Positions 1 through 64,000 of a DNA stretch of 64,000 nt are shown piece after piece; positions within the stretch are counted from its first letter, which is position 1, and the number at the start of each line of letters is the position of its first letter. The translations under genes were made by a program, and so were the position numbers. The stretch lies in sequence record KT895374.1, one strand, 5' to 3'. The notes beneath the pieces are model-generated. The model was not told the origin of the DNA and ran no database searches. It saw only the letters and a program-made list of their open reading frames with translations.

Positions 1-332
1 TAATAGAAATCATTCAAGATAAAAATGAAAAATATCATTTTTCTATTAATCAGAATAATGGATCTCTTTTGGATGAATTTAATTTTAATAAAGATTTTTC
101 AGGAGTTATAAAATTAATAGATGCTATATTAACTAATACTTACAAAGAAAATATTACATCTAAAGAAGAATATGAAAAAAACCTATATAAATTTCGCAAT
201 ATAGAAATAAAAACTAGAATAGAAAAAAATGATATAAGTGGAAAACAAGCCGAAGAAATGTTAAGTAGTTATCTGCATATTCGAATTATTAATGAGGAAA
301 ATAAAACTAAATTAAGATTATTAACAATATAG
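1..332 (+). CDS. 5'-truncated accessory protein, array A, with C-terminal TKLRLLxx motif
   Basis: Frame of ORF 69..332 is open back to the window edge (IEIIQDKNEKYHF, like VELIQDKDDNFHL of 3053..3580); ends EENKTKLRLLTI. Confidence 0.75.
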   Translation, partial: IEIIQDKNEKYHFSINQNNGSLLDEFNFNKDFSGVIKLIDAILTNTYKENITSKEEYEKNLYKFRNIEIKTRIEKNDISGKQAEEMLSSYLHIRIINEENKTKLRLLTI

Positions 333-345
333 GTGGTTATTTGAC

Positions 346-888
346 ATGACTGATATCTTTCAATCTATTCAAAATCAAATAATAAAAAAAGGATTTACTA
401 AGAATGAAAATAATTCATATGTAAAAGTAGACTTAGATAGTGCTCAAATTATCTCATTTGAAAAAACAGATATCGGATCAGTAATTAAGATTAATTATCG
501 TGATGATAAAAAATTTAAGTTAGTAAAAAATTTAGTTATACACATTTATAAAAAAGAAGAAAAAATATCTTACCATATTCATAAATATGATTATAGGAAT
601 AGTACAATAAAAGAGTATTTTTATCTGAAAAAATCAATTATCGAGTTTCAAAATATGATTTTAAAAATTATTTTAGAAGATGGATTTTTAGATAAAAATA
701 AGTCCTCTAATAAAAATGAGCCACCTAATGAAGAGATTGAATTTATAAATTTAGAAGTTAAGTTGAAAATAGATAATAATATTTATGACTATGATAATGC
801 TAAATTTGTTTTAGAAATGTTTGCTGAAGGGGATAATCCCATTCTTAATAAAGAAAATGAAACTAAATTAAGATTGCTAATTATGTAA
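346..888 (+). CDS. Hypothetical protein, array A paralog
   Basis: 180 aa ORF, SD aggtgg, ends KENETKLRLLIM. Confidence 0.8.
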   Translation: MTDIFQSIQNQIIKKGFTKNENNSYVKVDLDSAQIISFEKTDIGSVIKINYRDDKKFKLVKNLVIHIYKKEEKISYHIHKYDYRNSTIKEYFYLKKSIIEFQNMILKIILEDGFLDKNKSSNKNEPPNEEIEFINLEVKLKIDNNIYDYDNAKFVLEMFAEGDNPILNKENETKLRLLIM

Positions 889-891
889 AAT

Positions 892-1446
892 TTGAGGGTG
901 ATAAAATTGCAAGATTATATTGTTGAAGTCTTAGAAAATTTAGGCTATCGATTAAGAGTAAATCACTGGGATAAGGGTATTCCAAAAAAATCATACAGGA
1001 AAGGTAAAAGGAGTAAATCAATATTTGTTACTCTAGAAAAATCAACATGTTTTAAAGACATGATCTTGATTCAATATGTTAGAGATAATAGTCAATGTAG
1101 AAAATTTATACATGTTGATGCTTATGAAAAAGATAAAAAATATTATTTTAAAATAAAAATACATGATAGAGAAATGAATAAAGTGCCCACAAAGTATTAC
1201 TTTGATAAATCAATTAATGAAACTATAAGCATATTAACAGATGTTTTAAAAGGTAAACATGAATTAATTTTAGAATCTCATAAAGATGAAAAAAGTGAAA
1301 TCTTTTTAGATAATTTAAAAATAGAATTATATTTGGAGAATAATATTATGAATATTAACAATGCTAAAGTACTTATTAAATATGATGAAAAAAAGAAGAA
1401 TCTATCTGAAGAAAATAGAACTAAATTAAAATTACTAATGGTGTAG
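892..1446 (+). CDS. Hypothetical protein, array A paralog
   Basis: 184 aa ORF tightly packed behind previous one, ends EENRTKLKLLMV. Confidence 0.8.
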   Translation: MRVIKLQDYIVEVLENLGYRLRVNHWDKGIPKKSYRKGKRSKSIFVTLEKSTCFKDMILIQYVRDNSQCRKFIHVDAYEKDKKYYFKIKIHDREMNKVPTKYYFDKSINETISILTDVLKGKHELILESHKDEKSEIFLDNLKIELYLENNIMNINNAKVLIKYDEKKKNLSEENRTKLKLLMV

Positions 1447-1460
1447 AGGATGAATTAACC

Positions 1461-1976
1461 TTGTTAAATATAATAGAAAGTTTTTTAAAAGAAAAAGACT
1501 ATGATATACGTTATCTTACAAAAGAGAAAATTTTATTAAAAAAATCGGGTGAAAGAGATACTACTATAGAAAAATCTAAACAGTTTAAGTATTACGATCT
1601 TTTAAGAATAGAAACTATGAATTATGATGGATCCTATTATTATGATATTAATACCATTGAAATCATTAATAGAAATCAAAAATATAATTTTCTTATAAAA
1701 AATTATGAATTTTTTAAAGAAAAATATTTCTTTGATAAATCTTTAGATGATGTATTAATTTCTATTTTAAATGTTATGAAGGATAAACAAGAACTAGATA
1801 AACATATAGGGCATGGTTATAATGATCTAGATGCACGTAAATTTATGAATTTAAAAGTTTCTAATCAAATAGATAAAGAAGGTTTATCAATAGGTCCTTT
1901 AATTATTGATGCCTATCTTAGGGAACCTAAAATTAATGAAGAAAATAAAACCAAGTTAAAAATGTTGATATTATAG
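1461..1976 (+). CDS. Hypothetical protein, array A paralog
   Basis: 171 aa ORF, SD gagga, ends EENKTKLKMLIL. Confidence 0.8.
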   Translation: MLNIIESFLKEKDYDIRYLTKEKILLKKSGERDTTIEKSKQFKYYDLLRIETMNYDGSYYYDINTIEIINRNQKYNFLIKNYEFFKEKYFFDKSLDDVLISILNVMKDKQELDKHIGHGYNDLDARKFMNLKVSNQIDKEGLSIGPLIIDAYLREPKINEENKTKLKMLIL

Positions 1977-1999
1977 GGGGATGTTTGAAATGGAGAATT
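1968..1999 (+). repeat. 32-bp imperfect direct repeat, copy 1 (RBS/start region)
   Basis: atattatagggggatgtttgaaatggagaatt matches 2492..2523 at 30/32. Confidence 0.85.
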
Positions 2000-2165
2000 T
2001 CATGACGGAAACACCCAACATACCTGAACATATAAAAAGAAAAATTAATCGTTAAAAATAGAATAAATATAAGTTCCATTTTATTTTTATGCGGTTTATC
2101 GCTTATCAAAAATAAACGATAAAGTTATCGCAGTCAAAATCATGAAAAACAAGGGGAGATTTTAA

Positions 2166-2459
2166 ATGAGTCAAAAAACACGTGTAGTTAACAAATATCA
2201 CGGTGAACCATATGACGTATACATCGGTCGAGGTTCAAAATGGGGAAACCCGTTTTCGCACATGAAAGGAACAAAAGCAGATTTTACTGTTGAAACTAGG
2301 GATGAAGCTGTTGCTGCATATAGAGAATGGATTAAAACGCAGCCTTATTTACTCGCTGATTTAAAATCACTAAAAGGGAAAACACTCTGCTGTTTTTGTA
2401 AACCAAAATCATGTCACGGGGATATCTTGGCTGAACTAGCTGACGCAATCGATCATTAA
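2166..2459 (+). CDS. DUF4326-family protein
   Basis: YDVYIGRGSKWGNPF and LKGKTLCCFCKPKSCHGDIL match the family signature as recalled; visibly more GC-rich than flanks; SD ggggag. Confidence 0.8.
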   Translation: MSQKTRVVNKYHGEPYDVYIGRGSKWGNPFSHMKGTKADFTVETRDEAVAAYREWIKTQPYLLADLKSLKGKTLCCFCKPKSCHGDILAELADAIDH

Positions 2460-2491
2460 ACTAAAAAGAGTGAGTTTATTCTCACTCCCCT

Positions 2492-2523
2492 ATATTATAG
2501 GAGGATGTTTGAAATGGAAAATT
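2492..2523 (+). repeat. 32-bp imperfect direct repeat, copy 2
   Basis: atattataggaggatgtttgaaatggaaaatt. Confidence 0.85.
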
Positions 2524-3041
2524 CTTTATCTTTTGACTTAATTCTTGAGGCTATTAAAAAAGATGGTTTAAAAGAAAGATTTACAGACGAATTAATGGAT
2601 GGTGAAAAGATAGTCCAATTTGAGAATTTTAATATATCTGAAACGGGTTATGGATTTATTATTATTGTTTTTCACCATAAATTTAATGACAATATAATGG
2701 TAATAGATAATAATGTAAAAGAAAATTATAGAATTTTCTTAAGATTTAATAAGAAAAACTCTTCTAAAAGAATAATTGAAATAAAAACTTTTAAATATGA
2801 AAGTTTAAACCTAAAAAGTATTTTATATCTTATCAACAAAGCAACTAACTTAGATGATTTCCAATTAGAAAAATATAGAAAAATTAATAATAGCGAATTG
2901 ACAGATATTGGAATTAATTATAGGCTTAAAAATGGTAAGTTAACTGATAAAATGATAAAAGATACTCTTAGATATCAACATCATGAAAATATGAGAGTAG
3001 GTAACGAAGTTCTAGCAAAATTAAAAATATTAGCAGTATAG
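2505..3041 (+). CDS. Hypothetical protein, array A paralog
   Basis: 178 aa ORF, SD ggagga, ends NEVLAKLKILAV. Confidence 0.8.
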   Translation: MFEMENSLSFDLILEAIKKDGLKERFTDELMDGEKIVQFENFNISETGYGFIIIVFHHKFNDNIMVIDNNVKENYRIFLRFNKKNSSKRIIEIKTFKYESLNLKSILYLINKATNLDDFQLEKYRKINNSELTDIGINYRLKNGKLTDKMIKDTLRYQHHENMRVGNEVLAKLKILAV

Positions 3042-3052
3042 GAGATTTTCAA

Positions 3053-3580
3053 ATGATTAATTTTATAAAAGACGCTCTTAATGAAGAAGGTTATATTGAA
3101 AAATCTACTGCAATACAATCTAAATATCATCATATGGAAAAAGAAAATAGAGAATTAATATTAAAACAAGATGACGTTAGTTGTTGGATTATCTGTCAGG
3201 ATAGTGATTTAAGAGTAGAACTAATTCAAGATAAAGATGATAATTTTCATCTTGGTTTTTGGGATATAGAAGATAATATAAATGGTTATCATTATTATAA
3301 TAGAAATCTAGAAGATTTATTGTCAGTAATAAAAGAAATATTTAATAGTAGTTATTTACTTAAAAGCTATTGTAATAATCAAGATTTTAATAAAAATCAT
3401 GAGATATTTATTCATAAAAGATTGGAAGCAAAAATTAATAGGAATTTTCTAAATAATGAAAATGCAAAAGATTTATTAGATTATTATAATAATAGACAAT
3501 TCAATAAAAATCATAACCGAATAAGAGAAAATTTCTTCACTGAAGAGATATTGACAAAACTAAGATTACTAGTAATATAA
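3053..3580 (+). CDS. Hypothetical protein, array A paralog
   Basis: 175 aa ORF, SD ggaga, ends EEILTKLRLLVI; GYHYYN shared with next ORF. Confidence 0.8.
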   Translation: MINFIKDALNEEGYIEKSTAIQSKYHHMEKENRELILKQDDVSCWIICQDSDLRVELIQDKDDNFHLGFWDIEDNINGYHYYNRNLEDLLSVIKEIFNSSYLLKSYCNNQDFNKNHEIFIHKRLEAKINRNFLNNENAKDLLDYYNNRQFNKNHNRIRENFFTEEILTKLRLLVI

Positions 3581-3597
3581 GTAAGAGGTGATTATAA

Positions 3598-4107
3598 ATT
3601 AATCCTATAGAGAATTTTATTATTGAAGAGGGATATAAATTACAGGAATTAGATGATGAATATTTCCATTTTATAAAGAAAGAAAATCATTTATTGGTAT
3701 TAAAATTAGATGATTCTAATTTTCAGATTAGTCTTCCTAATAATAATAATAGTTTAAAAATAGAAGTAGTTCTGGATGCAGATGAAAAATCCCATTATAG
3801 TATTTATCTTTTAAAAGATGATTTAGGTGTAGAAGGATATCACTATTATAATAAAACATTAGAGGATCTATTTTTATCTTTAAAAGATATTATTGATGGT
3901 AATTATTTATTTAAAAAATATTATACAAACAAAGAATTTCGTAAAAATGATGAAATATTTAAATACAAAAGACTAGAGGTGAGAATCAAAAGGGGTTTAT
4001 TAAAAAGTAGGGAAGCAAAACATATATTAAGTTATCATAAAAATCATTTAGACGATAGTTTTTTTAATGAAGAGATTATAACGAAACTAAAATTATTAGC
4101 GTTATAA
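3598..4107 (+). CDS. Hypothetical protein, array A paralog (probable ATT start at 3598)
   Basis: Frame open from 3598 (INPIENFIIEEGY) aligning with MINFIKDALNEEGY of preceding paralog; SD gaggtg 7 nt upstream; ends EEIITKLKLLAL. Confidence 0.75.
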   Translation: MNPIENFIIEEGYKLQELDDEYFHFIKKENHLLVLKLDDSNFQISLPNNNNSLKIEVVLDADEKSHYSIYLLKDDLGVEGYHYYNKTLEDLFLSLKDIIDGNYLFKKYYTNKEFRKNDEIFKYKRLEVRIKRGLLKSREAKHILSYHKNHLDDSFFNEEIITKLKLLAL

Positions 4108-4110
4108 TAA

Positions 4111-4146
4111 AGAGCTATCTATAATTAGATAGCTCTATTTTTTTTA
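4111..4146. terminator. Intrinsic terminator between convergent genes
   Basis: agagctatcta-taat-tagatagctct followed by T-tract. Confidence 0.8.
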
Positions 4147-4968
4147 TTTATTTGTTAGTTCTAAAATTACTTTTCTAATATAATTACTAATCAATCCGAG
4201 TCTCAATACAATTCCATTATTTATTGATAGTAGTTTAGTTTGACAGTCTAAAATTGTTTTTCCAACTAGATATTTAACACTGTCTTCATCTTCACGTTCT
4301 AATCTATGAGCAATATCTTCTAGATTTGATTGTGATTCTTTACACGTTTTTTCAATATCAGCAATATCGTTGGGAATTTTAATTAGATAACTTAATAATC
4401 TTTTAATATCTTTTGATGAATATTCAGTCTCTTCTTCTTTTCTAATCTCATTAATGTAGAAATCATCTACCTCACTTAAATGATTTTTTACAATTTTATC
4501 TAGATCTGTAAATTCTTCTTTATTCTTTACCCTAGCCATTAAATTTAAAGAAGACATTAGGTTACTATAAGCCTTTATTTCAGATATCTTATTAATACTT
4601 TGATAAACACGATCAATATTTAATTCAGATTTTACATATTTAGTTTTATCCATAAATGTAGCTTGTTTAATAGATTTTTCTAAATCTGAAGCCATTTTCT
4701 TGATAGTTGCTTTATATTTCCCAAGTTTTTTAATTATCCAATCCATAATTGTTCTAATTAGATCTTTAATACGTTTTAATAGTGCTTTAATTGCAGACAT
4801 TAAAGACTCATTAAATGTAGTATAATCAATTGATTCATTTAATAGTAATGATTCTTTTTTTATAAGCTCATTTTCTTCTAATGAATTAATCATTAAAATA
4901 TTAAATAACATTGATTCATTATTAGTAGTATCTAATACTATTCTTTCTAAATCCATGACTTTTACCAT
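4144..4968 (-). CDS. Putative internal head/virion protein
   Basis: 274 aa, late-type promoter, N-terminal NNES/LLNES/TFNES putative protease sites, helical. Confidence 0.6.
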   Translation of the reverse strand: MVKVMDLERIVLDTTNNESMLFNILMINSLEENELIKKESLLLNESIDYTTFNESLMSAIKALLKRIKDLIRTIMDWIIKKLGKYKATIKKMASDLEKSIKQATFMDKTKYVKSELNIDRVYQSINKISEIKAYSNLMSSLNLMARVKNKEEFTDLDKIVKNHLSEVDDFYINEIRKEEETEYSSKDIKRLLSYLIKIPNDIADIEKTCKESQSNLEDIAHRLEREDEDSVKYLVGKTILDCQTKLLSINNGIVLRLGLISNYIRKVILELTNK

Positions 4969-4984
4969 CCTTATTTTTAATTTA

Positions 4985-4996
4985 TATCAATATGTT
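4985..4996 (-). promoter_or_regulatory. Late promoter AACA-N6-TA
   Basis: aaca-tattga-ta upstream of 4968. Confidence 0.7.
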
Positions 4997-5009
4997 TAAA
5001 TTTAAAATA

Positions 5010-5021
5010 AATATATATTAT
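5010..5021 (+). promoter_or_regulatory. Early-type promoter AATATATATTAT
   Basis: Recurring intergenic motif at heads of non-structural operons. Confidence 0.65.
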
Positions 5022-5055
5022 TTAAATGATTATAATTGAAATGGAGGAAAATTTT

Positions 5056-5253
5056 TTGGGTAGGAAAACTGAATTAATAAAGAAAGTATTGAATAAAATT
5101 AGCACTTCTAGAATTAAGTATTCGAATGAAAATGTTAATTTTAAATTTAATGAAAAAGGATTAAATCTAAATTATAATAGAAAGGATAATACTAATGGAA
5201 AATCTTCTGACCAAAGAAGAATTAGTGGAAAAGATAAAAGGAAGAGCAAATGA
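5056..5253 (+). CDS. Small basic hypothetical protein
   Basis: SD ggagg 5043-5047 then TTG 5056 in frame of ORF 5026..5253; overlaps next gene by 59 nt. Confidence 0.45.
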   Translation: MGRKTELIKKVLNKISTSRIKYSNENVNFKFNEKGLNLNYNRKDNTNGKSSDQRRISGKDKRKSK

Positions 5254-5686
5254 TTATGAAATTGTAGAAGATTTAGATTTCTATGATCCAACAGAAAAAA
5301 TAAAGGTATTGCATAAGAATGAAATAACTGGAAAAAGATATCATGAAGTAAAAGTTGATATTTATGATTTAATTAATGGAAGTATGATGTGTCCTAAATG
5401 TTACCCTGATAGAACACATGAATATGGTATTAAAGTAATTAAAAAATATATTATAGAAGAGTTAAAATATAAAGAGGAAGATATAGAAGAAAACGTAGAG
5501 TTTAAAGGTTTAAAAATAGACTTCAAAATAAATAATGTTTATATACATTATTTTGATAATGGATACCTAAGAAATTATAAACATCCAAATGAAAAAATGA
5601 GGAAGTATCTAGATGTATTCGAAAATGTGAAAGAAAAGCTTATAGTTTTTGAATATTTAGGAATGAAAGAATTAGATTATAATTAA
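5195..5686 (+). CDS. Zn-ribbon (CPKC) protein resembling a degenerate Vsr/DUF559-like endonuclease
   Basis: YEIVEDL..TEKIKVLHK..CPKC..IDFKINNVYIHYFD parallels the architecture of the intron endonuclease 13174..14118 but lacks IEYDG.QH. Confidence 0.5.
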   Translation: MENLLTKEELVEKIKGRANDYEIVEDLDFYDPTEKIKVLHKNEITGKRYHEVKVDIYDLINGSMMCPKCYPDRTHEYGIKVIKKYIIEELKYKEEDIEENVEFKGLKIDFKINNVYIHYFDNGYLRNYKHPNEKMRKYLDVFENVKEKLIVFEYLGMKELDYN

Positions 5687-5700
5687 GGAGTATAAAAAAT

Positions 5701-5979
5701 ATGTCCGAAAGAAAAACCATTAAAAAGAATGTTAGATTTGAGGGAAATAAATATCCCATTAAAGTTACATTTTGTGAAGGAAAAATAGAATTAATTTCAA
5801 TATATGATAAAAAAAATAAAGCTGTCTACAATATTGAAGTACCTGAAAATTCAAGAATGTATAGTGACCAAAATTTGATCCGAAGAGCTATAGAATTGCA
5901 TATTGAAGAGAAAGATAAAAATTATGAAAAGAATAAAGAATCTATTAAAAGACTTAAAAGTTGGAACGGAAAGCTTTAA
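5701..5979 (+). CDS. Small protein, WxGK(L/I)-tail family copy 1
   Basis: TIKKNVRFEGNKY...SWNGKL. Confidence 0.75.
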   Translation: MSERKTIKKNVRFEGNKYPIKVTFCEGKIELISIYDKKNKAVYNIEVPENSRMYSDQNLIRRAIELHIEEKDKNYEKNKESIKRLKSWNGKL

Positions 5980-5995
5980 CTAGGGGGTAGATTAA

Positions 5996-6307
5996 TTGTT
6001 ATTTAAAAAAGATAGGAGAACTATTAAAAAGAATGTTGAATATGAAGGAGTTAAATATTCTATTGGAGTTAAATTTAATGGAAATTTAATAGAGAAAGTT
6101 GTAATTTATAATGATAAGGGTAAAATCAAATATCAATATAAAATATCGTATTATCCATCAGGAATGGATGGAATTATTGAATTAATTGAACTAGTCATAA
6201 TAAGTTATAATCGTGAAATAGAGGAAGATTTAAAGTTCAAAAAAGAAGAGAAATTACTGAAAGAAAAAATTACTAAAGGGTTTAATGAATGGGATGGAAA
6301 ACTTTAA
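5996..6307 (+). CDS. Small protein, WxGK(L/I)-tail family copy 2
   Basis: TIKKNVEYEGVKY...EWDGKL. Confidence 0.75.
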   Translation: MLFKKDRRTIKKNVEYEGVKYSIGVKFNGNLIEKVVIYNDKGKIKYQYKISYYPSGMDGIIELIELVIISYNREIEEDLKFKKEEKLLKEKITKGFNEWDGKL

Positions 6308-6326
6308 TTTAAAAGGAATGATATTA

Positions 6327-6608
6327 TTGTTATTCGGAAAAAATATTATTAAAAAGAATGTTGAATATGAAGGAGTTAAATATTCTATTGGAGTTAAATT
6401 TAACAAAGGTGAGATAGACATAATTATAATTTATAATGATAAAGGTAAAATCAAATATCGCCATGAGCCAGCTAACTCCTCAAGGATATATGATGATAGT
6501 TATTTAATTAAAGATGCTATAAAAAAATACAATAAAGAAGAACAGATGAAATTATGGAATAAAAAAGTTATTAAAAAATTTAATGAATGGGATGGAAAGA
6601 TTAATTAA
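6327..6608 (+). CDS. Small protein, WxGK(L/I)-tail family copy 3
   Basis: SD aagga then TTG 6327 (MLFGK, cf. MLFKK of copy 2); ends EWDGKIN; 57-bp exact identity 6347..6403 with 6022..6078. Confidence 0.75.
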   Translation: MLFGKNIIKKNVEYEGVKYSIGVKFNKGEIDIIIIYNDKGKIKYRHEPANSSRIYDDSYLIKDAIKKYNKEEQMKLWNKKVIKKFNEWDGKIN

Positions 6609-6642
6609 CTAGCTAAAATATATTATGAGTTAGGAGAAAAAA

Positions 6643-7314
6643 ATGAAAAATTTGAAAAAAGATTATGTATTGGTTTATGAAGATAATGGTGATCAAGAAG
6701 TTAGACTTACTTCTATTGTAGGTGCTTCATTAGTGGAAATAAAAGATGGATTCTCAGTAGAAAATTTTATTGGATTTACTGAAAGGGAAGAAGTTATTAA
6801 TTCGTTAAAAGAAGAAAGTTTTTCTTCTATTTTAAATAGAAAAAAGGAACTATATGAAGAATTTGGGATTAAAAAAACAGAAATACTAGGTAAGGTAATT
6901 ACTATTTCAAATGATTTTTCTGATTCTGATAATTTAGATAGAGAAGAACTAATTGATGGTAAAAACGAAAATGATATTATACATCAATTTGAATTTTTAA
7001 ATATTAATAATGAATTAAACGTTGTATTTTTGTCTAGTTATGATCTTACAGAATTTGGCACACCTGTTATTTTAGGATATATCACTAGAAAAAGTCAAGA
7101 GGATATATTAGAAGAATTAAGATCAATTAAAATTAATAATGTTGTTAAGAGAGGAAGAATGTCTTACAATCAAGACTTTAATGACAATGATGGGAACATG
7201 TATATTTTTGAGAAATATCTAGATGATTCTAATAATTATATTAAAGCAAAATATGTATTATTGCAAACTTTTCTAAGTGAACCTCTTGTTGAAGTTAGTA
7301 AAAAAGATGAATAG
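6643..7314 (+). CDS. Hypothetical protein
   Basis: 223 aa ORF, SD aggag, followed by terminator. Confidence 0.7.
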   Translation: MKNLKKDYVLVYEDNGDQEVRLTSIVGASLVEIKDGFSVENFIGFTEREEVINSLKEESFSSILNRKKELYEEFGIKKTEILGKVITISNDFSDSDNLDREELIDGKNENDIIHQFEFLNINNELNVVFLSSYDLTEFGTPVILGYITRKSQEDILEELRSIKINNVVKRGRMSYNQDFNDNDGNMYIFEKYLDDSNNYIKAKYVLLQTFLSEPLVEVSKKDE

Positions 7315-7315
7315 C

Positions 7316-7347
7316 AAATAAGGATACCTTAATTGGTATCCTTATTT
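7316..7347. terminator. Bidirectional intrinsic terminator
   Basis: aaataaggatacc-ttaatt-ggtatccttattt between convergent genes. Confidence 0.75.
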
Positions 7348-7358
7348 ATATTATAAGA

Positions 7359-7658
7359 TTATTGATTTAAATGATCTTTGATAGCTTTATGAGCTTTGAA
7401 AGAAACTGTACGAGCTTCAGGGATTTCTACAGCTTCACCAGTTTGTGGATTACGACCAGTATAAGCTTTACGAACTTTTACATTTAGAGATCCTAATCCT
7501 GGAAGAGTAGTAGATGTTTCTTTATCTTTGTTAAGATCTTCTTTAATAAGTTCAACTACTGATTCATATACTGCACGAGCTTCTTTCTCAGTAAGTTTAA
7601 GACCTTCTTTTTCTTCAACCTTAGCTTTAAGTGCTTTTTGCATTTCAACGATAGACAT
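7359..7658 (-). CDS. hup: HU-family histone-like DNA-binding protein
   Basis: LPGLGSLNVKVRKAYTGRNPQTGEAVEIPEARTVSFKA is the HU/IHF signature; SD aggagag. Confidence 0.92.
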   Translation of the reverse strand: MSIVEMQKALKAKVEEKEGLKLTEKEARAVYESVVELIKEDLNKDKETSTTLPGLGSLNVKVRKAYTGRNPQTGEAVEIPEARTVSFKAHKAIKDHLNQ

Positions 7659-7708
7659 ATAAAATCTCTCCTTAAATAATTTATATTTTTATATCAATGA
7701 TTAATTGA

Positions 7709-7720
7709 TATAAAATTGTT
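7709..7720 (-). promoter_or_regulatory. Late promoter AACA-N6-TA for HU
   Basis: aaca-atttta-ta. Confidence 0.65.
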
Positions 7721-7777
7721 TTATTCAAAATGATTTTTTTTATTTTTATGAAAATATTGAAAGGGGATATCATAGTA

Positions 7778-8560
7778 ATGAAATCCTATAGAGTGAATAG
7801 AAAATATATAGATCCTGATTTATTATCTAAAATGTTAGATGATTATAGTGACTCAATAGATATTATAAGTCTATTGGAAAACTATAAGATAAGAACAGAT
7901 AGTTTAGGAAAAATTATAGATCTGGTTAAAGATGATATAATTCCAGAAAATAGAGAAATATTAAGTTTTATTCTTACAAATCTAACAGATATTTTAATTT
8001 ATAAAAATAAAAGAGTATTAGAAGAATTTATATTTAATGAAATACCTAATCATTTTTATTATATGAGAGATGTCTTTATTTATAATGAATTTAATACAAA
8101 AATTGTAAGTAGATTTATGAAAGAATATGATGTAGGCTTAGAAATTGGTTGTGATATTATAAATAGAAACGGTTTAGACATAAAATTAATTGATATTTTA
8201 GAAAAGAAATATCCATCAGAAGAGGAAATAAGTTTAATTTGGCAAAAACTAACACCTATGTTAAATGAAGATCATAAAGAGATTATAAAGAAAAAGAAAG
8301 AAAATATAGATTGGAACTTACTTATCGAAAAAAATGATTTATCACCATCTTTTGTATATTATTTAGAATTAGATAAGTATGAAGAATTTAAAAATAATCC
8401 ACTAACATACTCTAATATTAAATACCCTAGTTTTGTAATTGAAAACCGTAAATATTTAAATAATGAAGAAAATTTAAATGGATTAAAAGATAACTGGTTC
8501 TTACTTAATACAAGTTCAAAAAAAGAAATAAGTGATTTAATAAAATTATTTGAAATCTAG
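7778..8560 (+). CDS. Hypothetical helical-repeat protein, array B
   Basis: ATG 7778 after SD agggga; IDWNLL repeat remnant; ends KEISDLIKLFEI. Confidence 0.75.
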   Translation: MKSYRVNRKYIDPDLLSKMLDDYSDSIDIISLLENYKIRTDSLGKIIDLVKDDIIPENREILSFILTNLTDILIYKNKRVLEEFIFNEIPNHFYYMRDVFIYNEFNTKIVSRFMKEYDVGLEIGCDIINRNGLDIKLIDILEKKYPSEEEISLIWQKLTPMLNEDHKEIIKKKKENIDWNLLIEKNDLSPSFVYYLELDKYEEFKNNPLTYSNIKYPSFVIENRKYLNNEENLNGLKDNWFLLNTSSKKEISDLIKLFEI

Positions 8561-8574
8561 GGAGGGATAATAAG

Positions 8575-9345
8575 ATGAAAAAAAGAAAACCCACTGAAAT
8601 AGAAAAAGAATTTATTAGGACAAATTCAAAGCTAATAAATTATAACCAAATTATATATGAACTTATTTTAGATAAAGAATTACTAGATATTGTAAACCTA
8701 CACATGCTAGATTGGGATTATATAAGTAAATATATATTAGATTATCCTGAATTATTAAAGGATAATCTAATATTCAATTATTTTAATTTTATTGAATGGG
8801 ACGTATTATTTAATTTTAATGCAAGAAAAAAGTTAGGGAATAAATTCTTTAAAGATTTCTTGAAATATGCTATAGAAAAGATAGAAGAAAATGAGAACAA
8901 TAGAAGTTGTTTTAATGCAGATTTCTTTATTTATCCAACAATTTTCTTTATTTATGACTTTAAATTAGATATGAAATCATTTCATATGGTAAGAAAAATT
9001 TGGGGTAAAGAAAAAGAATCAATGGTATGGAGTGGACTATCATCTTATCTAGACGTTAATAAACATAGAAGTATAATAAAAAAGTATAGGAATGAAATTC
9101 ACTGGGATAGAATAATATTAGATAATATAACTGTTATCGATCATAAGTTTTTTGTTAGATACAGAGAGAATATATTAAAATGCAGTCCATACATCTTAAA
9201 TGAAATTTTTATTAATTCCTCAGACAAAAATTTGATTAAGGAATTAATAACAGTTGTTGAAGAACCTGTATATAAAATAAATTCTCACATATATTTCAGA
9301 AATGACAAAGAACTTTTAGCTTTAGCTAAAATGATAGAATTGTAG
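8575..9345 (+). CDS. Hypothetical degenerate Trp-repeat protein, array B
   Basis: LDWDYIS, IEWDVLF, IHWDRII; ends KELLALAKMIEL. Confidence 0.75.
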   Translation: MKKRKPTEIEKEFIRTNSKLINYNQIIYELILDKELLDIVNLHMLDWDYISKYILDYPELLKDNLIFNYFNFIEWDVLFNFNARKKLGNKFFKDFLKYAIEKIEENENNRSCFNADFFIYPTIFFIYDFKLDMKSFHMVRKIWGKEKESMVWSGLSSYLDVNKHRSIIKKYRNEIHWDRIILDNITVIDHKFFVRYRENILKCSPYILNEIFINSSDKNLIKELITVVEEPVYKINSHIYFRNDKELLALAKMIEL

Positions 9346-9356
9346 GAGGTAAACAA

Positions 9357-10151
9357 TTGAAAGTATTAAATTTTGAAGATATAAGTTTTCTGAAAAGAAA
9401 TCCTGACTTAATAAATACAAATGAATTAGTAACTGGTAATTATAGATTAAGTAAAGAGCTATTGGATAATATTGAACTTAGTGATTATGATTGGCAATAT
9501 ATTAGTAATAATCTAATTGAATATAAGTATTTATTTGATGAGGTAAATATATTTGATTATTTCTATAATTTATATTGGGATGCAATATTTGCAAATAATG
9601 TTTTTGAAGAAAAATCTTATAAGAGATTTATAAATAAGTTAGTTGAACTCTATAAAGAAACTAAACATCAATTTCTTTATAAAGATTACATTAATATTAA
9701 GGATGTAATATCAGGAATTGTATCAAGTAAAAAAATTGATGAAGAAGATATTTCTAATTTTGAATATATTGAAAATGTAACTAAAAGTTTTATTAACTCT
9801 AGCGGTAGCCCTTATTTGTGGGAAATTATTTCTTATAATTTAGAAATAGAAAGAGATTTTAGAATTATTGAAAAATTTAAAGATAAAATTATTTGGGATA
9901 AATTATTATCTCATTCATATGAAAAAATTAATTTAAAATTTTATAGTAAATATAAAGAATATTTTGGTGGTGGTGATAAAATTTTTATAGTTTCCCAAAA
10001 TAGTAATAAAGACTTAGTATATAAAATTATAAAAGAAAATGTGAATAGTAGTGATGAGTATAAAAATTATATTATTAAATGTATTAGTAAAAATAAATCT
10101 TTATGTAATGATAAGGATATTAATACTCTTATTAAGTTATATCCTATTTAA
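9357..10151 (+). CDS. Hypothetical degenerate Trp-repeat protein, array B
   Basis: YDWQYIS, LYWDAIF, IIWDKLL; paralog of previous ORF; ends KDINTLIKLYPI. Confidence 0.75.
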   Translation: MKVLNFEDISFLKRNPDLINTNELVTGNYRLSKELLDNIELSDYDWQYISNNLIEYKYLFDEVNIFDYFYNLYWDAIFANNVFEEKSYKRFINKLVELYKETKHQFLYKDYINIKDVISGIVSSKKIDEEDISNFEYIENVTKSFINSSGSPYLWEIISYNLEIERDFRIIEKFKDKIIWDKLLSHSYEKINLKFYSKYKEYFGGGDKIFIVSQNSNKDLVYKIIKENVNSSDEYKNYIIKCISKNKSLCNDKDINTLIKLYPI

Positions 10152-10163
10152 AATATATATTAT
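10152..10163 (+). promoter_or_regulatory. Early-type promoter upstream of RNAP beta-N
   Basis: aatatatattat. Confidence 0.65.
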
Positions 10164-10278
10164 AAAAATGAATATAATTAATTTAAAAGGGGTTATTATA
10201 ATTATGTATTGAATTATCTTAAATATTTTTAAGAATAGAAAAAAATATAATAGAATGACTGAAAAGAGGGATCAATAG

Positions 10279-11796
10279 TTGATTAGTAATTTCCGTAAAT
10301 ATCACTCTGATAAAAATAAAGAAAGATTTAATGAGGAATTAATTTATAATAAAGGTAATGAAGACATTTTAAAATATTTAGATCCAATCTGTAGAACTTT
10401 AGAAATTATTCCAGAGATTAATTATAAGGGTGCTACAATTGAAAGAATTAATAAAGTATATAATTTTTCTAAAAGAGTAAAACCTGAACCACCTAAGAAA
10501 GAAAAAGATGGTAAGAGAAAAGAAAAGGAACCTAAAAGAGAAAAAGTAGAAATTGATATTGAGGAATCCGAATTTCAATTAATTAAACTTAATTTTGAAA
10601 TTGATAAAAAAGATGATGGTACAGTAACTAAGATTGAAAAGAGATTATTCTTCCCTAAGCTAATTGATTCACAGTATTTTGTTATTAATAATAATAGATA
10701 TTACCCAATCTATCAAATGTTAGATAGTGGTACATATCGAACTAATAAAGCTTTAACTTTAAAGACACTCTTAATGCCTATCGTTTTAAGGGAGAAAAAA
10801 GTTAGCTTTGATGATAGTGAAGGAAATACTTACAATCTTATGGAAGTAGATCTAGATTTATTTAAGCATAAGATTCCATTCCTGACTTATTATCTAGCTA
10901 ATTTTGGTTATCATGAAACAATTAAGTATTTTGGTTATGACGATCAAATTCATTTAATCCAAAAAGAAGATTTAGATCTAATGGAGGATAATGATAATAC
11001 TGTAACATTCATGATTACTAAAAATATTGCCTTAGTAGTTAATAAGGAACTATTAGAAGATAAGACTCATCATATTTTTGTAGGGACATTAATGAAATGC
11101 TTTAATTCAAGAATTAAATTTGAGAAAATTTTTGAATCTGATTATTGGGTAAAAAAATTGGGTGGTAACTTTACTACCAATAACAGTGATAAACAAGAAA
11201 AAGGACTAAGCATCTTATTATCATTTAGAAGAATTTTAGATGATTGGACAAAAGAAGTATTAAGAACTGAACCTGAAAATAAAGAAGATTCTTATGCCGT
11301 TATCAGATGGATGACTAAAAATTATTTAGATCTTATTAAGCAGGATAATATGAACCTTGCTAATAAGAGATTAAGGCTGTATGAATATCTACTACATCCT
11401 TTACTTTATAAGTTTAGTACTGGAACTTATCGAGTACTAAATAATAAGACTGAAAAATATAGAAAAATTTTAACTATCTTTAGTAATATTGATGAGGGAT
11501 TCTTAATCAATAAGATTGTAAATAATGCATTATTAAGATATGACAATAGTGTAAATAGCGTTAGTCTATTTCCATTAGTTCTTAAGTATACAATGAGTGG
11601 ACCACAAAGCCCATTTAATTCAAATAACGTAAATGATAGATATAGAGGTTTACATCCTTCTTATCTTGGTAGAATCAGTCTTACATCAACATCAGCAGGT
11701 GATCCAGGAGTTAGTGGTGTCTTATCACCATTCCTTAAACTACCAGAAGATGCAAATATGCATTTTACAAAAAAACCTGAAATAGAATTAGAATAA
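10279..11796 (+). CDS. rpoB: Multisubunit RNA polymerase beta subunit, N-terminal half (probably non-virion RNAP)
   Basis: INNNRYYPIYQM and RGLHPSYLGRISLTSTSAGDPGVSGVL correspond to beta INGxERVxxxQ and RDVHxSHYGRxCPIETPEGxNxGL; early promoter. Confidence 0.85.
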   Translation: MISNFRKYHSDKNKERFNEELIYNKGNEDILKYLDPICRTLEIIPEINYKGATIERINKVYNFSKRVKPEPPKKEKDGKRKEKEPKREKVEIDIEESEFQLIKLNFEIDKKDDGTVTKIEKRLFFPKLIDSQYFVINNNRYYPIYQMLDSGTYRTNKALTLKTLLMPIVLREKKVSFDDSEGNTYNLMEVDLDLFKHKIPFLTYYLANFGYHETIKYFGYDDQIHLIQKEDLDLMEDNDNTVTFMITKNIALVVNKELLEDKTHHIFVGTLMKCFNSRIKFEKIFESDYWVKKLGGNFTTNNSDKQEKGLSILLSFRRILDDWTKEVLRTEPENKEDSYAVIRWMTKNYLDLIKQDNMNLANKRLRLYEYLLHPLLYKFSTGTYRVLNNKTEKYRKILTIFSNIDEGFLINKIVNNALLRYDNSVNSVSLFPLVLKYTMSGPQSPFNSNNVNDRYRGLHPSYLGRISLTSTSAGDPGVSGVLSPFLKLPEDANMHFTKKPEIELE

Positions 11797-11797
11797 A

Positions 11798-11839
11798 ATT
11801 AAGAGGATATAATCGTATAATTGATTATATCCTCTTAAT
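11798..11839. terminator. Bidirectional terminator hairpin
   Basis: 17-bp stem attaagaggatataatc/gattatatcctcttaat between convergent genes. Confidence 0.8.
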
Positions 11840-11842
11840 AAT

Positions 11843-12535
11843 TTAATAAATGTAAATTTTTTTTCTATTAGCACTTTTACCAAAATTAGATCTCCACTTA
11901 GCTAATAATTCCTCTCTTCTATCTGAAGCATCTTGAAGGTCGTCAATAAATAACTCAATACTACCAAAAGCGGTCTGCATATTAGCAAAACGATGACGGA
12001 GATTATAAAGGACATCTTTTATATCTAATAATGCTAGTTTCAAAAATTCATCTTGTAGATTAGTTGGTATTGTTCCAAAATGTACTGGATGTACACAGTT
12101 AAAATCTACTCTTACGCCTCTAATATTATAAAGAGCAGGCATAATAGTTATAATGTTTGGATGCTCAAAATGAAATAATAAAGGGTTTTTATTATATGAA
12201 ATCATATCTGCACCCATTTGTCTAGCAAAAGGATCACCCATATCAGGACTATAGCCAGCTAATTCTCCACCAATATATGAAGTACCATCTACATAAGCTC
12301 TGTTAATATTTAATATTTCAAAATCAGTTGCAATATAAAATTTATTTAACGTTCCATTAATTTTACTATCTTGGTTAATGATAGTTGATTCTCTTAAAGG
12401 ATAGTATTTGCTAAACGTAATAAGGGTTTCTTTTTCAATACTGTCCATCATTTCCTTTGGATCAATTTCCAATTCATTAAATTTATATCCAAGTCTTTTT
12501 TCAATATGTCGTAAGATATAAGTACTAGATAACAT
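11843..12535 (-). CDS. Neck protein, T4 gp13-like
   Basis: ILRHIEKRLGYKFNELEIDPKEMMDSIEKETLITFSKYYP resembles the gp13 N-terminus (ILRRLGAP..VE....I.D.I..AL..Y..YH) as recalled. Confidence 0.6.
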   Translation of the reverse strand: MLSSTYILRHIEKRLGYKFNELEIDPKEMMDSIEKETLITFSKYYPLRESTIINQDSKINGTLNKFYIATDFEILNINRAYVDGTSYIGGELAGYSPDMGDPFARQMGADMISYNKNPLLFHFEHPNIITIMPALYNIRGVRVDFNCVHPVHFGTIPTNLQDEFLKLALLDIKDVLYNLRHRFANMQTAFGSIELFIDDLQDASDRREELLAKWRSNFGKSANRKKIYIY

Positions 12536-12592
12536 ATTTATCCTCCTTATAAATATAATTACTCTTCTAAATAAATAGAAGAGTAATTAAGA

Positions 12593-12902
12593 TTAGAGAT
12601 TTCTTAAGAACTTATTAATATCTTTTTGAATATCAGATTCAATAAAAATAATAGCCGTACCTTCATCATTTTTAACTGAAACTGATTTATTATCTTCATT
12701 TAAAGTCATTTTATTAAAGTCTAAATCTAATTCATTAGCAGTGATTTTTAAATTCTTACTTTCTTCTTTAAGATAATTTACAATAGATTGTCTCTCAACT
12801 TCTTGAATAAATCCTTCAGTAAGAACTTTTTGGTTAAAATCGTGGTCAGCTGATTCTTTAATAATATCTTGCTGATAAGCATTAGAATGTGATGGAAAAA
12901 TT
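12593..12902 (-). CDS. Prohead protease exon 3 (missing from ORF track)
   Basis: Reads (V)IFPSHSNAYQQDIIKESADHDF...KFLRNL-stop; joining GT+A restores TYDWVIFPSH. Confidence 0.88.
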
Positions 12903-13173
12903 CATTATCTTCTATTAACTTCGCTACTAGTTAATACGTTCTTTATGAACTGCTTATAGTTATCCTATAAGATGAGACTATATCTTCATTCTTATAAAAG
13001 AATGCTCTCTGTTTCCAATACGCTTGTATTGTACTCTACTCACTTAATATTAAGTTTTCGATAGTCGTTGAACCTTCCTCTTTTAGAGGATTGGATGCTG
13101 ATTGTCTAATGCTTTAGATTATTACCATTTTAGGTACTAAAGCTTCTAAAGAGTTTCCAGCAATTAAGAGAGT

Positions 13174-14118
13174 TTATACTGAGCAATTATATTTCAATAC
13201 CTCTTTAATTTTAGAAATATGATCTTCTTTATAACTAATCCTGATAAGTTTTTTATCATTCTCTTTACAAAATTTATCTTTTAGTTTATCCCTCTTTAAC
13301 TGTTTTTCAAAATTTTCTTGACCGTATGTTGGTTTAAAATGTTGAACACCATCGTATTCTATTAATAGATCATAAGAGGGTAAATAAAAATCGAATAAGA
13401 GATGATTTATATTTTTTAGACTATTAAATTTGTATTCTTCTATATATGAGATATTATTATCTTTAAAAAATTCTCTTAAATCTCTAACAGCTTTAGAGTC
13501 CTTATATAAATTTTTACAGTTAGGACAACCCTGATTATGTTTTGATAACATATCGGTTATTCTCATGGTAAAATCAAAAATAGAATCATCTATACAATTA
13601 TGAGAAAAAACCCCATAAGAATGTCCACTCTTTTGAAATACTGAATGTATAGTATATTCTTTTTCAATTAATAATTTAACAGATTCAACTGTATAGGTAT
13701 TTTTACCATAACAATCTTTACAGCCCTTTTTATTTCTATATATCATATTATCAGCTGTTGGAAACCATGTCTTATTACATTTCTTACACAATATTTCTAT
13801 TTTATCTGACATTTTAGTAAATTTTCCAACAACCTCATAATCTTCAATATTCCATTTACTGTAGAATTTTTTAAGATAATCATTATGATCTAACCTTTTA
13901 TTAGATTTCTTGTTTATAATTTTATTTTTAATAGCTAATTCTGGACATTGCCTTAAACCATCTAAATATCTTGGTTTAGTTTTCCATAAATAACCATCTT
14001 TATGCTCAAGAATAATAAAAGTATTAGCATTCTCATATGAAGATACAAGTCTATAATCAGGATATAGTTTATTAAGTCTTTTAATGAAGTTTTCTTTTCT
14101 TAAATTAAGATCATTCAT
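13174..14118 (-). CDS. Intron-encoded putative homing endonuclease (Zn-ribbon repeats + Vsr/DUF559-like PD-(D/E)xK domain)
   Basis: CKKC, CKDC, CPNC motifs, FDFYLPSYDLLIEYDGVQH; own SD gaggtg and late promoter. Confidence 0.85.
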   Translation of the reverse strand: MNDLNLRKENFIKRLNKLYPDYRLVSSYENANTFIILEHKDGYLWKTKPRYLDGLRQCPELAIKNKIINKKSNKRLDHNDYLKKFYSKWNIEDYEVVGKFTKMSDKIEILCKKCNKTWFPTADNMIYRNKKGCKDCYGKNTYTVESVKLLIEKEYTIHSVFQKSGHSYGVFSHNCIDDSIFDFTMRITDMLSKHNQGCPNCKNLYKDSKAVRDLREFFKDNNISYIEEYKFNSLKNINHLLFDFYLPSYDLLIEYDGVQHFKPTYGQENFEKQLKRDKLKDKFCKENDKKLIRISYKEDHISKIKEVLKYNCSV

Positions 14119-14145
14119 CGTATTTACACCTCGACATTTAATTAT

Positions 14146-14157
14146 TAATTAAATGTT
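14146..14157 (-). promoter_or_regulatory. Intron-internal late promoter for the endonuclease
   Basis: aaca-tttaat-ta 28 nt upstream of ATG. Confidence 0.65.
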
Positions 14158-14220
14158 AAGTAAATTACATACGATTTCTAAAGATTAAAAAGGCATATTT
14201 GATAAGATAATTATTGACTT

Positions 14221-14486
14221 ACCCAGTCATAGGTGACGATATGGAGTGGTTTTTCAATTCTAGTAACCTTACCCACATCTCTTGTAATTCCTCCAAGACC
14301 ACGCATTGAGAAAGCTACTTCTGTGCCTTGTTTAATAACTCCTGCCATGTCTCTACCACATAAAGTGTTTGCAGTAGCCACATTACCCATCAATACATTT
14401 CCTTCCCACCATACATCTTTAATCACATGTGACATTCTAGTCTGATCAATATATGTTTGTCGTTCTAAATCATTTGAAAGTGGATG
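14221..14486 (-). CDS. Prohead protease exon 2
   Basis: HPLSNDLERQ...AFSMRGLGG...TYDW; catalytic His and Ser motifs of T4 gp21-type proteases (GExxHP, SSRGLG). Confidence 0.9.
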
Positions 14487-14705
14487 CAATTATATTCATA
14501 TGAATTCGCTACTATTCATATCGCCCATATCTTAATGGACTGCTTATGATCTCTCATAAGATTAGACTATATCAAAACCCTCATCTTAAATGTTAGGGTT
14601 CTCTCTGTTTCGGTTATCAATCACTTATAACCTACTCTACTGACTTATTCTTAAATAAGCTTTCGATAGTCGTTGAACTATAAAACGTATTGAAATAATG
14701 AATTA

Positions 14706-14717
14706 AATATATATTAT
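14706..14717 (+). promoter_or_regulatory. Early-type promoter inside intron 1, antisense to it
   Basis: Exact aatatatattat, 37 nt before ATG 14754. Confidence 0.65.
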
Positions 14718-14753
14718 AAAAAAGATTTAACTAAATGGAAGGATTGAACTTAT

Positions 14754-15125
14754 ATGAAAGTTAATATTAATTACAGAGAATTAATTATTAAAGATTTCTT
14801 TCATGAAATTGATGAGAAATTTATAACCAACCCTGATATCAGACTTCATCCAAAGGCAATTGAATTCTTTAAAGAATATTTTATTATTAGATATGAGAAT
14901 GAAATTAAAGCAGGGAACGGTCATGAAGATAGAATTAGTATGAGCTATGAAGTTTATGAGAGAAATATACGAGCACTTGGTATCTTCATAAACGAGATCT
15001 ATCTTCTTATGCATGAAAAGAATAATGAAAACTACAGGTTTAAAAAATCCATCAATTTCCTCATTCAAAATCTTCGACATTTTGTTAAAAGCGGTAAGAC
15101 TCATTATTATCGCAACGAAGAATAG
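14754..15125 (+). CDS. Hypothetical protein encoded antisense within intron 1
   Basis: 123 aa, SD ggaagga, early promoter; stop abuts the P6 5' strand. Confidence 0.7.
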   Translation: MKVNINYRELIIKDFFHEIDEKFITNPDIRLHPKAIEFFKEYFIIRYENEIKAGNGHEDRISMSYEVYERNIRALGIFINEIYLLMHEKNNENYRFKKSINFLIQNLRHFVKSGKTHYYRNEE

Positions 15126-15238
15126 CTGCTGATTGTCTAATACTTTAGATTGTTACCTCTTTGGGTACTAAAGTTTCTAAAGAGTTTCCAGCAATTAAGA
15201 GAGTTTAGACACATACTTTAATATGTGAATGGCAATCT

Positions 15239-15469
15239 ACCAGCTTCGCCGAACAGTGACTTCCGTTTCAATTTCTCTTGGAATCGGGAGTCATTTACGG
15301 CTTGCATTAAAGCATCCTTTGCGTAAACACGTTTGTTTCTATTTTCAGCTTCTGCTTCTTGTAAAACTGTTTTAATTACAATATCGTCTCTTTCATGTTC
15401 CATAATATGAGGACGCATTGGTTCTGTTGCTGATTCAATAATAAAATAACCCTTAGTATTGTTATCCAT
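15239..15469 (-). CDS. Prohead protease exon 1 (spliced CDS 15469-15239 + 14486-14221 + 12902-12593, 268 aa)
   Basis: LQEAEAENRNKRVY..LFGEAG matches gp21-like N-terminus (NRNxRxY, GExxH); SD ggag. Confidence 0.9.
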
Positions 15470-15497
15470 CTCATTACTCCTTTAATAAGAATATAAA

Positions 15498-15509
15498 TAA
15501 TTTAATGTT
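15498..15509 (-). promoter_or_regulatory. Late promoter for protease/neck genes
   Basis: aaca-ttaaat-ta. Confidence 0.7.
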
Positions 15510-15537
15510 TTAGAAACTCTTTATGAATTAAAAATAA

Positions 15538-16047
15538 TTGGATGTGATTAAAATTAAATTAGATGATGGTACACTTTCACACTTAATGGAATCTTTTAAA
15601 AATAACTCTAAGAATTTTGAGGAAGAATGTATAGATTTATTAATTGATGATCCTGATGGTTCATTACTATTAAACATCTTACTAAATTTTAAATTAAGTG
15701 ATGAATTCCTAAAATTGAATGTAAAAAATTATAGACATAATCATTGGATTTATTTATCAGTTTTTCAAAAACCTAGTATAGACTTTACTGTAAAATATTT
15801 TGAAGAGATGAATCGTGGAAATGTAGTAATAGGTAATAAAAATGTAAATATCGAAATTATATATAGGATGGCTGATACTTTTAATGAATCTCAATGGGAT
15901 TTAATTAGTGAAAGACTTTATTTACCTAAAGAATTTTTAATTAAGTATGCAAATAAAATTAATTGGAATACTATATATGAAAGAAAAGACGAATTAATAG
16001 GATTTGATGAAGAAGTAGAAGTAATATATAAAATGTATAAATTATAA
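15538..16047 (+). CDS. Degenerate Trp-repeat protein, array C
   Basis: HWIYLSVFQKPS, QWDLISERLYLPKEFL, INWNTI; ends EEVEVIYKMYKL; start codon uncertain. Confidence 0.7.
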   Translation: MDVIKIKLDDGTLSHLMESFKNNSKNFEEECIDLLIDDPDGSLLLNILLNFKLSDEFLKLNVKNYRHNHWIYLSVFQKPSIDFTVKYFEEMNRGNVVIGNKNVNIEIIYRMADTFNESQWDLISERLYLPKEFLIKYANKINWNTIYERKDELIGFDEEVEVIYKMYKL

Positions 16048-16065
16048 ATAAAAGGTTGTGCCATA

Positions 16066-16791
16066 ATGACAATAGAAGAGCAGGAACTAATAAAACTTAT
16101 AAACAAGGAACTTGAAAAAGATAGACCTGATGGAAATGAAATTAACCATTTAATAGTAGATTTTGATATAGAAAATAGAATAAGACTCTCTAATAATTTT
16201 CTTAAAAATTATGAGAATTATATTGATTGGAAAGTAATACTTATAGATTTTAATTTAGATGAGGAATTTCTAGAGAGGTATGAGGACAAAATAGACTGGA
16301 ATGATGTTGCGGTTTATCAAAAATTGTCAGAGTCATTTATTGAACGTTATCACAATAGATTGAACTGGGATGTAGTATCGGTTGAACAAGATCTGTCAGA
16401 AACATTTATAGAGGAATGGGAAGGAAATATTAATTGGTATGCAATAAGCATGTATCAGGAATTATCAAGAGAATTTATTGAAAAACACCAAGATAAATTA
16501 AATTGGCATAATATATCTTTAAATCAGAAATTGAGTGAAGATGATATAGTTCAATTTAAGGATTTAATTGAATGGGAAACTATATCTCACGCTCAAGATC
16601 TATCATTAGAATTTATTGAAGAGTACAAAGATATGTTAAATTGGGATTTTTTATCTCGACATCAATATTTATCAGAGACATTTATTTTAGAAAATAGAAG
16701 TAGAATTAATTGGAAAAAATTAAGAAGTAATAGTCAAATATTTTTTACAGAAAAATTAGAGACAGTATATAAACTAGTAGTAAATCTATAA
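16066..16791 (+). CDS. Tryptophan-repeat protein (tandem 22-aa repeats), array C
   Basis: About 8 copies of [IL][DN]WxxISxxQxLSExFIExYxDx; ends EKLETVYKLVVNL. Confidence 0.85.
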   Translation: MTIEEQELIKLINKELEKDRPDGNEINHLIVDFDIENRIRLSNNFLKNYENYIDWKVILIDFNLDEEFLERYEDKIDWNDVAVYQKLSESFIERYHNRLNWDVVSVEQDLSETFIEEWEGNINWYAISMYQELSREFIEKHQDKLNWHNISLNQKLSEDDIVQFKDLIEWETISHAQDLSLEFIEEYKDMLNWDFLSRHQYLSETFILENRSRINWKKLRSNSQIFFTEKLETVYKLVVNL

Positions 16792-16820
16792 ATATCTCTT
16801 AGAAAAAAGAGGGTTGATTC

Positions 16821-17525
16821 ATGAATAATTATGAAAAAGAATTTGAAAAATCTATCAAAAATAAACGTGACAATATTAACAGTGAAATAGTAGCTTTTAG
16901 TCATTTAAATAATGTCCGTTTATCGGATAAATTTTTTAGAAAATATGGAGATCGTATTCATTGGTCCACTGTAGTCATGTATTTTCAATTAAGTGAAGAT
17001 TTTATGACTATGTATGAAGATAAAATAAGCTGGTATTTAGTTGCCTTTTGTCAAAAAAATTTATCAGAAGAATTCATAAAAAAATATAAGGATAAGTTAA
17101 ATTGGGATTCTTTATGTTTGCATCAAAAATTATCTGAAGAGATGATAGAAAATAATATTGAAAAAATTAATTGGCGCAATATATCTGAAGGTCAAATCTT
17201 ATCAGAAGAGTTCATTGAAAAATATCAAGATAAGTTGAATTGGATTAATATAAGCATTAGTCAAACTTTATCAGAAGAGTTCATAATCAGGAATCTAAAT
17301 AAATTAAATCTCGCATATATATCTGAATGCCAAACTTTATCAGAAAGATTTATTGAAAAATATCAAGACCGATTAGATTGGGCATCTATTTCTGAGCATC
17401 AAAAATTATCAGAAAATTTTGTTATCAGGTATCTTGATAAAATTTATTGGAATCAATTGTTAAAAAATCATAAAGTAGAAATTACCAGCAAAATAATAAC
17501 TTCTAAACAACTACGCAATCTATGA
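16821..17525 (+). CDS. Tryptophan-repeat protein (tandem 22-aa repeats), array C
   Basis: About 8 repeats e.g. LNWDSLCLHQKLSEEMIENNIEK. Confidence 0.85.
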   Translation: MNNYEKEFEKSIKNKRDNINSEIVAFSHLNNVRLSDKFFRKYGDRIHWSTVVMYFQLSEDFMTMYEDKISWYLVAFCQKNLSEEFIKKYKDKLNWDSLCLHQKLSEEMIENNIEKINWRNISEGQILSEEFIEKYQDKLNWINISISQTLSEEFIIRNLNKLNLAYISECQTLSERFIEKYQDRLDWASISEHQKLSENFVIRYLDKIYWNQLLKNHKVEITSKIITSKQLRNL

Positions 17526-17592
17526 GGGGAAGTGATAAATTGATTGTATAGTTGCTTAATATTATCTACATAAAATTAGGGAGGAAGAAAAA

Positions 17593-18246
17593 ATGAATGA
17601 AGTAAATTTAGATCTATTAAGAAAAAGTATTTTAAATGATGATTTTAAAAATGCTTTAAAAATTGCAAAAGAGAATATTATTGATTATATTGGTTGTATG
17701 GTAAATTATTATAAAGGTAATATTAGTAGCGAAATATTATTTTGTAATGGAATTCTAGCTAATAGTACATTAAGAAATGATTATCTATATGAGAAATTTG
17801 GAAATAATGTAGAAATTACTAGCCATTTTATTAGAGGTAATAAAAGATTTAGAGACGCAATTATAAATAAATTAAATGAGGAAGGGATTAAAGCAAGGGA
17901 AGTAAAGATTAATGATGATTCATATGATTTATTAATTGATCTTTCTCCAGAATTCCTTAATAAGAAAGATAGAGAAAACCTTATCAATTTCTTAAATACT
18001 ACCACTACTAATTTAAAAGAAAAGAGCACTTACAAAGATAGCCCATACTTAAAAGAGACTAACTATGAAATCAGAAGTATTATTAAGGAATTAAAAAGAG
18101 AAAATAATGCTGATGTTTTCTTTTTAACCTTAGATATGAAAGGTAATATTTATACATTATTAGATCTTAACAGTGAATTAAATAACCCTATAAGACCATC
18201 AGACTTTAATATTGAACATATTATTAATAATCTTCGCTTTTATTAG
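17593..18246 (+). CDS. Hypothetical protein
   Basis: 217 aa ORF, SD gggagg. Confidence 0.7.
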   Translation: MNEVNLDLLRKSILNDDFKNALKIAKENIIDYIGCMVNYYKGNISSEILFCNGILANSTLRNDYLYEKFGNNVEITSHFIRGNKRFRDAIINKLNEEGIKAREVKINDDSYDLLIDLSPEFLNKKDRENLINFLNTTTTNLKEKSTYKDSPYLKETNYEIRSIIKELKRENNADVFFLTLDMKGNIYTLLDLNSELNNPIRPSDFNIEHIINNLRFY

Positions 18247-18253
18247 TGAAGAT

Positions 18254-18284
18254 AAAAAATCTCTTTAATAGAGATTTTTTTTTT
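18254..18284 (+). terminator. Intrinsic terminator
   Basis: aaaaaatctct-ttaat-agagatttttt plus T-tract. Confidence 0.75.
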
Positions 18285-18319
18285 CTATGATCCAAAGAGA
18301 AACAGAGCATAAAGCATTT

Positions 18320-18331
18320 AACAATTAATTA
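18320..18331 (+). promoter_or_regulatory. Late promoter
   Basis: aaca-attaat-ta. Confidence 0.7.
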
Positions 18332-18362
18332 TTAAAGTTATTAGTAAGGGGGGTTAAACTAA

Positions 18363-19295
18363 TTGGCTTCAATTTATAATACATTTCTTCATGAAAATAA
18401 AGAATTTGATTCTGATAAAGAAGCATATTTTTTTTTACAAGAAGGTATTGGGCAAAATGCTGATAAGGCTGTCTTATCAATGATTAAAACAGTTAAAAGT
18501 TTATATACAACAAGTGATAAAAATTTAATTAGCGGAATGCCTGAACTATCAAAAGTAATTACCCGATCAGTAATTGTAGGGAGTTTATATGTTATTAGCC
18601 CATTAATAGGGTTAATTGCATTATATACAACTCTTGTAATAAGAGGTGTTAATAATTCTAATAGAAGAGAAAAATTATTACGTTTATATTCTTCTAAACT
18701 AGAATTTGTAGAGGGTAAAATTGGTAGTGAAGAAGATGATAAGAAGAGATTAAATTTGATTAAACTTAAAAATAAATTAAAATCTGATATTGCTAAAATT
18801 AAAGTAGTAAAAGAAGATGCCAATTTTTTATTAGAAGACGATTTAGATGACCTATCATCTGCTGATGGTGACACTGATCCTAGTACAAATCCTTCTAATA
18901 ATGGGGATGAATCTGATGATGATCAATCATTAGATAACGGGGAAGAAAATCAAGAACCCTTAGATGGCGAAGTTCCTCCAATGGATGACGGTGAAAATAA
19001 TAAAAAATTATTTATTTTTAATGGTTTTAGAGACTGTTATAATAATATAAGTGCATTTATTAATAAGATTTCAAATATGAAAGAGAAAATTGTACCTAGC
19101 GATAATAAAAAACATGATGATATCGTATACATTGAGGATCGTCTTTTTGAGCTAAAAGAAAAGATTGAAGACATCCTTAAAATTCATATAAAAACCAAAA
19201 ATTCTGATGAGCTAAAAGAAATTTTTGATCTGGTTAATGAAGAGATTGTTCAACTCGCTAATCATTTTAATAAAATTTCTACCACTAATAAATAA
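18363..19295 (+). CDS. Putative prohead core/internal head protein
   Basis: Directly upstream of MCP, late promoter, FLHE/FLQE/LLE sites, acidic linker, hydrophobic segment. Confidence 0.55.
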   Translation: MASIYNTFLHENKEFDSDKEAYFFLQEGIGQNADKAVLSMIKTVKSLYTTSDKNLISGMPELSKVITRSVIVGSLYVISPLIGLIALYTTLVIRGVNNSNRREKLLRLYSSKLEFVEGKIGSEEDDKKRLNLIKLKNKLKSDIAKIKVVKEDANFLLEDDLDDLSSADGDTDPSTNPSNNGDESDDDQSLDNGEENQEPLDGEVPPMDDGENNKKLFIFNGFRDCYNNISAFINKISNMKEKIVPSDNKKHDDIVYIEDRLFELKEKIEDILKIHIKTKNSDELKEIFDLVNEEIVQLANHFNKISTTNK

Positions 19296-19306
19296 ACAAA
19301 TTAATA
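19295..19306 (+). promoter_or_regulatory. Late promoter for major capsid protein
   Basis: aaca-aattaa-ta. Confidence 0.7.
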
Positions 19307-19406
19307 ATAATATTTCCTTATTAATAATTATACCTAGTAAAAATTAAAAATAAGGTTAATTAGTTTAAAACATAAAAATATAATAAATTAAAGGAGTAAT
19401 GACCAG

Positions 19407-21029
19407 ATGACTAATTTCAAAAGCTATGGCGATTTAATGGCTAACCGCAAAGATGAAGGGTTTAACCAAATATTCAAAGAAGCAGAATCATATTTTAAAA
19501 CTAATCAACAAGTAAATATCTTAGGTGAAGGTTTTAAAGAGATTGTTTCTGACCAACAACTTTTTAATGACTATGCTACTCATTTAACAGAGGGTATGGA
19601 TTCAGCTCAAGAAACTGCTGAAATGCTAACTCTTATGGAAAATACTCGTATGGCTATTCTTCAAGAAGCGGCAACTGGTTCTATTCCAGGATTGACTTCT
19701 TTAGCTATTCCTACTGTTCGTAGAATGTGGGCAAAAATTGCTCTTAAATATGCAGTACCTACTCAACCAGTAGACAAACCAACTTTCTCAGTTACTTTCA
19801 ACCGTCCTTATATTCTTGATAATGTAACTCGTGAAAAACGTTATCTTCCAGATGCATTGCGTGATAACAAAAATGGTTTAGCTGAAATTCCTAAAATTAA
19901 GGGAGACGCTTATGAACTTCCATTAAATAAATATGATCTTTTAGCTGATGTTGGCGCTTCTTTCCAAACTGGTGATTCTCTTGACCGTCAATTCTTCCTT
20001 AAGAGTGTTATTGTTAAAGCAGAAAGTGCGGATAAAGATGACGCTAAAGCTGAAGAAAAAGAAGTAGTTCTTAACTCTAAATCTTCTATTGATAATAAAC
20101 TTTATGCAGATGTAAAAGTTACTCATACTGATGGTACAGTAACTACAGATACAGTTCTTGGTCATGTTGATCATGAGCGTGGTACTGTTTCAGTAACTTC
20201 ATTTACTGGTGCTGTTAAATCTGTTAAATTCTTAGGTTATGTTTCTGCTGAATCTCATAATCGTTCTACTCAAGTATCATTTGAAATTGAACGTAGAGAT
20301 CTTTCTGTTGGAACTGGCGAACACATTGAGGCTTCTCTACCATTAGAAATGCTTCAAGACACTATGGCTCTTTATAACATTGATGGTGCAAACGAAGTTA
20401 TGGACGTTATGTCTAACGTTACAGCTCAAAAAGTTGACCAAGAAATTTACAACTTCCTAGAGCGTACTTTTGAAGCTAACCCTAAATATAGAGGTGAGTT
20501 TAACGTACACCCAGCACCACAATTTGCAGGGAATCCAAAAGAATGGTTGGAAGAAATTAAACGTGTAATCGATCACTATGCAACTAAGATTGTAAGTGAA
20601 GCTTACTACCGTGAAGGTTTCTATGTTATCGTTGGTAATCCACAAGATACACAAATCATTCCTAACGTAACTTGGCAGTTCCAAAGAACTACTGATCAAA
20701 GTAATGGTATTGATGTTGAATACAGCATTGGTGCTCTTGGTGGTTCTAATAACCGTTATACAATCGTAGCTTCAGATCTTATCCCACAAGGTAAATTGAC
20801 TATGTTCTTTGTACCACTTAACGATAAGTTCTTGACTATTAAATATTTCCCTTACAGCTTCAACGTTGTAAAAGGTGGAGAATACCGTAATACTATGGCT
20901 CCAAACATTCCATCTATCATGATGACTAAACGTCAAACAATTGAATCATTCATCCCATTGATTTGTGAAATTGAAATCAAAAACAATAATGGTTCTCTAT
21001 TCAACCCTAACTACGGGTTTCAGAAGTAA
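19407..21029 (+). CDS. Major capsid protein (gp23-like)
   Basis: AIPTVRRMWAKIALKYAVPTQPVDKPT resembles gp23 VRRxxPxxIAxDxxGVQPMxxPT; high-expression codon bias (cgt, gct, aac); upstream of TerL. Confidence 0.85.
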   Translation: MTNFKSYGDLMANRKDEGFNQIFKEAESYFKTNQQVNILGEGFKEIVSDQQLFNDYATHLTEGMDSAQETAEMLTLMENTRMAILQEAATGSIPGLTSLAIPTVRRMWAKIALKYAVPTQPVDKPTFSVTFNRPYILDNVTREKRYLPDALRDNKNGLAEIPKIKGDAYELPLNKYDLLADVGASFQTGDSLDRQFFLKSVIVKAESADKDDAKAEEKEVVLNSKSSIDNKLYADVKVTHTDGTVTTDTVLGHVDHERGTVSVTSFTGAVKSVKFLGYVSAESHNRSTQVSFEIERRDLSVGTGEHIEASLPLEMLQDTMALYNIDGANEVMDVMSNVTAQKVDQEIYNFLERTFEANPKYRGEFNVHPAPQFAGNPKEWLEEIKRVIDHYATKIVSEAYYREGFYVIVGNPQDTQIIPNVTWQFQRTTDQSNGIDVEYSIGALGGSNNRYTIVASDLIPQGKLTMFFVPLNDKFLTIKYFPYSFNVVKGGEYRNTMAPNIPSIMMTKRQTIESFIPLICEIEIKNNNGSLFNPNYGFQK

Positions 21030-21040
21030 TTAAATTATAA

Positions 21041-21090
21041 TAAATCAACCATAATAGATCTTATTCTATTATGGTTGATTTATATTTTTT
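21041..21090 (+). terminator. Terminator after MCP
   Basis: taaatcaaccataataga-tcttat-tctattatggttgattta plus T-tract. Confidence 0.85.
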
Positions 21091-21100
21091 AGAAAACTTA

Positions 21101-21112
21101 AACATTTTATTA
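21101..21112 (+). promoter_or_regulatory. Late promoter for terminase
   Basis: aaca-ttttat-ta. Confidence 0.7.
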
Positions 21113-21125
21113 TATAGAGAAAAAA

Positions 21126-23120
21126 TTGAGGGGGGTAATTTGTTTGATATATGATCATAATACTAGCAATCTAAGTTTTTTAAAGATGTCTAAAAAATTA
21201 AAAGACTTAGGTATTAAAAATAATAAATTTTTTTTAAGATTAGAAGATGAAACTTTATCAGGTGTTGATCCTTATAGTCCAAATCTAACAAATGACCAAA
21301 AAATTCGAATACAAGTAGAAGTAATGAGAAACTTTTGGTATTATTTAAGAGAAGTAGTTCGGATTCCTGAGACTGGTGGTAGTATTCCTTTCCAACTACA
21401 TAGGGGAAACTTGTCACAGATGTTTTTAATGGAATTGAATGTTAATATTTTTGAAGTATTACCCCGACAAAATGGTAAAACAATTGGTGCTGTATGTAGG
21501 TATGTATGGGTAGTTAATTTTGGAACAACAAATACTAAAATGGTTTTTAGTAATAAGCAGTTAGGTGATTCAAAGCTAAACTTAAAACGTTTTAATGATA
21601 TTACTGACTTACTTCCTTCATATCTAAAAGGTCATTTTAATCCAAAGAAAGATACTAACAATGTTACCTCATTTTTCTGCGATAAAAATAAAAATAGTAT
21701 TGACGTTATTCCTTCACCTATTTCTGAAGAGCAAGCAGATAAATTAGGTCGTGGTTTAACAATTCCTATTATTTGGTATGATGAGCTTGCTTTCTTAAAA
21801 TATAATGATACTGTAACTGCTTCAGCTGGTCCAGCATTGGGTAAAGCGGCAGAATCAGCTAGAAGAAATGGTACACCTTATGGTCAATTAATTACAACAA
21901 CTCCTAATGATTTAGATTCTGCTTCAGGATCTTTTGCATATAGTATCATGAAGGATGCAGTGCCATTTGATGAAGCATGGTATGACTGGGATACTGATTC
22001 TCTTAAAGAATTTATAGAGGAAAATTCAAGAAATGATTTTGTCCATATAGAATTTAACTATGAGGAACTTGGTCATGATGAAAAATGGTTTAAAAAACAA
22101 TGTAAATTAGTAAATAATGATTTATTGAAAATTAAACGTGAAATATTACTTGAATGGACATTGGCTAACGATACATCGCCTTTTTCAGAGGAACAATTGT
22201 CTACAATTGAAACATTTTCTAAAAATCCGATAGGTAAATTTTATATAAGAGAAAAATATAAATTTGATGTTTATGAACATATGCCAAATATTCTGAATAA
22301 ATCATGGATTGTAGCAATAGATTTAGGTGGAGGACTATCAAGAGATTTTTCTTCTATTGTAATTATTGATCCTAAAGATAGAAAACCTAAAGCAATATTT
22401 AAAAGTAATAATATAAGTGTTCCAGATATGCAAGACTTAGTAATTGAATTAACAACTGTTTTCTTACCTAATTCTGTTATCATTCCAGAACGAAACTCTA
22501 TTGGAGTTCCATTTATCCAATCACTTCTTAGAACAGAAGTAGCAAATAAAATCTATTATGAAACAAAGGATAGAAAAGGAGAAAAAACAGTAGTTGATCC
22601 AAAATTAAAGAGTCTAAGAAAAGGTAGTTCAGAAAAAAGAATATATGGTATTTATACGGATAAAACGACAAGAAAGATCATGTTTGATGAAATATTATTT
22701 GGAAGCATTAATGAAGATCCTGAAATTTTTATTGCAAAACCATTATTTGATGAAATAAGAACTCTAGAAAGGAAAAAAACTGGAAAGATTGAACACAGAG
22801 ATGGTTGCAATGATGATATTTTAATGGCTTGGTTAATTGGAAGTTATGCATTATTATATGGTGGAAATATATCGAAATTTGTAAAGGTTATTTCTGATGG
22901 AATTGAAGCCAATAATATTTCTAATGATACTCCATATAAAAACAATAAAACAAGAAATGTTATTAATAATTTAAATATAATAAACAATAAGAATAATTCA
23001 TCCTTCTATAATTCTTTTATTGATAAAAATAAAGAAAATTACTATCAAAGTGAAGAATCAGATCCGAGAAAAATTAAAAGAGCTAGGATATCTAGTTGGG
23101 TTAGTTCTCTAAATAAATAA
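21126..23120 (+). CDS. terL: Terminase large subunit
   Basis: Walker A PRQNGKT, Walker B WYDELAF, coupling ITTTPN, nuclease VAIDLGGG and DDILMA. Confidence 0.92.
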   Translation: MRGVICLIYDHNTSNLSFLKMSKKLKDLGIKNNKFFLRLEDETLSGVDPYSPNLTNDQKIRIQVEVMRNFWYYLREVVRIPETGGSIPFQLHRGNLSQMFLMELNVNIFEVLPRQNGKTIGAVCRYVWVVNFGTTNTKMVFSNKQLGDSKLNLKRFNDITDLLPSYLKGHFNPKKDTNNVTSFFCDKNKNSIDVIPSPISEEQADKLGRGLTIPIIWYDELAFLKYNDTVTASAGPALGKAAESARRNGTPYGQLITTTPNDLDSASGSFAYSIMKDAVPFDEAWYDWDTDSLKEFIEENSRNDFVHIEFNYEELGHDEKWFKKQCKLVNNDLLKIKREILLEWTLANDTSPFSEEQLSTIETFSKNPIGKFYIREKYKFDVYEHMPNILNKSWIVAIDLGGGLSRDFSSIVIIDPKDRKPKAIFKSNNISVPDMQDLVIELTTVFLPNSVIIPERNSIGVPFIQSLLRTEVANKIYYETKDRKGEKTVVDPKLKSLRKGSSEKRIYGIYTDKTTRKIMFDEILFGSINEDPEIFIAKPLFDEIRTLERKKTGKIEHRDGCNDDILMAWLIGSYALLYGGNISKFVKVISDGIEANNISNDTPYKNNKTRNVINNLNIINNKNNSSFYNSFIDKNKENYYQSEESDPRKIKRARISSWVSSLNK

Positions 23121-23138
23121 ATATTTTAAAAAATCACT

Positions 23139-23150
23139 AACATAATTATA
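23139..23150 (+). promoter_or_regulatory. Late promoter
   Basis: aaca-taatta-ta. Confidence 0.7.
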
Positions 23151-23171
23151 TTAAATTTTGGAGGGTTTCAT

Positions 23172-23942
23172 TTGGAATATTTAGAAGATACTGAAGTTAG
23201 CTTTTTAACTGAAAAAGAAATTGATGAAATTATTAATAGCGTTTCAGATGATTTATTATTTTTTAGTATTGAAAATCAAATTAAAAATAAGCAAATTGAT
23301 TATCTAGAAGATTCAAATCACATTCAGTTTTTTGTTGACAGATATGCATTAATTAAAGATAAATATTCAGAGTATCCTGATATTATTGAAAGAGTACTAG
23401 ATATTGAAAAAACTTTTTATAGTAATGTATTAGAATTGTTGGAAGAACGCTTTGATTTTAAACTCGAAGAACGATATGATATCACAAGAGAAGAAAAATA
23501 TAATCTTATTAGAAATATTTATGAATTCTTTATTATGAAGCAAACTAAAAACTCTATTACATTAGTTTTTAATTATTTAGATAGAGAAATGAAAAGTTTA
23601 ATCCCTTACTGTAAGAATTCAATAGATAAAAAAGATTTAACTTTTGTTAACACTAAGAAACTTATTACAAAAGAATTACATCCTGTTTACTGTAAACTGA
23701 ATGATATTATTTCAAGCATTCAAGTAGATGAGGCTAAAGATGTAATTGAGTTATCAATTGATGATAAGAATGAAATCAATAACATGGAAATTTTTAATTA
23801 TTTTTGTGAAAGAGATCAAATTACTTTTAATGATAACTTTATTGAAAATTATTTAAGTGTTATTAAAGATAGTCCTAAATTATTTCTTCTTATTAGATCA
23901 AAATTCATTGAAAAATATAATAATAGCGAGGTAACTGAATAA
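23172..23942 (+). CDS. Late hypothetical protein
   Basis: 256 aa, SD ggagg, late promoter, in structural module. Confidence 0.7.
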   Translation: MEYLEDTEVSFLTEKEIDEIINSVSDDLLFFSIENQIKNKQIDYLEDSNHIQFFVDRYALIKDKYSEYPDIIERVLDIEKTFYSNVLELLEERFDFKLEERYDITREEKYNLIRNIYEFFIMKQTKNSITLVFNYLDREMKSLIPYCKNSIDKKDLTFVNTKKLITKELHPVYCKLNDIISSIQVDEAKDVIELSIDDKNEINNMEIFNYFCERDQITFNDNFIENYLSVIKDSPKLFLLIRSKFIEKYNNSEVTE

Positions 23943-23943
23943 T

Positions 23944-24603
23944 ATGGTATTATATAAAGTAAATAACGATTTGGATACTATTAAGGAACAAATGAAAGAA
24001 GTTTCCTCTTTAAAACAGCTTGGTGATAAAGAAATTAATAAGGAAATCGATAAGTTTATGGAAGATACAAAAGAAACAGTAAAAGAGATTGAAACAGAAT
24101 TAAAGAAAGAAAAAGAAAGAGAAGACTTATCTACTGCAAAAGCAGTAATTAAAAAATTAGAAAACTTAATGGAAGAAAATAAAGATAAAGAAGATCTTGT
24201 AAAAAGAATAAACGAACAGATTAAAATGATAGAAGATTCTTTTAAATTGGATTCTTTAAGAATTATTAGACCTACAATGAAAAAAGAGAATCTAGTAAAG
24301 AATCATTTAGAATTAAGAAAGAAAGCACTTAATAAATTAGATAAACACGCTAATTTTAGATATCTTTATATTGAGGATATTAGTGAGAAAGTTTTAAATG
24401 TTCTACCTGAAGATCTAAAAGAGAGAAATGTTTTATTAGCTTCTTATATCTATTCATTTATTCTTACAGCACCTATTAAAAACGGACAATATTCTTTCTT
24501 TATTAATTTTCTAATTAAGAATATTAATGAATTAGATAAAGAATATGAAATGAAAGATGAGTTTACAGATAATCTTATTAATTTTGTATCCAATGAACTA
24601 TAA
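23944..24603 (+). CDS. Late hypothetical coiled-coil protein
   Basis: 219 aa, SD gaggt, translationally coupled. Confidence 0.7.
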   Translation: MVLYKVNNDLDTIKEQMKEVSSLKQLGDKEINKEIDKFMEDTKETVKEIETELKKEKEREDLSTAKAVIKKLENLMEENKDKEDLVKRINEQIKMIEDSFKLDSLRIIRPTMKKENLVKNHLELRKKALNKLDKHANFRYLYIEDISEKVLNVLPEDLKERNVLLASYIYSFILTAPIKNGQYSFFINFLIKNINELDKEYEMKDEFTDNLINFVSNEL

Positions 24604-24662
24604 AATAATAAATAATAGAAGAGACTATTTACTAGTTTCTTCTATTATTTATATTTAACCTA

Positions 24663-24674
24663 AACAGTATATTA
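24663..24674 (+). promoter_or_regulatory. Late promoter
   Basis: aaca-gtatat-ta. Confidence 0.7.
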
Positions 24675-24700
24675 ATAATTTAATAAGAAAGGAAATTCAT

Positions 24701-25447
24701 ATGAGAGATTTTAGTTTCTTAAAAAGAGAAGAAAATACTTATTTTTTTGATGGTGAATTGATGGAAATCTATTTACCGAAAGATTATTTTAAACAAAATA
24801 TCGCTGAATATTATGGTGATAAGATTAGTACTCTTGGAGTCTTTAATTTTATGACTTTCCCTACAAGTAATCCTGATAGGAAAAGTAATGACTTAAGGGT
24901 AATGAAGTTGCCAATGGAAATTAAATTTGAATTTTTTAATTCTTATGAAGAAGAATTAGTATTAGAATCTGGAATGGAATCTAAAAAGTATATAATTTTT
25001 CAATTAAATAAAGGGCAAATGTTTATTGATAGTGTTTTAAAAGAACAATCAGCAGAGAATAGTAAAAAATTTATTTATCTTCTACATGGTGGAAATTTAC
25101 CTAAATCTCTCAAATATAAAGATATTATAAATCTTTATCATGAAAGTATTAGATTAAATAAAGTTAATCTAAATAACCCATCATCTATGTTTGAAACTAT
25201 TATTGCTGAACTATGTAGAGACTCAAATAATATTGAATTGCCTTTTAGAATCAATGCAGGTAAAAAAGATGATATAAATGAATATGGTTATAATAATATA
25301 AATCTGACTAAATTACCATCCATTAATTCTACATTTAATGCTATGACTTTTGAAGATATTAATCAGTCCATCATTTCATCTGTTAAGAAAACTAGAAATA
25401 ATGAAAAAGAGGGAGAATCCCCAGTTGAAAAAATAATCAAGTATTAA
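24701..25447 (+). CDS. Probable virion RNAP beta' extreme C-terminal fragment
   Basis: NKVNLNNPSSMFETIIAELCR and NLTKLPSINSTFNAMTFEDINQSI resemble beta' GVxINDKHIEVIVRQM and GITKASLxxxSFISAASFQET; late promoter. Confidence 0.55.
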   Translation: MRDFSFLKREENTYFFDGELMEIYLPKDYFKQNIAEYYGDKISTLGVFNFMTFPTSNPDRKSNDLRVMKLPMEIKFEFFNSYEEELVLESGMESKKYIIFQLNKGQMFIDSVLKEQSAENSKKFIYLLHGGNLPKSLKYKDIINLYHESIRLNKVNLNNPSSMFETIIAELCRDSNNIELPFRINAGKKDDINEYGYNNINLTKLPSINSTFNAMTFEDINQSIISSVKKTRNNEKEGESPVEKIIKY

Positions 25448-25479
25448 TTGCTCTTATATTTTATCAACAAAAATTAAAG

Positions 25480-25491
25480 AACATTTTATTA
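25480..25491 (+). promoter_or_regulatory. Late promoter for tail sheath
   Basis: aaca-ttttat-ta. Confidence 0.7.
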
Positions 25492-25523
25492 GTTTTTACC
25501 AAGATTTATTTGTAAAGGAGAGA

Positions 25524-28490
25524 TTGACTGTGGCTAATGAAGTTACTAGTGGAAATACAGATACTTCTGTCAGCAATGACTTGAAATATCTTCATCCCTC
25601 TATTTCATCTACAATTCGTAGTGATGATATTATTTTTGAAGCAGGGGATAACGTACAAAGATTATTTGCCGCCTATACTTCTGAAAAAGGTGAAGATAAT
25701 AAAGTAAAAATGTATTCTAGTGAAGAAGAATTTATTTATTACAATGGCGAACCAGATATTAAAAAGTATGGTCAAACATCTTATAATATTATCAACTGGT
25801 TACGTTCTGGTGGCGTAGTTTACGGAATGCGTGTTTTACCAGAAAATGCAGGATATGCTCATGCTTTCCTTAATATTCTTACTAGAATTGATAGTAAAGA
25901 TGTTGCAGATAAAGACGGACAGTTGGTTAAAGTTCCTAACGTAATTCTTAAACCTGCTATTGCTTATACTGATGTAAACAATACGTCTAAATCACTTATT
26001 GAATATGAGCTTAAACGTGAACGTAAAGAGGAAACTATTGATGGGTTTAAGAACCATCTTATCTTTGCAGTTTACCCTAAAGGTCGTGGTAGCTCTTATA
26101 ACAATATTGGTTTCCGTATTACTTTAAACACTAGTTTTGATGAAACTCATGATTTCCGAGTTTATAATTTTGAAGTAATTCAATTTGATGAAAATAACGT
26201 AGCTAATACAGTTGAAGGACCATTTTATGTGTCATTAGATTCTGATGCACTTAGCTCATCAAATGAAAGTATGTTTATTGAGGACGTTATTAATAAATAT
26301 TCTAAACATCTAAATTGTATTTTCAACCAAGATGCTTTTGATGATTTATGTGATATTATTAACCCTCATATTCCTTCTTCTAGAATTGATCCTTTTACTG
26401 GGGTTACTAAAGTAACTAATGATGTTAAATCTACATTCTTCTTAAATAGTACGCAGAAGTATGAAGATGATCATATCACTATTCATAAATATGACATCAA
26501 AGGTGAAGAAGTTCTAGAAAGTAATGGAGACAATATTATTAATATTGTTGATCCTACTGATGTAATTGAGCAGTCAATTCTTATGGCAGATAATGTCTAT
26601 AGAGAAAGACGATTCAAGCAATACGTAAATAGTATTGATGATATGAAAAAAGTAGCTGAAAGTGTTCGTCTAGGGAATTATAATACGATTATTAATAATC
26701 TTTTATATTCTGAAGATGGTACAAAACCAGATAGTGGTAAAATCGTTGAAATGTTAGAGAAACTAGAAGTTTACCGCAATAACATTGAAAACTATGTAGA
26801 AATCTTTAATACAAGTCTATTAGAATCTGACTTTAAGAAAATTACTACTGAAAACACTTTAGTTGAAAAAGGTATTGCAGACACTATGACTCTTATCAAT
26901 CAACTATTAAGTTATCATAAAGCTTTAGAATCTACTTCTGATGTATTAGGTGTAGAAGAAAAAGTAAACCAAGTAGTTAATAGACTAAATCTTAAAGAAG
27001 TAATTGATATTCGTTCAATTTCTAAAAGAGATGCATTAAATAGTATTTCTAATACTATTTTAGAGTTAAAAGCTTCAGGAAACTTAGATGATCAATTAGA
27101 AGGATTAATTGATATCATTTCAGAAGTTAAGATTGTCATTGACTATCTATTATTAATCGTTTCTGAAAATAATCTATCTCCAACAGCTATCAATAAAGCA
27201 GTAGATAATTATAATGTAATTATTGATTACTATAAAGCTATTACTGATCCTTATATCAGTCTTGAAGCAGCAACTAGCTTATTAGCTAAAGCTTATTCTG
27301 AACTAGATCTTTTAGTATCAGAACTTTATAATATTACAGAATTAGCTATTGTAAATATTGATCTCTTAATCATTGATGATGTTATCACTAAAAAGATTAC
27401 TTCAGTAGTTGCAGATCTTGTTCCTATCACTTACAATAATATCAGAATTTATGCTGAAAAGATTGCTACTAGTGATGGTTTAGATGAACTAAATGCAAAC
27501 ATTCGTAAGAATATTGCAAATGCTGATTCAGTTGCTACTACATTGAAATCTATCGTGTATACTAACCAATTGCAAAATCTTTCTAATCCTGCTCGTTTCC
27601 TATATGGAACTGATGGAGACCTAGAGACTGCTAATTCTTCTAATGCTAGAGTTAAAGTGGAAACTAGACTTTTAGCTAGAGCATATAGTGGTTCTATTGA
27701 TCCAACTGTAGCAGATAGAAAAACACTTCCTTTCCGCTTTATTTTGGATGCTAACTATCCAGTTGAAGTTAAGAATGCAATTGTTTCTTTGGCTAGAGAT
27801 ATTCGAAGAGACTTCTTCTTCTATTCAGATACTGGCATTAGAAGTACTGAAGAAGATACTTTGAATTGGAAGACTGCTTCATTCAATCCAAGTACAGAAT
27901 TAACTGGTATGTTTGCTCAAAACTATATTGTTTATGACGAATTTACTGGTAGAGATATTCAGGTAACACTTCCTTTCTTCCTAGCTAAAATGGTTGTTCA
28001 AAATGCTGAACAGAATGGTGTACACTATCCATTAGCAGGTAGTCGTAGAGGTGTAATTGATGGATATAAAGCTATCAACTTCATTCCTAATGAAATTTAT
28101 AAGGAAGAGTTCTATAAAAAGAAAATTAACTATGTTGAAAATAATGGTAAAGTAACTAGAATTGGAAGTCAAAGAACTTCACAATCTAAGAATGATCCAT
28201 TATCTGATATTAATAACGTATTAACTGTTCTTAACATTAAGCGTGATGTAGAAGAAGTTGCTGATGATTATCTATTTGAATTCAATGACGATGAGACTCA
28301 ACAATCTTTCCAATATAATCTTAATGACTACCTTCAGAAATATATTTCTAATCGTAGCTGTCAAGATATCACTGCTTCTGTTTATGCATCAGAATATGAT
28401 AAGCAACAACATATTCTTCGAGTTAATATTACAGTACAATTCAACAATGTTATTGAACGTATTTCCTTCACTATTGATGTAAAGAAATAG
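25524..28490 (+). CDS. Contractile tail sheath protein
   Basis: N-terminal YLHPSISS..WLRSGGVVYGMRV; C-terminal sheath motifs YPLAGSRRG, INFIPN, LSDINNVLTVLNIKRDVE..YLFEFND; followed by tube gene. Confidence 0.88.
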   Translation: MTVANEVTSGNTDTSVSNDLKYLHPSISSTIRSDDIIFEAGDNVQRLFAAYTSEKGEDNKVKMYSSEEEFIYYNGEPDIKKYGQTSYNIINWLRSGGVVYGMRVLPENAGYAHAFLNILTRIDSKDVADKDGQLVKVPNVILKPAIAYTDVNNTSKSLIEYELKRERKEETIDGFKNHLIFAVYPKGRGSSYNNIGFRITLNTSFDETHDFRVYNFEVIQFDENNVANTVEGPFYVSLDSDALSSSNESMFIEDVINKYSKHLNCIFNQDAFDDLCDIINPHIPSSRIDPFTGVTKVTNDVKSTFFLNSTQKYEDDHITIHKYDIKGEEVLESNGDNIINIVDPTDVIEQSILMADNVYRERRFKQYVNSIDDMKKVAESVRLGNYNTIINNLLYSEDGTKPDSGKIVEMLEKLEVYRNNIENYVEIFNTSLLESDFKKITTENTLVEKGIADTMTLINQLLSYHKALESTSDVLGVEEKVNQVVNRLNLKEVIDIRSISKRDALNSISNTILELKASGNLDDQLEGLIDIISEVKIVIDYLLLIVSENNLSPTAINKAVDNYNVIIDYYKAITDPYISLEAATSLLAKAYSELDLLVSELYNITELAIVNIDLLIIDDVITKKITSVVADLVPITYNNIRIYAEKIATSDGLDELNANIRKNIANADSVATTLKSIVYTNQLQNLSNPARFLYGTDGDLETANSSNARVKVETRLLARAYSGSIDPTVADRKTLPFRFILDANYPVEVKNAIVSLARDIRRDFFFYSDTGIRSTEEDTLNWKTASFNPSTELTGMFAQNYIVYDEFTGRDIQVTLPFFLAKMVVQNAEQNGVHYPLAGSRRGVIDGYKAINFIPNEIYKEEFYKKKINYVENNGKVTRIGSQRTSQSKNDPLSDINNVLTVLNIKRDVEEVADDYLFEFNDDETQQSFQYNLNDYLQKYISNRSCQDITASVYASEYDKQQHILRVNITVQFNNVIERISFTIDVKK

Positions 28491-28495
28491 TGCTA

Positions 28496-28507
28496 AACAA
28501 GTAAATA
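28496..28507 (+). promoter_or_regulatory. Late promoter for tail tube
   Basis: aaca-agtaaa-ta. Confidence 0.6.
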
Positions 28508-28584
28508 TATGATATAGTGCGGCTAAATGTCGCACTATTTATTTTGATATTACAATTTAATTGTAAAGAAAGGTTGATATCTAG

Positions 28585-29382
28585 ATGATTAAACAGGGAA
28601 ATATTCGTGTCTTTGATAGCAATATTGCTTCTCAGCAGTCTTTCTTTACTGGAGCACCTAACTTAAAGCAATTAGCTTTTGATCCTTTAGTTACTGGATA
28701 TGCTTTTATTATCTGGACTAAATTACCAAAATGGATGGAAAAAGAATATCCTGGATTTAAAAGTCTAACGCAAAAAAACTTTAAAAGTTTCTCTGGTATT
28801 GAAGACATCGAATTACAAACACAAGAGTACCAATACGGCTTTGCGAATAACAACTATAACGTAGCCGCAGGTATTACAAAAAATAATACTGATTTCACAA
28901 TTAAACACCAAGAATTTTCTGGTTCACCTATTAAAAATATGTATCAAGCTTGGGTATCAGGTATTTCTGATCCTGAAACTGGTATTGCTACTTACCCAAA
29001 ACTATATGGTATGGAGTATGCGGCTAAAAACCATACAGGTGAATTAATTTATGTTGTTACACGTCCTGACGTTAATAACGTAGACAAAAAGAATATTGAG
29101 TTTGCGGCTTGCTACACTAACGTAATGCCTACTCGTATTCCTTTAGCTCATTTAGAGTATAATCAGGGTTCTCATGACTTAGTAGAGCTAGATATTACTT
29201 TTAAAGGTAATATGCACATCTCTAGCAAGGTTGATGACTTTGCTAAGAAAGTTCTCTCTACTACTTATTCATTCGTTACTGAAGGTCTATTTGATCCTGA
29301 AAACGCTAAGAATGGTGGAAGAGCACTTCCTGAAATGGCTACTTCTAATGGTAGTACTCGTCAGGGTAGTGGAGATATCTAA
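28585..29382 (+). CDS. Tail tube protein
   Basis: Follows sheath; high-expression codon bias; QEFSGSPI..WVSGISDPETG..YVVTRPD..FAACYTNVMPT tube-like pattern. Confidence 0.75.
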   Translation: MIKQGNIRVFDSNIASQQSFFTGAPNLKQLAFDPLVTGYAFIIWTKLPKWMEKEYPGFKSLTQKNFKSFSGIEDIELQTQEYQYGFANNNYNVAAGITKNNTDFTIKHQEFSGSPIKNMYQAWVSGISDPETGIATYPKLYGMEYAAKNHTGELIYVVTRPDVNNVDKKNIEFAACYTNVMPTRIPLAHLEYNQGSHDLVELDITFKGNMHISSKVDDFAKKVLSTTYSFVTEGLFDPENAKNGGRALPEMATSNGSTRQGSGDI

Positions 29383-29389
29383 AAATAAT

Positions 29390-29427
29390 AAACTATAAAT
29401 CCAGTTAATTCTGGATTTATAGTTTTT
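29390..29427. terminator. Bidirectional terminator
   Basis: aaactataaatccag-ttaatt-ctggatttatagttt. Confidence 0.8.
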
Positions 29428-29432
29428 CTAAT

Positions 29433-31661
29433 TTAGAATCCTTGATCATCTAAACCTGAATCGGCTTGATCGTTATCCTTTGGTTCTTTTAAATTTTCTT
29501 CATTAATACCTGTAATAGTATTAGTATATAATTGGTCCATTTTATCCCAATCAATATTAGCAAGAATTTCTTTTGAGACATTTTTTCTAAAATCACGTTT
29601 GATTCTAGAATCAGTCTCATCTTCGGAAATATAATTTGATGTAATGAAGTCGATCATCTGACTAGCATTACTTATCTGATCATTAATGTTATTAATATTT
29701 AACGTTAATGGCGGTGGGAATGATACTGAAATATCATTTAAATCAATATAGTCTTCATTTTTAGATCTATTACTAACCAGCTCATTTTCTTCTTTAGTAT
29801 TATTGTTTACCATAAATTCATTATAATAAAGGATTCTTATTAGTTCAGAACAGCTTTCAGCAAATGTGTGTTGATCTGATACAATTTTTCTGACAAAGGT
29901 AGAATTTTGCATAGCTAAAGATCTAGAGAATTCTACTTCTTGAGAAGCATCTACAAAGTTTGCAGGAATTCCTGTACCTGAAATGGCACTCTTTAGTAGA
30001 AATTCAAGAAATTCTTTATCAACATCAGAATTAATACCACTTAAGACATCAAAATCGACCATCTTTTCTCCATCAAATAATGGGATAAATAAATCCTGAT
30101 TAGCTCCAATATTTCTAAAGATTGATGTCATACTTTTTAACATATCAGTTGGGAGTTCTTTAGATTTAAAATCTTTTACTACTTCCTGAATAGTTCCTTC
30201 AGTATCATTATCAATTCCTGTTTCTACATAAACAATTCTTTTTTCTCTACCTTTAGTAATTTTCTGCATTAATTCATTTATTAATGTAGCAATATAAAGT
30301 TTAGAATGGAATAAACTTCTACTTAGTCTTGATCGTCCATAAATATTGTCTTTCTCTGGTGTAAAATGAACAACTTCTTCAGGAGCGAGATAAGTTATTT
30401 TTACAGGTTTCTCGGTAATGTAACGGTCTTTAAGAAGCATATAAATATATTCTTTAAAATCTTTATTCTTAAGAACTACATTATTATCAATTTTCTTAGA
30501 TATTCCTTTTACAAATATATTTGCAATAACTTCTTCTCGATCTCTAAATTTGCTTTTTTCAATATCAACCCTTGCATCAAAAAAGTCATTAACAGGACCA
30601 ACATAAGCACCATTTGGATTGTCATCAGCACTGTCTTTCTCAATATAAATATAACCAAAGTTTACGCCATCTACTTCTAATTTAATAGTCTTATCAGGTT
30701 TTAAATTACGAATAATAGAGCCATTAATATTGAAATTAGTATATTTTGAGTCTTTTGATTCTAATTCATTTTTCTTAGCTCTTTTTCTATTTAATTGAGC
30801 CAATGTTTTATCATCAATATCTAATAAAGATCTTCTTGTATCTTCATCATATTTGACATTTTTATTAAGTATTTCAGTTGCTGATTTCTGAATATCTTTA
30901 TAAATTTCAAATTCTTTTGGACTATTTTGAGTCTTACTTTCTTTATTTTGAGCAATAATAGATTCAGTAATAAATTTTACATTCTCATCAATCTCAATAT
31001 CTTTTGATATTATTTCTTTATTGACAATTATATCTTCCTTTAACATCATTCTATTAAATTCTTTATCATATTGTAGAACTGCTACAAATTGGTCTCCATA
31101 AATCAATGATTCTAATAATCTTTCTTTAAATAGAGTATTCAATTTATATTTATTTTTTAATCGACCAATATTTTCTATAACATTTTCATTTTTATTTGAA
31201 ACTTCTAATGTCCCTTTATACATAACATTAACAGAATCTTTAGTTAAGTCATCTGGCGACATAATAGTGTCTCTATAAATATCAATACAGTCAGCAATCT
31301 GTGGGATATAAGAATAAATCTCGTAGTAATCATTATATCTTGAGAATCTATCTTTTTCAAATCCTAAGAGACGTCCTAAATTTTCTTTAGATACTAGATC
31401 TTCAATAATCTTTTTATTTTTAACTGGATTCGTATTCTTAGGTTTCTTTTTCTCATCTTCATCCATTATTCTAGTAATAAGGTCTACTGTACTAATCGGT
31501 GCAGTAGATCCATCTTTACTACCATTTAAGTTCTTTATAACATTTTGTACTTTAGCGGTATCTTTTTTCAATAAACTATCTGAATCAATACCGTAAATTT
31601 TCTCATCTATATCATTGCTAATTTTATCAATTTTGTCTTTATTGTCAGGCATTCTTTTCAC
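29433..31661 (-). CDS. Portal protein (gp20-like)
   Basis: IPQIADCIDIYRD, LIYGDQF, YGRSRLSRS..LYI, GREKRIVYV, ISGTGIPANF, pattern of gp20-like portals. Confidence 0.8.
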   Translation of the reverse strand: MKRMPDNKDKIDKISNDIDEKIYGIDSDSLLKKDTAKVQNVIKNLNGSKDGSTAPISTVDLITRIMDEDEKKKPKNTNPVKNKKIIEDLVSKENLGRLLGFEKDRFSRYNDYYEIYSYIPQIADCIDIYRDTIMSPDDLTKDSVNVMYKGTLEVSNKNENVIENIGRLKNKYKLNTLFKERLLESLIYGDQFVAVLQYDKEFNRMMLKEDIIVNKEIISKDIEIDENVKFITESIIAQNKESKTQNSPKEFEIYKDIQKSATEILNKNVKYDEDTRRSLLDIDDKTLAQLNRKRAKKNELESKDSKYTNFNINGSIIRNLKPDKTIKLEVDGVNFGYIYIEKDSADDNPNGAYVGPVNDFFDARVDIEKSKFRDREEVIANIFVKGISKKIDNNVVLKNKDFKEYIYMLLKDRYITEKPVKITYLAPEEVVHFTPEKDNIYGRSRLSRSLFHSKLYIATLINELMQKITKGREKRIVYVETGIDNDTEGTIQEVVKDFKSKELPTDMLKSMTSIFRNIGANQDLFIPLFDGEKMVDFDVLSGINSDVDKEFLEFLLKSAISGTGIPANFVDASQEVEFSRSLAMQNSTFVRKIVSDQHTFAESCSELIRILYYNEFMVNNNTKEENELVSNRSKNEDYIDLNDISVSFPPPLTLNINNINDQISNASQMIDFITSNYISEDETDSRIKRDFRKNVSKEILANIDWDKMDQLYTNTITGINEENLKEPKDNDQADSGLDDQGF

Positions 31662-31679
31662 ATCCTATTTATATTCCTT

Positions 31680-31691
31680 TATTTAAATGTT
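31680..31691 (-). promoter_or_regulatory. Late promoter for portal
   Basis: aaca-tttaaa-ta. Confidence 0.7.
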
Positions 31692-31710
31692 TTTATTTTT
31701 AAGAAATAGA

Positions 31711-31750
31711 AAAAAAAAAAATAAGAATATCCCATATGGAATATTCTTAT
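31711..31750 (-). terminator. Terminator of polymerase operon
   Basis: ataagaatat-cccatatgga-atattcttat with A10 on plus strand (U-tract on minus). Confidence 0.75.
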
Positions 31751-31757
31751 TAAATAA

Positions 31758-32525
31758 TTATAGAATATCTGTTACCAAATTATATTGAGTGAAAGTACCT
31801 ATTTTTTTAATATCGTCCACTATCCATTCAATTAAAAATAAGTTTTTTTCTAGGTTATATTCTCTAATGTTTACTTTTATGTTACTTGCACCTACAACTA
31901 CCTTTTTAGAGGTTTTTGATTTTAAACCACTAATAAATTTTTTATTAAATATTACCTGTAAGTAACTTTCAATATCTTTTGGTAGATCATTAATGAAAAC
32001 TTTCTTTTCAATACTTTCACTATCAAACTCAAAATATATACTAAATGGTTTATTACCGTAGTTAAACATTTCAATACTTTGCTCTTCTTTGAAATGATAA
32101 GTTGCTAATATTTCTTTTTCTTCACCAAGATAATCCCATATCGTATCCTTAAAAAAACTCTCATTCAACTTATTATGGATTTTAAAATCTACCAGTGGAA
32201 TATCAGTTTCAAATAAAATTTCATTAGGAGTAATAGCCACTTTGTTAACATTCTGTCTATAAGAATTAAAAAATCCATATAATCTTGATCCATATATCTC
32301 AGTATTTAACTCACCAAAAATTTCATTAATTTTTTTATTTTTATGTTCATTAACTTCAAAATATACATATTTAGAATATTGATTATTGCTGATACATCTT
32401 ACTTTATTGTCCTTAATATAATATAATCCATTTTCTTCTATATTAATATTCTTTACTGTATCATTTACTTTATTTAGATATAAGCAAAATTCTTTAACTT
32501 CTTTTGGATCATCAATAATAATCAT
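31758..32525 (-). CDS. Hypothetical protein coupled to DNA polymerase gene
   Basis: 255 aa, ATGA overlap with polymerase exon 2. Confidence 0.7.
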   Translation of the reverse strand: MIIIDDPKEVKEFCLYLNKVNDTVKNINIEENGLYYIKDNKVRCISNNQYSKYVYFEVNEHKNKKINEIFGELNTEIYGSRLYGFFNSYRQNVNKVAITPNEILFETDIPLVDFKIHNKLNESFFKDTIWDYLGEEKEILATYHFKEEQSIEMFNYGNKPFSIYFEFDSESIEKKVFINDLPKDIESYLQVIFNKKFISGLKSKTSKKVVVGASNIKVNIREYNLEKNLFLIEWIVDDIKKIGTFTQYNLVTDIL

Positions 32526-33286
32526 TTGAAGACTACACTTCCTTTTTCCTCAATAGCATCAATGACTTCATCTAAATTAGGAAGATTAAACCACTTATGA
32601 GAAAAAGCAACTGGATCATTGGCGATTAGATCGTCAGCAATCTCTGGACCTTTATCTATTTTCTCATCGTTTTCATCTCTATCATATAAAGTAATTTTAC
32701 CAATTAATGTTTCTGAACCGATATTAAATGCCCTCATAATAGAAGGATATAGTGCGGCTAAGTCAAAGTCTACGCAGTTATCAAAGATATTTTTAGATAA
32801 TTTATCTTCAAGTACTTCATTTCCTACATAATCAACTAATCCTGGATCTGCAACAAAACCTCCACGAACTTTACCTTCAGGTTTTTCTTCAATAGCCGCT
32901 CTGTTATTAGAAATAACGAATCCTCTTTGATCAAGATGCATAGAGTAAATATTTCTAAGACAGATAGTTTTCTTCATTGCCTTTTCAATTCTTGTACCTG
33001 TTAACATTGAAATTTGATAAATCATATCAACATCTTTGTTCTTCTCTTCCATTAACATCATCATAATTGTATCTTGAATGTTATAGAACATGAATTTCTT
33101 ATAATCTCTAATATGGAAATCATGAAAATCTCCATCAATGTCATCTTTTCTCATTCCTACTTCTTTTTCACCGATATAATCTAATGAGTAGGATTCTTCT
33201 TTACCCTGACCTTTTCTTAAGTTAGCATATAGGTTCATCGCATCTAAATAAACAGAGTAACTAGTAACATTAAATTCATTATTATT
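32522..33286 (-). CDS. Family B DNA polymerase N-terminal subunit, exon 2
   Basis: YSLDYIGEKEVG, ExoIII YNIQD, polymerase motif A DFDLAALYPSIM. Confidence 0.88.
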   Translation of the reverse strand, partial: NNNEFNVTSYSVYLDAMNLYANLRKGQGKEESYSLDYIGEKEVGMRKDDIDGDFHDFHIRDYKKFMFYNIQDTIMMMLMEEKNKDVDMIYQISMLTGTRIEKAMKKTICLRNIYSMHLDQRGFVISNNRAAIEEKPEGKVRGGFVADPGLVDYVGNEVLEDKLSKNIFDNCVDFDLAALYPSIMRAFNIGSETLIGKITLYDRDENDEKIDKGPEIADDLIANDPVAFSHKWFNLPNLDEVIDAIEEKGSVVFK

Positions 33287-33608
33287 CGTTTTCTTCATAC
33301 AGGTTCGCTAATCCTGTACCGACAATTGTATTGTCAGCTCTATGTTTCCATAGAGACGAGACTATATCTTCATCTTATAATTTTATATAAGATGTTTCCT
33401 TTTTCCAATAGGCTTCTATTGTACTCTACTTGCTTAATAATAAGCTTTTGATAGTCGTTGAACCTTCCCCTTATTAGAGGATTGGCTGCTGATTGTCCAA
33501 CCCTATTAATTTTTAACTATCACGCTCACCGTTACCAGTCACGTTGTAGTTTAATAGATTCTAAGGATATTCCAGCAATTAAAGAAATTTAAAGCCGACC
33601 ATTTGTCC
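33287..33608 (-). mobile_element. ORF-less group I intron in DNA polymerase
   Basis: P1 GCCGAU|...GUCGGC with U-G pair, P/Q/R/S elements, P9 hairpins, terminal G; in-frame join QDPAD|NNNEF; exact 3' site inferred. Confidence 0.88.
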
Positions 33609-34535
33609 ATCGGCTGGATCTTGGTTTCTTAAGTCCTTATGGTATCTAATCTTTTTATATTTAAAATCTTTAGGTACAATTACATCTTTAGGATCTACAC
33701 CTAATTTTACTAATCTATTCATCATTGTTGGATTATCAAAACCGTGTCCATTCCAAGCTAATACAAAGTCTGGTCTAATTTCCTCATTAATAATCTCATA
33801 ATATCTTTTAATTAGATCAAGTTCACTTTCATACTCTTCAATAACAAATTCCATGTCTCTGCCATTTAAAGGTTCTTTATATTTTTCTTTCAATTCTTCA
33901 ATAAGACCATTAACATTACTCATTGTTTCTACATAAGAATCATGATCATATTTTAAACACAATGTATAGGTTTTTAAATTATGCATATCAGTCAGTGTTG
34001 CAATATTAACAGGTGCTAATGCCTCTTCAGGATCAGGAAATCCATTAATATTGCTAACATCATTTTCTATATCGTATACCACTTTAGTTAGCGGATACTG
34101 ATTTTCTTCACTTGGATACTTCTTAAGAAATTCAGAAATATAATAATCTTGAATGTTTACGTCTGATCCGTGAACTCGATTATCTAGATGAATTCTTCTT
34201 AGTTTTTGTCCGATATTATATTTATCATCAGAGTTAAAGATACTATCATAATATCTTTTAAGTCCTGGATCGTCTAATGTTTGGATAATTGATTTATAAA
34301 CGTCCTTATAAAAGCATTTAACGGGATATACTTTTTCTTTAGAAATAAAATTTAATTTCTCTTGACTTTCCCAATATTCTGGTTTTGTTACATAGTATTG
34401 CAAAGTAGGTTTCTCAATAGTTTTTAATATTTTCTTACCGTTTTTATCTTTAATAATAAATAAGATTTTATCAGAATCCATACCAGCTTTTCTATCTTGA
34501 TAAATATAGTGGGTATTAATTAATTGAAACGACAA
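33609..34535 (-). CDS. Family B DNA polymerase N-terminal subunit, exon 1 (3'-5' exonuclease)
   Basis: ExoI YDIEND, ExoII LAWNGHGFD; likely TTG start 34535 after SD agagga. Confidence 0.88.
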
Positions 34536-34636
34536 AAAGACCAATCCTCTCTTTATAACCTTGATTCTATCAATTTTTAGTTTATTATTCTCATAAAAAG
34601 AAACAGATTTGAAATTAATCAAATCTGTTTAATTTA

Positions 34637-37363
34637 TTATACTGAAAAGATAATATTTTTATTTGACATAAATTCTTTATCATTAACATCAATATCATTT
34701 CCATTTAATAATATTAGATCAGATGAACTTGAATGGAACTCACTGTTATGTGAGATAATGAATACTTGTTCAATTCCTAGTTTCTTAATCTGATCATCTA
34801 ATAAAGATAGAAATAATCTTCTATTTTCTGTTGATAAAGCACCATCAATTTCATCAAGATATAAAATATTATATCTAGTGGTTTCCATTAATCTTTCAAT
34901 CATTCCCAAAGATAATGAAATAGTTGTTAGTGAAACCTCTCCTTGAGAAGCTTCTACAATATCTTTTAATTGAGTACCATCAGATTTTAGAACATTAACA
35001 AAGAAATCAGAAGAATTAATATCAAATTTAATTTTAAACTGGTTTCCATAGGCAATAGAAAGTAAATTATTAATTCTAATAGAAATGTCTTTTAAATAAT
35101 TATCAATAAAGAATAATGGAATACCTTTCTTTGGATCTAAAGCATCTTTAATCAAGGAATAAGTATCAAAATTCTTTTTAACGTTTTCTAAATCTTCAGT
35201 ATATCGTTCTAAAATTGTTAAATTTGCTCTTGTTTCGTTAATTTTGCTTTCAAGATTTTTTTCTTCTAATTTTTGATTCTTCAAAGTTTCATTAATGATT
35301 TTAATAATTGAGTTTTCCCTATCAATAATATCTTTCTTATGAGATAACTCTTTTTCTTTATTTTTATATTTTTCAAGTTCTTCTTTTTTATCTTCTTCTT
35401 GATTAAGAATTGAAATTAATGAATTGAAGATTTCAATTTTGTAACTAGATTTATTGATCTTATTAGTGAAATCTTCGATATCCTTTTTAATTTCTATCAT
35501 TTTATTTTTTTCTGAATTAAGTTCTAATTCGAGGTCTTTAATTTCTTCACGAATATTATCTAATAAAATCTTTTGTTTCTCATGGAGTTCAAGATTATTC
35601 TCTAACTCTCTAATGCGAGATTCTTCATTTTCAATGTTAGATTTTATTGTAACAGATTCCATGATCTCATTGGTATTGAATACTTTATTTAGATTACTAA
35701 TACCATATTTAGCAACTCTTAATAGTACTTCAGTAGGAGTTTCATCTTTAACAATAAACTCTTTAATTAATTCATTATTTTTCATCTTATAACTAAATGC
35801 ATTCAATTCTTTCATATAATCAATAAATTCTTTACGGTAAGTAATTTCTCTCTCAATAGTCTCTTTATTTTTAATTTCCATTTCTAGATTTGTTTTTAAA
35901 TCCTCTAATCTAGAATAATCATTATTCTTATAATCTAATGCTTTAACGATAAAAGGACATGTGTCAATAACACAATCAGATGGTCTGTTAGATAGAGTTT
36001 CTAGTAAATAATTATTAGAATTAATATGATTAATTTCCTCTCTTAATTGATTAATTCGATTAGAGGAGTTTTCTAGCTTTACTAGATAATTTTCAGCATC
36101 ATTAATATATGATGTGACAATATCAATAGTAATAGCATCAATAACATGGCTGTTTGTTTTGTTAATTAATGTTTCTACCCCATCTTTAATCTGAGATACT
36201 AAGTTACTATAGTTAGATATTTCATTTAAAGGAACATTTAGATCTTTATAGCTGTTGGAGTTAAGCTTATTAGTTAATACTGATAAACCCTCTTTACGAT
36301 TATTGATAGTTTCTCTTAAACTATCAATATCAATTTCATCATTTAAACTACTTTTCTTTTTCTTTAATGAATTATCAATCTTAAAAATATTCTCTTGGAT
36401 TGATTGTAAATCTTTATTCTTATCATCTAAGGCAGTTTTATAATTTATTAGCCTTTCAGTGGTCTCAGCTAGAAGTTTTTGTAATTTTTCTAAACTAAAT
36501 TCTTTTAATTCAGGATGTTTATTATATGCATTATCTTTAAATGCATAAAATTGTACAAGTTCTTTTTCTTCTGATTTAACCTTTTTAGAAATTGTTTGCA
36601 AGTCTTGTTCTAAGAATAATAATTCTCCATAACCTAATTCTTTTAAAATATTATTTATAGTAAATGATTTACTTAATACAGTCTTTTCATTTTCTTTTAT
36701 TGATTTTCTTATTTCTTCAATTTTTTCATTTGAAGATTTAAGAGATAATTCCATATTGTCTTTAGAATCTAACTTATCTAATTGACCTGATATACTTTTC
36801 ATAGTAGATTTAACTTCAGTAAATTTTTCTTTAACAATTTCAAATGCTTCTAGATACTCATCAATATTAGGTAGGAAATTATGCATATAGCTTTTTCTCT
36901 CTGAAGTTTTCATATTGATAAAAGTATTTACATTACTACCTAATCTCCCAATTCTAAAATAATCTTTACCTAAGTTTACCTCATCTTTAATACATTGATC
37001 AAAAGTTTTAATTCCACCATTTTCATTTAACTCTTTTCCATTTTTAGAGATAAATGATTTATTTTTAGATCCATAATGATGAACTATTACGTATTCATCT
37101 TTATCATCTTTTAGATGAATTTCTTTTAATCCATTTTCTCCCTCTAAAATTAAATTTTTTCTTTCATCATTACTACCTCTTAACGGATGAAGTAGGCTCA
37201 TCATAGTAGTTTTTCCAGATCCATTACCACCTAATAACATAATAAATCTATTCTTAGACTTTTTAAAATCTAATTCAACCTCTTTTACTCCTAACCCTGC
37301 AAATATTCCTGCAAAGTTTACAAATTTAGCATACATTACTTTCATAAATAAAACTTCCCCCAA
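34637..37363 (-). CDS. sbcC: SbcC/Rad50-like ATPase
   Basis: Walker A GGNGSGKTT, long coiled coil with Zn-hook CVIDTCPF, signature SQGE, Walker B LYLDEIDGAL, IISH. Confidence 0.92.
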   Translation of the reverse strand: MGEVLFMKVMYAKFVNFAGIFAGLGVKEVELDFKKSKNRFIMLLGGNGSGKTTMMSLLHPLRGSNDERKNLILEGENGLKEIHLKDDKDEYVIVHHYGSKNKSFISKNGKELNENGGIKTFDQCIKDEVNLGKDYFRIGRLGSNVNTFINMKTSERKSYMHNFLPNIDEYLEAFEIVKEKFTEVKSTMKSISGQLDKLDSKDNMELSLKSSNEKIEEIRKSIKENEKTVLSKSFTINNILKELGYGELLFLEQDLQTISKKVKSEEKELVQFYAFKDNAYNKHPELKEFSLEKLQKLLAETTERLINYKTALDDKNKDLQSIQENIFKIDNSLKKKKSSLNDEIDIDSLRETINNRKEGLSVLTNKLNSNSYKDLNVPLNEISNYSNLVSQIKDGVETLINKTNSHVIDAITIDIVTSYINDAENYLVKLENSSNRINQLREEINHINSNNYLLETLSNRPSDCVIDTCPFIVKALDYKNNDYSRLEDLKTNLEMEIKNKETIEREITYRKEFIDYMKELNAFSYKMKNNELIKEFIVKDETPTEVLLRVAKYGISNLNKVFNTNEIMESVTIKSNIENEESRIRELENNLELHEKQKILLDNIREEIKDLELELNSEKNKMIEIKKDIEDFTNKINKSSYKIEIFNSLISILNQEEDKKEELEKYKNKEKELSHKKDIIDRENSIIKIINETLKNQKLEEKNLESKINETRANLTILERYTEDLENVKKNFDTYSLIKDALDPKKGIPLFFIDNYLKDISIRINNLLSIAYGNQFKIKFDINSSDFFVNVLKSDGTQLKDIVEASQGEVSLTTISLSLGMIERLMETTRYNILYLDEIDGALSTENRRLFLSLLDDQIKKLGIEQVFIISHNSEFHSSSSDLILLNGNDIDVNDKEFMSNKNIIFSV

Positions 37364-37389
37364 TAAATTATTTTTGTCTATACAATTTA

Positions 37390-37401
37390 ATAATATATTT
37401 T
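37390..37401 (-). promoter_or_regulatory. Early-type promoter for SbcC/polymerase operon
   Basis: aaaatatattat on minus strand (TATATTAT core). Confidence 0.5.
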
Positions 37402-37461
37402 TTTATTTTAATTTATTTTTTTATGAATATAATTCATAACATTAAATTACATCCCCCATTA

Positions 37462-37508
37462 AAAATATAAACATGATTATCTATAATAGATAATCATGTT
37501 TATATTTT
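37462..37508 (-). terminator. Terminator hairpin
   Basis: aaaatataaacatgattatcta/tagataatcatgtttatatttt long stem. Confidence 0.8.
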
Positions 37509-38226
37509 ATTCTTCAGTAAATTCTACTACTTCATAAATGTTTCCGTCTTCATCTATACCTATATCCATACCATCATCATCTTTAGCAAATTTAACTATA
37601 GGAGAATCAGGAATATCTGGATTTTCTACTATTGCCTCTTCTACATTATCATAGCAGTAGTAATTACCTTCCACATCAATAACGAATATATAGCGTTCTT
37701 CTTTAATTTCTTGTATTTCATTAATTTCAGGTTCAACAACTTCTTCATCTTTATTCTCTTGTTGTAATCTCTTTTCAATTAGGTCGTCAAGTTCTTCATC
37801 ATTTTTCTGTGATCCGACACTGGATGATTTATTTTCTTCAATAAGTTTATCAAGATTCTTTTTATCCCCTTTTAAAATAAGATCATACATATTTTCAAGA
37901 AGAGGTTTTAAATTACTATCAGATCCATCAAGATCTGATTCAAGATCCTTAATAGCTTTAGCAACCTTAATATCTGTTTCAGATTTAACTTTTTTAGCAT
38001 TTATAATCTGCTGGATAATTGAAACTTTATTAGACTTTAGAGAAATTAAATTTGATGTTTGATCTTGTATAAATTTAAGATTAGCTCCAGATCGACTATT
38101 TTTAATTACATCATAATGTCCTTTTATTTCATCATAAAGTTCATTTGTTTTCCCCAATTCTTCATAAAGGAGATTCATTTCATTACTTACATCTAAATCT
38201 TTAATATCTTCTCTGCTCATTAGCAA
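37507..38226 (-). CDS. Late hypothetical protein
   Basis: 239 aa, SD gggg, late promoter 38245..38256. Confidence 0.7.
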   Translation of the reverse strand: MLMSREDIKDLDVSNEMNLLYEELGKTNELYDEIKGHYDVIKNSRSGANLKFIQDQTSNLISLKSNKVSIIQQIINAKKVKSETDIKVAKAIKDLESDLDGSDSNLKPLLENMYDLILKGDKKNLDKLIEENKSSSVGSQKNDEELDDLIEKRLQQENKDEEVVEPEINEIQEIKEERYIFVIDVEGNYYCYDNVEEAIVENPDIPDSPIVKFAKDDDGMDIGIDEDGNIYEVVEFTEE

Positions 38227-38244
38227 TTTCCCCTTTTAGTATTC

Positions 38245-38256
38245 TAATATTTTGTT
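38245..38256 (-). promoter_or_regulatory. Late promoter
   Basis: aaca-aaatat-ta. Confidence 0.65.
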
Positions 38257-38285
38257 TTTATAATACGTAAGTAAATAAATTTTCA

Positions 38286-38297
38286 AGTATATATTAT
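38286..38297 (+). promoter_or_regulatory. Early-type promoter upstream of ncRNA candidate
   Basis: agtatatattat. Confidence 0.6.
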
Positions 38298-38299
38298 AA

Positions 38300-38753
38300 T
38301 GGTAACGATATCGAAACATTAGCCTTTCTGTTGTTTATATTCATATAGAATAATTTTGGGAAATGTTTGTTCATTTACACGGAAACTTATACGTTGCCCG
38401 TAGCTTTATTGTCAATAATAAAACAAGCATTAAACACAAGAAATAAACAGACAATAAAACTTGGCATTGAATGATATATTATCTAAATCGGGTAGACACT
38501 CATCAAGAAGCTACATAACTACCAGTGTATGAACGATAGAGTAAAACACACTCTAAAAAGATATATCATTCTCCCCAAAATAGAGAAGGTACGGTGGGAG
38601 GAGAATTGTATGAGAAATTCCAATATGGTAACAATCACCGTTTCCCAAAATTATCTATGGAAAGAAAAACAATTTAAGGTTAATGTTCTTTTATATAAAT
38701 AAATGGATGAGAGAGTTCTTAGTTGGGGGTTTCCCCAACTAAGGGCTTTTTTT
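38300..38753 (+). ncRNA. Large structured non-coding RNA candidate of unknown class
   Basis: Nested long-range helices 38315-26/38676-87, 38345-65/38639-58, 38405-13/38450-58, 38469-79/38561-71 with G-U pairs; bounded by promoter and terminator; no credible ORF. Confidence 0.6.
38716..38753 (+). terminator. Strong intrinsic terminator
   Basis: cttagttgggg-gttt-ccccaactaag then T-tract. Confidence 0.85.
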
Positions 38754-38774
38754 GGCAAAGGGAGGATATTGAAA

Positions 38775-39503
38775 TTGGGATTTTTGAAAAAATTATTTGG
38801 TAAAAAGACAAAAAAAGATGAAGAAATTGAATTATTAAAAGACATCATTGAAAGTAACACTCAAATTATGAAAAATATGGATAAGAAAATTAATCTATTA
38901 GAGGAGAGTATAGAAAATGAAGTTGCATCTAGCATAGAAAATGAAACAAAAGAGAAGAAAAAGTTAATTGAAACTGAACAAGAAATTTCACACTTTATTA
39001 GTAATTACTTATCATATTTTAAACTTGATAGAAATGGAAAATTCTATATCACTGAAAATTATGATCTAATAAAGGACTTTGATGATCTGTTATTTATTAT
39101 AATTCAAATGGTTAAAATAGGTGAAAGTAAAACAGAATATGAGGGAACTTATAAAGGTAATAGTATTAAGTTGAAAATATTTAATACTACAGGTGATCCT
39201 GAAGTCTGGTATTCCTTAAATAGTAGTCCAATGATTAGTAAAGAGACAGTTGGAATTACTTTCTTGAAAAAGTTTATAAATGATATTAAAGAAGATATTG
39301 TTAACTTTCCTAGTGTAACTACGCATTCACTATTTGAAGTGAAAGGAAGAGAGTATTCTTATATACTTGCAAATAATGAAAGATCCTGCTATTACATCTT
39401 AGGGGATAAAAATAAGGAAACTCCAATTAAGAGAGTTAAAAGAGTTAGAGGTAAATGTTATATAAAAAGTATTAGATCTTCCTTAATATATAGAATGAAG
39501 TAG
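38775..39503 (+). CDS. Hypothetical protein (MGFLKKLFGKK amphipathic start, coiled coil)
   Basis: SD ggagg 38761-65 then TTG 38775 in frame of ORF 38703..39503. Confidence 0.7.
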   Translation: MGFLKKLFGKKTKKDEEIELLKDIIESNTQIMKNMDKKINLLEESIENEVASSIENETKEKKKLIETEQEISHFISNYLSYFKLDRNGKFYITENYDLIKDFDDLLFIIIQMVKIGESKTEYEGTYKGNSIKLKIFNTTGDPEVWYSLNSSPMISKETVGITFLKKFINDIKEDIVNFPSVTTHSLFEVKGREYSYILANNERSCYYILGDKNKETPIKRVKRVRGKCYIKSIRSSLIYRMK

Positions 39504-39549
39504 TATTATTTAAATATAATAACGAAAGGGAATAGATCCCTTTCGTTAT

Positions 39550-41064
39550 TTAATCTCTAGTTAAGGAATAAACGCATTGTACCGCTTCATTTCCAATTTT
39601 CCTAGAGTTTCTACCCATTTGATCAAGTAGATTCTTTTTTTCCCAGATTAATCTATCTGCTTCCTTGTTAGCTTCTAAACTGAAAACTCCACGTAACGAT
39701 ACTGTATCACCGTCATAATCTCCTCCCAAAGCTTGAAGATACCCATTATATGGTACTACAGTGTCACCAAAAAGTTCCTCATCAGCAGGATAGTCTGGAT
39801 ACACTACTGGATAATCTGGCAGATATCTATCTTGTAATTTCTGTGGTTTTGTTTCTCTTGTAGATATAATTTTAATTTTACTAGGATAGATATTTTGATA
39901 TTGTTCAATAGGATATCGAGTTACATAAACATGTTTATCCTTACATATATCTACAGCCGCAATAAATAATAAATCAGTTAGTGTAAAGTTTCTCTTAAGT
40001 TCTTCAGTATGAAGTTTAATAGGGTACTCATTACCGTCATCGGCTTTAATCATAATTGAATTAAATCTACTTTCAACTGATTTAATAAAGAGAGACATTA
40101 GTTTCTTAATTTCTTCTTCAGAAAACTGTTCTTTCAAGTTACTAACTTTGATCTCTTCACCTTTTTCATTCTTAAACTTACTCAACTCAACTTCACGTTC
40201 TCCAATATAATCTTGAATATACTTAATGAAAAAAGGATAAAATAATACAATGACTTGAGATAGAGGAACACCAGTCCATCCAAATCTAATAGGATTATCT
40301 TCCCATTTATTAGACTTGAATCTAGGAGCTGAAATTACACTACGGGTAGCGTAGTCAATAGCTTTACCCAATAAGCTTTTTTGAATCAATCCATTCTTTT
40401 TGGCAATACTACTAGTGTAGTAGTCATATATATCATATAATAAACTTTGAATAGATGATTCTGTAATAGAACTCATATAATCATAACCCTCTGAATCAGG
40501 TAAAGATTGAGAATAACGAATTAATTTTGCATACTTATCATTTATTTCATCTACAGCCTTAATAGTATCGTTTGCAGTTTTTGAAGGATTATAATCTCTT
40601 GAATAAGCAGGAGTTACTAAAAACTTATCAATAAATATATCATCTTTTTTTGTCTTTTTAAGAAGTTCTAAATAGTTTTCTCTACGATAACTACCAGTAT
40701 TTCTAAACCTTAAATCATCATAGATAGAATAAAAATAAGAAACCCCTGTTTTTCCATTCTCGTTGTCTTCTACTAATTGTCCATTTACTACACTAAAGTA
40801 TTTCCTACCATTTAGTACATCCTGAATTTTCTTATCCATTGATGTTAAAAGTTTATACATAACTGGATGTACAAATTTTCTTTTCAAATTAATATATCCA
40901 AATAAAACTTTACGTTCTTTACTGCCAGGAAATCCAAATATTTCTGTTGAAAATAGACCATCTTCCATTGGAATATTACCCATATTAAAATAAATTGGAT
41001 TTTTAACTTCCTTACACATATGAGTTTCTATGAACCGATCAATATCTAATAAATCAATCTTCAT
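39550..41064 (-). CDS. rpoC: RNA polymerase beta' N-terminal half with catalytic motif (probably virion RNAP)
   Basis: DGLFSTEIFG, LLGKAIDYATRSVIS, VTRYPI, ALGGDYDGDTV (NADFDGD equivalent); late promoter. Confidence 0.9.
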   Translation of the reverse strand: MKIDLLDIDRFIETHMCKEVKNPIYFNMGNIPMEDGLFSTEIFGFPGSKERKVLFGYINLKRKFVHPVMYKLLTSMDKKIQDVLNGRKYFSVVNGQLVEDNENGKTGVSYFYSIYDDLRFRNTGSYRRENYLELLKKTKKDDIFIDKFLVTPAYSRDYNPSKTANDTIKAVDEINDKYAKLIRYSQSLPDSEGYDYMSSITESSIQSLLYDIYDYYTSSIAKKNGLIQKSLLGKAIDYATRSVISAPRFKSNKWEDNPIRFGWTGVPLSQVIVLFYPFFIKYIQDYIGEREVELSKFKNEKGEEIKVSNLKEQFSEEEIKKLMSLFIKSVESRFNSIMIKADDGNEYPIKLHTEELKRNFTLTDLLFIAAVDICKDKHVYVTRYPIEQYQNIYPSKIKIISTRETKPQKLQDRYLPDYPVVYPDYPADEELFGDTVVPYNGYLQALGGDYDGDTVSLRGVFSLEANKEADRLIWEKKNLLDQMGRNSRKIGNEAVQCVYSLTRD

Positions 41065-41095
41065 ATAATTACCACCTGTCTTATTTATATAGCTA

Positions 41096-41119
41096 TATTA
41101 TTTTGTTAACATAATAATA
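41096..41119. promoter_or_regulatory. Back-to-back late promoters centred on TGTTAACA
   Basis: Minus aaca-aaataa-ta (41107-41096) and plus aaca-taataa-ta (41108-41119). Confidence 0.7.
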
Positions 41120-41155
41120 TAAATTATTTAAATTGATAAAGAGGAATGGTCATAG

Positions 41156-41812
41156 ATGAATGAAAAACAATTAAATTTATTAAATTCTACTATTTTTTTA
41201 AAAGAATCATTAGAGTTTCAAAAAGACGACGATAGGAAATCTATTGTCAGCTTAAAATCATCTACTCGACTTTCTAATACCTGCATGGATATAGAAACAT
41301 CAATTGATATTGGTCTTAAGAAGGCAAATACTATTGCAAAAAAGAGGGACTATACCCCTATTAAATCAAAAAGTGAATTAAAAATGTCTGAGAAAGATTC
41401 TCTCCCAGAATTTACCAAAGGTGAATTTAAAATAATGGGGAATCAATTGGTCTTTTTTACAAATGAACGTCCTAATCGTGGAATACTCGCTATCTATAAG
41501 GATGGAAAGGGGAAGGTAAAGACTATCAGAGTTGAATTTATGGATAGGGTGAAAAATTCATGTAAAATAATTGCCATTAGTCTTAAGAAGGCAAATGCTA
41601 TTGCAAAGGAAAAGGGTTATACTTCTGTTAAATCGAAAAATGAATTAAAAAATACAAGCAGTAAAATTAATTTTACTCCAAAATACTTTCAAGTAATTAA
41701 CAAACAGTTAATTGCATATAGTAGTAAAGATCCTAATCGGGAGGCATTTGCTATTTATAAAGATGAGAAGGAAAAATTAAGAACTATTAAAATTGAATTT
41801 AATATTGACTAA
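41156..41812 (+). CDS. Putative internal head protein with two copies of a basic module
   Basis: Leader MNEKQLNLLNSTIFLKES; IGLKKANxIAKxxxYTxxKSKxELK twice; late promoter. Confidence 0.65.
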   Translation: MNEKQLNLLNSTIFLKESLEFQKDDDRKSIVSLKSSTRLSNTCMDIETSIDIGLKKANTIAKKRDYTPIKSKSELKMSEKDSLPEFTKGEFKIMGNQLVFFTNERPNRGILAIYKDGKGKVKTIRVEFMDRVKNSCKIIAISLKKANAIAKEKGYTSVKSKNELKNTSSKINFTPKYFQVINKQLIAYSSKDPNREAFAIYKDEKEKLRTIKIEFNID

Positions 41813-41835
41813 ACACCATATATCCTTATTTTGTT

Positions 41836-41847
41836 AACATAATAATA
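41836..41847 (+). promoter_or_regulatory. Late promoter
   Basis: aaca-taataa-ta, same ttgttaacataataatat context as 41103. Confidence 0.7.
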
Positions 41848-41884
41848 TATTGTATTTAAATTGAAGATAAAGGAATGATTATAA

Positions 41885-42316
41885 ATGGATGAAAAACAAC
41901 TAAAACTTTTAGAATCTACTATTTTCTTAAAAGAAGCTTTACGAGTTAAAAAGAATGGTAAGGATGTAGAGAAAGCAATCATTATTGGATTAAAGAAAGC
42001 AAATGCTATTGCAAAAGAAAAAGGTTATACTCCTGTTAAATCAGAGAGTGAATTAAAAAAATTAAGGGAAATTTTCAAAGCAAGCTTTGATGCAACTAAT
42101 AAAACTGCGTTTTCTCCTGCTTTTCTCAATGCAGATGTTGGTGATTTTAAAGTAATTAACGGACAATTAGTTTTAACAAATGAAGGTCCAACTAAATTAG
42201 GTTCTATTCGTGGAGCAGTTGCAGTCTACAGAGATAAAAAAGGAAAAGTTAAAACAATTAAAATTAAGTTTAAAGATCAGTTAAAGATGTCAGGTAAAAT
42301 GAAAGAGAAAAAATAA
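41885..42316 (+). CDS. Paralog of 41156..41812 with one module
   Basis: Leader MDEKQLKLLESTIFLKEA; IGLKKANAIAKEKGYTPVKSESELK. Confidence 0.7.
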   Translation: MDEKQLKLLESTIFLKEALRVKKNGKDVEKAIIIGLKKANAIAKEKGYTPVKSESELKKLREIFKASFDATNKTAFSPAFLNADVGDFKVINGQLVLTNEGPTKLGSIRGAVAVYRDKKGKVKTIKIKFKDQLKMSGKMKEKK

Positions 42317-42319
42317 AAA

Positions 42320-42357
42320 AAATATCAGTAGAATCTCTTATGGATTCTACTGATATT
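42320..42357. terminator. Bidirectional terminator
   Basis: aaatatcagtagaatc/gattctactgatattt. Confidence 0.8.
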
Positions 42358-42361
42358 TAAA

Positions 42362-42571
42362 TTAAATAATGAAATTTTGATGATATAGAATTTCTCTTAA
42401 ATCATCAGCTGATAGATTATTTAAAGGACTTAGTGAATTCTTATATCTAATATTTTTACTCATATTCATCACATGATTTGAAATTAATGCTTCACGACTT
42501 CCTAATAATGTTACTTGGTTTATAATGGTATGAATCTGTTCCATACTTACTTTAACTGGCATATTTAACAC
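42362..42571 (-). CDS. Small hypothetical protein
   Basis: 69 aa, SD agaggag. Confidence 0.6.
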   Translation of the reverse strand: MLNMPVKVSMEQIHTIINQVTLLGSREALISNHVMNMSKNIRYKNSLSPLNNLSADDLREILYHQNFII

Positions 42572-42575
42572 TCCT

Positions 42576-43325
42576 CTAAATTGCTAAATCTCCATAAACT
42601 TTCTCAAGTTCTTCATTAGATAAAATCTCTTCTTCACCAATATTAAAGATAGGATAATACATTAAGCTAATCTCTTTCTCATCTACTTTATCATATAGTT
42701 CAGCAGTTGGTTCATTATAGCCTGTATATGGTACAAAGAATACTACTTCATTATTCCAGATATTAGGACAATTATCAATAATATCATTAATGTTTTTTAA
42801 CTCATCATCAATAACCATACCAATGTTTGGTAAATCTTTAATATAATCTGATTTCTTTTCGTTTGTTCCTACATTAATAATCTCTAAATCATCACTTCCG
42901 ATAATTGTAGAATACATTCTAATAAATTCTTCTTTTGATTGTTTTGTTTTTTCAGTAGTCCTTGTGACAACATAAATTTTTTCAACAAGTTTTCCTTGTT
43001 TCATATTTAAAAGGTTTGCAAAAGCCTTTGTTGGAAAACATTCAGAATAAAATTCTTCATTATCATAAAGTTCCATAAATTTTTCTTGTACTTCTTTTTT
43101 ATCTTCCTCAGATAAATCATTTTTCATAAAATGTTTATTTAAATAAAAATCTTTTCTTGATAGTATTTTCTTATAATCTTCTGGGTTACTCATATCAAAT
43201 GATTCTTCTAAATTAAAGAACTTATCAAAATAATCTCTATTTTCATAAATTTTTTGTGTCCATAATGGACTAATATCTGTTAGAACCTCATCACAATCTA
43301 CAACAACATTAATACCTTTTTTCAT
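42576..43325 (-). CDS. HAD-superfamily 5'(3')-deoxyribonucleotidase-like protein
   Basis: Motif I VDCDEVLTD, motif II VVTR, motif IV VIDD. Confidence 0.75.
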   Translation of the reverse strand: MKKGINVVVDCDEVLTDISPLWTQKIYENRDYFDKFFNLEESFDMSNPEDYKKILSRKDFYLNKHFMKNDLSEEDKKEVQEKFMELYDNEEFYSECFPTKAFANLLNMKQGKLVEKIYVVTRTTEKTKQSKEEFIRMYSTIIGSDDLEIINVGTNEKKSDYIKDLPNIGMVIDDELKNINDIIDNCPNIWNNEVVFFVPYTGYNEPTAELYDKVDEKEISLMYYPIFNIGEEEILSNEELEKVYGDLAI

Positions 43326-43348
43326 ATAGTTTCCCCTCTCTTTGGGAA

Positions 43349-45247
43349 TTAGAAGTTTAATACATTAGTTGGAAATTTATCTGTACTAATATTTAATGGT
43401 TTAAAATCAATTGATTCAAGTAAAATTTGCCCACTCTTAACGTGGTCAGAGACCATCTTATCAATATCAATTACTGGGATTAGCCAACTTGGGATTGTCT
43501 TTTGATTTTTTGGAAATGCTATAACTGTAAATCCATGACTTTGTAAATTAGGGTCATCATAAATCGTTTGCTTAATTATTTTATAGGCTTCATCAGGAAC
43601 TAACCCTACTAAATCTTTTAACTCTTTTGTTTTTAATTTTAAGACGTTTACTTTTGTAGGAAATACAATTTCCTTTGAAGGAAATAATGCATTCCAAATT
43701 AAAGCACCACGAACAGACATAATAGAATAAGGATTAACATATGATTCAATATCATTTGCTTTACCAGTCATTAAGTACTTAGTTTCCCCATTTTCTAATG
43801 ACTTTTTGATATCATCCTGCAATCTTAAGAACTTACCAATAATTTCTCCATGATTAATATTTTCTGATTGAAGAATATCATCATCTAAAATACTTACAAA
43901 TGAATCCCTGACATTCTTATTCACTGTTACCTTTTTAATAGGTAATCCTTTAATATCAACTTTTGGATTTGTATAAATTTTACCCTCTTGACTTACTAAT
44001 AAACCTGCATAGTTCTTTTTATTTCTAGTAATCATAATCCTTTTATAGAAGAATTCATTTTTCATTGAAATAATATGTTGTTGATCCATAGGTACATTCA
44101 TTCTAGATGTTAAATCCATAAAAGTATTTTTAATTAGTTCTGATAAACAGAATGCACCAATATTAGTTACAGCTAATCTATCTTTAATTTCATTTCCTAC
44201 TCTATCAGGAAACTTTTCTTTTACAAATTTATAAAAAGGATCCATTAATATGAAATTACTGTCAGTATCCACTAAAAGTACTGATTTTTTCTTACCCTTA
44301 CTAGCTTGATCAAATCTATAAAAGTTGGGATAATTATAAAATACCCATTCGCTTAAGATTGTCCATAAGTTAGATACAGGTTCTGCTACTTCTTTAGGTG
44401 GTTTATTTGCATCCAAAAAGTCAGTATTGATAGTTTTTTCTAAAATATTTAAAATCTCTTCATTATCTAAAAACTTATAGAAGTTATTTTTATAATAAAG
44501 CTTATTAAGTTGATGTTGATCTAAAGTACTAATTAAACTAGCAACCTTATCTTCTTTAATTTCACCAGTTACTTTACTAAATAAAAACTCTAATACATCT
44601 TCTTTACTAGCATTTTTTAAATTATAATTATTAATAGTATATTTTTCATTAATGATGTTATTGATGTATTTTACAATATCGTGGGTATTTCTGAATTCAA
44701 AATTTGCAGAAAGAAATGATTCAAAAATAGAAACTGCAGTTGTAATAATAACTACACCAGTATAAGTAATACTTGGTCCAAAATCTTTTTGGAAGAAAAT
44801 ACTATTAGACTCAATTGTTGCGCCAAAGAAACTGTTATTTAAGAGTTTATAAGTTAACTGCATTAAGTCATATAAATCTCTAAGAGAAGTATCCTCATCA
44901 TTTAAATGCTTAAATTTTAAATCTTTATTTTTCTTTCTTTCATTAATAAACATTTCAATTACAGGTGTAAGAACCATTAATTCTTCATCTTGTTTTTTAT
45001 AAAATGTTCCATAACCAGAGATAATTGGCTTATCTTTTAAAAACCAATCTACTACTCCTAGTAGGTCTTTTTCATTCTTATTTTCTTTTTCTTCAAATAT
45101 AATACTTTTAGGTTGGTACTTTTCTAAAATAAGTCCGTTCAAAAATTCATCAAGTTTTTCTTTATCAATTTTTTTATCCTTATAAAGTAATTCTAGTTGC
45201 TCAATTAGCTTTTCTTTGTAGGTTTCAAACAACATTTTTTTAACCAC
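43349..45247 (-). CDS. Family B DNA polymerase C-terminal subunit
   Basis: Motif B YKLLNNSFFG, motif C VDTDSNF, KKNYAG, DIKGLPIKK. Confidence 0.9.
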   Translation of the reverse strand: MVKKMLFETYKEKLIEQLELLYKDKKIDKEKLDEFLNGLILEKYQPKSIIFEEKENKNEKDLLGVVDWFLKDKPIISGYGTFYKKQDEELMVLTPVIEMFINERKKNKDLKFKHLNDEDTSLRDLYDLMQLTYKLLNNSFFGATIESNSIFFQKDFGPSITYTGVVIITTAVSIFESFLSANFEFRNTHDIVKYINNIINEKYTINNYNLKNASKEDVLEFLFSKVTGEIKEDKVASLISTLDQHQLNKLYYKNNFYKFLDNEEILNILEKTINTDFLDANKPPKEVAEPVSNLWTILSEWVFYNYPNFYRFDQASKGKKKSVLLVDTDSNFILMDPFYKFVKEKFPDRVGNEIKDRLAVTNIGAFCLSELIKNTFMDLTSRMNVPMDQQHIISMKNEFFYKRIMITRNKKNYAGLLVSQEGKIYTNPKVDIKGLPIKKVTVNKNVRDSFVSILDDDILQSENINHGEIIGKFLRLQDDIKKSLENGETKYLMTGKANDIESYVNPYSIMSVRGALIWNALFPSKEIVFPTKVNVLKLKTKELKDLVGLVPDEAYKIIKQTIYDDPNLQSHGFTVIAFPKNQKTIPSWLIPVIDIDKMVSDHVKSGQILLESIDFKPLNISTDKFPTNVLNF

Positions 45248-45304
45248 TCCCTTTTCTAAACAATCATTTAGTTATGTATTTTCTTAAAAAATAATAACTA
45301 ATTA

Positions 45305-45381
45305 AACATTTTTATAATATAGCTTTAAAAACAAATTTATATTAATAATAAGTTAATAATTATTAATAGAACAAATAATTA
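45305..45381 (+). promoter_or_regulatory. Two tandem late promoters (45305..45316, 45370..45381)
   Basis: aaca-ttttta-ta and aaca-aataat-ta. Confidence 0.6.
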
Positions 45382-45412
45382 TATTAAATAACGAAAGGAT
45401 AGTGAATTCACT

Positions 45413-45709
45413 ATGTCAACTTTTTTCAAAACATTGACAGAGGAAACAGAAGTAACTATGGTTGAAAATGATTTAGAAAAACTTCTACAGGAGGCTAGCG
45501 TTGTTCGTATGGACAAACAGGCTCTTAGACGTAAAATGATTACTCGTGCTTCGCTTCTAGCAGCTCAAGCTAATAATGATCCTTTGTTTACTAAATATCA
45601 AAAACATTCTCGTCTTAGAAGACATTTCCGTTTAGAAATTAAGAAAAAATATAATTCTAAAGCGAAATCACTTGCTAATGACTATATGAGAAAACAAAAG
45701 GCAAAATAA
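45413..45709 (+). CDS. Small basic late protein, putative head component
   Basis: Acidic leader ending LLQEAS then very basic body; biased codon use. Confidence 0.65.
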   Translation: MSTFFKTLTEETEVTMVENDLEKLLQEASVVRMDKQALRRKMITRASLLAAQANNDPLFTKYQKHSRLRRHFRLEIKKKYNSKAKSLANDYMRKQKAK

Positions 45710-45887
45710 TTTCTATGATCCACAAAATAAATGCACAATTTAAATTATGTTAGGAAAACTTTTATAGTTTCCTAACATAATTTTTATTATAATAAAAAGG
45801 TAATTAATAATTCAATGAGAATTATTAATTATTGTTTACATAAAAATTTATGACAATAAAAAACAAAAAAAATGAAAAATATATATT

Positions 45888-45899
45888 ATAAATTAGCAA
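45888..45899 (+). promoter_or_regulatory. Early-type promoter for RNAP beta'-C
   Basis: aatatatattat. Confidence 0.65.
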
Positions 45900-45914
45900 C
45901 TGATATTATTTAAA

Positions 45915-47828
45915 ATGGGGGATAAAACTTTGCTATTAGAAAGCTACGATTTAAATGAGATTATTTTATCTAAAAATTACGAGGATGTAAAAGAAAATCT
46001 AAAGGAAGAAATTATTAAAGATCTAGCTAGTAAGAAACTTAAGTTTAGTAATACACAAGAACCAGCTGAACAAGATTTTTTAAAGAATCAAGATTTAAAT
46101 GTTGTTATTGATGGTGAAGATTATACAATGTCATACGGCAACTTTTTAACATTTTTAATTGTTACAAGACCATTTAATCATTTTAATGTTAAAATGACAG
46201 AAGAATATCTGTTTGATCCATCTGATTTAAGTTCTTATAAAGACTATTATACTAAACTATTGGAGAAATTTAAGTATAGTGATAAAATTAAAGAACTTAT
46301 TAAAGATGTTGTCGGAGAACTATCAATTTATTCTGCTGACATTAATGTTACTTATGGAAATACAGTATCAGCTAAATTATTAATTGATCTAGCTAAAAAG
46401 AATAAAGAATTTAGAGATTTGTTAAATTACAATTTACCAAATAAGCCATTAGAATTTAATGAGATTGAGGAAATTATCAATAAAAACTTAAAGAAAATTA
46501 TGGAAATCCTATCTACAACAGATAATGTTTTAAATCCATTTATTAAATCAGGTGCAGGTATTAATAGTAAGCAATTAGGTCAGGTAGTAAGTCTTATTGG
46601 GTCTAAACCAGATTTATTTGGTAAGATTATTCCATATCCTATTAATACTAGTTTCCTAAGAGGATTGGATGTAAAGTCTTATTATATTAATGCATTAGGT
46701 GCTAGAAAATCATTAATAACTAACTTCAAACAAGTAAGGAATTCTGGTTACTTAACTAGGAAACTAAGTCTTTTACTATTAGATACTAAATTAAATGATG
46801 TTGAGGACTGCGGTAGTCATCCAAATAATTATATAAAAATTAATATTGAAAGTAAGAAAGTATTAAATAGATTTAAGAAGAGATTTTACTTTGATGAATC
46901 GGATAATACTCTAAAGAAAATAGATACTAATGATGAAAATCTAATTGGACAAGTACTATCTATTCCTTCGCCGATTTCTTGCGCTTCAAATGAGGGTGTA
47001 TGTAGAAAATGTTATGGGGATCTATTTGATATTAATAATGATTTAAATATTGGAATGATTGCTGTTTTAATTCTAACCGATCCTTTAACCCAAAGACTTT
47101 TGTCATCAAAGCACTTACTCGAAACGAGATCTTCTAAGATTGAATGGGGTCAAGAATTTGAAAAGTTTATTACTGTTAATAGAAACTTATTATTTTCTAA
47201 ATTAACAAATAAACCAACTCTAATTATCAAAGAAGATGATATTACTGAAGAAGAAGAAAATGATGAAATTAACTTTGATCGTTTTGCGTTTAAAACTAAA
47301 GGTAGTATAACAGAATTATTTTCTCCTCTAAATTTAACTTTAAGTCGAGAATTGAAAGTTATTATGCATGATAACTACAATATTGAGGAAAAACAATATG
47401 AATTACCTTTATCAGTGCTTGATGAAAAAGATGCCTTTGCTACATTTATTATGGATAATAATGAACTATCAGAACCACTATTGAAAATTAAAAACTTAAT
47501 TGAAACAAATGTTTTTATTAAAGACAATAATATTAATACAACTACTAACTATTTCATTTCATTATTGAATGACTCAGGTATTAATATTAAAGCAGTACAT
47601 GTAGAATTAATCTTAAGAGAAATGTTAAGCCTTCATAGTAAGAATAGAGAAGAATTTAAAGAAGAGGTATTTCCTGATTATGAAATGTTTAGAATTACAG
47701 ATGCAATATTGAAAGGTGATAGTGTATCAAGAGCCTTGTTATTTGAACAAGTTAAAAAGTTGCTTACTACATTAGACTATGATACATTTGATAAAGACGG
47801 AGATTCAATCTTAGATAGTTTACTTTAA
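45915..47828 (+). CDS. rpoC: RNA polymerase beta' C-terminal half (probably non-virion RNAP)
   Basis: Bridge helix GARKSLITNFKQVRNSGYLTRKL, SPISC..GVCRKCYG, trigger loop DPLTQRLLSSKH, HVELILREM. Confidence 0.9.
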   Translation: MGDKTLLLESYDLNEIILSKNYEDVKENLKEEIIKDLASKKLKFSNTQEPAEQDFLKNQDLNVVIDGEDYTMSYGNFLTFLIVTRPFNHFNVKMTEEYLFDPSDLSSYKDYYTKLLEKFKYSDKIKELIKDVVGELSIYSADINVTYGNTVSAKLLIDLAKKNKEFRDLLNYNLPNKPLEFNEIEEIINKNLKKIMEILSTTDNVLNPFIKSGAGINSKQLGQVVSLIGSKPDLFGKIIPYPINTSFLRGLDVKSYYINALGARKSLITNFKQVRNSGYLTRKLSLLLLDTKLNDVEDCGSHPNNYIKINIESKKVLNRFKKRFYFDESDNTLKKIDTNDENLIGQVLSIPSPISCASNEGVCRKCYGDLFDINNDLNIGMIAVLILTDPLTQRLLSSKHLLETRSSKIEWGQEFEKFITVNRNLLFSKLTNKPTLIIKEDDITEEEENDEINFDRFAFKTKGSITELFSPLNLTLSRELKVIMHDNYNIEEKQYELPLSVLDEKDAFATFIMDNNELSEPLLKIKNLIETNVFIKDNNINTTTNYFISLLNDSGINIKAVHVELILREMLSLHSKNREEFKEEVFPDYEMFRITDAILKGDSVSRALLFEQVKKLLTTLDYDTFDKDGDSILDSLL

Positions 47829-47896
47829 ATTATTAAAGGGGTATGGATCTTGTACCCCTTTAATAATTAATAAATAGATAAAATGGGGAAAACATA

Positions 47897-48613
47897 ATGA
47901 CTAACGATAGTACTATTAATAATTTAAAAGAGACTTTAAAAGAGTATAATGATAATTTTAATAATATCTTAAAAAAGTATGAAAACAAAGATGAGTTTAA
48001 CAAATTTATATCCAATATGAAAACTGGTATAGAAGAACTAGGAATTTTAATGGAAGATATCTTTATTACTCTAAAAAATCTAGAATTTTCAAATAGCAAT
48101 TTAAACCCTCATCTTTATACAACTATGGAAAATGGTGTAGTTTTTATTAAAATGAAAAACATCTTCTCTTTTAATAAAAATCTTTCAGATGAATGGTTTA
48201 ATATTATGAAAGTAGATTTACTAGATAATACAGTAACCATTAAAAAATTTAGTGAAAGTTATAGAAAAGAAATTGAAAAAATTCTAACTTATAATGATTT
48301 AAATATTAAAAAAGTTGGTGTTAAATTATTAAAATCAACTACTAGAAGATATAAAATCATTAATTTCTTAGGAAAGTTTAGATTACTTCCCTCTGTTTGG
48401 ATTCTAAATAAATCTGAAAAGTATGATGAGATCTATGAAGAAATCAAAGAGAGTAAAGAAATTTCAAAAGCTAATTTAGAGTTCTTTAGATACCATGAAA
48501 ACATTGCAGTTGATATTGGATGCGAAGTTTTAGAAAATCTAAATAAAAAAGAACTCTTCAATTTTAATAAAGAATTTGTTGTCGTTGAAAGAGGTGATAA
48601 CGAATTCATATAA
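47897..48613 (+). CDS. Hypothetical protein
   Basis: 238 aa, SD gggg. Confidence 0.7.
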   Translation: MTNDSTINNLKETLKEYNDNFNNILKKYENKDEFNKFISNMKTGIEELGILMEDIFITLKNLEFSNSNLNPHLYTTMENGVVFIKMKNIFSFNKNLSDEWFNIMKVDLLDNTVTIKKFSESYRKEIEKILTYNDLNIKKVGVKLLKSTTRRYKIINFLGKFRLLPSVWILNKSEKYDEIYEEIKESKEISKANLEFFRYHENIAVDIGCEVLENLNKKELFNFNKEFVVVERGDNEFI

Positions 48614-48622
48614 GAAGAGGGA

Positions 48623-50053
48623 ATGGAGGATATAGTGATAGAGCTGTTTCCATCTTATATAAAAATTAGTAATTATGATAGAAACGAAAAACTAGAAAAA
48701 GCATTATCTGTATTTGATAAAACCATTTTCCAATATGTATTTTCAGCTTTCCTTATTGACGAGGATAAAAAAGAAATTATCATTCCTGGAGGGTTAGATC
48801 TTGAATACTTAAAAAATTTATTTAATGACAAAGAAGTTATTAATAGGAAAGATCAAATAAATAAATATCAAAATGTTAAATTAAACATAAAGTATCCTCC
48901 AAGAAATGCAAAACAAGAAGAAGCTATTAACTTTTTAATTAATGAAAAAAACACTCAGAAGTTTTTAGTATTGCCTACTGGTGAAGGGAAAACTTACTGT
49001 GCTATTAATTATGTAGTTAATTCAAAAAAATTACCATTAGTTATTGTAGATAAAGAAAATATTTCCAATCAATGGAAAGAAAGTTTTCTTAAATTTACAG
49101 ATATAAAAGAAAACGAAATATATTTAATTAGTGGTAAAGAAAGTATAGATAATTTGATGGGAATGGGAAGAAGAGAATTATCTAAATACAAATGTTTTAT
49201 TGCTATTCATAAAACATTGACTAATCTAATTAATAAAGACATGAATAATTTCAGAGAGCTAATAACACACCTTAGAATTGGTAGTAAGCTTTATGATGAA
49301 GCACACAGTGATTTTAAAAATATTTTCTTGTTAGACTCATTATCGGAATGTGAAAGTGTTTATATTACCGCAACACCTAGCAGAAGTAATCATATTGAAA
49401 ATGCAGTCTATCAAAGAATGTTTAAAAATGTATCGTTCTTTATATATACTACTGAATCTACTAGTAACTATCATAATATAGTTATTGCCAAATACAATAC
49501 TAACCCTACAAAAAAAGAACAATACTCAATTAGAAATCGTTATGGTTTTGATGCAAATAAATGGAGTAAAAGATTGATTAAAGATGAAGATGTTTATAAT
49601 CAAACTTTTGAAAATATCAAAACCTTAATTAAAAAACTTAATCCAGATTTTAATAAGAAGACAGTAATTCTTATAAATACTATGGATGGAGTTAGCAGTT
49701 TATTAAAGGATTTAAAAGAAGATTTTCCTAATTTATCTTTTGGACGTTATGATTCAACTATTAAGAAGGAAGATAAATTAGAACAACTAAATCGAGATAT
49801 CATTGTAACTACGGAAAAGTCTTTGGGTAAAGCTATTGATGTACCTAATTTAGAATTGTGTATTAATCTAATTCCTTTTGGTTCTAATGTTATTGCCGAA
49901 CAGATGTTAGGAAGACTAAGAAGAATAGAAGGAAAAACACTAGTATTCGTAGATATGATCGATATTGGATTTGAATCCTGTTTACAACAATTAAAACGAA
50001 AAAAGAATATATATAATAAAAAAGCTAAGAATATTTATGAACTTAGTCTTTAA
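48623..50053 (+). CDS. SF2 helicase, UvsW-like
   Basis: Q-motif RNAKQEEA, LPTGEGKT, YDEAH, TATPSR, QMLGRLRR. Confidence 0.88.
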   Translation: MEDIVIELFPSYIKISNYDRNEKLEKALSVFDKTIFQYVFSAFLIDEDKKEIIIPGGLDLEYLKNLFNDKEVINRKDQINKYQNVKLNIKYPPRNAKQEEAINFLINEKNTQKFLVLPTGEGKTYCAINYVVNSKKLPLVIVDKENISNQWKESFLKFTDIKENEIYLISGKESIDNLMGMGRRELSKYKCFIAIHKTLTNLINKDMNNFRELITHLRIGSKLYDEAHSDFKNIFLLDSLSECESVYITATPSRSNHIENAVYQRMFKNVSFFIYTTESTSNYHNIVIAKYNTNPTKKEQYSIRNRYGFDANKWSKRLIKDEDVYNQTFENIKTLIKKLNPDFNKKTVILINTMDGVSSLLKDLKEDFPNLSFGRYDSTIKKEDKLEQLNRDIIVTTEKSLGKAIDVPNLELCINLIPFGSNVIAEQMLGRLRRIEGKTLVFVDMIDIGFESCLQQLKRKKNIYNKKAKNIYELSL

Positions 50054-50064
50054 ATATTTTAACT

Positions 50065-50101
50065 TGCTAGTATATCCGTTTATTAATGGATATACTAGCA
50101 A
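50065..50101 (+). terminator. Terminator-like hairpin
   Basis: ttgctagtatatcc/ggatatactagcaa. Confidence 0.7.
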
Positions 50102-50141
50102 ATAGTTTAATAAACTAACTTCTATAGGGGGAAATTAGAGT

Positions 50142-51038
50142 ATGTTCTTTTCAAAATTTAGTACAGATGGTAAGATTTGTTCATTATTGGTGAAAAAATT
50201 CTTCAAGTCAAATGACGAATTAAAGGTGTGTGATTTTAGCGATATTAATGATAAAGTAAATGATTATCTAGATCATATTGAACAATATGACAACTATGAA
50301 AAAAATCTTTTTATTTTAGACATCCATGTTTCATTAGAAACTGCAAAGAGAATTGAAAAAATGAAAAATAGGTTTAAGAATCTATTATTAATTGATCACA
50401 TTCCAAATAATCATTATTACTTAAAAAAGTTTGATTGGACAAAATTGTCAAATAATAAAGTTAGTTCATCTAAAATACTATTTAGTTATTTAGATGAGAA
50501 AAATCTAATTGACGATTATAGTTATGAACATATTGTGGATGTAGTGGATGAAAATGAAAAATTAAATTGGTTGGATAATCAATCTGAAGAAATTAAATTT
50601 TTAAATGATTTAAATGTTACTCTTCCATCAAAAGAATTTATTAATCGATTAATGATGAATAGCAGTTTAAAACCAAGTAAGAAAGAAAAAAGTTTAATTG
50701 AATTAAGAAATAAGGAAATTGAAAATTCAATCAAAAGTATTAACCCTGTCATTAAAGGTAAAACTTGTTATATATTTGCATTTAAATATATTAATGAGAT
50801 TTCAAAGCATTTCTTTAACTCTAATAGTAATATTGAAATGGTAATTGCGGTAAATCCTATGAATCAAACTGTATCTTACAGAAGTAAAAATTCAAAAAAT
50901 GATGCATCTGAAGTTGCTAAAATGTATAATGGAAATGGAAATAGTTTAATTGCTGGAAGTAAAATTGAAAATAATATCATGGAAAGTTTATTTGAAACCA
51001 TTATGGGTGTTCATAATCTTAAGGATTACACTAATTAA
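50142..51038 (+). CDS. DHH/DHHA1-like phosphoesterase, catalytically degenerate
   Basis: STDG, ILDI, IDHI (for DHH), SYRS..DASEVAKMYNGNGNSLIAG (for GGGHxxAAG). Confidence 0.7.
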   Translation: MFFSKFSTDGKICSLLVKKFFKSNDELKVCDFSDINDKVNDYLDHIEQYDNYEKNLFILDIHVSLETAKRIEKMKNRFKNLLLIDHIPNNHYYLKKFDWTKLSNNKVSSSKILFSYLDEKNLIDDYSYEHIVDVVDENEKLNWLDNQSEEIKFLNDLNVTLPSKEFINRLMMNSSLKPSKKEKSLIELRNKEIENSIKSINPVIKGKTCYIFAFKYINEISKHFFNSNSNIEMVIAVNPMNQTVSYRSKNSKNDASEVAKMYNGNGNSLIAGSKIENNIMESLFETIMGVHNLKDYTN

Positions 51039-51123
51039 AACTAGGTAATTTTTATAAAAAAAATAAAAAATGCAAACAATAAAATGTATAAGTAAAAAAT
51101 AAAAAGTAAAGAGGGATTATTTT

Positions 51124-52158
51124 ATGTTTAAACAATTAGATCGAGTAGAGAGAGTACTTTTTACAAATGGAAAATTTAGTATTACTAATGTAGTGAACTT
51201 GGCGACAAAAAGGCATTCAGACAATACTAAAAATTCAGCAGTTTATGAAAAACCTTATAATTCAAATAAATATGCAGACTATAATAAACTATCTTCATTA
51301 AACATTAATACTAGTGATTATCTAGTATTTTCTTATAATGATTATCAAAATAAAATTCATGAGCAAGTTTACACAAGTTATCCTCATGTAACAAATCTTG
51401 AAGAATTCTTTTCTAATATCTATAGTTTAATCCATAGTGACAACTTATATGGTCAGAATGGAGAAGTATTAGAAGGAAGTAAAAATATTGTACTCTCAAC
51501 ACAAGAATTAATTGGGAATAAGTCTCTAAAAGCTGTTCCAAGTACAATTGAGTATGAAGCTGGTCAAACAGTTAGAGGAGTCTTACTATTTGTTGGTAGA
51601 CAGGAATGTCATATTAATCTTGATGTGAATGCTATTGAAGCTATTGTTACTACTATCAGACAATTAAACTTGTTAGATTACAGTAACCAATCATTGACTC
51701 AAGCTATGATTTATCAACTAATGGGTAGTGGAGTTGGAATTTCTCAACCAAGAGGAAATTCAGGAAGAACAAACAGTGGATTTAGTCAAAATCAGCAAGC
51801 AGGTAGTAATTTTAACCCTTTTAATAATTCAAATAATGGTTTTGCGGCTAGAGGTAGTAAGAATAATTCTTTTGATAATAATACAAATAATAATATTTTT
51901 AATGATTCAGATGTGCCACCAGAGACTAATGACAATAATGATAATAGTCTCCCTCCTAGAGAACCAAGAAAATCTTCTTTAGATGATATTGGAAATGATA
52001 TTAAGCAAGATAATGAAGAATTTAATCCAACAAAAGGGAATGATAATGATCCTTTAAACTTCCATAATATTATTGAAGAATCAAAAGAGATAAGTCTCCC
52101 TAGCAACTTTGCAGATTCAGATGATCCTGGTGCTATCAATTTTGATGATGAAGAGTAA
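51124..52158 (+). CDS. Putative single-stranded DNA-binding protein
   Basis: Folded N-domain, N/G/S/Q-rich linker, acidic tail ending INFDDEE; next to helicase. Confidence 0.45.
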   Translation: MFKQLDRVERVLFTNGKFSITNVVNLATKRHSDNTKNSAVYEKPYNSNKYADYNKLSSLNINTSDYLVFSYNDYQNKIHEQVYTSYPHVTNLEEFFSNIYSLIHSDNLYGQNGEVLEGSKNIVLSTQELIGNKSLKAVPSTIEYEAGQTVRGVLLFVGRQECHINLDVNAIEAIVTTIRQLNLLDYSNQSLTQAMIYQLMGSGVGISQPRGNSGRTNSGFSQNQQAGSNFNPFNNSNNGFAARGSKNNSFDNNTNNNIFNDSDVPPETNDNNDNSLPPREPRKSSLDDIGNDIKQDNEEFNPTKGNDNDPLNFHNIIEESKEISLPSNFADSDDPGAINFDDEE

Positions 52159-52193
52159 AGCTATTATTATATTATTATGAAGAGGTATGAATA

Positions 52194-52526
52194 ATGGATA
52201 ACAAAAAAGAATTATTTGATAAAATATCTAAGACTGAAAATGTATCAAAAGAAAAATCTCCCAAAAATATTGGGAGAAAAGTTGATATAAAGGTATTAAG
52301 ATATGAAATTGATAAAGACAAAGACGTAGAATTAGCAGTGTTTATTAAGAACTTGATCAATGAGCATGAAATTACTAACCAAGACGTTTATGATCATTTA
52401 GGTAGAAAAGTTGGTTGGAACTATATTAATGGTCTTAAAGGTGGTAGTGTAAGCTGGTCAAGAGTTAAGAAATGGTGTGAGATTTTAGGGTATGATGTTG
52501 AAATCACACTTAAGAAAATTAAATAG
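52194..52526 (+). CDS. XRE-like helix-turn-helix protein
   Basis: EHEITNQDVYDHLGRKVGWNYINGLKGGSVSWSRVKKWCEILGYDVEI. Confidence 0.55.
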   Translation: MDNKKELFDKISKTENVSKEKSPKNIGRKVDIKVLRYEIDKDKDVELAVFIKNLINEHEITNQDVYDHLGRKVGWNYINGLKGGSVSWSRVKKWCEILGYDVEITLKKIK

Positions 52527-52528
52527 AG

Positions 52529-52577
52529 AAATAACTAGATAGAGTGATTATACTCTATCTAGTTATTTTTTTTTTTT
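52529..52577. terminator. Bidirectional terminator
   Basis: aaataactagatagagt/actctatctagttattt plus T-tract. Confidence 0.8.
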
Positions 52578-53026
52578 ACTGATTCTCTAAAATTATTAAA
52601 ATTTAAAACTGCTACAGTATCATTGGGCTTATACTCAATTCCTCTAGCATCTAAAATTTCAATCAATTCTTTTTTAACCATTTTATCAAGATCAGTTTTA
52701 GTATAAGAAGTTTCTTCTTCAGATTCCTCTTCACTCTCTTCTTCAACAACATCTTCAATTTCTTCTAAATCTTCCTCACTGACAGCTTCTTCTACCTTCT
52801 CAATATGATCAGATTCAGTCTTTTCTACTACCTCTTCTAAATCTTCTTGAACTGGGATTGCCTGCATTTTCTTAGGAAGTACTCTCTCAGTTTCTACTAC
52901 TTCATAGCCTAATTGAGTCAATAGATTATACTGATCTGTAGTAATTGAAATAGGACTGGTAATTGGTCCTTTACCAATGGAAGGAATAAAGCGTTTATCT
53001 GCAATAGTTACTCTAATTCTTTTCAT
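52559..53026 (-). CDS. Protein with acidic linker and C-terminal HeH/LEM-like motif
   Basis: LDKMVKKELIEILDARGIEYKPN. Confidence 0.55.
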   Translation of the reverse strand: MKRIRVTIADKRFIPSIGKGPITSPISITTDQYNLLTQLGYEVVETERVLPKKMQAIPVQEDLEEVVEKTESDHIEKVEEAVSEEDLEEIEDVVEEESEEESEEETSYTKTDLDKMVKKELIEILDARGIEYKPNDTVAVLNFNNFRESVKKKNN

Positions 53027-53041
53027 TGTTGATAACCTCCC

Positions 53042-53590
53042 TTATTCTAAACCTTTAATAAAAGATAGATCGAAAATAGAATCTTCATTAGTCGGTTGAT
53101 CCACAACCTCGTCAGATTTTTCTTCTAAATCTTTTTCCAAAGTTCTAATTTCTTCTTCTGTTAGAGATTCTTCTTCCAAATCATCATCTTCGTCATCATA
53201 AAGTTCATCATCTAGCTCATATTCTTCAAGAGTGACCTCTACTTCATCAGGCAAATCTTTTTCATCTGAATCTTCTAAAGTTATTTCTTCTTCCTCATTA
53301 ACTATTTCATCTTCTTCCTCTTCTTCATCTCCCAAAAATTCGTCTTCATCGTCATCATCTTCACTGTCATAAAGTTCATCATCTTCACTGTCGTCTTCAT
53401 CATCTAGCTCATCTTCTTCATCATCTAATTCGTCTTCACTAGAAGATTCCTCAACAACTTCTAATTCTTTCTCTGTATCAGTTACTTCTTCCTCTTCTCC
53501 ATCTACAAAAGATTCTAGAAGAGAATCCATTTCCTCTTCTACTGTAATATTTTCATCTTCATTCATGCGTTTTTTAATATTTTTAAACAT
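53042..53590 (-). CDS. Extremely acidic late protein (scaffold-like)
   Basis: Roughly half D/E; SLLESF site; late promoter 53615..53626. Confidence 0.65.
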   Translation of the reverse strand: MFKNIKKRMNEDENITVEEEMDSLLESFVDGEEEEVTDTEKELEVVEESSSEDELDDEEDELDDEDDSEDDELYDSEDDDDEDEFLGDEEEEEDEIVNEEEEITLEDSDEKDLPDEVEVTLEEYELDDELYDDEDDDLEEESLTEEEIRTLEKDLEEKSDEVVDQPTNEDSIFDLSFIKGLE

Positions 53591-53614
53591 TAAGTTTTCC
53601 TCCTTATTAATAAC

Positions 53615-53626
53615 TATTTATTTGTT
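53615..53626 (-). promoter_or_regulatory. Late promoter
   Basis: aaca-aataaa-ta overlapping upstream stop. Confidence 0.55.
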
Positions 53627-54811
53627 TAATATAATATTCTTAATTCTTTTAATAATAAAAAGAATGCAAGGCATTATTACATAGTTCTGAACTGTTAAAT
53701 TTATTCTTATTCTTTTTAAATTTTCAGGAATAGTATCGGTATTTAGATCATTATTTAAATAGGCAATTATAATATTTAATAATTTCCAATCTTTATCTTC
53801 TTCAGATAAGAAGTATTCTTTACTTTTTATTTTATTAACTAGATCTTTATTAAATAATAAGAAATGTTCTTCTTTATCAGATTCTAAATAATTAATACTT
53901 CTAATTGAGTACTTATTCTTAAAAATATTAAAAACTGATGTTCGATCATTAACATCTTTAAATATATATCTTTGTTCTACTAGATTCTCAATATCATGGT
54001 TTTCTAAAGCATAAAACAAACTTTCTTCATATGTTATTTGATCATTATAACTTTCAGGAAGTTTTTGTTCTATCTTAATATTTTTTAGAAAGGTTTTAGT
54101 CTTAATAAATAGATCATTATTATTAATAAATTTCATTAGATAATTATCATATAAACTATCTACATAAAGAAAGGTATTAAAATCTTCATTATAGAATCTT
54201 TTAACATAATTGTCTCTTAATTTATCAAATAAAATATCTAATTCATTTAAAACTATAAAATCAGTTTTTCTTATTACACTCTTTTCCTTCTTACCTAAAT
54301 TCTCATAAACTACTTGATATTCTTCAGTTACCTGCTTTTCTTCTAATATATCAATATTATCTCCAACTAACATAAAGTCCACCTTATAGAAAACTCTATT
54401 ACTTAGACTATTAGTATTAACATTTGTTATTCGGAATAAATATTGTTTGTTTAAATAATCAATTAGAATATATTCATTAGGTAATGGCTCAATAGTATCA
54501 GGAAGAATAATTGCACTTCCATTAGCATCAGTAGATAATCCATCATTATCTACATTGAGCATTGGTGAAATATCTTCCATATTATATAAAGGAAAATTTT
54601 CAATCTTATTATATCTTATTGGTGATTCATTACCAATATTTTGTATAACTCCTTCTAGGTTAATATCTTCAGTTGAAGCGAGTCTATCCTTTGAATAATA
54701 GGTAACAAAGTTAGGTGCACCCTCTATAAATCGAGAAAAATCACTGGTGGTATTTATAAAATTGTCAAGATATTTATCTACTACGTCTCGTTCTTCTACG
54801 AAACGACCCAT
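53618..54811 (-). CDS. Putative virion structural protein
   Basis: 397 aa, late promoter, RYNKIENFPLY..ILPDTIEPLPNEY beta-rich N-terminus. Confidence 0.55.
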   Translation of the reverse strand: MGRFVEERDVVDKYLDNFINTTSDFSRFIEGAPNFVTYYSKDRLASTEDINLEGVIQNIGNESPIRYNKIENFPLYNMEDISPMLNVDNDGLSTDANGSAIILPDTIEPLPNEYILIDYLNKQYLFRITNVNTNSLSNRVFYKVDFMLVGDNIDILEEKQVTEEYQVVYENLGKKEKSVIRKTDFIVLNELDILFDKLRDNYVKRFYNEDFNTFLYVDSLYDNYLMKFINNNDLFIKTKTFLKNIKIEQKLPESYNDQITYEESLFYALENHDIENLVEQRYIFKDVNDRTSVFNIFKNKYSIRSINYLESDKEEHFLLFNKDLVNKIKSKEYFLSEEDKDWKLLNIIIAYLNNDLNTDTIPENLKRIRINLTVQNYVIMPCILFIIKRIKNIILNK

Positions 54812-54838
54812 CTAGTTCACTTCCTTTTTAATAAGGTA

Positions 54839-54850
54839 TAATTTTCTGTT
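54839..54850 (-). promoter_or_regulatory. Late promoter
   Basis: aaca-gaaaat-ta. Confidence 0.65.
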
Positions 54851-54940
54851 TTCATATCTTTCATTTAAACAATTATATAGGTATATTTTCATGGGTAAAT
54901 ATACCTATAAATATAATATAGAAAAGAGAGACGTATTCCT

Positions 54941-55156
54941 ATGATGGGTAAAAGTCGCTATTACAGATACTCAATTATGAGTAATAGTGGGTTTGGTCAA
55001 TTACTGTTCAAGAAAGGCGAATTAGAGTTCATTGTTCCAAAAGAAATGATAACAAGGGATGGGAGAATAAACTATCGTCTTTCTAAAATTTTAGAGAAAA
55101 AAGAATATGAAAAATTAGAATCCCTTGGAATTAAATTAATTAATAATAAGAAATAG
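54941..55156 (+). CDS. Small hypothetical protein
   Basis: 71 aa ORF followed by hairpin. Confidence 0.5.
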   Translation: MMGKSRYYRYSIMSNSGFGQLLFKKGELEFIVPKEMITRDGRINYRLSKILEKKEYEKLESLGIKLINNKK

Positions 55157-55198
55157 TCTATTATTTATAGACTATTTCTTATTATTAATTAATTTTAA

Positions 55199-55210
55199 AG
55201 TATATATTAT
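55199..55210 (+). promoter_or_regulatory. Early-type promoter
   Basis: agtatatattat. Confidence 0.6.
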
Positions 55211-55242
55211 ATTATTGAATAATTATTAATAAGGAGAATGAT

Positions 55243-55581
55243 ATGTCAATGGAAATATTTTTTAGTAGAAGTGTAATTAATATAAAAACTAATAATCCAA
55301 AAGAAGATCATTTAAAAATTTTATTAGGGTGTATAAGTAAAGCAAAGAAAGATTCCTTTTTAAAAGAGTTAAATGAGTTAGGCGTTAATGGATTTTTAAA
55401 CGAATCATACTTGCTAAGAAAATATAGGTCTTGGGATTTTATAGATATAGAAATTGACTTTATATTTAATATGGATAAAGGTTGGGAATGTGAGTATAAT
55501 ATTGATTATCAAGAGGTTAATGGACCTGTAAAGGAATATTTTAGATTATTAGATACTAGGGATAAATTAGAAAAAATTTAG
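55243..55581 (+). CDS. Small hypothetical protein (RxLDT-tail pair, copy 1)
   Basis: SD aaggag; ends FRLLDTRDKLEKI. Confidence 0.7.
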   Translation: MSMEIFFSRSVINIKTNNPKEDHLKILLGCISKAKKDSFLKELNELGVNGFLNESYLLRKYRSWDFIDIEIDFIFNMDKGWECEYNIDYQEVNGPVKEYFRLLDTRDKLEKI

Positions 55582-55591
55582 GAGGAATCTG

Positions 55592-55939
55592 ATGTCAGGA
55601 GTAGAAGTAACCATATATAATAATATAGTAGATATTTATTTCTTAGATCTCCATTACTTGATAGAAAATAAATTATTTTTTGAATATGCTACAGAGGATG
55701 AAAAAAATAAATATACTGATCTTATTAGAGAATTAAACATGATAGGAAATTTTGAAGGTATAGCAGAAGAGATTAGGAGATTTATCATTGGGAAAGATGG
55801 AGTATTAGAATGCCTATTTGAATTTTATCCTACATTTGATGACTATAATCTTTTATTTGAAATTACATTTGAGAGTTTTGAAAAAATACCTAATCCTATG
55901 AGAAAATTAGATACTGAGAGATTACTTAAGGAACTTTAG
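55592..55939 (+). CDS. Small hypothetical protein (RxLDT-tail pair, copy 2)
   Basis: SD aggagg; ends MRKLDTERLLKEL. Confidence 0.7.
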   Translation: MSGVEVTIYNNIVDIYFLDLHYLIENKLFFEYATEDEKNKYTDLIRELNMIGNFEGIAEEIRRFIIGKDGVLECLFEFYPTFDDYNLLFEITFESFEKIPNPMRKLDTERLLKEL

Positions 55940-55964
55940 CTGACCGTATTGAATTTAATGATTA

Positions 55965-55976
55965 AATATATATTAT
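55965..55976 (+). promoter_or_regulatory. Early-type promoter
   Basis: aatatatattat. Confidence 0.6.
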
Positions 55977-56055
55977 AGAAATGTAATATTTTAGAGGAGA
56001 TAATATCTTAATATTTCTATGATCCAATAAATTAAAGAAAGGAGATCCTATAAGT

Positions 56056-56322
56056 ATGACCATCAATTTTAATGTTAGAAAAATTAAAGAATTTAATCAT
56101 GAAAAAATTGTAGGTGGTTCACTCTTATTTAATGAAGAGCATTCGATATATTATTTAGTAAATATTATGGGTAGTGAACCCAACATAGTCTATCGTATTA
56201 TTAATCTAAGAGACTATAACTTTTTTGAATTAGATAAAAAAGATCTAAAAGAAGATAACTATAAAGACTTTAAAATTCTCTTACCAGATGAATTTACTTT
56301 AGAAACTACCTTAAAATATTAA
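56056..56322 (+). CDS. Small hypothetical protein
   Basis: 88 aa, SD aaggag. Confidence 0.7.
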   Translation: MTINFNVRKIKEFNHEKIVGGSLLFNEEHSIYYLVNIMGSEPNIVYRIINLRDYNFFELDKKDLKEDNYKDFKILLPDEFTLETTLKY

Positions 56323-56337
56323 AAAAACTAGGAAGAA

Positions 56338-56805
56338 ATGGGGAAATTAAAAATGTTTAACATTATAGAAACTCTAGTACAAGAAATTATTAAAGGTGGA
56401 GAAGAAGCTGATAAATCTACAAAAATGTTAGTGGAAATTATTAATAAATATCCTAACGCTCAAAAAGAACTTTCAAGAGTTTCTAAAAACTTAAGTGGAA
56501 AAGAAGCAATGATAATTATATCATCTACTATCAACTCTTTATTTTCAAATAAGGAAATCGAGAAAAATCAATTAGAGAAAATGGAAAGAGAAGAAGCTGA
56601 AAAAGTTTATCGTGAACTAATTTTTAAGATCAATGATCTTATTCAATATCTTTATAATACTCAAAAAGAATTGATAAATAGAAATAATGAATATGACAGG
56701 GCTGTTATTAACTTATGTGAAATATTTGGCTCAACTTTAATTACTACCATTAGTAAAAATCCTACATTTTTAATGGATTATCAAGCAGTTTTAGATGATA
56801 AATAA
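56338..56805 (+). CDS. Hypothetical helical protein
   Basis: 155 aa, SD agga. Confidence 0.7.
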   Translation: MGKLKMFNIIETLVQEIIKGGEEADKSTKMLVEIINKYPNAQKELSRVSKNLSGKEAMIIISSTINSLFSNKEIEKNQLEKMEREEAEKVYRELIFKINDLIQYLYNTQKELINRNNEYDRAVINLCEIFGSTLITTISKNPTFLMDYQAVLDDK

Positions 56806-56849
56806 AAGAGAAATCCAATAGGATTTCTCTTTTTTTATGGAGGAGAATA

Positions 56850-57677
56850 ATGAATAAAATAGAAGAAGAATTAATTAGAAGAAAAAACCAATATGAGCAA
56901 GAATTAAAATCCAAATATGAAACACTTAATACTATGCTAATTAATTATAGTAAGAAAGGAGGAAATGTTGTTATTAGATCATCTATTGACGGAGATGATG
57001 AGTTTGATAATGAATTAGAAATATATAACCCTACTGGAGATCAATATTTTGATAATAGTATTAGAGATTATGATTTTGAAACTAAATTATACCATAATAG
57101 TTTTATAAATTATGTTAATTCTATAGTCTCTAATTTTCAGCTAAGTGAGCATGTTATAATGGAAATGTTAAAATATATTGATGAAAATAAACTATTTATA
57201 TATCAGAATCTTTCTCCTGATTTTATATTAAAACTAGAGAGATATATTGAAATTAATTGGGATCTGATCTTATCCAATCATGTACTGGATCCTCATTTCC
57301 TTAGAGAAAATAGAGAAGAGTTTGATTCTGATACTTTAATTAGAAATAAAAAATATAGTATTTCAGATTTAATTTTTATATATTCTGATAATATATACAT
57401 TTATGGAACATCTCGTGATACTAATGTCTTATCAATTAATAGAATATTTAGACTTAGAAAATTAAATAAAGACGATGTTGAATTAATAATTGGTCATTGT
57501 AAAAATTACTCAAGAAGTAAATACTTTTGGCAGGAATTAATCGAAAATATCCCAAAAATAATTGATATTTCATTTATTAAAAAATATAAAAGTATAATAG
57601 ATCTATGTAAAAATGATATTTTGGAAAGTAATGTTAGTAATGAAGTAAAAACCTATGTAAAATTACTTATGATATAA
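56850..57677 (+). CDS. Degenerate Trp-repeat protein, array D
   Basis: YQNLSPDFI, INWDLILSNHVLDPHFL; ends NEVKTYVKLLMI. Confidence 0.8.
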   Translation: MNKIEEELIRRKNQYEQELKSKYETLNTMLINYSKKGGNVVIRSSIDGDDEFDNELEIYNPTGDQYFDNSIRDYDFETKLYHNSFINYVNSIVSNFQLSEHVIMEMLKYIDENKLFIYQNLSPDFILKLERYIEINWDLILSNHVLDPHFLRENREEFDSDTLIRNKKYSISDLIFIYSDNIYIYGTSRDTNVLSINRIFRLRKLNKDDVELIIGHCKNYSRSKYFWQELIENIPKIIDISFIKKYKSIIDLCKNDILESNVSNEVKTYVKLLMI

Positions 57678-57689
57678 GGGGAGTTCTTA

Positions 57690-58526
57690 ATGAAAAGTTC
57701 TCAAAGATTTGCTAGATTAAATCGTTTAAAATCAGACAAAAAATTTAATGCAATTGTTGATAAATATGAAAAGAAAATAAGCAAGACTATTATAAATTTT
57801 AATTCTTTTAAAGAAACTAATTTAATAAGAAAACACTATTCAAAATATAGTGAAGAACATGATTTAGAAATGGATATTGAAAATACAAAATCATTTATTG
57901 CACGTTATGATCGTATGAATGATGATTTTCAAGATATTATAAGACGTCTCTATATTGAATTTGATTATGAGTTAGGAGAGATATTAAAAAAATTTTCTAT
58001 TAGTGAAAACTTAATTTCTAAAAATAAAAAATATTATTCTGAAGAAACTTGGTCTGAAATTAGTTCCAGACAAAAATTAAGTGAAAAATTTATTGAACTC
58101 CATGAACAAGAAATAAATTGGGAAAATATAATATCAAATAGAAATATAAGTATAGAAATATTAAAAAAATTCCAAAATCATTTTACGATAAGTAATTTAT
58201 TAAATTCAAAAAGATTAGATTTAAAAGGAATTGTAAGATTTCTAAATAAACCTTTTATTTATAACTTAGAATATTTAATAAAAAATTATCATGAGGATAT
58301 AATTCATTTGGATTATAAATTAACATTAGAGGAAATGGAAATATATCTTAGAGTGGTAAATAGTAATAACACTTATACAAAAAGAAAATTTATTTTAAAT
58401 CAAAATATTAATGAAAAAATAGTTCTAGATAATATAGAATTCTTTAATGGTTATGAGGAAATTTTATTAGAGAATAAAAATATTTCTAATAAACTTAGAA
58501 CTATTTTGGAAATGTCTAGAATTTAG
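57690..58526 (+). CDS. Degenerate Trp-repeat protein, array D
   Basis: TWSEISSRQKLSEKFIELHEQEINWENII; ends NKLRTILEMSRI. Confidence 0.8.
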   Translation: MKSSQRFARLNRLKSDKKFNAIVDKYEKKISKTIINFNSFKETNLIRKHYSKYSEEHDLEMDIENTKSFIARYDRMNDDFQDIIRRLYIEFDYELGEILKKFSISENLISKNKKYYSEETWSEISSRQKLSEKFIELHEQEINWENIISNRNISIEILKKFQNHFTISNLLNSKRLDLKGIVRFLNKPFIYNLEYLIKNYHEDIIHLDYKLTLEEMEIYLRVVNSNNTYTKRKFILNQNINEKIVLDNIEFFNGYEEILLENKNISNKLRTILEMSRI

Positions 58527-58543
58527 GGAGGATTGTTTATAGT

Positions 58544-59197
58544 ATGACTAATGATGATAAAAAATTTCTAGACTGTTTAAATAAATATAATGAATTTATA
58601 GATTGTAGTCCAAACTTACATGATATTTTAATAAATAATGAGATAAGTGAAAATCTACTTGATGAATATTCAAAATTCTTTGATTATAAAACATGGAAAG
58701 TTATAAGTCTAACACAAAAATTTTCTAAAAAATTTATGAAGAAACATCAAGAATTTATCTATTTTAATGATATGCTGGAATTTAATGAAAAAATCAATTT
58801 AGATTTGGATACTGTAAGTGAATTTAAAGAATATTTTGCAGGTCTTTTGATTTTAAAAAAATTTCAATCAAGAGAAGCTATAAATATCCTATTTCCTAAT
58901 ACTGACAGTATTTATGAATTATTTCACAGGCTAGTTGGACGATACTCTAGATCTTTATTTGATGTTTATCCCGATATAGTCAATGATAACGAATTTGTGG
59001 AATTCCAACTATATAGTTTTAAGAAAAATTCAACTCATAGTATAGAATATTCTAAAAAATTCTTTAGTCTAATAAAAATTAATAAAGAAATGTATATTAG
59101 ATACCCAGAATTATTAAACAGATATTCTAATGTGATATTAGAAAGTCCAAATGTAGATAATGAAGTAAAAGTCCTTTTAAAATTACATTCAATATAA
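58544..59197 (+). CDS. Array D paralog
   Basis: TWKVISLTQKFSKKFM; ends NEVKVLLKLHSI. Confidence 0.8.
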   Translation: MTNDDKKFLDCLNKYNEFIDCSPNLHDILINNEISENLLDEYSKFFDYKTWKVISLTQKFSKKFMKKHQEFIYFNDMLEFNEKINLDLDTVSEFKEYFAGLLILKKFQSREAINILFPNTDSIYELFHRLVGRYSRSLFDVYPDIVNDNEFVEFQLYSFKKNSTHSIEYSKKFFSLIKINKEMYIRYPELLNRYSNVILESPNVDNEVKVLLKLHSI

Positions 59198-59214
59198 AGA
59201 AAGAGGTGATAATC

Positions 59215-59946
59215 TTGATTGAATATGATGATAGTATTTTATTAAATGCTATAGAAGAGTTTAATAATAGAAAATTGAAAATAGAAGAAGAATTTACAAT
59301 AAAAAATAAATCCATATCTTCTAAAAAAGTTTCTAACAAATTAGAAAAGTTTTATACTCTTTCTTTTTTATCAGGTAAAAGAAAAAATGAAATAAATGAA
59401 AATAAAACCATCTTTATTGATTCTATTAAGGATATTTTAAAAAATAAAAAAATTAGTAGTAGATTTATTAGTGAAAATATAAAATATTTAAAAGAGTATG
59501 ATTTAGTTTGGGATTTATTAATTAGATATCAAGATTTAACAAAAGATTTTATTGCTAAAAATATAAAAAAATTTAAATTAGATGACATTCTTAATTCTGA
59601 AAAATTTTCTATAATAGAAATAAATCTACATCTCTATAAAAATAACTTAATTTTACATTTAGGCTTAGATTATTTCTTTACTTTATTTTTTGACAATATA
59701 TTAAAAACTAGCAAGTTGAATACTGATGATTTAGAATCATTTATGAATTATATAGTAGAAGATAAATATTTAAATATAGCAGTTAAGAGAAATAATCTAT
59801 TCAAAAACTTTTTAATTAAACAAAATTTCAATAAGGAAATTCTTTTAAAATATGAAGATTTTCTTACACCACATTATTCACAATTATTAAAGAATGAGAA
59901 TATAGATGAAAGCATAAAAACTAAAATTAGATTATTAAATCTATAA
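59215..59946 (+). CDS. Array D paralog
   Basis: SD gaggtg then TTG 59215; VWDLLIRYQDLTKDFI; ends ESIKTKIRLLNL. Confidence 0.8.
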   Translation: MIEYDDSILLNAIEEFNNRKLKIEEEFTIKNKSISSKKVSNKLEKFYTLSFLSGKRKNEINENKTIFIDSIKDILKNKKISSRFISENIKYLKEYDLVWDLLIRYQDLTKDFIAKNIKKFKLDDILNSEKFSIIEINLHLYKNNLILHLGLDYFFTLFFDNILKTSKLNTDDLESFMNYIVEDKYLNIAVKRNNLFKNFLIKQNFNKEILLKYEDFLTPHYSQLLKNENIDESIKTKIRLLNL

Positions 59947-59961
59947 AGGAAGGTTTTCAAT

Positions 59962-60696
59962 ATGTTAAGAGTAGGAAGTTTAATGTTAGAAAAAAGAATA
60001 GAAAAGTTTGAGAACTTTATTAATGGTTTTATAAAAGATATGGATGAGTTTATACCAGACGTAGATATTAATATTATATCTAAAGACCAGTCTGCATTAG
60101 ATAAGATTGTTGATATAAAGAAGTTAACAAGTGATAAATTTGTAAATTCTTTTATGGAAAAAGTTCTAGTGGATTTGGGTGAAGATATTCTAAATATTTT
60201 TGAAAATCATATTGTTGATGGTGAAGTTATTATTAAGTATAAGTCTTATCTTAATAACAGCATGACGCTATGGTATGAAATATTAGAAGATAAAAGAAAT
60301 TATAACAATGAACTGATTTTAAAAATTAAGGATAAGTTTATTGTTGAAAAACTAATAACTTCTCATAGATTTAATTTTAGAGAATTGGCTGAATCCTATA
60401 ATAGAAATTATGAGGATTTTCTTTATAATTATTTAGAAGTAGCAATATGGAATAATGTCTTATTTAACCAAGAAGAAATAGATGACATCTTAAGATTAAA
60501 ATTTTTAGAATATACGGATGATGAGGAATTTAATGAAAACTTAATAATTCGTTTTCTAACCACTCAAAATATAACCAAAAAGCTATATATGGATAATATT
60601 AGCTTTTTTAAAGAAGAATCATATAAAAGAAAATTATTAGAAAATAAATTAATTTCCAGTGATTTAAAAACCTTAATTAAATTAGAATTTGTATAG
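59962..60696 (+). CDS. Array D paralog
   Basis: LWYEILE..YNNELILKIKDKF..SHRFNFREL; ends SDLKTLIKLEFV. Confidence 0.8.
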   Translation: MLRVGSLMLEKRIEKFENFINGFIKDMDEFIPDVDINIISKDQSALDKIVDIKKLTSDKFVNSFMEKVLVDLGEDILNIFENHIVDGEVIIKYKSYLNNSMTLWYEILEDKRNYNNELILKIKDKFIVEKLITSHRFNFRELAESYNRNYEDFLYNYLEVAIWNNVLFNQEEIDDILRLKFLEYTDDEEFNENLIIRFLTTQNITKKLYMDNISFFKEESYKRKLLENKLISSDLKTLIKLEFV

Positions 60697-60708
60697 GAGG
60701 AATTTGAT

Positions 60709-61374
60709 ATGGCTTTAGAAGGAGATAATATGTTTTTAGAATTTATATATCATTTTGGAGAAAATATATTGCATAACGGTGGTCATTGTGATGAAGCAGA
60801 TGTACTTAATATAATATTAAAGAGTTATAATGTTAGTACTAAGATTTTAGATGATAATTATGAATATATTTTCCCCCAGCATCTAGAAACAATAAGCAAG
60901 TATCAAAAACTTGATGAAGAATTTATAAAAAAATTAATACCTAATTATGTAAATAAGATACTAGAAGGAAATAAAAAGACATTTCTATCTAAAGAATTTA
61001 TCAAAAACAACATTAACTATTTTGATGTTGATAAACTAGTCGATAGTGGGGGATTTACTTTAACTGAACTTGCTGACTTGTATTCGATGTCTTTAGAGTT
61101 CTTTATCTGGAATAACTTATCGACTGTAATCGATTATGAAGTATTAAGTGATTTAGAAAAAAAGAAATTTATAGAACTTTTTAAGGAAGAGGAAAAAGAA
61201 GAATTACTCTATTATCCTACTATTTATTTCTTATCAACTCATTCCATTTCAGAAGATATACTTTTTGAGTATATGGATTTCTTTAAATCATCAAACACTT
61301 TTATTCAGAAAGTAATAACAAACCCTAAGAATTCTCAAGAAGTTAAAACAAAATTAAATTTACACATTTTATAA
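60709..61374 (+). CDS. Array D paralog
   Basis: ISKYQKLDEEFI; ends QEVKTKLNLHIL. Confidence 0.8.
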   Translation: MALEGDNMFLEFIYHFGENILHNGGHCDEADVLNIILKSYNVSTKILDDNYEYIFPQHLETISKYQKLDEEFIKKLIPNYVNKILEGNKKTFLSKEFIKNNINYFDVDKLVDSGGFTLTELADLYSMSLEFFIWNNLSTVIDYEVLSDLEKKKFIELFKEEEKEELLYYPTIYFLSTHSISEDILFEYMDFFKSSNTFIQKVITNPKNSQEVKTKLNLHIL

Positions 61375-61395
61375 TCAAGTCTGGAGGGCTTAAAA

Positions 61396-61998
61396 GTGAA
61401 TTTTAATTTTGATGAATTAGATACAGAGGAAATAATTGAAATTCTATTAAAAAATAAAATAGATGAAAAAACATTGGATGAATATTCTGAATGTTTTACT
61501 GAAGATTCATGGTTTGCAATAAGCATAAGACAAAAAATTTCTAATGATTTTATCAAAAAATATTTAGATAAAATTGATTTGAATAATATTTTTATGTATA
61601 ACCCATATGTAAAATTAGATAAAGAGCTTATTGAAAAAAATATTAAAAGTTTCGAAAGATTTGGAGTCTTAGTTAAAATACCTTTTGAAGAATCTGCACC
61701 TTTATTGTATCCTAACTCAAAAGATCCCCTAAGAGCGTTAATTATAGATAATTTTAGTGATATAGTTAATAATAAGTCTATCTATAGAAAACTAATAGAA
61801 TGTAAGAATTGTTATAATATTATATTAAGTATGGTACAGATTGTCCCATTTAAAAAAAGATTTATCAAAGATATGTATCTTGATAATTATATCTATAACA
61901 AATATTCAGAATTATTAAATAAGTATCCTGAATCGCTATTACTAAATAAACACCTACCAGAAAAAGAAAGAACAATTATAAAATTAAAAATACTTTAA
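61396..61998 (+). CDS. Array D paralog
   Basis: SWFAISIRQKISNDFI; close to 58544..59197; ends EKERTIIKLKIL. Confidence 0.8.
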   Translation: MNFNFDELDTEEIIEILLKNKIDEKTLDEYSECFTEDSWFAISIRQKISNDFIKKYLDKIDLNNIFMYNPYVKLDKELIEKNIKSFERFGVLVKIPFEESAPLLYPNSKDPLRALIIDNFSDIVNNKSIYRKLIECKNCYNIILSMVQIVPFKKRFIKDMYLDNYIYNKYSELLNKYPESLLLNKHLPEKERTIIKLKIL

Positions 61999-62004
61999 GG
62001 AGGA

Positions 62005-62706
62005 TTGATTGGAATGAAAGAAGGTAATGAACTTTTAGAGTTAGGAATAAAATATTTTAATGAATCACTGTCTGAAGGAGAAAGAACGCTAAAAAGGGAA
62101 ACTTTAAAAAGAGTAAGTAGAGTTGGAGCAATTTACGGTTATGGAAAAGAAAATTATGACTTTATAGAAAATAAACTATTGGAAAAAATTGAAAATCTTC
62201 AAAAAAATATTCATGAATTATTTAAAACATTTTCAATTGATGAAGATATCATTAAAAAGAATAGTGAATATATTGACTTAGCAACATGGAGAAACATACT
62301 ACATAATAAAAAGTATTCTAATGAATTAATTACTGAATATAAGGAGAAATTTCATATTAATGGTATCTTAAAATCTAATAGAGGTTTTAGATTAAGGGAT
62401 ATCGCACTCTTATATGAATATAGCTATATCGGATTGATAAATGCTCATCTAGATAATATAATTGGAGATTATGTATTAAATGAAGAAGAAATTGAAGATG
62501 TTATACAGTTGAGTAATTTAGCCAGTAATGGTTATCAATACTATGCTTCTAGATGTGAATTCATTAATACTCAAAGAATAACGAAAAAAATATACCTTAA
62601 CAATCTACATTTCTTTCATCTATTACCAGATTTTATGGAAGAGTTAGAAAATAATAAATTTATATCAGATGAATTGAGGACTATCATAAAATTGAAAAAT
62701 ATTTAA
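62005..62706 (+). CDS. Array D paralog
   Basis: TWRNILHNKKYSNELI; ends DELRTIIKLKNI. Confidence 0.8.
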   Translation: MIGMKEGNELLELGIKYFNESLSEGERTLKRETLKRVSRVGAIYGYGKENYDFIENKLLEKIENLQKNIHELFKTFSIDEDIIKKNSEYIDLATWRNILHNKKYSNELITEYKEKFHINGILKSNRGFRLRDIALLYEYSYIGLINAHLDNIIGDYVLNEEEIEDVIQLSNLASNGYQYYASRCEFINTQRITKKIYLNNLHFFHLLPDFMEELENNKFISDELRTIIKLKNI

Positions 62707-62717
62707 AGGAGTTAGCA

Positions 62718-63407
62718 ATGTCAAAATATAAAGGTAGTATAATCTTAGAAGAACGCATAAATGATTTTGAATTTTCTTTATCATCTGTAGGAAAGGTTTT
62801 AGAAGATTGTACAAAGGATGATTTGCATAAGATATATAATATTAATGGAGATAACGGTAATGAAATTATAAGAAGTCTGATTATTGAAAAACTTGAAGAT
62901 CTTCATAATTATATCCATCGTATATTTAAAAATTATGAAATTGATGAAGAAGTTATTATTCAGAATGACTCTTATATTGGTTTAGAAACTTGGGATTTTA
63001 TATTGCAGGAAAAATTCTATACAAATGATTTAATTTTAAAATATAAAGAAAAATTTCAGATTTATAATGTTATAAGTTCGAATAGGTTTAAATTAAGAGA
63101 AATATCAAATTTATATAATCAACATTATACTATCATTATAAATAAATATTTAGATACTATAATTGCAAATTATAATTTGGATGAAAAAGAAATAGATGAT
63201 GTGATTCAATTAAGTACCTTAAAATATGATTGTTATGCTAGTTTTGGTAAAAGATGTAAATTTATTAAAAATCAGAGAATTACAAAAGAAGTGTATCTTA
63301 ATAATTTAGAATTTTTCCATCAGATGCCAGCCTTTATAGAGGAATTAAAAAATAATGAATTAATTTCAGATGAGTTAAGAACTATTATAAAATTGAGAGA
63401 AATTTAG
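62718..63407 (+). CDS. Array D paralog
   Basis: TWDFILQEKFYTNDLI; ends DELRTIIKLREI. Confidence 0.8.
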   Translation: MSKYKGSIILEERINDFEFSLSSVGKVLEDCTKDDLHKIYNINGDNGNEIIRSLIIEKLEDLHNYIHRIFKNYEIDEEVIIQNDSYIGLETWDFILQEKFYTNDLILKYKEKFQIYNVISSNRFKLREISNLYNQHYTIIINKYLDTIIANYNLDEKEIDDVIQLSTLKYDCYASFGKRCKFIKNQRITKEVYLNNLEFFHQMPAFIEELKNNELISDELRTIIKLREI

Positions 63408-63419
63408 GGAGTTGGAAAA

Positions 63420-64000
63420 ATGTTAGAAAATGAAATGAGAGGTAGTGGGTTATTAGAATATGAGATAGATGTTTTCAATAGGTCATTATCTGAAGCGGAA
63501 AAAGAATTTAAGGATGAAGTCTTAAATGAAAAAAGGGGGAAAAGTGATATCCTTAAAAAAAAGATCTTAAGAGAGAAACTTAAGAATCTTCGTGATAATA
63601 TACACAGGTTATTTAGATCTTATAGAATAGATGAGGACACCATTAGGAAAAATAATAAATATATTGGACGATTAACTTGGGATTATATACTTGGTAATAA
63701 TTTTTATTCCAATGAATTAATTGCTGATTTTATAACAAAATTTTATCCTCGTTATGTTTTAGCATCTAAAAGATTTGGATTGAAAGAAACTTATAATTTA
63801 TATAGTTCTTCTGATGAAGGAAAGAAACTTATAATTCCAATAAAGATGAGTGATGATTCTCTTTATATTAATTTTATAAATATGCATTTAGAGATTATAA
63901 TTAACCACTGTGAATTAAATGAAGAAGAAATTGAAGATGTTATAAAGCTAAGTAAAAAATTAAGTCATGGTAATTTTATATATCTTGATCTTAAATGTAG
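63420..64000 (+). CDS. 3'-truncated array D paralog (not in ORF track)
   Basis: ATG 63420 after SD gggag; MLENEMRGSGLLEYEI..TWDYILGNNFYSNELI, homologous to the two preceding ORFs; runs off window. Confidence 0.75.
   Translation, partial: MLENEMRGSGLLEYEIDVFNRSLSEAEKEFKDEVLNEKRGKSDILKKKILREKLKNLRDNIHRLFRSYRIDEDTIRKNNKYIGRLTWDYILGNNFYSNELIADFITKFYPRYVLASKRFGLKETYNLYSSSDEGKKLIIPIKMSDDSLYINFINMHLEIIINHCELNEEEIEDVIKLSKKLSHGNFIYLDLKC

Follow-up and report, generated by a model that had tools for sequence, protein, structure and literature searches.

A shared C-terminal helix on about one fifth of the genes of vB_BpuM-BpSp, a jumbo phage, and the possible role of this helix as a common interaction element

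Small proteins encoded in early-type operons of the jumbo Bacillus phage vB_BpuM-BpSp end in the same helix of 13-14 residues. We found this C-terminal tail, aligned on the stop codon, in 22 ORFs of the window, by which we mean the whole 64,000 nucleotides analysed (124001-188000 of record KT895374.1), and across the genome it is carried by 67 of 315 ORFs (~21%), all on the plus strand. According to structure predictions, the carriers have at least two very different folds. The reading that best explains these observations, to which we assign a probability of roughly 0.4, is that a terminal half-repeat was retained as a shared interaction helix and transferred to other folds.

The tail-bearing ORFs of the window lie on the plus strand in four arrays, and all 22 tails match the description given in the initial annotation of this DNA. 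Array A consists of gp166 (1..332, with its 5' end upstream of the window), gp167 (346..888), gp168 (907..1446), gp169 (1461..1976), gp171 (2514..3041), gp172 (3053..3580) and gp173 (3694..4107), which is the last gene of the array and is followed by a convergent gene. Array B comprises gp182 (7778..8560), gp183 (8575..9345) and gp184 (9357..10151), and array C comprises the Trp-repeat proteins gp192 (15586..16047), gp193 (16066..16791) and gp194 (16821..17525). Array D includes gp233 (56850..57677), gp234 (57690..58526), gp235 (58544..59197), gp236 (59215..59946), gp237 (59962..60696), gp238 (60709..61374), gp239 (61396..61998), gp240 (62014..62706) and gp241 (62718..63407). The weakest matches among the 22 tails are those of the ORFs ending at 8560 (gp182, the weakest, with Asp at position -8) and 3041 (gp171, with Ala at -8), and the tail of gp194 is in register with Gln at -5. 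As annotated initially, the ORF ending at 16791 (gp193) is deviant, with its register shifted by +1 and its tail one residue longer than the rest. That annotation overlooked that the motif occurs genome-wide, that array A begins at gp165, upstream of the window, and that array D continues into a tenth member, gp242 (63420..64000, plus strand), which is cut by the window end and has its tail 148 bases past it. Throughout the genome, all carriers are found in tandem arrays of the kind typical of duplication, and the median spacing from a tail ORF to the next gene is 13 bases, versus 29 for other plus-strand ORFs.

For early promoters, which are used by the virion RNA polymerase, we took the consensus of phage AR9 (PMC5312081). 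Exact matches on the plus strand are located at 5009..5021, which is the nearest upstream of array B, and at 14705..14717, upstream of gp190 and array C, in each case with one minus-strand ORF between, and a third exact match (55964..55976, plus strand) heads the run of gp231, gp232 and array D. A match with one mismatch (55198..55210, plus strand) lies upstream of gp229 and gp230 (55243..55939, plus strand), two small ORFs whose tails are borderline (p 0.004 and 0.0006) and which are immediately 3' of this early-promoter-like site. From these promoter motifs, with their consensus taken from AR9, we infer that the tail carriers are probably early genes.

From 44 tails located outside the window we built a position matrix and tested it against a null made up of every internal 14-mer of the window ORFs. 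Of the 22 tails listed, 18 reached p<1e-3 and 20 reached p<1e-2, which indicates that the motif is enriched above background. Among the 54 other window ORFs, one scored p<1e-3 and two scored p<1e-2 (gp229 and gp230). A second matrix, trained solely on 42 tails of the Trp-repeat family, recovered the tails of 23 non-Trp ORFs at p<1e-3 versus 0.27 expected, and these ORFs include array A, array B and gp107-115. The motif is almost confined to the exact C-terminus, and across the proteome just two internal 14-mers reach scores like those of the tails. No structural, replication or minus-strand gene scores, consistent with the claim that core genes lack the tail. Taken together, these results indicate that position-specific enrichment of the tail is far beyond chance.

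Within families, conservation is higher in the tail than in the body (0.51 versus 0.21 in array A, 0.38 versus 0.23 in array D and 0.45 versus 0.25 in gp107-115), and tail identity between families is 0.15-0.36 versus 0.075 for random C-termini. The codons used for Thr(-8) (ACT 25, ACA 13, ACC 9, ACG 1) and for Leu(-4), where six codons occur, are near genome usage, and the conserved Thr, Lys and Leu codons of the tail match genome usage in general. Because the choice of codons at Thr(-8) and Leu(-4) is near that of the genome, conservation of the tail acts at the amino-acid level, as purifying selection on the protein. The information peaks at -8, -4, -1 and -5 fall on one helical face (180-300 degrees), and residue identity is variable on the other, hydrophobic face. 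AlphaFold2 models place the tail in a helix at residues 218-228 of gp241 and 164-174 of gp172 (pLDDT 83-96), which bears out the amphipathic helix proposed in the initial annotation; such high values in both models are just as compatible with a packed structural element. Apart from a final hydrophobic residue, the last three positions vary: the seven residues most frequent at -3 (Tyr, Leu, Lys, Glu, Asn, Gly and His) account for 55 of the 67 tails, and -2 is similarly spread. Glu or Asp occurs at -12 in 34, at -11 in 24 and at -2 in 28 of the 67 tails, and these frequent acidic residues would argue against a membrane-binding helix of the MinD/FtsA type, which is basic, hydrophobic and acid-free. 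On a purely structural view, Lys(-5) could form a salt bridge to the terminal carboxylate, and Ser/Thr(-13) could serve as an N-cap.

Most carriers belong to one tryptophan-repeat alpha-solenoid superfamily. Arrays C and D show visible 22-residue repeats, which are intact in gp193 and gp194 and eroded in gp233, and match PHROGs 3532/11920. The AlphaFold2 model of gp241 is an all-alpha solenoid (pLDDT 86.7) that matched BFVD entries for phage G gp558/560/562 and for entomopoxvirus Trp-repeat proteins (probability 0.94-1.0, E 7e-4 to 1e-2); the Trp-repeat family was named in entomopoxvirus genomes and is also annotated for phage G and for BpSp gp045, gp053-058 and gp123-127. When tails were removed and the bodies were compared with hhalign, arrays C and D and four arrays outside the window were joined at a probability of 94-100%, array B showed a weak link to the Trp arrays (40-54%), array A showed no link to any other array and gp107-115 showed none to other carriers. 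Array A aligned with array D over the last 19 residues only, ending at the C-terminus, and both array A and gp107-115, which lies outside the window, have nothing detectable in common with the Trp superfamily except the tail. We rejected membership of array A in the Trp-repeat family on the grounds that its proteins contain 0-2 Trp and have no profile link to that family, and that its member gp172, in a moderately confident model (pLDDT 75, seven sequences in the alignment), is predicted to form a helix, seven strands and three helices, a combination of beta-sheet and long helices to which the tail is joined by a low-confidence linker of variable length. These comparisons uphold two earlier claims, that the bodies are not one family and that array A lacks Trp repeats. 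An exhaustive profile search with array A against 1.84 billion proteins returned only 7 BpSp proteins, which suggests that array A is confined to BpSp.

The tail is in phase with the last 22-residue Trp repeat, of which the preceding Asn(-19) and Ile(-16) are part, a relationship that was overlooked initially. Judged from the sequence, the tail looks like a specialised terminal half-repeat, which makes a structural cap the simpler reading for arrays B-D. Among 93 database matches to a profile of arrays C and D, 88 are without the tail, and the five with it are three BpSp proteins, P0133 and P0119. Cellular and metagenome Trp-repeat homologues (P0002-P0035; 88/93 profile matches) end in other C-terminal domains instead, which indicates that the Trp-repeat fold does not need the tail. 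In other public sequences, F-box (P0102) or RING (P0111) domains occur fused to Trp repeats, which suggests that the repeat is used as a binder on a constant adaptor. An independent 11.3-kb JGI metagenome contig encodes 17 tandem Trp-repeat ORFs that have the same tail register as BpSp, with Asn at -19, Leu at -14, Ser/Thr at -13, Lys at -5, Leu at -4 and Leu at -1. Position -8 in these ORFs is Leu in 14 of 17 and Ile or Met in the other three, a nearly set-wide change as would be expected from partner co-evolution or a founder effect. Analogous terminal helices of different lengths are present on Trp-repeat proteins of LPJP1, phage G and one IMG/VR contig, and related tails, lineage-specific in sequence, end Trp-repeat proteins of other phages. 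The literature that we searched contains no published description of such a tail and, in agreement with the initial annotation, no phage system of such design.

We propose that the tail may have originated in a phage-borne Trp-repeat alpha-solenoid family, as its specialised final half-repeat. In BpSp, it is a predicted amphipathic alpha-helix held by purifying selection at the free C-terminus of ~67 small proteins. No fewer than two of the carrier families, array A and gp107-115, have bodies with no detectable relationship to the solenoid. The generic hydrophobic face (-14, -10, -7, -6 and -3) would pack on the carrier's own body, whatever its fold, and the identity-conserved face (Glu/Lys at -11, Thr at -8, Lys at -5, Leu/Met at -4 and Leu/Ile/Val at -1), which is presumably exposed, would provide a common interface. 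Through this interface, carriers that otherwise diversify would contact one shared partner, encoded by the phage or the host, or each other. The initial interpretation is supported in part, for the motif, its helical character, its spread over bodies with no detectable relationship and its absence from core genes, with docking on one common partner as its hypothetical part. A bolder version, which we regard as rather doubtful, is that the helix is a portable docking tag through which ~67 early proteins, predicted to adopt two or more folds, plug into one hub that co-evolves with the tag in each phage lineage; if true, the carriers would constitute a modular arsenal for host takeover or counter-defence that is undescribed for phages.

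The main rival to an interaction helix is that the tail is purely structural, a partnerless C-terminal capping helix that seals the hydrophobic core of one hugely expanded superfamily and was inherited by descent, with array A and gp107-115 as extremely diverged or chimeric descendants that retained it. This alternative is a serious one that we nevertheless consider somewhat unlikely. It accounts for the phase of the tail with the repeat, including Asn(-19)/Ile(-16), for the confidence of the modelled helices (pLDDT 83-96), for the confinement of carriers to tandem arrays and for the comparable end helices on Trp-repeat proteins of LPJP1, phage G, the IMG/VR contig and the JGI contig; the differing lengths in the first three are expected of a family-specific inherited cap. 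However, the identity of Thr, Lys and Leu is retained on a fold that is predicted to be a beta-sheet and is unrelated to the solenoid, the tail is more conserved than the repeats that it supposedly caps, cellular Trp-repeat homologues do without it, and the linker that precedes it in gp172 is of low confidence and variable length.

A further alternative is that the tail is a C-terminal degron, through which a host or phage protease would clear early proteins at a set time. The free hydrophobic C-terminus and the putative early operons are consistent with this idea, as is the proximity of some arrays to genes for a phage MoxR-type AAA ATPase and a DUF2201 metallopeptidase/VWA protein. However, these genes (gp083/gp084) encode a MoxR-VWA pair rather than an FtsH-like protease and also occur in AR9, which is tail-less. 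Recognition of known C-terminal degrons, such as ssrA/ClpX-type tags, hinges on their final 2-3 residues, and in BpSp the residues at -3 and -2 differ widely among tails, the spacing of the conserved positions -8, -5, -4 and -1 is helical rather than that of an extended peptide, and the models predict a packed helix. Because of this variability and spacing, docking on a host AAA+ protease, which had been among the partners suggested initially, is disfavoured, and we consider a degron improbable.

Selection on RNA, in which the last codons hold a ribosome-binding site or start overlap for the next gene in coupled operons, is less probable still. An SD-like tetramer lies within the last four codons in 16 of the 67 BpSp tails, those with Gly/Glu at -3 in tightly packed arrays outside the window being of this SD-like type, and TAG stops are enriched (24 of 67 tail ORFs versus 32 of 150), with SD-like bases directly following 13 of the 24. 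In IMG/VR contig UViG_3300037189_028117, neighbouring proteins that are unrelated have just their final four residues in common, and these correspond to an SD plus ATGA overlap. However, no SD is present in any of the 22 window tails and no ribosome-binding site overlaps them, the strongest positions (-8, -5 and -4) are upstream of any SD and vary synonymously at genome usage, and the tail is retained on the array-final genes gp173, gp184 and gp194, which largely refutes this explanation for the window. Least probable is a nascent-chain effect, in which the stop-fixed motif pauses termination from within the ribosome exit tunnel and aids re-initiation on the next gene: strict register on unrelated bodies and very short gaps to the next gene would fit, but the amphipathic helical pattern, in which one face is generically hydrophobic, suits a folded protein element, array-final genes keep the tail, and we know of no precedent for such an effect.

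Early genes of jumbo phages are mostly orphans, and a tail on so many of them offers a handle for study: it defines a testable protein set, predicts a single interface and suggests a way in which a common pathway could take in new early proteins. Arrays C and D are members of the widespread tryptophan repeat family of phages, entomopoxviruses and giant viruses, array B being a less certain one, and they share its multi-copy tandem arrangement. They differ in the exactly C-terminal conserved tail, which is undescribed in that family, for which it would be the first conserved functional landmark, and which array A and gp107-115 have without repeats. Solenoid repeat proteins have conserved capping modules, such as LRR C-terminal caps, that are fold-specific. 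Like these caps, the tail is a terminal element in repeat phase and more constant than the variable repeats; unlike them, it also ends a protein predicted to be a beta-sheet (gp172). Even if the tail is only a cap, it would be a clear case of a terminal element outliving its original fold. The initial annotation drew an analogy to poxvirus ankyrin/PRANC proteins, which holds for the architecture, in that many viral paralogues have repeat bodies that vary and a C-terminal element that stays constant. It fails for the adaptor itself, which is a domain of ~40-50 residues there and a single 14-residue helix in BpSp that also occurs on non-repeat folds; a Pfam scan of ten tail-bearing proteins gave no F-box, PRANC or ankyrin match, and to our knowledge the Bacillus host has no ubiquitin system (Skp1/cullin ligase). 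Short terminal peptides for docking or targeting include the capsid-targeting leader of T4 internal proteins and the C-terminal peptides of FtsZ and SSB. The BpSp carriers appear to be early rather than virion genes, unlike those of the T4 leader, but the layout is alike, a terminal element of ~10-15 residues on different proteins that, in the BpSp case, would likewise be read by one partner.

The initial annotation had proposed that 22 accessory proteins encoded in four arrays share a predicted C-terminal helix, here called the tail, and the tails that it quoted were reproduced exactly by reading back from each stop codon that it listed. The window spans record positions 124001-188000 of KT895374.1, with a 9-kb stretch matching at 100% identity, and belongs to the 255,569-bp genome (G+C approximately 25%) of Bacillus phage vB_BpuM-BpSp (BpSp), an AR9/PBS1-like jumbo phage of the genus Takahashivirus. 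The record annotates all 22 ORFs, which are gp166-169 and gp171-173 (array A), gp182-184 (array B), gp192-194 (array C) and gp233-241 (array D), as "hypothetical protein". We scored the genome with a position matrix derived from the 22 tails in leave-one-out fashion and found many further tails outside the window. With an inclusive matrix, the tail was detected on 67 of 315 non-overlapping ORFs called genome-wide. Outside the window, ORFs were chosen by a simple greedy rule, and the totals may therefore be a few off the 318 features of the record. All 67 tail ORFs lie on the + strand and encode 99-400 residues (median 185), and only two internal 14-mers in the whole proteome reached a comparable score.

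Two tests were built to avoid circularity, one trained on Trp-repeat tails only and the other on tails outside the window only. A matrix from 42 tails of the Trp-repeat superfamily picked out, among the other ORFs, 23 tails at p<1e-3, against 0.27 expected, including those of array A, array B and gp107-115, a family outside the window. The matrix from 44 outside-window tails recovered 18/22 of the listed window tails at p<1e-3 and 20/22 at p<1e-2, compared with one and two, respectively, of the 54 other ORFs in the window. Counting back from the C-terminus, positions -13 to -1 carry more information than the null, and a weaker Asn signal stands at -19. Thr occupies -8 in 48/67 tails, Lys -5 in 46/67, and Leu or Met -4 in 50/67 and 12/67, respectively; Leu, Ile or Val is found at -1 in 66/67 and at -10 in 55/67, and Thr, Asp, Ser or Asn at -13 in 55/67. 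The positions conserved in identity (-12, -11, -8, -5, -4 and -1) form one helical face, and a second face (-14, -10, -7, -6 and -3) is hydrophobic but variable in residue identity. Searches of Pfam, PHROGs and PDB sequences with the tail-bearing proteins returned no informative family, with all PHROG matches of unknown function and none in the PDB, and the literature searched held no description of the motif. A separate set of three paralogues, gp177, gp178 and gp179 (window 5701-6608, +), has its own common ending, with Trp-Asn/Asp-Gly-Lys near the C-terminus.

Families that carry the tail show higher conservation in the tail than in the rest of the protein. When the last 16 residues were removed, BLASTP clustering joined 39 ORFs into one superfamily, of which 36 have the tail by a stricter rule and a 37th, gp193, has it one residue out of register. 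Profile comparison with hhalign joined arrays C and D and four arrays outside the window at 94-100% probability and array B at 40-54% only, and linked array A and gp107-115 to nothing. Full-length alignment of array A with array D covered no more than the final 19 residues, ending exactly at the C-terminus. AlphaFold2 predicts an all-alpha solenoid for gp241 (array D; pLDDT 86.7), in which residues 218-228 form the tail helix (pLDDT at least 90). The gp172 model (array A; pLDDT 75, seven sequences in the alignment) has a helix, a seven-stranded sheet and three helices, and its tail is a helix at 164-174 (pLDDT 83-90) preceded by a low-confidence linker, whose length differs between array A paralogues. 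Foldseek found no significant neighbour of either model in the PDB. In BFVD, the gp241 model matched its own paralogues, gp558/560/562 of phage G and entomopoxvirus "tryptophan repeat gene family" entries. Homologue searches with arrays A and D and gp107-115 returned BpSp only, and a profile of array A, run against 1.84 billion representative proteins, retrieved just seven BpSp proteins; by these searches, array A is an orphan. Within array A lies gp170 (window 2166-2459, +), a DUF4326 protein (Pfam E 1.3e-24) without the tail, which looks like an unrelated inserted gene. Convergent with the array is gp174 (window 4144-4956, -), with a sub-threshold Pfam match (E 5e-4, under the curated cut-off) to phiKZ-like internal head proteins.

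We favor, with a probability of roughly 0.4, the reading that the tail is a putative common interface, under a constraint external to the body. The main rival, to which we give only a somewhat lower probability, has the tail serving solely as a structural cap that was inherited by descent. A cap would fit the phase that the tail keeps with the repeat, the high model confidence of its helix and the analogous helices of other phages. The tail of array C and D proteins continues in phase from the last repeat, with Ser/Thr at -13 and an acidic residue or Lys at -11 occupying the expected start of a further repeat, and it therefore looks like a specialized terminal half-repeat; internal repeats do not score with the tail matrix, and the tail is distinct from them. 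Trp-repeat proteins of Listeria phage LPJP1, phage G and an IMG/VR contig end in a helix with the same start, of lineage-specific sequence and length. An 11.3-kb metagenome contig, JGI Ga0494760_0000739 (locus L017, 3-7285), encodes 17 tandem small Trp-repeat ORFs, mostly with 4-base overlaps, whose tails keep the BpSp register; at -8 they have Leu in 14/17 and, in the remaining three, Ile or Met. This array is an uncultivated relative of the BpSp system. The common interface is favored over a cap because residue identity is kept on two predicted folds, because the Trp-repeat fold is tail-free elsewhere and because the change at -8 is nearly array-wide in another genome.

A less likely explanation is that tail conservation has an RNA-level cause. 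In 16/67 tails, from densely packed arrays beyond the window, the final three or four codons also form the Shine-Dalgarno (SD) site of the next gene; the overlap occurs in 0/22 window tails. A C-terminal "motif" that plainly has an RNA-level cause is found in IMGVR_UViG_3300037189_028117 (loci L011 and L014), where many neighboring ORFs, Trp-repeat or not, end in the same four residues, the sole stretch that the unrelated ones have in common, and the four codons encode an SD and an ATGA stop-start overlap. In BpSp, the codons at the conserved Thr (ACT 25, ACA 13, ACC 9, ACG 1), Lys and Leu (six different codons) are spread much as in the genome at large, which indicates that the amino acid is what is constrained. 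TAG stops are over-used by tail ORFs (24/67, vs 32/150 other + strand ORFs; genome-wide, and in window arrays A-D), with SD-like bases directly after TAG in 13/24, and thus the stop often abuts the ribosome-binding site of the following gene or is itself a part of it. Use of the tail as a degron and an effect on termination are likewise less likely than the common interface. A DNA-level recombination linker was rejected, as synonymous sites of the tails are poorly conserved. Reading of the tail by an FtsH-like phage protease was also rejected: gp083/gp084 are a MoxR AAA ATPase and a DUF2201 metallopeptidase/VWA protein, a pair also present in AR9. A phage-nucleus import signal was dropped, because a recent review places AR9-like phages outside the Chimalliviridae and states that many jumbo phages outside that family have no chimallin homologues, and because nuclear import there does not use terminal signals (PMC13282480).

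The 13-base early-promoter consensus of the AR9 virion RNA polymerase (PMC5312081) was found in intergenic positions upstream of the arrays; the site for array A precedes the window, and the others are at window positions 5009, 10151, 14705, 55198 and 55964. Intergenic sites with 0-1 mismatch lie at these five positions, 38285 and 45877 (+) and at 37390 (-); genome-wide there are 44 such sites, 29 of them intergenic by our ORF calls. The motif thus appears to be conserved between AR9 and BpSp. Because 59/67 tail ORFs follow such a site without an opposing gene in the interval, compared with 100/150 other + strand ORFs, early expression of the tail ORFs is likely. Elsewhere in the window, pieces of a B-family DNA polymerase are annotated on three separate - strand ORFs, gp206 (32522-33298), gp207 (33579-34535) and gp217 (43349-45235).

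AR9 itself gave no tblastn match to gp193, and its first 50 kb, the part in synteny with the tail-rich region of BpSp, contained no BpSp-type tail. Paralogues of ~230-415 residues at AR9 24579-30840 (locus L016; gp030, gp031 and gp034-036) have their own conserved C-terminal helix. They are likened by position alone to BpSp gp088-091 (record 66129-70938), which score marginally with the BpSp matrix and are placed downstream of the ATPase/VWA pair. Several non-Trp ORFs of LPJP1 (locus L008, 14392-55054) resemble its Trp-repeat tails in closing with a hydrophobic residue, two variable positions, Asn/Ser and Ile; with just five training tails, the enrichment is weak (3 vs 0.55 at p<0.01). Cellular and metagenome Trp-repeat homologues have other C-terminal domains instead of the tail. 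Among public Trp-repeat proteins, one (P0102) joins an N-terminal F-box to the repeats and another (P0111) follows them with a C-terminal RING finger, and thus the Trp repeat is elsewhere joined to ubiquitin-ligase adaptor domains.

Follow-up and report, generated by a model that had tools for sequence, protein, structure and literature searches.

A predicted three-exon prohead protease gene with two group I introns in Bacillus phage vB_BpuM-BpSp

Exons and product of the protease locus

The DNA analysed here, a stretch of 64,000 nucleotides (nts) referred to as the window, is from Bacillus phage vB_BpuM-BpSp (BpSp; KT895374.1), and the protease gene is located on its minus strand. In the direction of the gene, exon 1 (15239-15469) contains codons 1-77 and ends with ...F-G-E-A-G, and it is followed by group I intron 1 (14487-15238, 752 nt), by exon 2 (14221-14486), which runs from His78 through the first two bases of the Val166 codon, by group I intron 2 (12903-14220, 1318 nt) and by exon 3 (12593-12902), which runs from the third base of the Val166 codon through the stop. 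When the minus-strand segments 15469-15239, 14486-14221 and 12902-12593 were joined, the frame was kept and the resulting 807 nt encoded 268 amino acids (aa) and the stop, in agreement with the junctions 15239/14486 and 14221/12902 of the original prediction. At junction 1, exon 1 ends with GGT and intron 1 with G; at junction 2, exon 2 ends with GGGT and intron 2 with the G at 12903.

In GenBank, the pieces of this gene are annotated separately. The exon 1 ORF is gp191 (83 aa), which has its own start and reaches its stop 6 codons into intron 1, and exon 2 is inside the ORF of gp189 ('hypothetical protein'), which has a TTG start 3 nt upstream. The sole GenBank feature at exon 3 is gp187, a 38-aa ORF from an internal ATG (12593-12709); the ORF list holds nothing else for this exon, which was thus invisible to the ORF track as had been claimed. 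This arrangement could be taken to indicate a split gene, whose three ORFs are translated separately and assemble without splicing, the inserts being dead relics or independent mobile genes, and AR9-like phages have RNA polymerase subunits that are indeed encoded as separate polypeptides (PMC5312081, PMC7598289). However, the 5′ end of exon 3 has neither a start codon nor a ribosome-binding site, the break points interrupt conserved motifs which AR9, MarsHill and T4 have in one piece, and both inserts retain complete group I cores, exon-matched guides and a terminal G, which is unexpected for dead relics. Separate translation is therefore considered very improbable.

The homologous gene of phage AR9, g114 (KU878088), is annotated as a two-exon CDS, and its join falls at the identical EAG/HP site (site 1; the slash marks the junction), in accordance with the predicted position of intron 1 between Gly and the catalytic His. 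Site 2, placed by the same prediction inside the D-W-V/IFPSH motif, is uninterrupted in the AR9 homologue, which reads continuously ...TWDWVIFPSHSNAYQ..., and exons 2 and 3 are continuous in the MarsHill protease as well. Because AR9 has an uninterrupted site 2 and an exon join at site 1, and the alignment with T4 gp21 described below is unbroken, the junctions are not due to chance. From the reading frame and the comparison with intron-less alleles, we infer that splicing takes place in BpSp and that the exons are ligated exactly. A literature search found no description of these BpSp introns, and a search for sequencing runs listed none.

The spliced product aligned with T4 gp21 by BLASTP in one piece from residue 6 to 179, across both junctions (pairwise E 2e-16), and this alignment and the in-frame join bear out the claim of a 268-aa gp21-like protease. 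Exon 2 alone matched Pfam Peptidase_S77 (PF03420) with 28.8 bits against a cut-off of 27 (profile positions 95-156), and the match of exon 1 to this profile (19.2 bits, positions 42-88) was adjoining and collinear with the exon 2 part. Exon 1 also matched phrog_31489, head maturation protease (1e-47), and a sequence search of solved structures with the AR9 protease region gave no match. These results support a T4 gp21-like (S77) prohead protease as the candidate product, with scaffold and capsid processing as its predicted function.

Three minus-strand codons of exon 2 were found to align with the residues of interest in T4 gp21, namely His78 (14486-14484) with H85 (GEAGHP in BpSp and GELNHP in T4), Ser137 (14309-14307) with S140 (AFSMRGLG and GVSSRGLG) and Asp164 (14228-14226) with D168 (YDWV and GVDAV), the last being conserved in AR9 and MarsHill. 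The catalytically dead mutant of T4 gp21 is H85A/S140A (bioRxiv 10.64898/2026.03.04.709575), and a His-Ser-Asp triad is stated for the S77-type family (PMC5694885). Asp164, assigned by alignment alone, is probably the third catalytic residue, and the predicted triad is located entirely within exon 2. Intron 1 lies directly 5′ of the His78 codon, and the Asp164 codon is followed after 5 nt by intron 2, so the two introns are indeed at catalytic motifs.

Prohead proteases mostly disappear from mature heads by degradation or loss, and for this reason the absence of Gp191 from a virion proteome is expected. Its absence from the BpSp virion proteome (PMC4870245), and a deposited annotation that shows fragments only, might otherwise suggest a pseudogene disrupted by insertions, with another protease maturing the BpSp capsid. 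Yet frameshifts and stops are absent from the exons, which share 58-61% identity with AR9 g114 including the catalytic motifs (58% for exon 1 against AR9 g114 exon 1), each of the three exons has a codon-usage score typical of BpSp genes, and a translated search of the BpSp record with the AR9 protease region matched this locus only. We give practically no credence to the pseudogene.

Group I cores of the two introns

Both introns contain exact P, Q, R and S elements (AATTGCTGG, AATCAGCA, GTTCAACGACTA and GATATAGTC) in the correct order, which form P4 and P7, and compensatory variants of P4 were found in relatives. Both 5′ exons end in U and both introns terminate in G. P3 paired 6/6 in all 15 introns of the family, with 12 strand combinations, and hairpins P8 and P9 formed in the longer introns of Bacillus and Clostridioides phages, those of BpSp included. 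RNAalifold, applied to 10 introns, gave P7, P7.2, P8, P9, P9.1 and P9.2, with compensatory changes in 25 of the 39 pairs, and the intron core matched 305 phage records, including the AR9 terminase introns and many Staphylococcus phages. The cores, the U before the 5′ splice site, the terminal G and the covarying helices agree with the prediction of two group I introns; judged by these features, both are phage IA-like, with P7.1/P7.2 present, and are predicted to self-splice. Inteins were excluded because the inserts contain stop codons and have cores at the RNA level, and group II introns because no such features were seen and the group I core is explicit.

A check with Infernal group I models had been proposed together with the prediction, and the Rfam covariance model RF00028 was used here. 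The core of intron 2 was matched on the minus strand at 12953-13200 (61.6 bits against a gathering score of 50, E 1.7e-15), and intron 1 was matched in pieces only (28 bits, E 4.7e-5, and 11 bits). RF00028 was detected only in scans of less than about 800 nt that excluded ORFs. A scan of the whole window at the gathering threshold gave 0 matches and missed all three group I introns of this AT-rich window, and a scan of 3.3 kb yielded only noise with E allowed up to 10. The family assignment therefore relies on the sub-region scans and on comparison. The Rfam scan of three Staphylococcus loci (L003-L005) also gave no match, although these loci clearly contain the P, Q, R and S cores. Because the standard whole-window scan missed all three introns, such introns are probably under-annotated in jumbo phages.

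In intron 2, an endonuclease gene is located in the P1 loop and the ribozyme core occupies 13184-12903, with P at 13165, Q at 13103, R at 13073 and S at 12984. The internal guide sequence (13178-13188, minus strand) overlaps the last endonuclease codons and provides both P1 and P10: GCUCAGU (13184-13178) pairs 7/7, with a U.G, with ACUGGGU, the last 7 nt of exon 2, and, next to it, AAUU (13188-13185) and the first 4 nt of exon 3 form a P10 of 4 bp. GCUCAGU is the unique 7/7 match in the 1318-nt intron. Another candidate for P1, GCCU near the 5′ end of intron 2 with the ORF in the P2 loop, was superseded by this guide, which follows the ORF. BpSp intron 2 has its guide and its exon end GACTGGGT in common with two metagenomic loci, L010 and L012. 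Intron B of Staphylococcus phage Machias, at the same nucleotide position as BpSp intron 2, has the exon end TATGACTGGGT and a similar guide, the variant GCUUAGU.

The ribozyme of intron 1 consists of two parts (15238 to about 15117 and about 14682 to 14487) with an insert of about 435 nt between them in loop L6, and its P, Q, R and S are located at 15196, 15134, 14678 and 14573. P1 is UGGU/GCCA with the U.G at the splice site, conserved in AR9, and P2 is a hairpin; P3, P7.2, P8, P9 and P9.2 covary between intron 1 and its relatives. Since the 435-nt insert splits the core, intron 1 scores with RF00028 in pieces only. The ORF-less AR9 intron at site 1 scored 66 bits, and BpSp intron 1 is 78% identical to it over the alignable columns. 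On this comparison, intron 1 is the counterpart of the AR9 intron, and its L6 cassette appears to have been gained in BpSp.

It is conceivable that only intron 2 self-splices efficiently, and that intron 1 depends on a helper, either protein or RNA, or splices inefficiently, throttling protease output. Against this explanation, every core helix of intron 1 is intact and shows covariation with relatives, the insert is closed by the P6 stem GCUAU/AUAGU, and the phage is viable and needs the protease, whereas the piecewise RF00028 match, the short P1 (4 bp and 3 bp across a 2-nt bulge) and the L6 insert, with an exact early promoter directed antisense through the 5′ half, are in its favor. The insert and the antisense promoter could impair the folding of intron 1. 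However, large ORF-bearing P6 loops are tolerated by the td and nrdB introns of T4, and poor splicing of intron 1 is regarded as rather unlikely compared with self-splicing of both introns.

Genes and transcription signals within the introns

The gene in intron 2, gp188 (13174-14118, minus strand), encodes 314 aa that include zinc-finger repeats and, at the C terminus, a Vsr-like nuclease domain, and matched phrog_559 at 3.8e-56 and phrog_9084, 'homing endonuclease', at 1.6e-29; matches to Pfam DUF4379 and DUF559 were weak. Its AlphaFold model (pLDDT 85.8) matched E. coli Vsr (1vsr) in Foldseek with a probability of 1.00 and a TM of 0.56 by target over 126 columns, with an E of only 6e-3, and D243, E254, H260, D277 and K280 of the C-terminal part are invariant. 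Homologues from Staphylococcus and AR9-like phages carry the annotation of a group I intron or VSR homing endonuclease. The model and these matches suggest a Vsr / PD-(D/E)xK-like fold and mark gp188 as a candidate homing endonuclease. The closest metagenomic homologues, P0004 (44%) and P0007 (42%), are found directly after ...YDWV of S77 protease genes, and are followed on their contigs by the same guide sequence, a group I core and exon 3. The endonuclease and intron 2 thus seem to form a mobile unit, which occupies one target site in genomes that have diverged. When gp188 was compared with the EDxHD/Vsr-like intron homing endonucleases (I-Bth0305I class), the C-terminal Vsr-like fold and the intron location were shared, but a sequence search of solved structures with gp188 gave no match. 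A large outgroup of EDxHD/Vsr-like intron homing endonucleases has been described (PMC12350094).

The L6 insert of intron 1 contains signals on the opposite strand. At 14705-14724 (plus strand), antisense to the protease gene, there is an exact match to the consensus of the AR9-type virion RNA polymerase early promoter (AAATATATATTAT-N6-G, 0 mismatches), and the window contains 8 early-promoter matches with at most 1 mismatch against 0.82 expected, a number reached in none of 100 shuffles. The early- and late-promoter consensus used here is that of AR9 (PMC5312081). Downstream is the orphan ORF gp190 (14754-15125, plus strand, 123 aa), with a ribosome-binding site GGAAGGA 8 nt upstream and a codon-usage score of 0.19, versus -0.04 for the overlapping sense-strand ORF. 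No homologue of gp190 was found in 5.8 billion proteins or in the phage collection, nothing exceeded the threshold in Pfam, PHROG or NCBIfam, the atlas matches were all under the informative range and the stored model was poor (pLDDT 0.46). The promoter, ribosome-binding site and ORF suggest that the cassette is an antisense early gene, which would be transcribed from this promoter. A similar situation is known in AR9, where the early gene g190 is inside an intron of the late gene g189 (PMC5312081); the host genes differ, and for the BpSp ORF, which is antisense, no homologue was detected.

The late-promoter-like motif of AR9 type, AACA-N6-TA, has only two minus-strand matches in 12500-15650, with a density of 0.58 per kb on the minus strand. 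One (15498-15509) is 40 nt upstream of the protease ATG and the other (14146-14157) is inside intron 2, 39 nt upstream of the endonuclease ATG, and each may function as a late promoter. Directly after the protease stop there is a terminator-like hairpin (12556-12589, minus strand) with a 14-pair stem and a T-rich tail, the sole terminator-like site in 12400-15700.

Taken together, the BpSp protease gene is very probably one late gene that contains two mobile group I introns and is spliced to encode a 268-aa gp21-like protease. The pre-mRNA probably begins about 30 nt upstream of the ATG, and the guide of each ribozyme would pair with the upstream exon end (UGGU/GCCA in intron 1 and ACUGGGU/GCUCAGU in intron 2). 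Guanosine-initiated transesterification would then remove each intron, and ligation of the exons would give the mRNA for the protease. From the unspliced transcript only an 83-aa stub could be translated from the gene start, and capsid maturation would therefore depend on both splicing events. Intron 2 would act as a typical homing element. Its Vsr-like endonuclease, possibly expressed from a late promoter of its own, would cleave the conserved sequence coding for D-W-V/x-F-P-S-H in protease alleles that lack the intron, and repair of the cut allele would copy intron 2 in.

A broader proposal, which we regard as doubtful, is that intron 1 is used on both strands, early and late, to tune the timing of the protease, and that the site-2 endonuclease serves as a weapon against co-infectors. 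If this is true, the virion RNA polymerase would early on produce the gp190 antisense transcript, continuing through the 5′ half of the ribozyme and exon 1, and the same intron 1 DNA would later be transcribed in the opposite direction as part of the protease pre-mRNA. The antisense RNA or gp190 could then delay or tune intron 1 splicing, and hence the timing of protease production, and the endonuclease could cut the protease gene of co-infecting intron-less relatives.

Intron-split protease genes of related phages

The classical group I introns of phages (cited in PMC12350094), those of T4 td, nrdB and nrdD, the SPO1 DNA polymerase gene and Twort orf142, the last with three introns, are self-splicing IA-type introns located in conserved or catalytic coding sequence of essential genes. 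Several may be present in one gene, and a homing endonuclease gene is often found in a peripheral loop. The BpSp introns differ from them in that the host gene encodes a virion-assembly protease and does not belong to nucleotide or DNA metabolism, and in that the endonuclease is of the predicted Vsr-like class and is encoded in the P1 loop.

The original prediction considered a doubly interrupted head protease gene unusual. However, annotated intron-split protease genes already exist in AR9, MarsHill, Machias and Madawaska: the genes of Machias and Madawaska are three-exon joins and that of MarsHill has two exons and a LAGLIDADG gene (Korn et al., bioRxiv 10.1101/2020.12.14.422802). The AR9 terminase gene is also annotated as a join, of five pieces. 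As for virion genes in general, intron splicing in capsid and tail genes, which bears on the rarity of such introns, is reported for a cluster J mycobacteriophage (PMC3706429), although the phages and genes are unrelated to those considered here. The BpSp introns thus join a known set of intron-split protease genes, and the claim of rarity was overstated.

The closest resemblance is to g114 of AR9, and of PBS1, Goe21 and Internexus, in which, as in BpSp, a group I intron is present at GGT/CAY between Gly and the catalytic His. The AR9 intron has its guide region and core in common with BpSp intron 1, but it is 345 nt long without an ORF, whereas BpSp intron 1 has the 435-nt antisense early-gene cassette in L6; unlike BpSp, AR9 has no intron at site 2. 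In the Staphylococcus phages MarsHill, Machias and Madawaska, the protease gene has two or three exons and the introns cluster at the His and Y-D-W-V codons, with the site-1 intron 5 nt upstream of the Bacillus site, these exon boundaries being predicted from protein alignment only. Their introns are miniature (154-184 nt) and ORF-less, except for that of MarsHill with the LAGLIDADG gene.

For the annotation of KT895374, these results would replace the five features gp187 to gp191 with an essential gene of three exons, a homing endonuclease gene and an early gene embedded in an intron, and the published description of Gp191 as the protease covers the 83-aa stub only. Knowledge of how group I introns work is unchanged by the BpSp findings. 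In AR9-like jumbo phages, the catalytic His-to-Asp segment of the protease gene is bracketed by two hot spots for introns. At least three points of insertion are found around the His codon, and at least three around Y-D-W-V, when Bacillus, Staphylococcus and uncultured phages are taken together. These hot spots fit the general rule for homing elements, whose targets lie in invariant catalytic coding sequence.

Exons and junctions of the protease gene

Positions 12500-15600 of the window are 100% identical to the Bacillus pumilus jumbo phage vB_BpuM-BpSp (KT895374.1, genus Takahashivirus; hereafter BpSp), a relative of AR9 and PBS1. The GenBank annotation of the protease locus consists of five separate CDS, gp187-gp191, with no join feature: gp191 (83 aa) has the product name "putative prohead core scaffold and protease", gp190 lies on the opposite strand, and gp189, gp188 and gp187 are each a "hypothetical protein". 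The proteomics paper on BpSp assigns the protease to Gp191 and does not mention introns (PMC4870245). When minus-strand 15469-15239, 14486-14221 and 12902-12593 are joined, the resulting 807 nt are in frame and encode 268 aa, as the original prediction stated. Exon 3 has no start codon and, also as predicted, escapes the ORF track, being represented in the ORF list just by a 38-aa ORF with an internal ATG.

Both junctions agree with comparative data. In AR9, the annotation of g114 joins two pieces across a 345-nt intron (2705-3049 of the extracted locus), which shares its GGT|CAY site with BpSp intron 1 (15238-14487). At the site of intron 2 (14220-12903) the AR9 gene is uninterrupted (...TWDWVIFPSHSNAYQ...), which places the second BpSp junction to the exact nucleotide, and the MarsHill protease is likewise uninterrupted there. 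T4 gp21 residues 6-179 align with the spliced product as a single block (E 2e-16), and the Pfam Peptidase_S77 profile matches exon 1 at positions 42-88 and, collinearly, exon 2 at positions 95-156 (28.8 bits, cut-off 27).

In T4 gp21 numbering, H85 is the His of GELNHP and S140 the first Ser of GVSSRGLG, and the H85A/S140A mutant is catalytically dead (bioRxiv 10.64898/2026.03.04.709575). These residues align with BpSp His78 (GEAGHP) and Ser137 (AFSMRGLG), and T4 D168 stands opposite Asp164 (YDWV), the probable third catalytic residue; the triad of the S77 family is given as His-Ser-Asp (PMC5694885). All three BpSp residues are in exon 2. The His78 codon directly adjoins intron 1 and intron 2 starts 5 nt past the Asp164 codon, which bears out the predicted location of the introns at catalytic motifs.

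Group I features of the two introns

In both introns all four classical core elements are present and correctly ordered (AATTGCTGG, AATCAGCA, GTTCAACGACTA and GATATAGTC); each intron is preceded by U and ends with G. Against Rfam RF00028 the intron 2 core scored 61.6 bits (gathering score 50), and intron 1 matched in pieces only (28 and 11 bits), because approximately 435 nt are inserted in its loop L6. This insert is closed by a GCUAU/AUAGU stem (P6), and intron 1 is 78% identical over alignable columns to the AR9 intron at the same site, which scores 66 bits. Scanning the entire 64 kb at the gathering threshold gave no match, since the speed filters overlook such introns in this AT-rich DNA, above all when the core is interrupted by ORFs; scans of sub-regions detected three group I introns in the window, the third being an ORF-less one on the minus strand at 33287-33640 (87.5 bits, E 5.6e-23).

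Covariation was examined in 15 introns from BpSp, AR9, Goe21, a Clostridioides phage, Machias and Madawaska. P3 forms 6/6 pairs in all 15, with 12 different strand combinations, and the P8 and P9 hairpins are present in the longer Bacillus and Clostridioides phage introns, including those of BpSp. RNAalifold of the 3′ domains of 10 introns recovered P7, P7.2, P8, P9, P9.1 and P9.2, with compensatory changes at 25 of 39 pairs. A blastn search with the intron core matched 305 phage records, among them those of many Staphylococcus phages and of Lactococcus phage Tuc2009.

Splice-site pairings are found in both introns. In intron 2, GCUCAGU at 13184-13178 pairs 7/7 with the final 7 nt of exon 2 (ACUGGGU); this guide is the sole such match in the 1318-nt intron, lies immediately 5′ of P3, and is flanked by AAUU, which pairs with the opening 4 nt of exon 3 as P10. 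This places a 314-aa ORF, whose last codons encode the guide, in the P1 loop together with its leader. P1 of intron 1 is UGGU/GCCA with U.G at the splice site and a GAA/UUC extension across a 2-nt bulge; this pairing is kept in AR9, where an A-to-G change retains the pair as G.U. The P2 hairpin that follows differs in sequence between the two phages with the same pairing. Splicing of both protease introns in BpSp is predicted.

Genes carried by the introns

The intron 2 ORF (gp188, 314 aa, minus-strand 13174-14118) is a candidate homing endonuclease, matching phrog_559 (3.8e-56) and phrog_9084 ("homing endonuclease"), and its phage homologues, which number in the hundreds, carry annotations as group I intron, HNH or VSR homing endonucleases. 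In its AlphaFold model (pLDDT 85.8) the C-terminal domain matches E. coli Vsr (probability 1.00, TM 0.56 by target), and endonuclease activity is predicted. The nearest homologues in metagenomes are found at the same position of S77 protease genes. In two loci, L012 and L013, the order is a 165-aa S77 ORF with the end ...ITYDWV, the endonuclease, GCTCAGTATAA, the group I core and exon 3; L010 and L011 have the same order and, in addition, an intron at site 1. By comparison, these loci strongly support a unit of endonuclease and intron that is specific to the site-2 target. L010 (contig ERZ27239220 k141_222374) and L012 (ERZ28595437 scaffold_2193) are both from uncultured phages; the His site of L012 has no intron, and L010 has its site-1 intron three codons before the His codon, which adds a third distinct point of insertion to this hot spot.

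The AR9-type late-promoter motif AACA-N6-TA (PMC5312081) occurs twice on the minus strand of the protease region, once 39 nt before the endonuclease ATG and once 40 nt before the protease ATG, with no further match on this strand. The L6 insert of intron 1 carries, on the plus strand, an exact AR9 early-promoter consensus (AAATATATATTAT-N6-G, 14705-14724), followed by a GGAAGGA ribosome-binding site and gp190 (14754-15125, 123 aa), for which no homologue was found in any collection searched. Codon usage scored 0.19 for gp190 versus -0.04 for the overlapping ORF on the intron sense strand (minus, 14781-15104), whose 107-aa product is hydrophobic and of low complexity and which is probably a shadow of gp190. 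With one mismatch or fewer the early consensus occurs 8 times in the window versus 0.82 expected, so BpSp appears to share the early promoter of AR9. Both promoter types are presumably used. The other matches are at 5009, 5442, 10151 (upstream of a 505-aa ORF, 10279-11796), 37402 (minus strand), 45877, 55198 and 55964. AR9 offers a precedent, as its early gene g190 and promoter lie within an intron of the late gene g189 (PMC5312081).

Intron-split genes in BpSp and related phages

The intron at 33287-33640 splits a family B DNA polymerase into an exonuclease-domain ORF (33579-34622) and a polymerase-domain ORF (32522-33298), the apparent ATG of the latter being within the 3′ end of the intron. 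The AR9 terminase gene is annotated as a 5-piece join; at 800-2200 of its large-subunit locus we observed four related tandem group I introns separated by short exons, one with a compensatory P4 variant (TTTCTGG/CAGAAG).

The Machias protease gene appears to contain three miniature group I introns (154, 179 and 159 nt; 3342-4104 of locus L003), with an 11-nt micro-exon, TATGACTGGGT (Y-D-W-V), between the second and third. The four-exon join gives an in-frame protein matching the uninterrupted MarsHill sequence, while the GenBank join has just three pieces. The site-1 introns of Machias (L003 3342-3495) and Madawaska (L004 3341-3495), about 155 nt, keep P, Q, R, S, P3, P6 and P9; their R to S spacing is only 28 nt, leaving no space for a P8 hairpin or P7.1/P7.2. 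As group I ribozymes these introns would be of unusually small size, and an Rfam scan of the two loci gave no match.

The supposed rarity of an intron-split head-maturation protease did not hold. Besides AR9, the MarsHill protease is annotated with 2 exons and a LAGLIDADG gene, and those of Machias and Madawaska with 3 exons; Korn et al. name the prohead scaffold/protease as one of the genes disrupted by introns (bioRxiv 10.1101/2020.12.14.422802), and the title of a paper on Cluster J mycobacteriophages reports intron splicing of capsid and tail genes (PMC3706429). The intron-split protease is therefore already described in the AR9-like phage group, and BpSp is a previously unannotated further case of the same phenomenon. 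The BpSp gene is marked by a Vsr-like endonuclease in the P1 loop of its site-2 intron and by an antisense early-gene cassette in loop L6 of its intron at site 1. With the intron core as query, matches were obtained at 12 places in BpSp, 8 in AR9 and 13 in Internexus; it is probable that many other BpSp genes are split by introns and have been mis-annotated as fragments.

Follow-up and report, generated by a model that had tools for sequence, protein, structure and literature searches.

The locus examined in this study raises the question of why a small gene with an early promoter of its own should lie, on the opposite strand, inside a group I intron of a late phage gene. The window, a stretch of 64,000 nucleotides, comes from Bacillus phage vB_BpuM-BpSp (hereafter BpSp; record KT895374.1), a jumbo phage with uracil-containing DNA that belongs to the AR9/PBS1 group, and a window position plus 124000 gives the position in the record. 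A first-pass annotation had described the gene as antisense cargo of the intron, and had proposed that the intron serves as a neutral harbour for an early gene, that the antisense RNA controls the timing of protease expression, or both. To our knowledge, the cargo of phage group I introns is generally taken to consist of sense-strand homing endonucleases.

The host of the intron is the prohead core protease gene, which lies on the minus strand and whose coding sequence is interrupted by two group I introns. The annotation of KT895374.1 was corrected accordingly, as the three hypothetical proteins gp191, gp189, and gp187 proved to be exons of one protease gene. Exon 1 (annotated as gp191; 15239..15469, minus strand) ends in ...GEAG and was identified by a partial match to Pfam Peptidase_S77 and by alignment of the spliced ORF. 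Exon 2 (annotated as gp189; 14221..14486, minus strand; HPLS...DWV) was identified by Pfam and the same alignment, and exon 3 (part annotated as gp187; 12593..12902, minus strand) by the alignment. When joined, the three exons form a 268-aa ORF that shares 60% identity over 265 residues with the spliced AR9 protease and 37% identity with the uninterrupted protease of Listeria phage LPJP1, and the alignments to both are gap-free across the GEAG/HPL and DWV/IFPSH junctions. Introns in the protease gene are known from relatives, where the cargo is either a sense-strand LAGLIDADG gene or absent; the AR9 protease gene has one annotated intron, at the site of BpSp intron 1. Upstream of the protease start codon, a motif scan with the published consensus (PMC5312081) identified a late-promoter motif of the form AACA-N6-TA (15498..15509, minus strand). 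A search of IMG/VR via a neighboring virion gene found no relatives of BpSp.

Intron 1 (14487..15238, minus strand) is 752 nt long and interrupts the protease gene at the same codon as the 345-nt AR9 intron, with which it can be aligned. A U precedes its 5' splice site, its last base is G, and its removal restores the conserved ORF. All four group I core motifs are matched exactly. The Q element, which is the 3' strand of P4 (GACAATCAGCAG; 15126..15137, minus strand), and the R element, which is the 5' strand of P7 (GTTCAACGACTATC; 14665..14678, minus strand), were each located by exact motif match and Rfam alignment. Between them, a 4-bp stem formed by CUAU (15125..15122) and AUAG (14681..14678), which is P6 in Rfam terms, encloses an insert of 440 nt in loop L6 (14682..15121), as the first-pass annotation had placed these elements. 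The insert was delimited by alignment and by a duplex test, and further pairing of its ends adds to the stem. In the alignment of intron 1 with the AR9 intron and BpSp intron 2, the P3/P4, Q, R, and P7 strands are conserved, and the L6 position is occupied by a hairpin of approximately 40 nt in AR9 and 22 nt in BpSp intron 2, such that intron 1 has 440 extra bases. The duplex of the insert ends has a predicted energy of -10.6 kcal/mol, which was equalled or bettered by nine of 500 shuffles; since this pairing closes P6, the ribozyme core would be left intact. Folding intron 1 in full by minimum free energy gave no useful information (z = -1.0).

No intron match was obtained when the Rfam model RF00028 was searched against the whole window or a 2.7-kb piece of it (13000-15700), because the L6 insert and the ORF of intron 2 defeat the model in such large searches. 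Searched separately, the two halves of intron 1 matched no model other than Intron_gpI (minus strand); one scored 25.5 bits (E 8e-5) and the other 17.4 bits (E 0.014), both short of the gathering score of 50 bits, and the break between the two halves falls in P6. For comparison, the orthologous 345-nt AR9 intron scored 66 bits and the core of the paralogous BpSp intron 2 scored 61.6 bits. Intron 1 is a real group I intron, and it is predicted to be self-splicing.

On the plus strand, the insert carries the signals of an early transcription unit. The core of a promoter for the virion RNA polymerase (AAATATATATTAT, 14705-14717) is followed by six bases and a predicted start at G 14724 (14705..14724 in total, plus strand), and it matches the AR9 early consensus exactly. 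That consensus was defined by dRNA-seq in AR9, and transcription from it was found not to require protein synthesis (PMC5312081). The promoter had been noted in the first pass as exact, which it is, and placed at 14706, which is one base off. Upstream lies the element CGTATTGAAA (14686..14695, plus strand), which was recognized from a cGTATyrAA element in other early-type promoters, found at an equal distance in eight of the 32 early-type promoters of BpSp. Together with TATTAT, it can also be read as a sigma-A -35/-10 pair (TTGAAA-16-TATTAT, 10 of 12 positions in a sigma-A scan). The predicted transcription start is 30 nt ahead of the ATG, and a Shine-Dalgarno sequence, GGAAGGA (14737..14743, plus strand), lies 10 nt before the ATG.

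The early consensus is enriched in the window, which contains eight matches with at most one mismatch, of which five are exact, where 0.82 would be expected. In the entire BpSp genome, 19 exact copies were found, each of them 13-120 nt upstream of an ORF on the same strand. Nevertheless, because a single base change in the early consensus abolished a predicted promoter in AR9 (PMC5312081), where g057 with A changed to C at core position 3 is inactive, the activity of the BpSp promoter should not be assumed from its sequence, even though the copy is exact.

The ORF itself, gp190 (14754..15125, plus strand), encodes 123 aa antisense to intron 1, and its stop codon (15123-15125) lies in the P6 stem. 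Both the ORF and its Shine-Dalgarno sequence were present as first described, by direct reading and in the ORF list. An ORF of this length arose in one of 5000 dinucleotide-preserving shuffles of the insert. The codon score was positive solely in the frame of gp190, at +0.23 per codon, where the gene average is 0.46. Thus the ORF is more than chance would produce, and its composition is coding-like, although below that of typical genes. A 107-aa ORF on the minus strand of the insert was considered as a relic of a sense-strand endonuclease and was rejected, as it had a negative codon score (-0.11 over its own codons; -0.20 for its frame over the whole ORF region) and no family match.

Searches of gp190 against Pfam, PHROGs, and NCBIfam returned no match, a sequence search of the PDB returned nothing, and Pfam likewise gave no match to any of the nine members of the family described below. 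Signatures of LAGLIDADG, GIY-YIG, HNH, His-Cys, PD-(D/E)xK, and EDxHD nucleases were absent, as judged by profiles on gp190 and by Pfam on the nine family members. The profile searches, in coming back blank, bear out the original claim that LAGLIDADG, GIY-YIG, HNH, and PD-(D/E)xK motifs are missing. By every test run, which were tests of sequence and of a predicted structure, gp190 is not a canonical homing nuclease.

Searches with the single sequence of gp190 found only gp190 itself, whether by tblastn against phages, in a word-indexed set of 5.8 billion proteins, or by phmmer of 1.84 billion representatives. Such database-wide searches miss its relatives because these score too low for the E-value limits. 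Relatives emerged solely through a DNA-pattern scan of IMG/VR for the complement of R, followed by 5-35 bases and ATATATTAT. The scan gave 30 matches, most of which were chance short AT-rich L6 hairpins. Four loci, however, encoded antisense ORFs of 114-118 aa in L6 that resembled gp190 with BLASTP E-values of 1e-8 to 1e-4. A profile built from three metagenomic members, without gp190, matched gp190 at E 1.3e-7, and gp190 was its sole match in BpSp among 2178 ORF fragments. A profile search of the 5.8 billion proteins yielded nine clusters in total, with lengths of 111-145 aa, all metagenomic except for gp190; the relatives belong to uncultivated jumbo phages, and no member was found in cultured phages other than BpSp. 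A search for loci with the family alignment, with confirmation by gp190 alone, confirmed one locus. Among the members, gp190 is the most divergent, at 18-28% identity, and it keeps all nine of the family-invariant positions. Its membership is a matter of modest sequence similarity, supported by the shared architecture of the loci. The small size of the family, with nine clusters and BpSp as the sole cultured carrier, is an observation that counts against the explanation favored in this study.

In the unsaturated pairs of the family, dN/dS was 0.17-0.23, indicating purifying selection, and the members are therefore real genes. With the nine-sequence alignment, AlphaFold2 predicted a five-helix bundle with no strand (pLDDT 83, pTM 0.78), for which Foldseek found no significant neighbor in the PDB (best E about 1, TM at most 0.41). 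The model from the single sequence of gp190 was poor (pLDDT 59) and was set aside; Foldseek gave only a BFVD self-match for it. The first-pass annotation had called for a structure and homology search of the 123-aa protein, and its outcome is a protein that is not recognizable as a nuclease, with an all-helical model and no match to a known structure or family.

The genomic context of the relatives was consistent. Every member with readable DNA, which amounts to about five to six relatives besides gp190, lies antisense in L6 of related introns; two members without readable DNA were left out of this count. The order of elements in the relatives is the complement of R, a P6 arm, an early-type promoter, a Shine-Dalgarno sequence, the ORF, a hairpin with a T-run, the other P6 arm, and the complement of Q. 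This architecture is common to the loci L017, L028/L040, L039, L046, L049, and L050. Among them, the early promoter of L049 matches the consensus exactly, the cassette of L050 contains a second small ORF, and L046 has a NUMOD4-like gene nearby. The host genes included a B-family DNA polymerase gene split at motif A (L028), the virion RNA polymerase (vRNAP) beta gene at two positions (L046 at one; L017 and L039 at the other), and an RNA polymerase beta' gene (L049). With the BpSp protease gene, the family thus occupies at least five host-gene sites among AR9-like jumbo phages. Copies that are 77-80% identical are found at three different gene sites, a pattern that points either to the intron and its cassette having spread together recently or to intron copies having exchanged sequence. 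What connects the protein with the biology of the intron is co-location, which could also reflect co-inheritance with a proliferating intron lineage.

This distribution bears on the possibility that the family represents a novel type of mobility or homing protein, which would be expressed early and drive the introns into intron-less alleles and new sites, whether as a non-canonical nuclease itself or as a cofactor that targets another nuclease. Its confinement to intron L6, the classical site of homing-endonuclease genes, would fit such a role, as would the near-identical copies at three gene sites and the lack of any other intron ORF at four of the six relatives' loci (L050 and L046 being the exceptions). 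There is also precedent for both the early promoter, since the AR9 intron endonuclease g190 is expressed from one (PMC5312081), and the antisense orientation, since antisense homing-endonuclease genes exist in nuclear rDNA introns (PMC9548176). On the other hand, no nuclease family was matched, the confident all-helical model has neither a beta-sheet core nor a structural neighbor, the protein is small at 111-145 aa, and the many recognizable endonucleases of these phages could drive the spread in trans. A dedicated mobility protein therefore appears unlikely.

Other introns of BpSp provide a second set of comparisons. Intron 2 (12903..14220, minus strand; 1318 nt) is a paralogue of intron 1 by the Rfam score of its core, and it contains gp188 (13174-14118, minus strand), a sense-strand, homing-endonuclease-like gene (phrog_559 at E 6e-56, DUF559, and a zinc finger) with a late-promoter motif of its own (14157..14146, minus strand; motif scan). 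Of the other sense-strand intron ORFs checked, gp149 also matched phrog_559 and gp156 is a LAGLIDADG protein. The first-pass expectation that intron ORFs are sense-strand nucleases thus holds for gp149, gp156, and gp188, whereas the antisense intron ORFs of BpSp are not endonuclease-like.

A genome scan for the core motifs revealed two more L6 inserts of approximately 450 nt, both in minus-strand introns of the vRNAP beta gene. Their antisense ORFs are gp247 and gp249, and the exons around them were mapped against AR9 g189. Similar to the gp190 cassette, each has the complement of R, an early-like promoter, a Shine-Dalgarno sequence, a small antisense ORF, the complement of Q, and paired insert ends; in contrast to it, a hairpin and T9-T11 terminator is kept after each ORF. 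The intron positions of gp249 and gp247 are the two vRNAP beta sites at which the metagenomic relatives carry genes of the gp190 family. As candidate homologues of gp190, the two were rejected: for gp249 the match was marginal, with an hhalign E of 0.017 over 15 residues at a probability of 2.7% and an hmmsearch E of 0.19, and for gp247 pairwise and profile tests gave nothing. Additionally, gp246 lies antisense in another loop of a vRNAP beta intron. The AR9 homologue of gp246 stands free and is annotated with an early promoter of its own, which indicates that ordinary early genes can live in these introns.

The case of gp246 invites the explanation that gp190 is likewise an unrelated early passenger, for example one for host takeover or anti-defence, for which the intron is a neutral site and whose recurrence reflects co-inheritance with a proliferating intron lineage. 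That the sibling L6 proteins gp247 and gp249 are not detectably related to gp190 agrees with this. It has to be set against the fact that all members of the gp190 family with a readable context were found in intron L6, and that the relatives' cassettes are conserved as a whole unit, with the flanking P6 arms included. A passenger of this kind is somewhat unlikely. For the same reasons, the "neutral harbour" of the first-pass annotation is an understatement, as a conserved family is found only in L6, in one orientation, and at five host-gene sites.

The 3' end of the cassette sets BpSp apart from its relatives. In the relatives and the two siblings, a TTAAAAG-like sequence, a hairpin, and a T-run (about T7-T11) end the cassette inside L6. 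In BpSp, neither a terminator scan nor direct reading found a plus-strand terminator right after gp190, in agreement with the first description of the locus. A hairpin with a 7-bp stem (15091..15113, plus strand) lies inside the last codons of gp190, with TTAAAAG before it and no T-run after it; compared directly with the relatives, it is probably a decayed terminator. Further downstream, the scan gave one weak candidate before 18258, at 16913, and the first clear plus-strand intrinsic terminator past the intron promoter is a hairpin with T10 at 18258..18285.

Between the intron and this terminator lie gp192-gp195 (15538..18246, plus strand), which comprise three genes of the Trp-repeat family, recognized by phrog_3532 matches, and one other gene. 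Promoter scans found neither an early nor a late consensus promoter for these genes, nor one between them and the intron-borne early promoter, and the late motif was present at the protease gene, the intron 2 endonuclease gene, and gp196. The other Trp-repeat clusters of BpSp stand behind early-like promoters. The first gene of the group, gp192, is missing approximately 84 N-terminal profile positions of its family and has no Shine-Dalgarno sequence and no promoter. Since gp192-195 lack a promoter of their own and the next terminator is at 18258-18285, it is plausible that an early RNA from 14724 feeds the Trp-repeat cluster after crossing, in antisense, the ribozyme's 5' half, exon 1, and the region of the protease start. 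Such read-through would be specific to BpSp. It would also be a derived state and not a conserved design, because the relatives and siblings terminate inside L6.

With an RNA of this extent, the antisense transcript could itself be the main product. It would pair with the protease pre-mRNA over L6, the 5' half of the ribozyme, exon 1, and the ribosome-binding site, and would thereby delay or tune its splicing and translation, with the ORF being secondary. The absence of a terminator from 15125 to the protease start region is as this would require, and early transcripts of AR9 persist late (PMC5312081), so that sense and antisense RNAs could coexist. However, five relatives and the two BpSp siblings stop inside L6 before the core is reached, the family ORF is under purifying selection, the protease has a late promoter of its own, and AR9 carries the same intron with no insert. 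A primarily regulatory RNA is accordingly quite unlikely, and so is antisense timing control as the purpose of the cassette, which the first-pass annotation had put forward. As for the suggested block to premature protease expression, the late-type promoter (15509..15498) is already present, and premature expression is therefore not an evident problem.

A further alternative is that the BpSp ORF is a decaying relic, where only the promoter matters, by driving gp192-195, or nothing does. The divergence of gp190 within its family, its low codon score, and its lost terminator are all in keeping with decay, and gp192, with its missing N-terminal positions, Shine-Dalgarno sequence, and promoter, gives a similar impression. 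Yet the ORF is intact and of a length seldom reached in shuffles (1 of 5000), the nine family-invariant positions have all been kept, and so has the Shine-Dalgarno sequence. It is very unlikely that gp190 is such a relic. The same three features of gp190 (codon score, divergence, and terminator loss) do count against the best explanation, as the gene could be decaying.

That explanation, which is considered probable though far from settled, is that the L6 insert is an autonomous early transcription unit, placed antisense in a self-splicing intron of the late protease gene, and that it is conserved and travels with the intron. The recurrence of the family, of selection, and of the same antisense L6 layout argues for a conserved, intron-linked gene and against a chance passenger. 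Travel with the intron is suggested by the tie of the family to L6 and by the near-identical copies in different introns. Overall, the observation made in the first pass was confirmed, and its interpretation stands in part: the intron is real, the cargo is antisense, has a consensus early promoter, and is not recognizable as a nuclease, and no terminator follows.

As a mechanism, the injected virion polymerase would transcribe the cassette within minutes of infection, independent of the late host gene. The antisense placement would keep ribosomes off the ribozyme RNA, and splicing would remove the L6 insert from the protease mRNA. The early promoter would put gp190 in the cell before replication, and at this early stage the protein probably benefits either its intron or the phage; mobility and competition among co-infecting genomes are examples of roles that would fit. 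Because BpSp has lost the terminator, early transcription probably continues past the insert into the ribozyme's 5' half and on across exon 1, and gp192-195 may be expressed from the resulting RNA.

A more far-reaching version of this explanation is offered tentatively and is, as a whole, rather unlikely. It holds that the gp190 family could be a new intron-resident class of helical, non-nuclease proteins, encoded antisense and read by the virion polymerase, whose function would be to help their intron spread or persist, or to favor the phage that carries it in mixed infection. A 3.6-kb early operon made up of gp190 and gp192-195 would then have arisen in BpSp when the terminator was lost, with the intron as its promoter. 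Its RNA would be antisense to exon 1 and to the ribosome-binding site of the protease gene, and would link early transcription to protease output.

The family is of interest for the combination of features that it presents. It is conserved, selected, non-nuclease, and encoded on the opposite strand with its own promoter and terminator, and it is known from one loop of one intron lineage. Should the target of gp190 be the intron or competing genomes, the protein would represent a new kind of partner in the relationship between introns and endonucleases; if not, these introns would be vehicles that move ordinary early genes between essential genes. The question is directly testable, since a cultured phage, BpSp, carries a member, and it is the sole one to do so.

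Several features of the cassette have precedents in known systems. In phage T4, L6 cargo with its own promoter is classical (PMC2988022). The T4 td, nrdB, and nrdD introns are similar to BpSp intron 1 in having an ORF in a peripheral, L6-type loop, an internal promoter, and an undisturbed core, and in both phages the intron promoter times the cargo apart from its host gene. The T4 ORFs differ in being sense-strand genes for GIY-YIG or HNH nucleases, whereas the BpSp ORF is antisense and non-nuclease by all tests run. The timing is also reversed, with late or middle promoters in early genes in T4 and an early promoter in a late gene in BpSp.

A closer parallel is found in AR9, where an intron of the late gene g189 houses g190, which encodes an HNH-AP2 endonuclease and has an early promoter of its own (PMC5312081). 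It shares with the gp190 cassette the phage group, the intron family, the promoter class, and the placement of an early gene in the intron of a late virion-protein gene. It differs in lying on the sense strand and in encoding a recognizable homing endonuclease, and the AR9 protease intron at the site of BpSp intron 1 has no insert.

Antisense genes are known from nuclear rDNA group I introns, which carry His-Cys box homing-endonuclease genes on the opposite strand (PMC9548176). These share with BpSp an opposite-strand protein gene and its independent transcription. They are, however, eukaryotic nuclease genes that depend on Pol II for transcription and on the spliceosome for processing, in contrast to the phage setting, the virion RNA polymerase promoter, the bacterial-type terminator, and the helical non-nuclease product of the cassettes described here. 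The literature searched contained no account of a phage group I intron with an antisense, non-endonuclease cassette that has a promoter and a terminator of its own.

Two group I introns with antisense cassettes in loop L6 were identified in the gene for the beta subunit of the virion RNA polymerase (vRNAP) of BpSp, at positions 1671-3289 and 4733-5465 of the extracted region L013 (record 189671-191289 and 192733-193465). The cassette ORFs, gp247 (112 aa) and gp249 (106 aa), are antisense within L6, and each cassette includes an early-like promoter, a Shine-Dalgarno sequence (SD), and a terminator composed of a hairpin and a T-run. The first of these introns additionally encodes gp246 (306 aa), which is also antisense but located in a different loop, and has no promoter of its own that could be recognized.

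Among metagenomic relatives, a cassette of the gp190 family, the small proteins encoded antisense in L6, was found in an intron of the B-family DNA polymerase gene. BpSp itself contains an ORF-less intron of the same lineage as the protease introns at about 33368-33582 (-) of the window, between gp207 and gp206, each of which is annotated as a B-family DNA polymerase. In one metagenomic relative, L050 (367-1031), two consecutive ORFs of 145 aa (a gp190-family member) and 76 aa precede the terminator in a single L6 cassette. In the IMG/VR contig L025, an unrelated antisense ORF of 137 aa was observed beyond the complement of core motif R (2815-3225, -), with the complement of core motif Q about 1.3 kb distant; this ORF may represent another kind of antisense L6 cargo.

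The second intron of the protease gene (window 12903-14220, -) is a group I paralogue of intron 1. Close to its 5' end, it encodes on the sense strand gp188, an endonuclease-like ORF of 314 aa with matches to phrog_559, DUF559, and a zinc finger; a late-promoter motif, AACATTTAATTA, lies within the intron at 14157..14146 (-), 27 nt upstream of the gp188 ATG. The GenBank record of BpSp annotates no introns in the whole genome, and the protease exons (window 12593-15469) are entered as three separate genes, gp187, gp189, and gp191, two of which are labeled as hypothetical proteins. Adjoining the protease promoter region, gp192 (window 15538-16047, +) looks like a 5'-truncated Trp-repeat gene: its phrog_3532 match is restricted to positions 85-260 of the 292-position profile, and neither its SD nor its start codon is convincing. 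Two further matches to the P3/P4 core motif, each with two mismatches, within gp221 and gp222 (window 49980-49994, -, and 50946-50960, +) have no other core motifs in their vicinity; they probably arose by chance.

Among the 32 early-type promoters across the BpSp genome, eight share an additional element, cGTATyrAA, which precedes the core by about 10 nt; examples lie at window 14686-14695 and at record positions 30787, 61673, 179964, and 246499. In combination, element and core look like a sigma-A -35/-10 pair. The element also occurs in one early promoter of the related jumbo phage AR9 (L002, about 194-225).

Follow-up and report, generated by a model that had tools for sequence, protein, structure and literature searches.

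A structured early RNA of AR9/PBS1-like jumbo phages with a small open reading frame in its predicted closing helix

At positions 38304 to 38753 of the plus strand, the DNA analyzed here (a 64,000-nucleotide stretch of record KT895374.1, called the window below) carries a predicted RNA that is conserved among relatives and, as far as sequence comparison can tell, is unlike any catalogued RNA. The window comes from Bacillus phage vB_BpuM-BpSp (BpSp), an AR9/PBS1-like jumbo phage. Our preferred reading, to which we give a probability of roughly 45% and which we therefore put forward as tentative, is that the element is transcribed early, as a unit of its own, in Takahashivirus-like jumbo phages, and that its highly structured product of 443–519 nt would be a self-gated dual-function or small-ORF RNA acting as its own regulator. 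The order promoter, core, Shine–Dalgarno (SD) sequence with AUG and ORF, rod and terminator is common to ten distinct homologues, i.e., BpSp, AR9 and eight metagenomic relatives, which represent about five or six lineages and form our comparative set. The phages Goe21 and Internexus, which are near-identical to AR9, likewise carry the RNA. With nhmmer there was one copy per locus, and no second copies were found in the window or at the other loci.

The early (virion RNA polymerase) promoter core, AAGTATATATTAT, is located at 38285–38297 on the plus strand, and the sequence-only reading of this DNA had correctly assigned the RNA its own early promoter at 38286. The core followed by 6 nt and the start agrees with the published AR9 early promoter consensus, AAATATATATTAT-(6N)-G (PMC5312081), and transcription is accordingly predicted to start at about 38304, 6 nt past the core. 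The motif is found at the equivalent place in all 13 homologous loci. At the other end the predicted transcript is closed by an intrinsic terminator (38709–38753, plus strand) with a perfect GC-rich core stem (38718–38743) and a U7 tract (38747–38753). The stem covaries, and the strong terminator that had been claimed is thus present. The whole promoter-to-terminator unit would give a transcript of about 450 nt in BpSp and of 443–519 nt in the relatives. In the clade-2 sequences and in L014 the terminator shares about 95% sequence identity with the AR9 terminator, and a blastn comparison of these RNAs with cultured phages showed similarity to Takahashivirus limited to the terminator. A scan for sigma-70 promoters showed no enrichment, sigma-70 not being relevant to this phage polymerase, and on the minus strand the sigma-70-like matches were weak only.

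The plus strand of this region folds with a minimum free energy (MFE) of −122.6 kcal/mol compared with −83.1 ± 5.9 kcal/mol for shuffled sequences (z −6.76; none of 100 shuffles was equal). All homologues fold into an imperfect rod of 44–63 bp between the 5′ end and the region just upstream of the terminator, in which the first 60–75 nt pair with the last 60–90 nt ahead of the terminator. In the MFE structure of BpSp nt 12–64 of the RNA pair with nt 331–384, which places the 5′ strand at 38315–38367 and the 3′ strand, inside a mini-ORF, at 38634–38687 (both plus strand). The long closing rod seen earlier was recovered with its individual helices (38315–26 with 38676–87, UUGUUU with AAACAA, and 38345–65 with 38639–58). 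Changes on both sides were found in 22 of 47 pairs as compared with 3–10 in slid controls, and 94.7% of the cells were paired as compared with 41–50%; the observed values were reached by none of 500 shuffles. Covariation of the inner rod is also apparent from an RNAalifold analysis of the homologues. In an alignment-free test of the outer-rod arms, cognate arms bound far better than non-cognate ones (mean −26.6 versus −11.3 kcal/mol). G·U pairs make up 58 of 444 paired cells (13%), and therefore only the plus-strand RNA folds in this way. Selection at the RNA level, which had been argued from G–U pairs of a single sequence, is thus borne out by strong covariation in ten distinct homologues and by pairs usable on the plus strand alone.

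The rod encloses a conserved core of 230–280 nt, composed of helices A–C and, crossing them, the long helix D/D′. Comparative analysis pairs the 5′ strand of helix A, UGUUCAUUUACAC (38368–38380), with GUGUAUGAACG (38525–38535); the duplex is worth −10 to −13 kcal/mol in all ten sequences, with a change from U–A to C–G between clades. Hairpin B (38381–38399) is variable and occupies 11–43 nt in the relatives; a stem of differing sequence is predicted in nine of ten, and none in the 11-nt segment of L014. Helix C, again from comparative analysis, is formed by GUAGCU (38400–38405) and AGCUAC (38509–38514) and is near-invariant, the few one-sided changes preserving pairing through U–A and G–U. It is followed by the mostly single-stranded linker V1 (38406–38468; 39–63 nt in the relatives), which is A-rich and G-poor (45% A and 12% G when pooled; the RNA as a whole has 36% A and 17% G). 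Helix D pairs GAAUGAUAUAUU (38469–38480) with D′, GAUAUAUCAUUC (38560–38571), over 6–13 bp in all ten sequences (10–13 bp in seven; a conserved core of 6–7 bp in L016, L020 and L019), with a G–C to A–U change in BpSp and U–G and G–U variants elsewhere. Since D/D′ crosses both C/C′ and A/A′, it must be a pseudoknot or an alternative state. Forcing it costs 0–4 kcal/mol. As C/C′ and the central part of D/D′ hardly vary, the pseudoknot has little covariation behind it.

All features of the core described here lie on the plus strand, and they modify the multibranch top that had been drawn from BpSp: a complex core is indeed there, but the inner architecture obtained by comparison (A/A′, B, C/C′ and a pseudoknotted D/D′) is unlike the single-sequence MFE structure. 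The further helices named at that time can be found in BpSp (the ACGG..CCGU hairpin, UUUAUUGUC/GACAAUAAA around the A-rich loop, GAAUGAUAUAU/AUAUAUCAUUC and GGGAG/CUCCC); UUUAUUGUC/GACAAUAAA and ACGGUG/CACCGU, however, are not conserved as such.

Downstream of the core a conserved SD, an AUG and a frame of 26–41 codons are found in the relatives. The BpSp counterpart is annotated in GenBank as gp210 (30 codons, 38610–38702, plus strand, with GGAGGAGAAU just upstream), so that the tract is not free of ORFs as had been stated. A structured RNA is well supported, but with a conserved SD, an AUG and an open frame lying within the rod it is doubtful whether it can be called "non-coding". The frame is open in ten of ten sequences, the chance of which is 0.04–0.12 per sequence in a shuffle test valid in seven of the ten. 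It covers essentially the whole 3′ strand of the rod. In nine sequences it reaches or passes the rod base, the exception being AR9, whose predicted rod extends 11 nt beyond the stop. The encoded peptide, with a dN/dS of 0.7–1.4 (about 1), appears to evolve freely. Outside a weak shared motif, L-[E/G]-K-x-x-[M/V/A]-E, which lies at a fixed distance from the start and is constrained by the rod, the peptides are unrelated. Since the frame is conserved and the peptide is not, we infer that the act of translation outweighs the peptide. In BpSp the best-spaced AUG opens a frame other than the one common to the remaining nine, and an alternative TTG frame (23 codons, 38606–38677, plus strand) has the ..KLSME.. 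motif shared with the relatives. This difference fits "translation, not peptide"; it could also mean that the ORF is incidental.

The SD itself, GGAGAAU (38600–38606, plus strand), is part of the conserved block GGAGAGGAGAAU and can be bound by an anti-SD, AUUCUCC (38568–38574), which overlaps D′ so that both together span 38560–38574. The shared AUUC is the putative toggle: it can pair either with the GAAU of helix D or with the GAAU of the SD, and compensatory changes are seen in both pairings. The anti-SD/SD helix has seven contiguous base pairs in eight of ten sequences, with position 5 occurring as U–A, U–G or C–G in a compensatory series, and folding ensembles show the SD as partly inaccessible. 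Two nested states lie 0–5 kcal/mol from the MFE in nine of ten sequences and at 8.2 kcal/mol in L019. Mutually exclusive pairings that involve the SD, as expected of a translational riboswitch, are therefore found here.

These pairings suggest how the RNA might gate itself. With D/D′ formed in the core, the anti-SD would be occupied and ribosome loading possible; with D/D′ not formed, AUUCUCC would close the SD. A translating ribosome would then have to unzip the entire rod, and translation would thus open a closed, dsRNA-like form with a protected 5′ end. Such a switch might act on how long the RNA lives, on whether the core or the A-rich loop is exposed, or on a partner, e.g., the product of the downstream gene gp211. 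A bolder version, which we consider conceivable but doubtful, is that the element is a new phage RNA device in which a large pseudoknotted sensor gates ribosome entry and the only job of the ORF is the unzipping of the rod of about 50 bp; the sensor domain might then be an aptamer of a new kind or bind a protein, e.g., gp211. If this were true, the RNA would change between a closed dsRNA-like and an open form early in infection and might, for example, time, sense or counter a host response.

We also considered that the peptide is the effector. The RNA would then be an mRNA for an early micro-protein of 23–41 aa that evolves fast and serves host takeover or anti-defence, with leader and rod setting no more than timing, dose and stability. 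The retention of SD, AUG and open frame in ten of ten sequences and the fixed position of the weak motif would suit such a protein, a dN/dS near or above 1 is also expected of an arms-race protein, and the loss or damage of this early gene in laboratory-passaged phages is often seen with accessory anti-defence genes. However, the motif sits exactly where the rod imposes its constraint and varies together with compensatory changes in the 5′ strand (one residue can be G, E, P or S, another M, V, A or I), and the well-spaced AUG of BpSp reads a different frame. The peptides match no family and have no hydrophobic or otherwise recognizable character. An effector peptide thus seems unlikely to us. 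A membrane-active toxin peptide like those of type I toxin mRNAs (hok-like or similar to TxpA/BsrG of Bacillus) was rejected, as the peptides have no transmembrane segment (GRAVY −1.3 to 0.8; best 15-residue window at most 1.47).

Conversely the RNA could be purely non-coding and act in trans, as the scaffold of an RNP, as a decoy or as a sponge, and its structural constraints could have produced the SD-like block and the ORF as by-products; possible partners would be gp211, host RNase III, RNA polymerase or Hfq. The large conserved pseudoknotted core, the long dsRNA-like rod, the exposed A-rich loop and the unconstrained peptide sequence point in this direction, as do the constant linkage to gp211, a protein whose fold has no PDB match, and the lack of an Rfam family, which is shared by other orphan large RNAs. 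But the AUG is kept 3–10 nt past the SD although the spacer varies, and the frame is open along essentially the whole rod in all ten sequences while the other two frames usually contain 2–6 stops. Moreover, a search of the 64-kb window for antisense or guide targets gave only chance-level matches of 12–19 nt and no complementary target. This result, and the finding that only position and A-richness but not the sequence of V1 are conserved, also leave the proposed guide or template RNA acting through the exposed loop without support. None of the specific functions guessed at earlier (decoy, sponge or scaffold, guide or template) found support, and we regard a solely trans-acting non-coding RNA as improbable.

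The downstream gene gp211 (38775–39503, plus strand) has its own SD and is present wherever the RNA is. Both are missing together in LPJP1 and L008, and L008 has no gp211 homologue elsewhere. The protein belongs to phrog_27413, a PHROG of unknown function; it has no Pfam match, a word-based protein search returned only gp211 itself, and its AF2 model (pLDDT 86) matches no PDB fold. We therefore rejected gp211 as a recognizable RNA-binding protein or enzyme and likewise the candidate that the RNA is a retron ncRNA (msr-msd), which would have a reverse transcriptase next to it.

That the RNA is a leader or attenuator of gp211, in which terminator read-through would depend on ribosomes translating the leader ORF or on a factor that binds the core, appears very unlikely. 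Promoter, leader ORF, terminator and gene follow each other as in a classical attenuator, gain and loss of the RNA coincide with those of gp211, the distance between ORF stop and terminator stem is −2 to 22 nt, and the AR9 homologue of gp211, g144, has no mapped transcription start site (TSS) of its own and is expressed at a small fraction of the upstream region. An antiterminator, however, was not found, the best upstream partner of the 5′ half of the terminator pairing no more stably than shuffled sequence (P 0.07–0.91). In four of ten sequences the stop is 15–22 nt from the stem and therefore too far away for occlusion by the ribosome. In addition, the terminator combines a perfect GC-rich stem and a U7 tract, gp211 has an SD of its own, and the leader peptide has no conserved regulatory codons. 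We give hardly any credence to an element that acts as DNA (an origin, a packaging site or a cruciform), to a decayed gene or to a fold that arose by chance: the minus strand also folds well (z −5.9), as would any inverted repeat, but the G·U pairs would become A·C mismatches in DNA or in the opposite strand, the fold is bounded exactly by promoter and terminator, the covariation extends across ten sequences and minus-strand ORFs are not conserved.

AR9 has an A>G change within the promoter core, and in its transcriptome, the only one available for these phages, a TSS is not reported at the promoter of the RNA; the AR9 read counts for the overlapping g143 are strand-ambiguous. In PBS1 a deletion of 109 bp removes the 5′ domain. 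The RNA is intact in recent isolates and in the metagenomic relatives. With one lesion each in AR9 and PBS1 the element looks accessory rather than essential, and if the device outlined above exists, its loss in these laboratory-passaged phages would be explained by a role that is conditional and tied to defence or host range. The independent lesions are natural mutants and, together with the intact Goe21 and Internexus, make the proposal directly testable in laboratory Bacillus. Two annotations are affected: no minus-strand ORF, including g143 of AR9, is conserved among the homologues, so that g143 is probably spurious, and gp210 of BpSp is part of the RNA element.

We searched for further members and for known classes. 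Scans of IMG/VR, for which we used a DNA motif as well as the proteins gp209 and gp211 or their alignments, matched only AR9 itself. One match of a metagenome motif scan (L013) was rejected as chance, being eukaryote-like sequence in which the other motifs are all missing, and so was a match from scans of GTDB genomes, an earlier scan of which was empty, that lies within an ORF of a Schleiferiaceae MAG (L022). Against Rfam 15, including 6S, GOLLD, ROOL, OLE, HEARO, raiA, riboswitches, T-box, group I and group II introns, RNase P, SRP and tmRNA, the window gave no match at gathering score; region 38100–38900 gave only miRNA-like noise at E ≤ 10, and the RNA regions of nine homologous loci gave nothing at E ≤ 1 in a run that recovered the group I and group II introns of AR9 as positive control. 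ARAGORN found no tRNA or tmRNA genes in 37000–40000. The absence of the hallmarks of tRNA, tmRNA, RNase P, SRP and group I/II introns, noted before from the letters alone, is in line with these results. As no member matches a family, the novelty of this large and ornate phage RNA stands, with covariation in ten homologues behind it.

To our knowledge few structured RNAs longer than 400 nt are backed by solid covariation, and every new class of them has led to new biology. The RNA described here is specific to dU-DNA jumbo phages which bring their own RNA polymerase, and its synthesis is predicted within minutes of infection. Its layout is unusual in that the frame is conserved and the peptide is not, in that this frame is one strand of the helix closing the RNA, and in that both are coupled to a toggle of SD, anti-SD and anti-anti-SD. 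Should this layout work as we infer, it would be a clear natural example of the ribosome as a helicase that switches the global fold of an RNA.

Among known systems, 6S RNA has its ends paired in a long rod as well, and our candidate may likewise be an abundant, stable RNA. However, 6S RNA is about 190 nt long with a central bubble resembling an open promoter and without an ORF, whereas the present rod closes a multibranch, pseudoknotted core of 230–280 nt and bears an SD and an ORF. RF00013 gave no match even at E = 10, and without such a match and without a bubble the 6S-like decoy for host polymerase suggested previously is a poor fit. GOLLD, ROOL, OLE, HEARO and raiA resemble our RNA in exceeding 400 nt, in their multi-domain covarying structure, in phage association and in an orphan biochemical function. 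None of their covariance models match, and we know of no case in which they embed a conserved SD, AUG and ORF in the closing helix. RNAIII of S. aureus (514 nt) encodes the 26-aa delta-haemolysin, and SR1/SR1P of B. subtilis is also dual-function. With these RNAs our candidate shares a large multi-helix structure, long-range 5′–3′ pairing and a short ORF, which in RNAIII and SR1 is translated. Their ORFs, however, encode conserved functional peptides in internal hairpins, whereas the peptide described here is unconstrained and its ORF spans the rod, and Rfam reveals no homology.

Two further systems are comparable in their regulatory logic. The glutamine-II or "Downstream-peptide" motif of cyanobacteria and cyanophages, an aptamer of about 60 nt with a known ligand, also places a pseudoknotted domain before a short and poorly conserved ORF, engages the SD in alternative pairing and occurs in phages. 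The present domain has no Rfam match to it and is four to five times larger, an additional 5′–3′ rod engulfs the ORF, and the unit has its own terminator. The hok-type mRNAs (hok/Sok of plasmid R1), which have about 400 nt, are closed by 5′–3′ fold-back into a stable and translationally inert form, with a complementary upstream box that pairs with the SD of a small ORF and hides it. Both fold-back closure and potential SD sequestration are found in the phage RNA. It resembles hok neither in sequence nor in Rfam searches, and it differs in its non-hydrophobic peptide, in the lack of a conserved minus-strand ORF and in that the ORF itself forms one strand of the rod and the leader is a conserved pseudoknotted domain of 230–280 nt.

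The window matches Bacillus phage vB_BpuM-BpSp (KT895374.1; BpSp) with 100% identity; the phage is an AR9/PBS1-like jumbo phage of the genus Takahashivirus with uracil DNA. The structured RNA lies in a 554-bp gap between gp209 (37507-38220, − strand) and gp211 (38775-39503, + strand); the wider neighbourhood holds an SbcC-like ATPase upstream and the N-terminal β′ subunit of the phage multisubunit RNA polymerase downstream. The sequence-only reading had given the RNA a promoter and a terminator of its own, and both are borne out. The promoter core AAGTATATATTAT (38285-38297, + strand) fits the experimentally defined AR9 early consensus AAATATATATTAT-(6N)-G used by the virion RNA polymerase (PMC5312081; Table S2), and the RNA should therefore start near 38304. 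The unit ends at 38753 with a GC-rich hairpin followed by U7 (38709-38753, + strand). A perfect 20-bp AT-rich hairpin (AAATATAAACATGATTATCTA/TAGATAATCATGTTTATATTT, 37463-37507) at the junction of the SbcC-like gene and gp209 is possibly a bidirectional terminator.

The + strand folds with a minimum free energy (MFE) of −122.6 kcal/mol against −83.1 ± 5.9 for dinucleotide shuffles (z = −6.76), and the − strand has a z of −5.9. All helices listed in the sequence-only reading were found where it had placed them. Its sole factual error was to call the tract free of ORFs, since a 30-codon ORF annotated as gp210 is present (38610-38702, + strand). A search of Rfam 15 returned no family at gathering thresholds and noise alone up to E = 10, and ARAGORN found nothing. 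Membership tests failed for all catalogued families, including 6S RNA, to which the element had been likened. No extra copies of the RNA were found, and literature searches did not turn up a description of it.

Using blastn the syntenic region was detected in AR9, Goe21, and Internexus. Scans of IMG/VR and GTDB gave no real additional relatives, and a single metagenome match (L013) and a single genome match (L022) were chance matches. We obtained further relatives by searching a large protein collection with gp209 and fetching the contigs coding for its homologues. Eight more distinct full-length loci were recovered in this way (L007, L009, L014, L015, L016, which is identical to L017, L018, L019, and L020), together with three contig ends (L010-L012) that carry the promoter alone, save L010, where the start of the RNA is included as well. 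All full-length loci share one arrangement, running from divergent gp209 through the early promoter, an RNA of 443-519 nt, and the terminator to the gp211 homologue. In Listeria phage LPJP1 and in contig L008 the gp209 homologue adjoins the polymerase gene and both the RNA and gp211 are absent, which argues that the two form a single inserted module. The AlphaFold2 model of gp211 (pLDDT 86) has a long N-terminal helix of ~65 residues and an alpha/beta domain. With neither a Pfam match nor a PDB fold match for this confident model, gp211, which occurs wherever the RNA does, is an orphan fold, and a retron or a ribonucleoprotein with a recognisable enzyme was rejected. In AR9 the polymerase β′ gene g145 is interrupted by a group I intron (L002 5757-6068, 86.7 bits) as well as by a group II intron domain (L002 7781-7865, 55.2 bits; both Rfam), and genes for homing endonucleases lie close by; in BpSp the orthologue (39550-41064) is one continuous ORF of 504 codons.

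The flanking proteins of BpSp are ~38-45% identical to those of the relatives, and several blocks of the RNA are near-invariant regardless. The terminator (GACUAUGGGUGGGGGCAACCCCACCCAUAGGGCUUUUUUU, 38709-38753) is ~95% identical between AR9 and the distant metagenomic relatives L009, L014, L016, L019, and L020, whose flanking proteins are ~40% identical, and it is the sole part of their RNAs detectable by blastn. Its sequence may therefore serve more than transcription termination. An attenuator of gp211 was rejected, the pairing of upstream sequence with the terminator being no better than in shuffled sequence.

In all ten distinct sequences a rod of 44-63 bp closes the RNA, with nt 1-3 (nt 12 in BpSp) pairing just upstream of the terminator. 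The outer rod has only ~50-70% identity across lineages, yet its self-complementarity is always kept: cognate 5′ and 3′ outer arms pair with a mean of −26.6 kcal/mol against −11.3 for non-cognate arms, and the inner arms with −23.2 against −12.4 kcal/mol. Covariation was scored for 47 pairs in MAFFT register (inner rod, helix A1, helix C, part of the anti-SD/SD pairing, and the terminator), and the inner rod covaries by RNAalifold too. Paired cells amount to 94.7%, compared with 41-50% for slid partners; 22 of the 47 pairs are changed on both sides (3-10 in the slid controls), and none of 500 shuffles matched the observed covariation values. G·U accounts for 58 of 444 paired cells, which is compatible only with the + strand RNA and counts against an element acting at the DNA level; the selection on RNA that had been proposed from G-U pairs is thus upheld.

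Within the rod, comparative inspection gives helix A (GUUCAUUUACAC with GUGUAUUGAAC, with a U-A to C-G change between clades), hairpin B (a variable segment of 11-43 nt, stem predicted in nine of ten sequences), helix C (GUAGCU with GGCUAC), an A-rich, G-poor linker V1 of 39-63 nt unconserved in sequence, and helix D/D′ (GAAUGGU... with ...ACCAUUC), all on the + strand. D/D′ comprises 10-13 bp in seven sequences and a conserved core of 6-7 bp in L016, L020, and L019. In BpSp a G-C pair is replaced by A-U, a compensating change, and the extensions of the helix vary in sequence while remaining complementary wherever formed. The C/C′ loop contains D, and D′ falls outside A′, so that D/D′ is either pseudoknotted or belongs to an alternative state. 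When either of the nested states is imposed, the penalty relative to the MFE is 0-5 kcal/mol in nine sequences and 8.2 in L019.

The mini-ORF gp210 is preceded by GGAGGAGAAU. All ten sequences have the block GGAGAGGAGAAU, an AUG 3-10 nt further on, and an open frame of 26-41 codons that follows the 3′ strand of the rod. The frame starts 8-11 codons ahead of the rod in nine of them (about two in L018), and likewise in nine the stop codon lies 1-18 nt past the rod base; the predicted AR9 rod reaches 11 nt beyond the stop. In BpSp the well-spaced AUG opens a frame different from that of the other nine, and a TTG at 38606 opens the shared one. By chance a comparable open frame would arise with a probability of 0.04-0.12 per sequence in the seven for which the shuffle test holds (the shuffled segment is too short in the other three), and the remaining two frames usually contain 2-6 stops over the same span. 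Pairwise dN/dS values of 0.7-1.4 show the peptide to be barely constrained. The sole common motif, L-[E/G]-K-x-x-[M/V/A]-E, is placed where the RNA is base-paired to the 5′ strand, and it co-varies with compensatory changes there. The peptides are not hydrophobic, and a membrane toxin was therefore rejected. Minus-strand ORFs are not conserved; among them is the annotated 50-aa AR9 gene g143 (L002 4322-4474), opposite the 3′ part of the RNA and the terminator. None of the other nine loci has a conserved equivalent of g143, which is probably a spurious call.

D′ (ACCAUUC) and the anti-SD (AUUCUCC) share the four nucleotides AUUC. In eight of the ten sequences an unbroken run of seven pairs joins the anti-SD to GGAGAAU, and position 5 is U-A, U-G, or C-G by clade, a compensatory series. 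AUUC therefore has two conserved covarying partners, the GAAU of helix D and the GAAU of the SD, and it is by such a choice of partner that translational expression platforms work. Ensembles computed without pseudoknots leave the SD partly occluded (mean unpaired probability 0.15-0.64), and six of the ten MFE folds pair it with sequence within or adjoining the D′/anti-SD segment. We regard as established a conserved + strand RNA from promoter to terminator with a covarying 5′-3′ rod and conserved core, an SD-AUG-ORF whose frame is retained, and the two covarying partners of AUUC. We infer that the core would gate ribosome entry and that the ribosome would unzip the rod; because the rod must be unzipped, translation and not the peptide would matter. 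The biological output is probably conditional.

The sole available transcriptome is that of AR9 (PMC5312081), a phage whose promoter core is altered to TATGTATTAT by an A>G change. Its listing has no transcription start at the predicted start of the RNA. The g143 region gave 39/531/1799 expression units at 5/20/40 min, values ambiguous for the RNA since the read mapping took strand into account and the annotated g143 is a − strand gene; the gp209 homologue g142 gave 0.8/166/7042 and the gp211 homologue g144 0.4/42/246 units (PMC5312081). A late + strand start at 115851 of the AR9 record lies beyond the 3′ end of g142 (PMC5312081, Table S3), and a transcript from there would be antisense through g142 and run on into the RNA locus. 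In AR9 the RNA sequence may thus be made late inside a longer transcript.

Comparison of PBS1 (L023, MF360957.1 26850-27420) with AR9 (L002) revealed a clean 109-bp deletion between CTGT direct repeats, equivalent to ~38300-38405 of the window, in an otherwise identical sequence; the PBS1 record LC680884.1 is likewise deleted as judged by spacing. The deletion takes away hairpin B together with the 5′ strands of the rod, helix A, and helix C. AR9 and PBS1, both long-passaged laboratory phages, have therefore been damaged independently, AR9 by a point change in the promoter and PBS1 by a deletion in the 5′ domain, whereas promoter core and 5′ domain are intact in the recent isolates Goe21 and Internexus and in all environmental sequences. 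This suggests that the element is dispensable or counter-selected under laboratory propagation. Accessory host-interaction genes often behave in this way.

A guide RNA, as the sequence-only reading had considered, or an antisense RNA was rejected because matches in the window are at chance level only. A categorically new ribosome-actuated RNA switch appears rather unlikely to us. The RNA family is real and previously undescribed, and we class it as a novel form of self-regulated or dual-function structured RNA. By mechanism its closest analogues are the hok-type fold-back mRNAs, the dual-function RNAs RNAIII and SR1, and riboswitches with a tiny unconserved ORF downstream.
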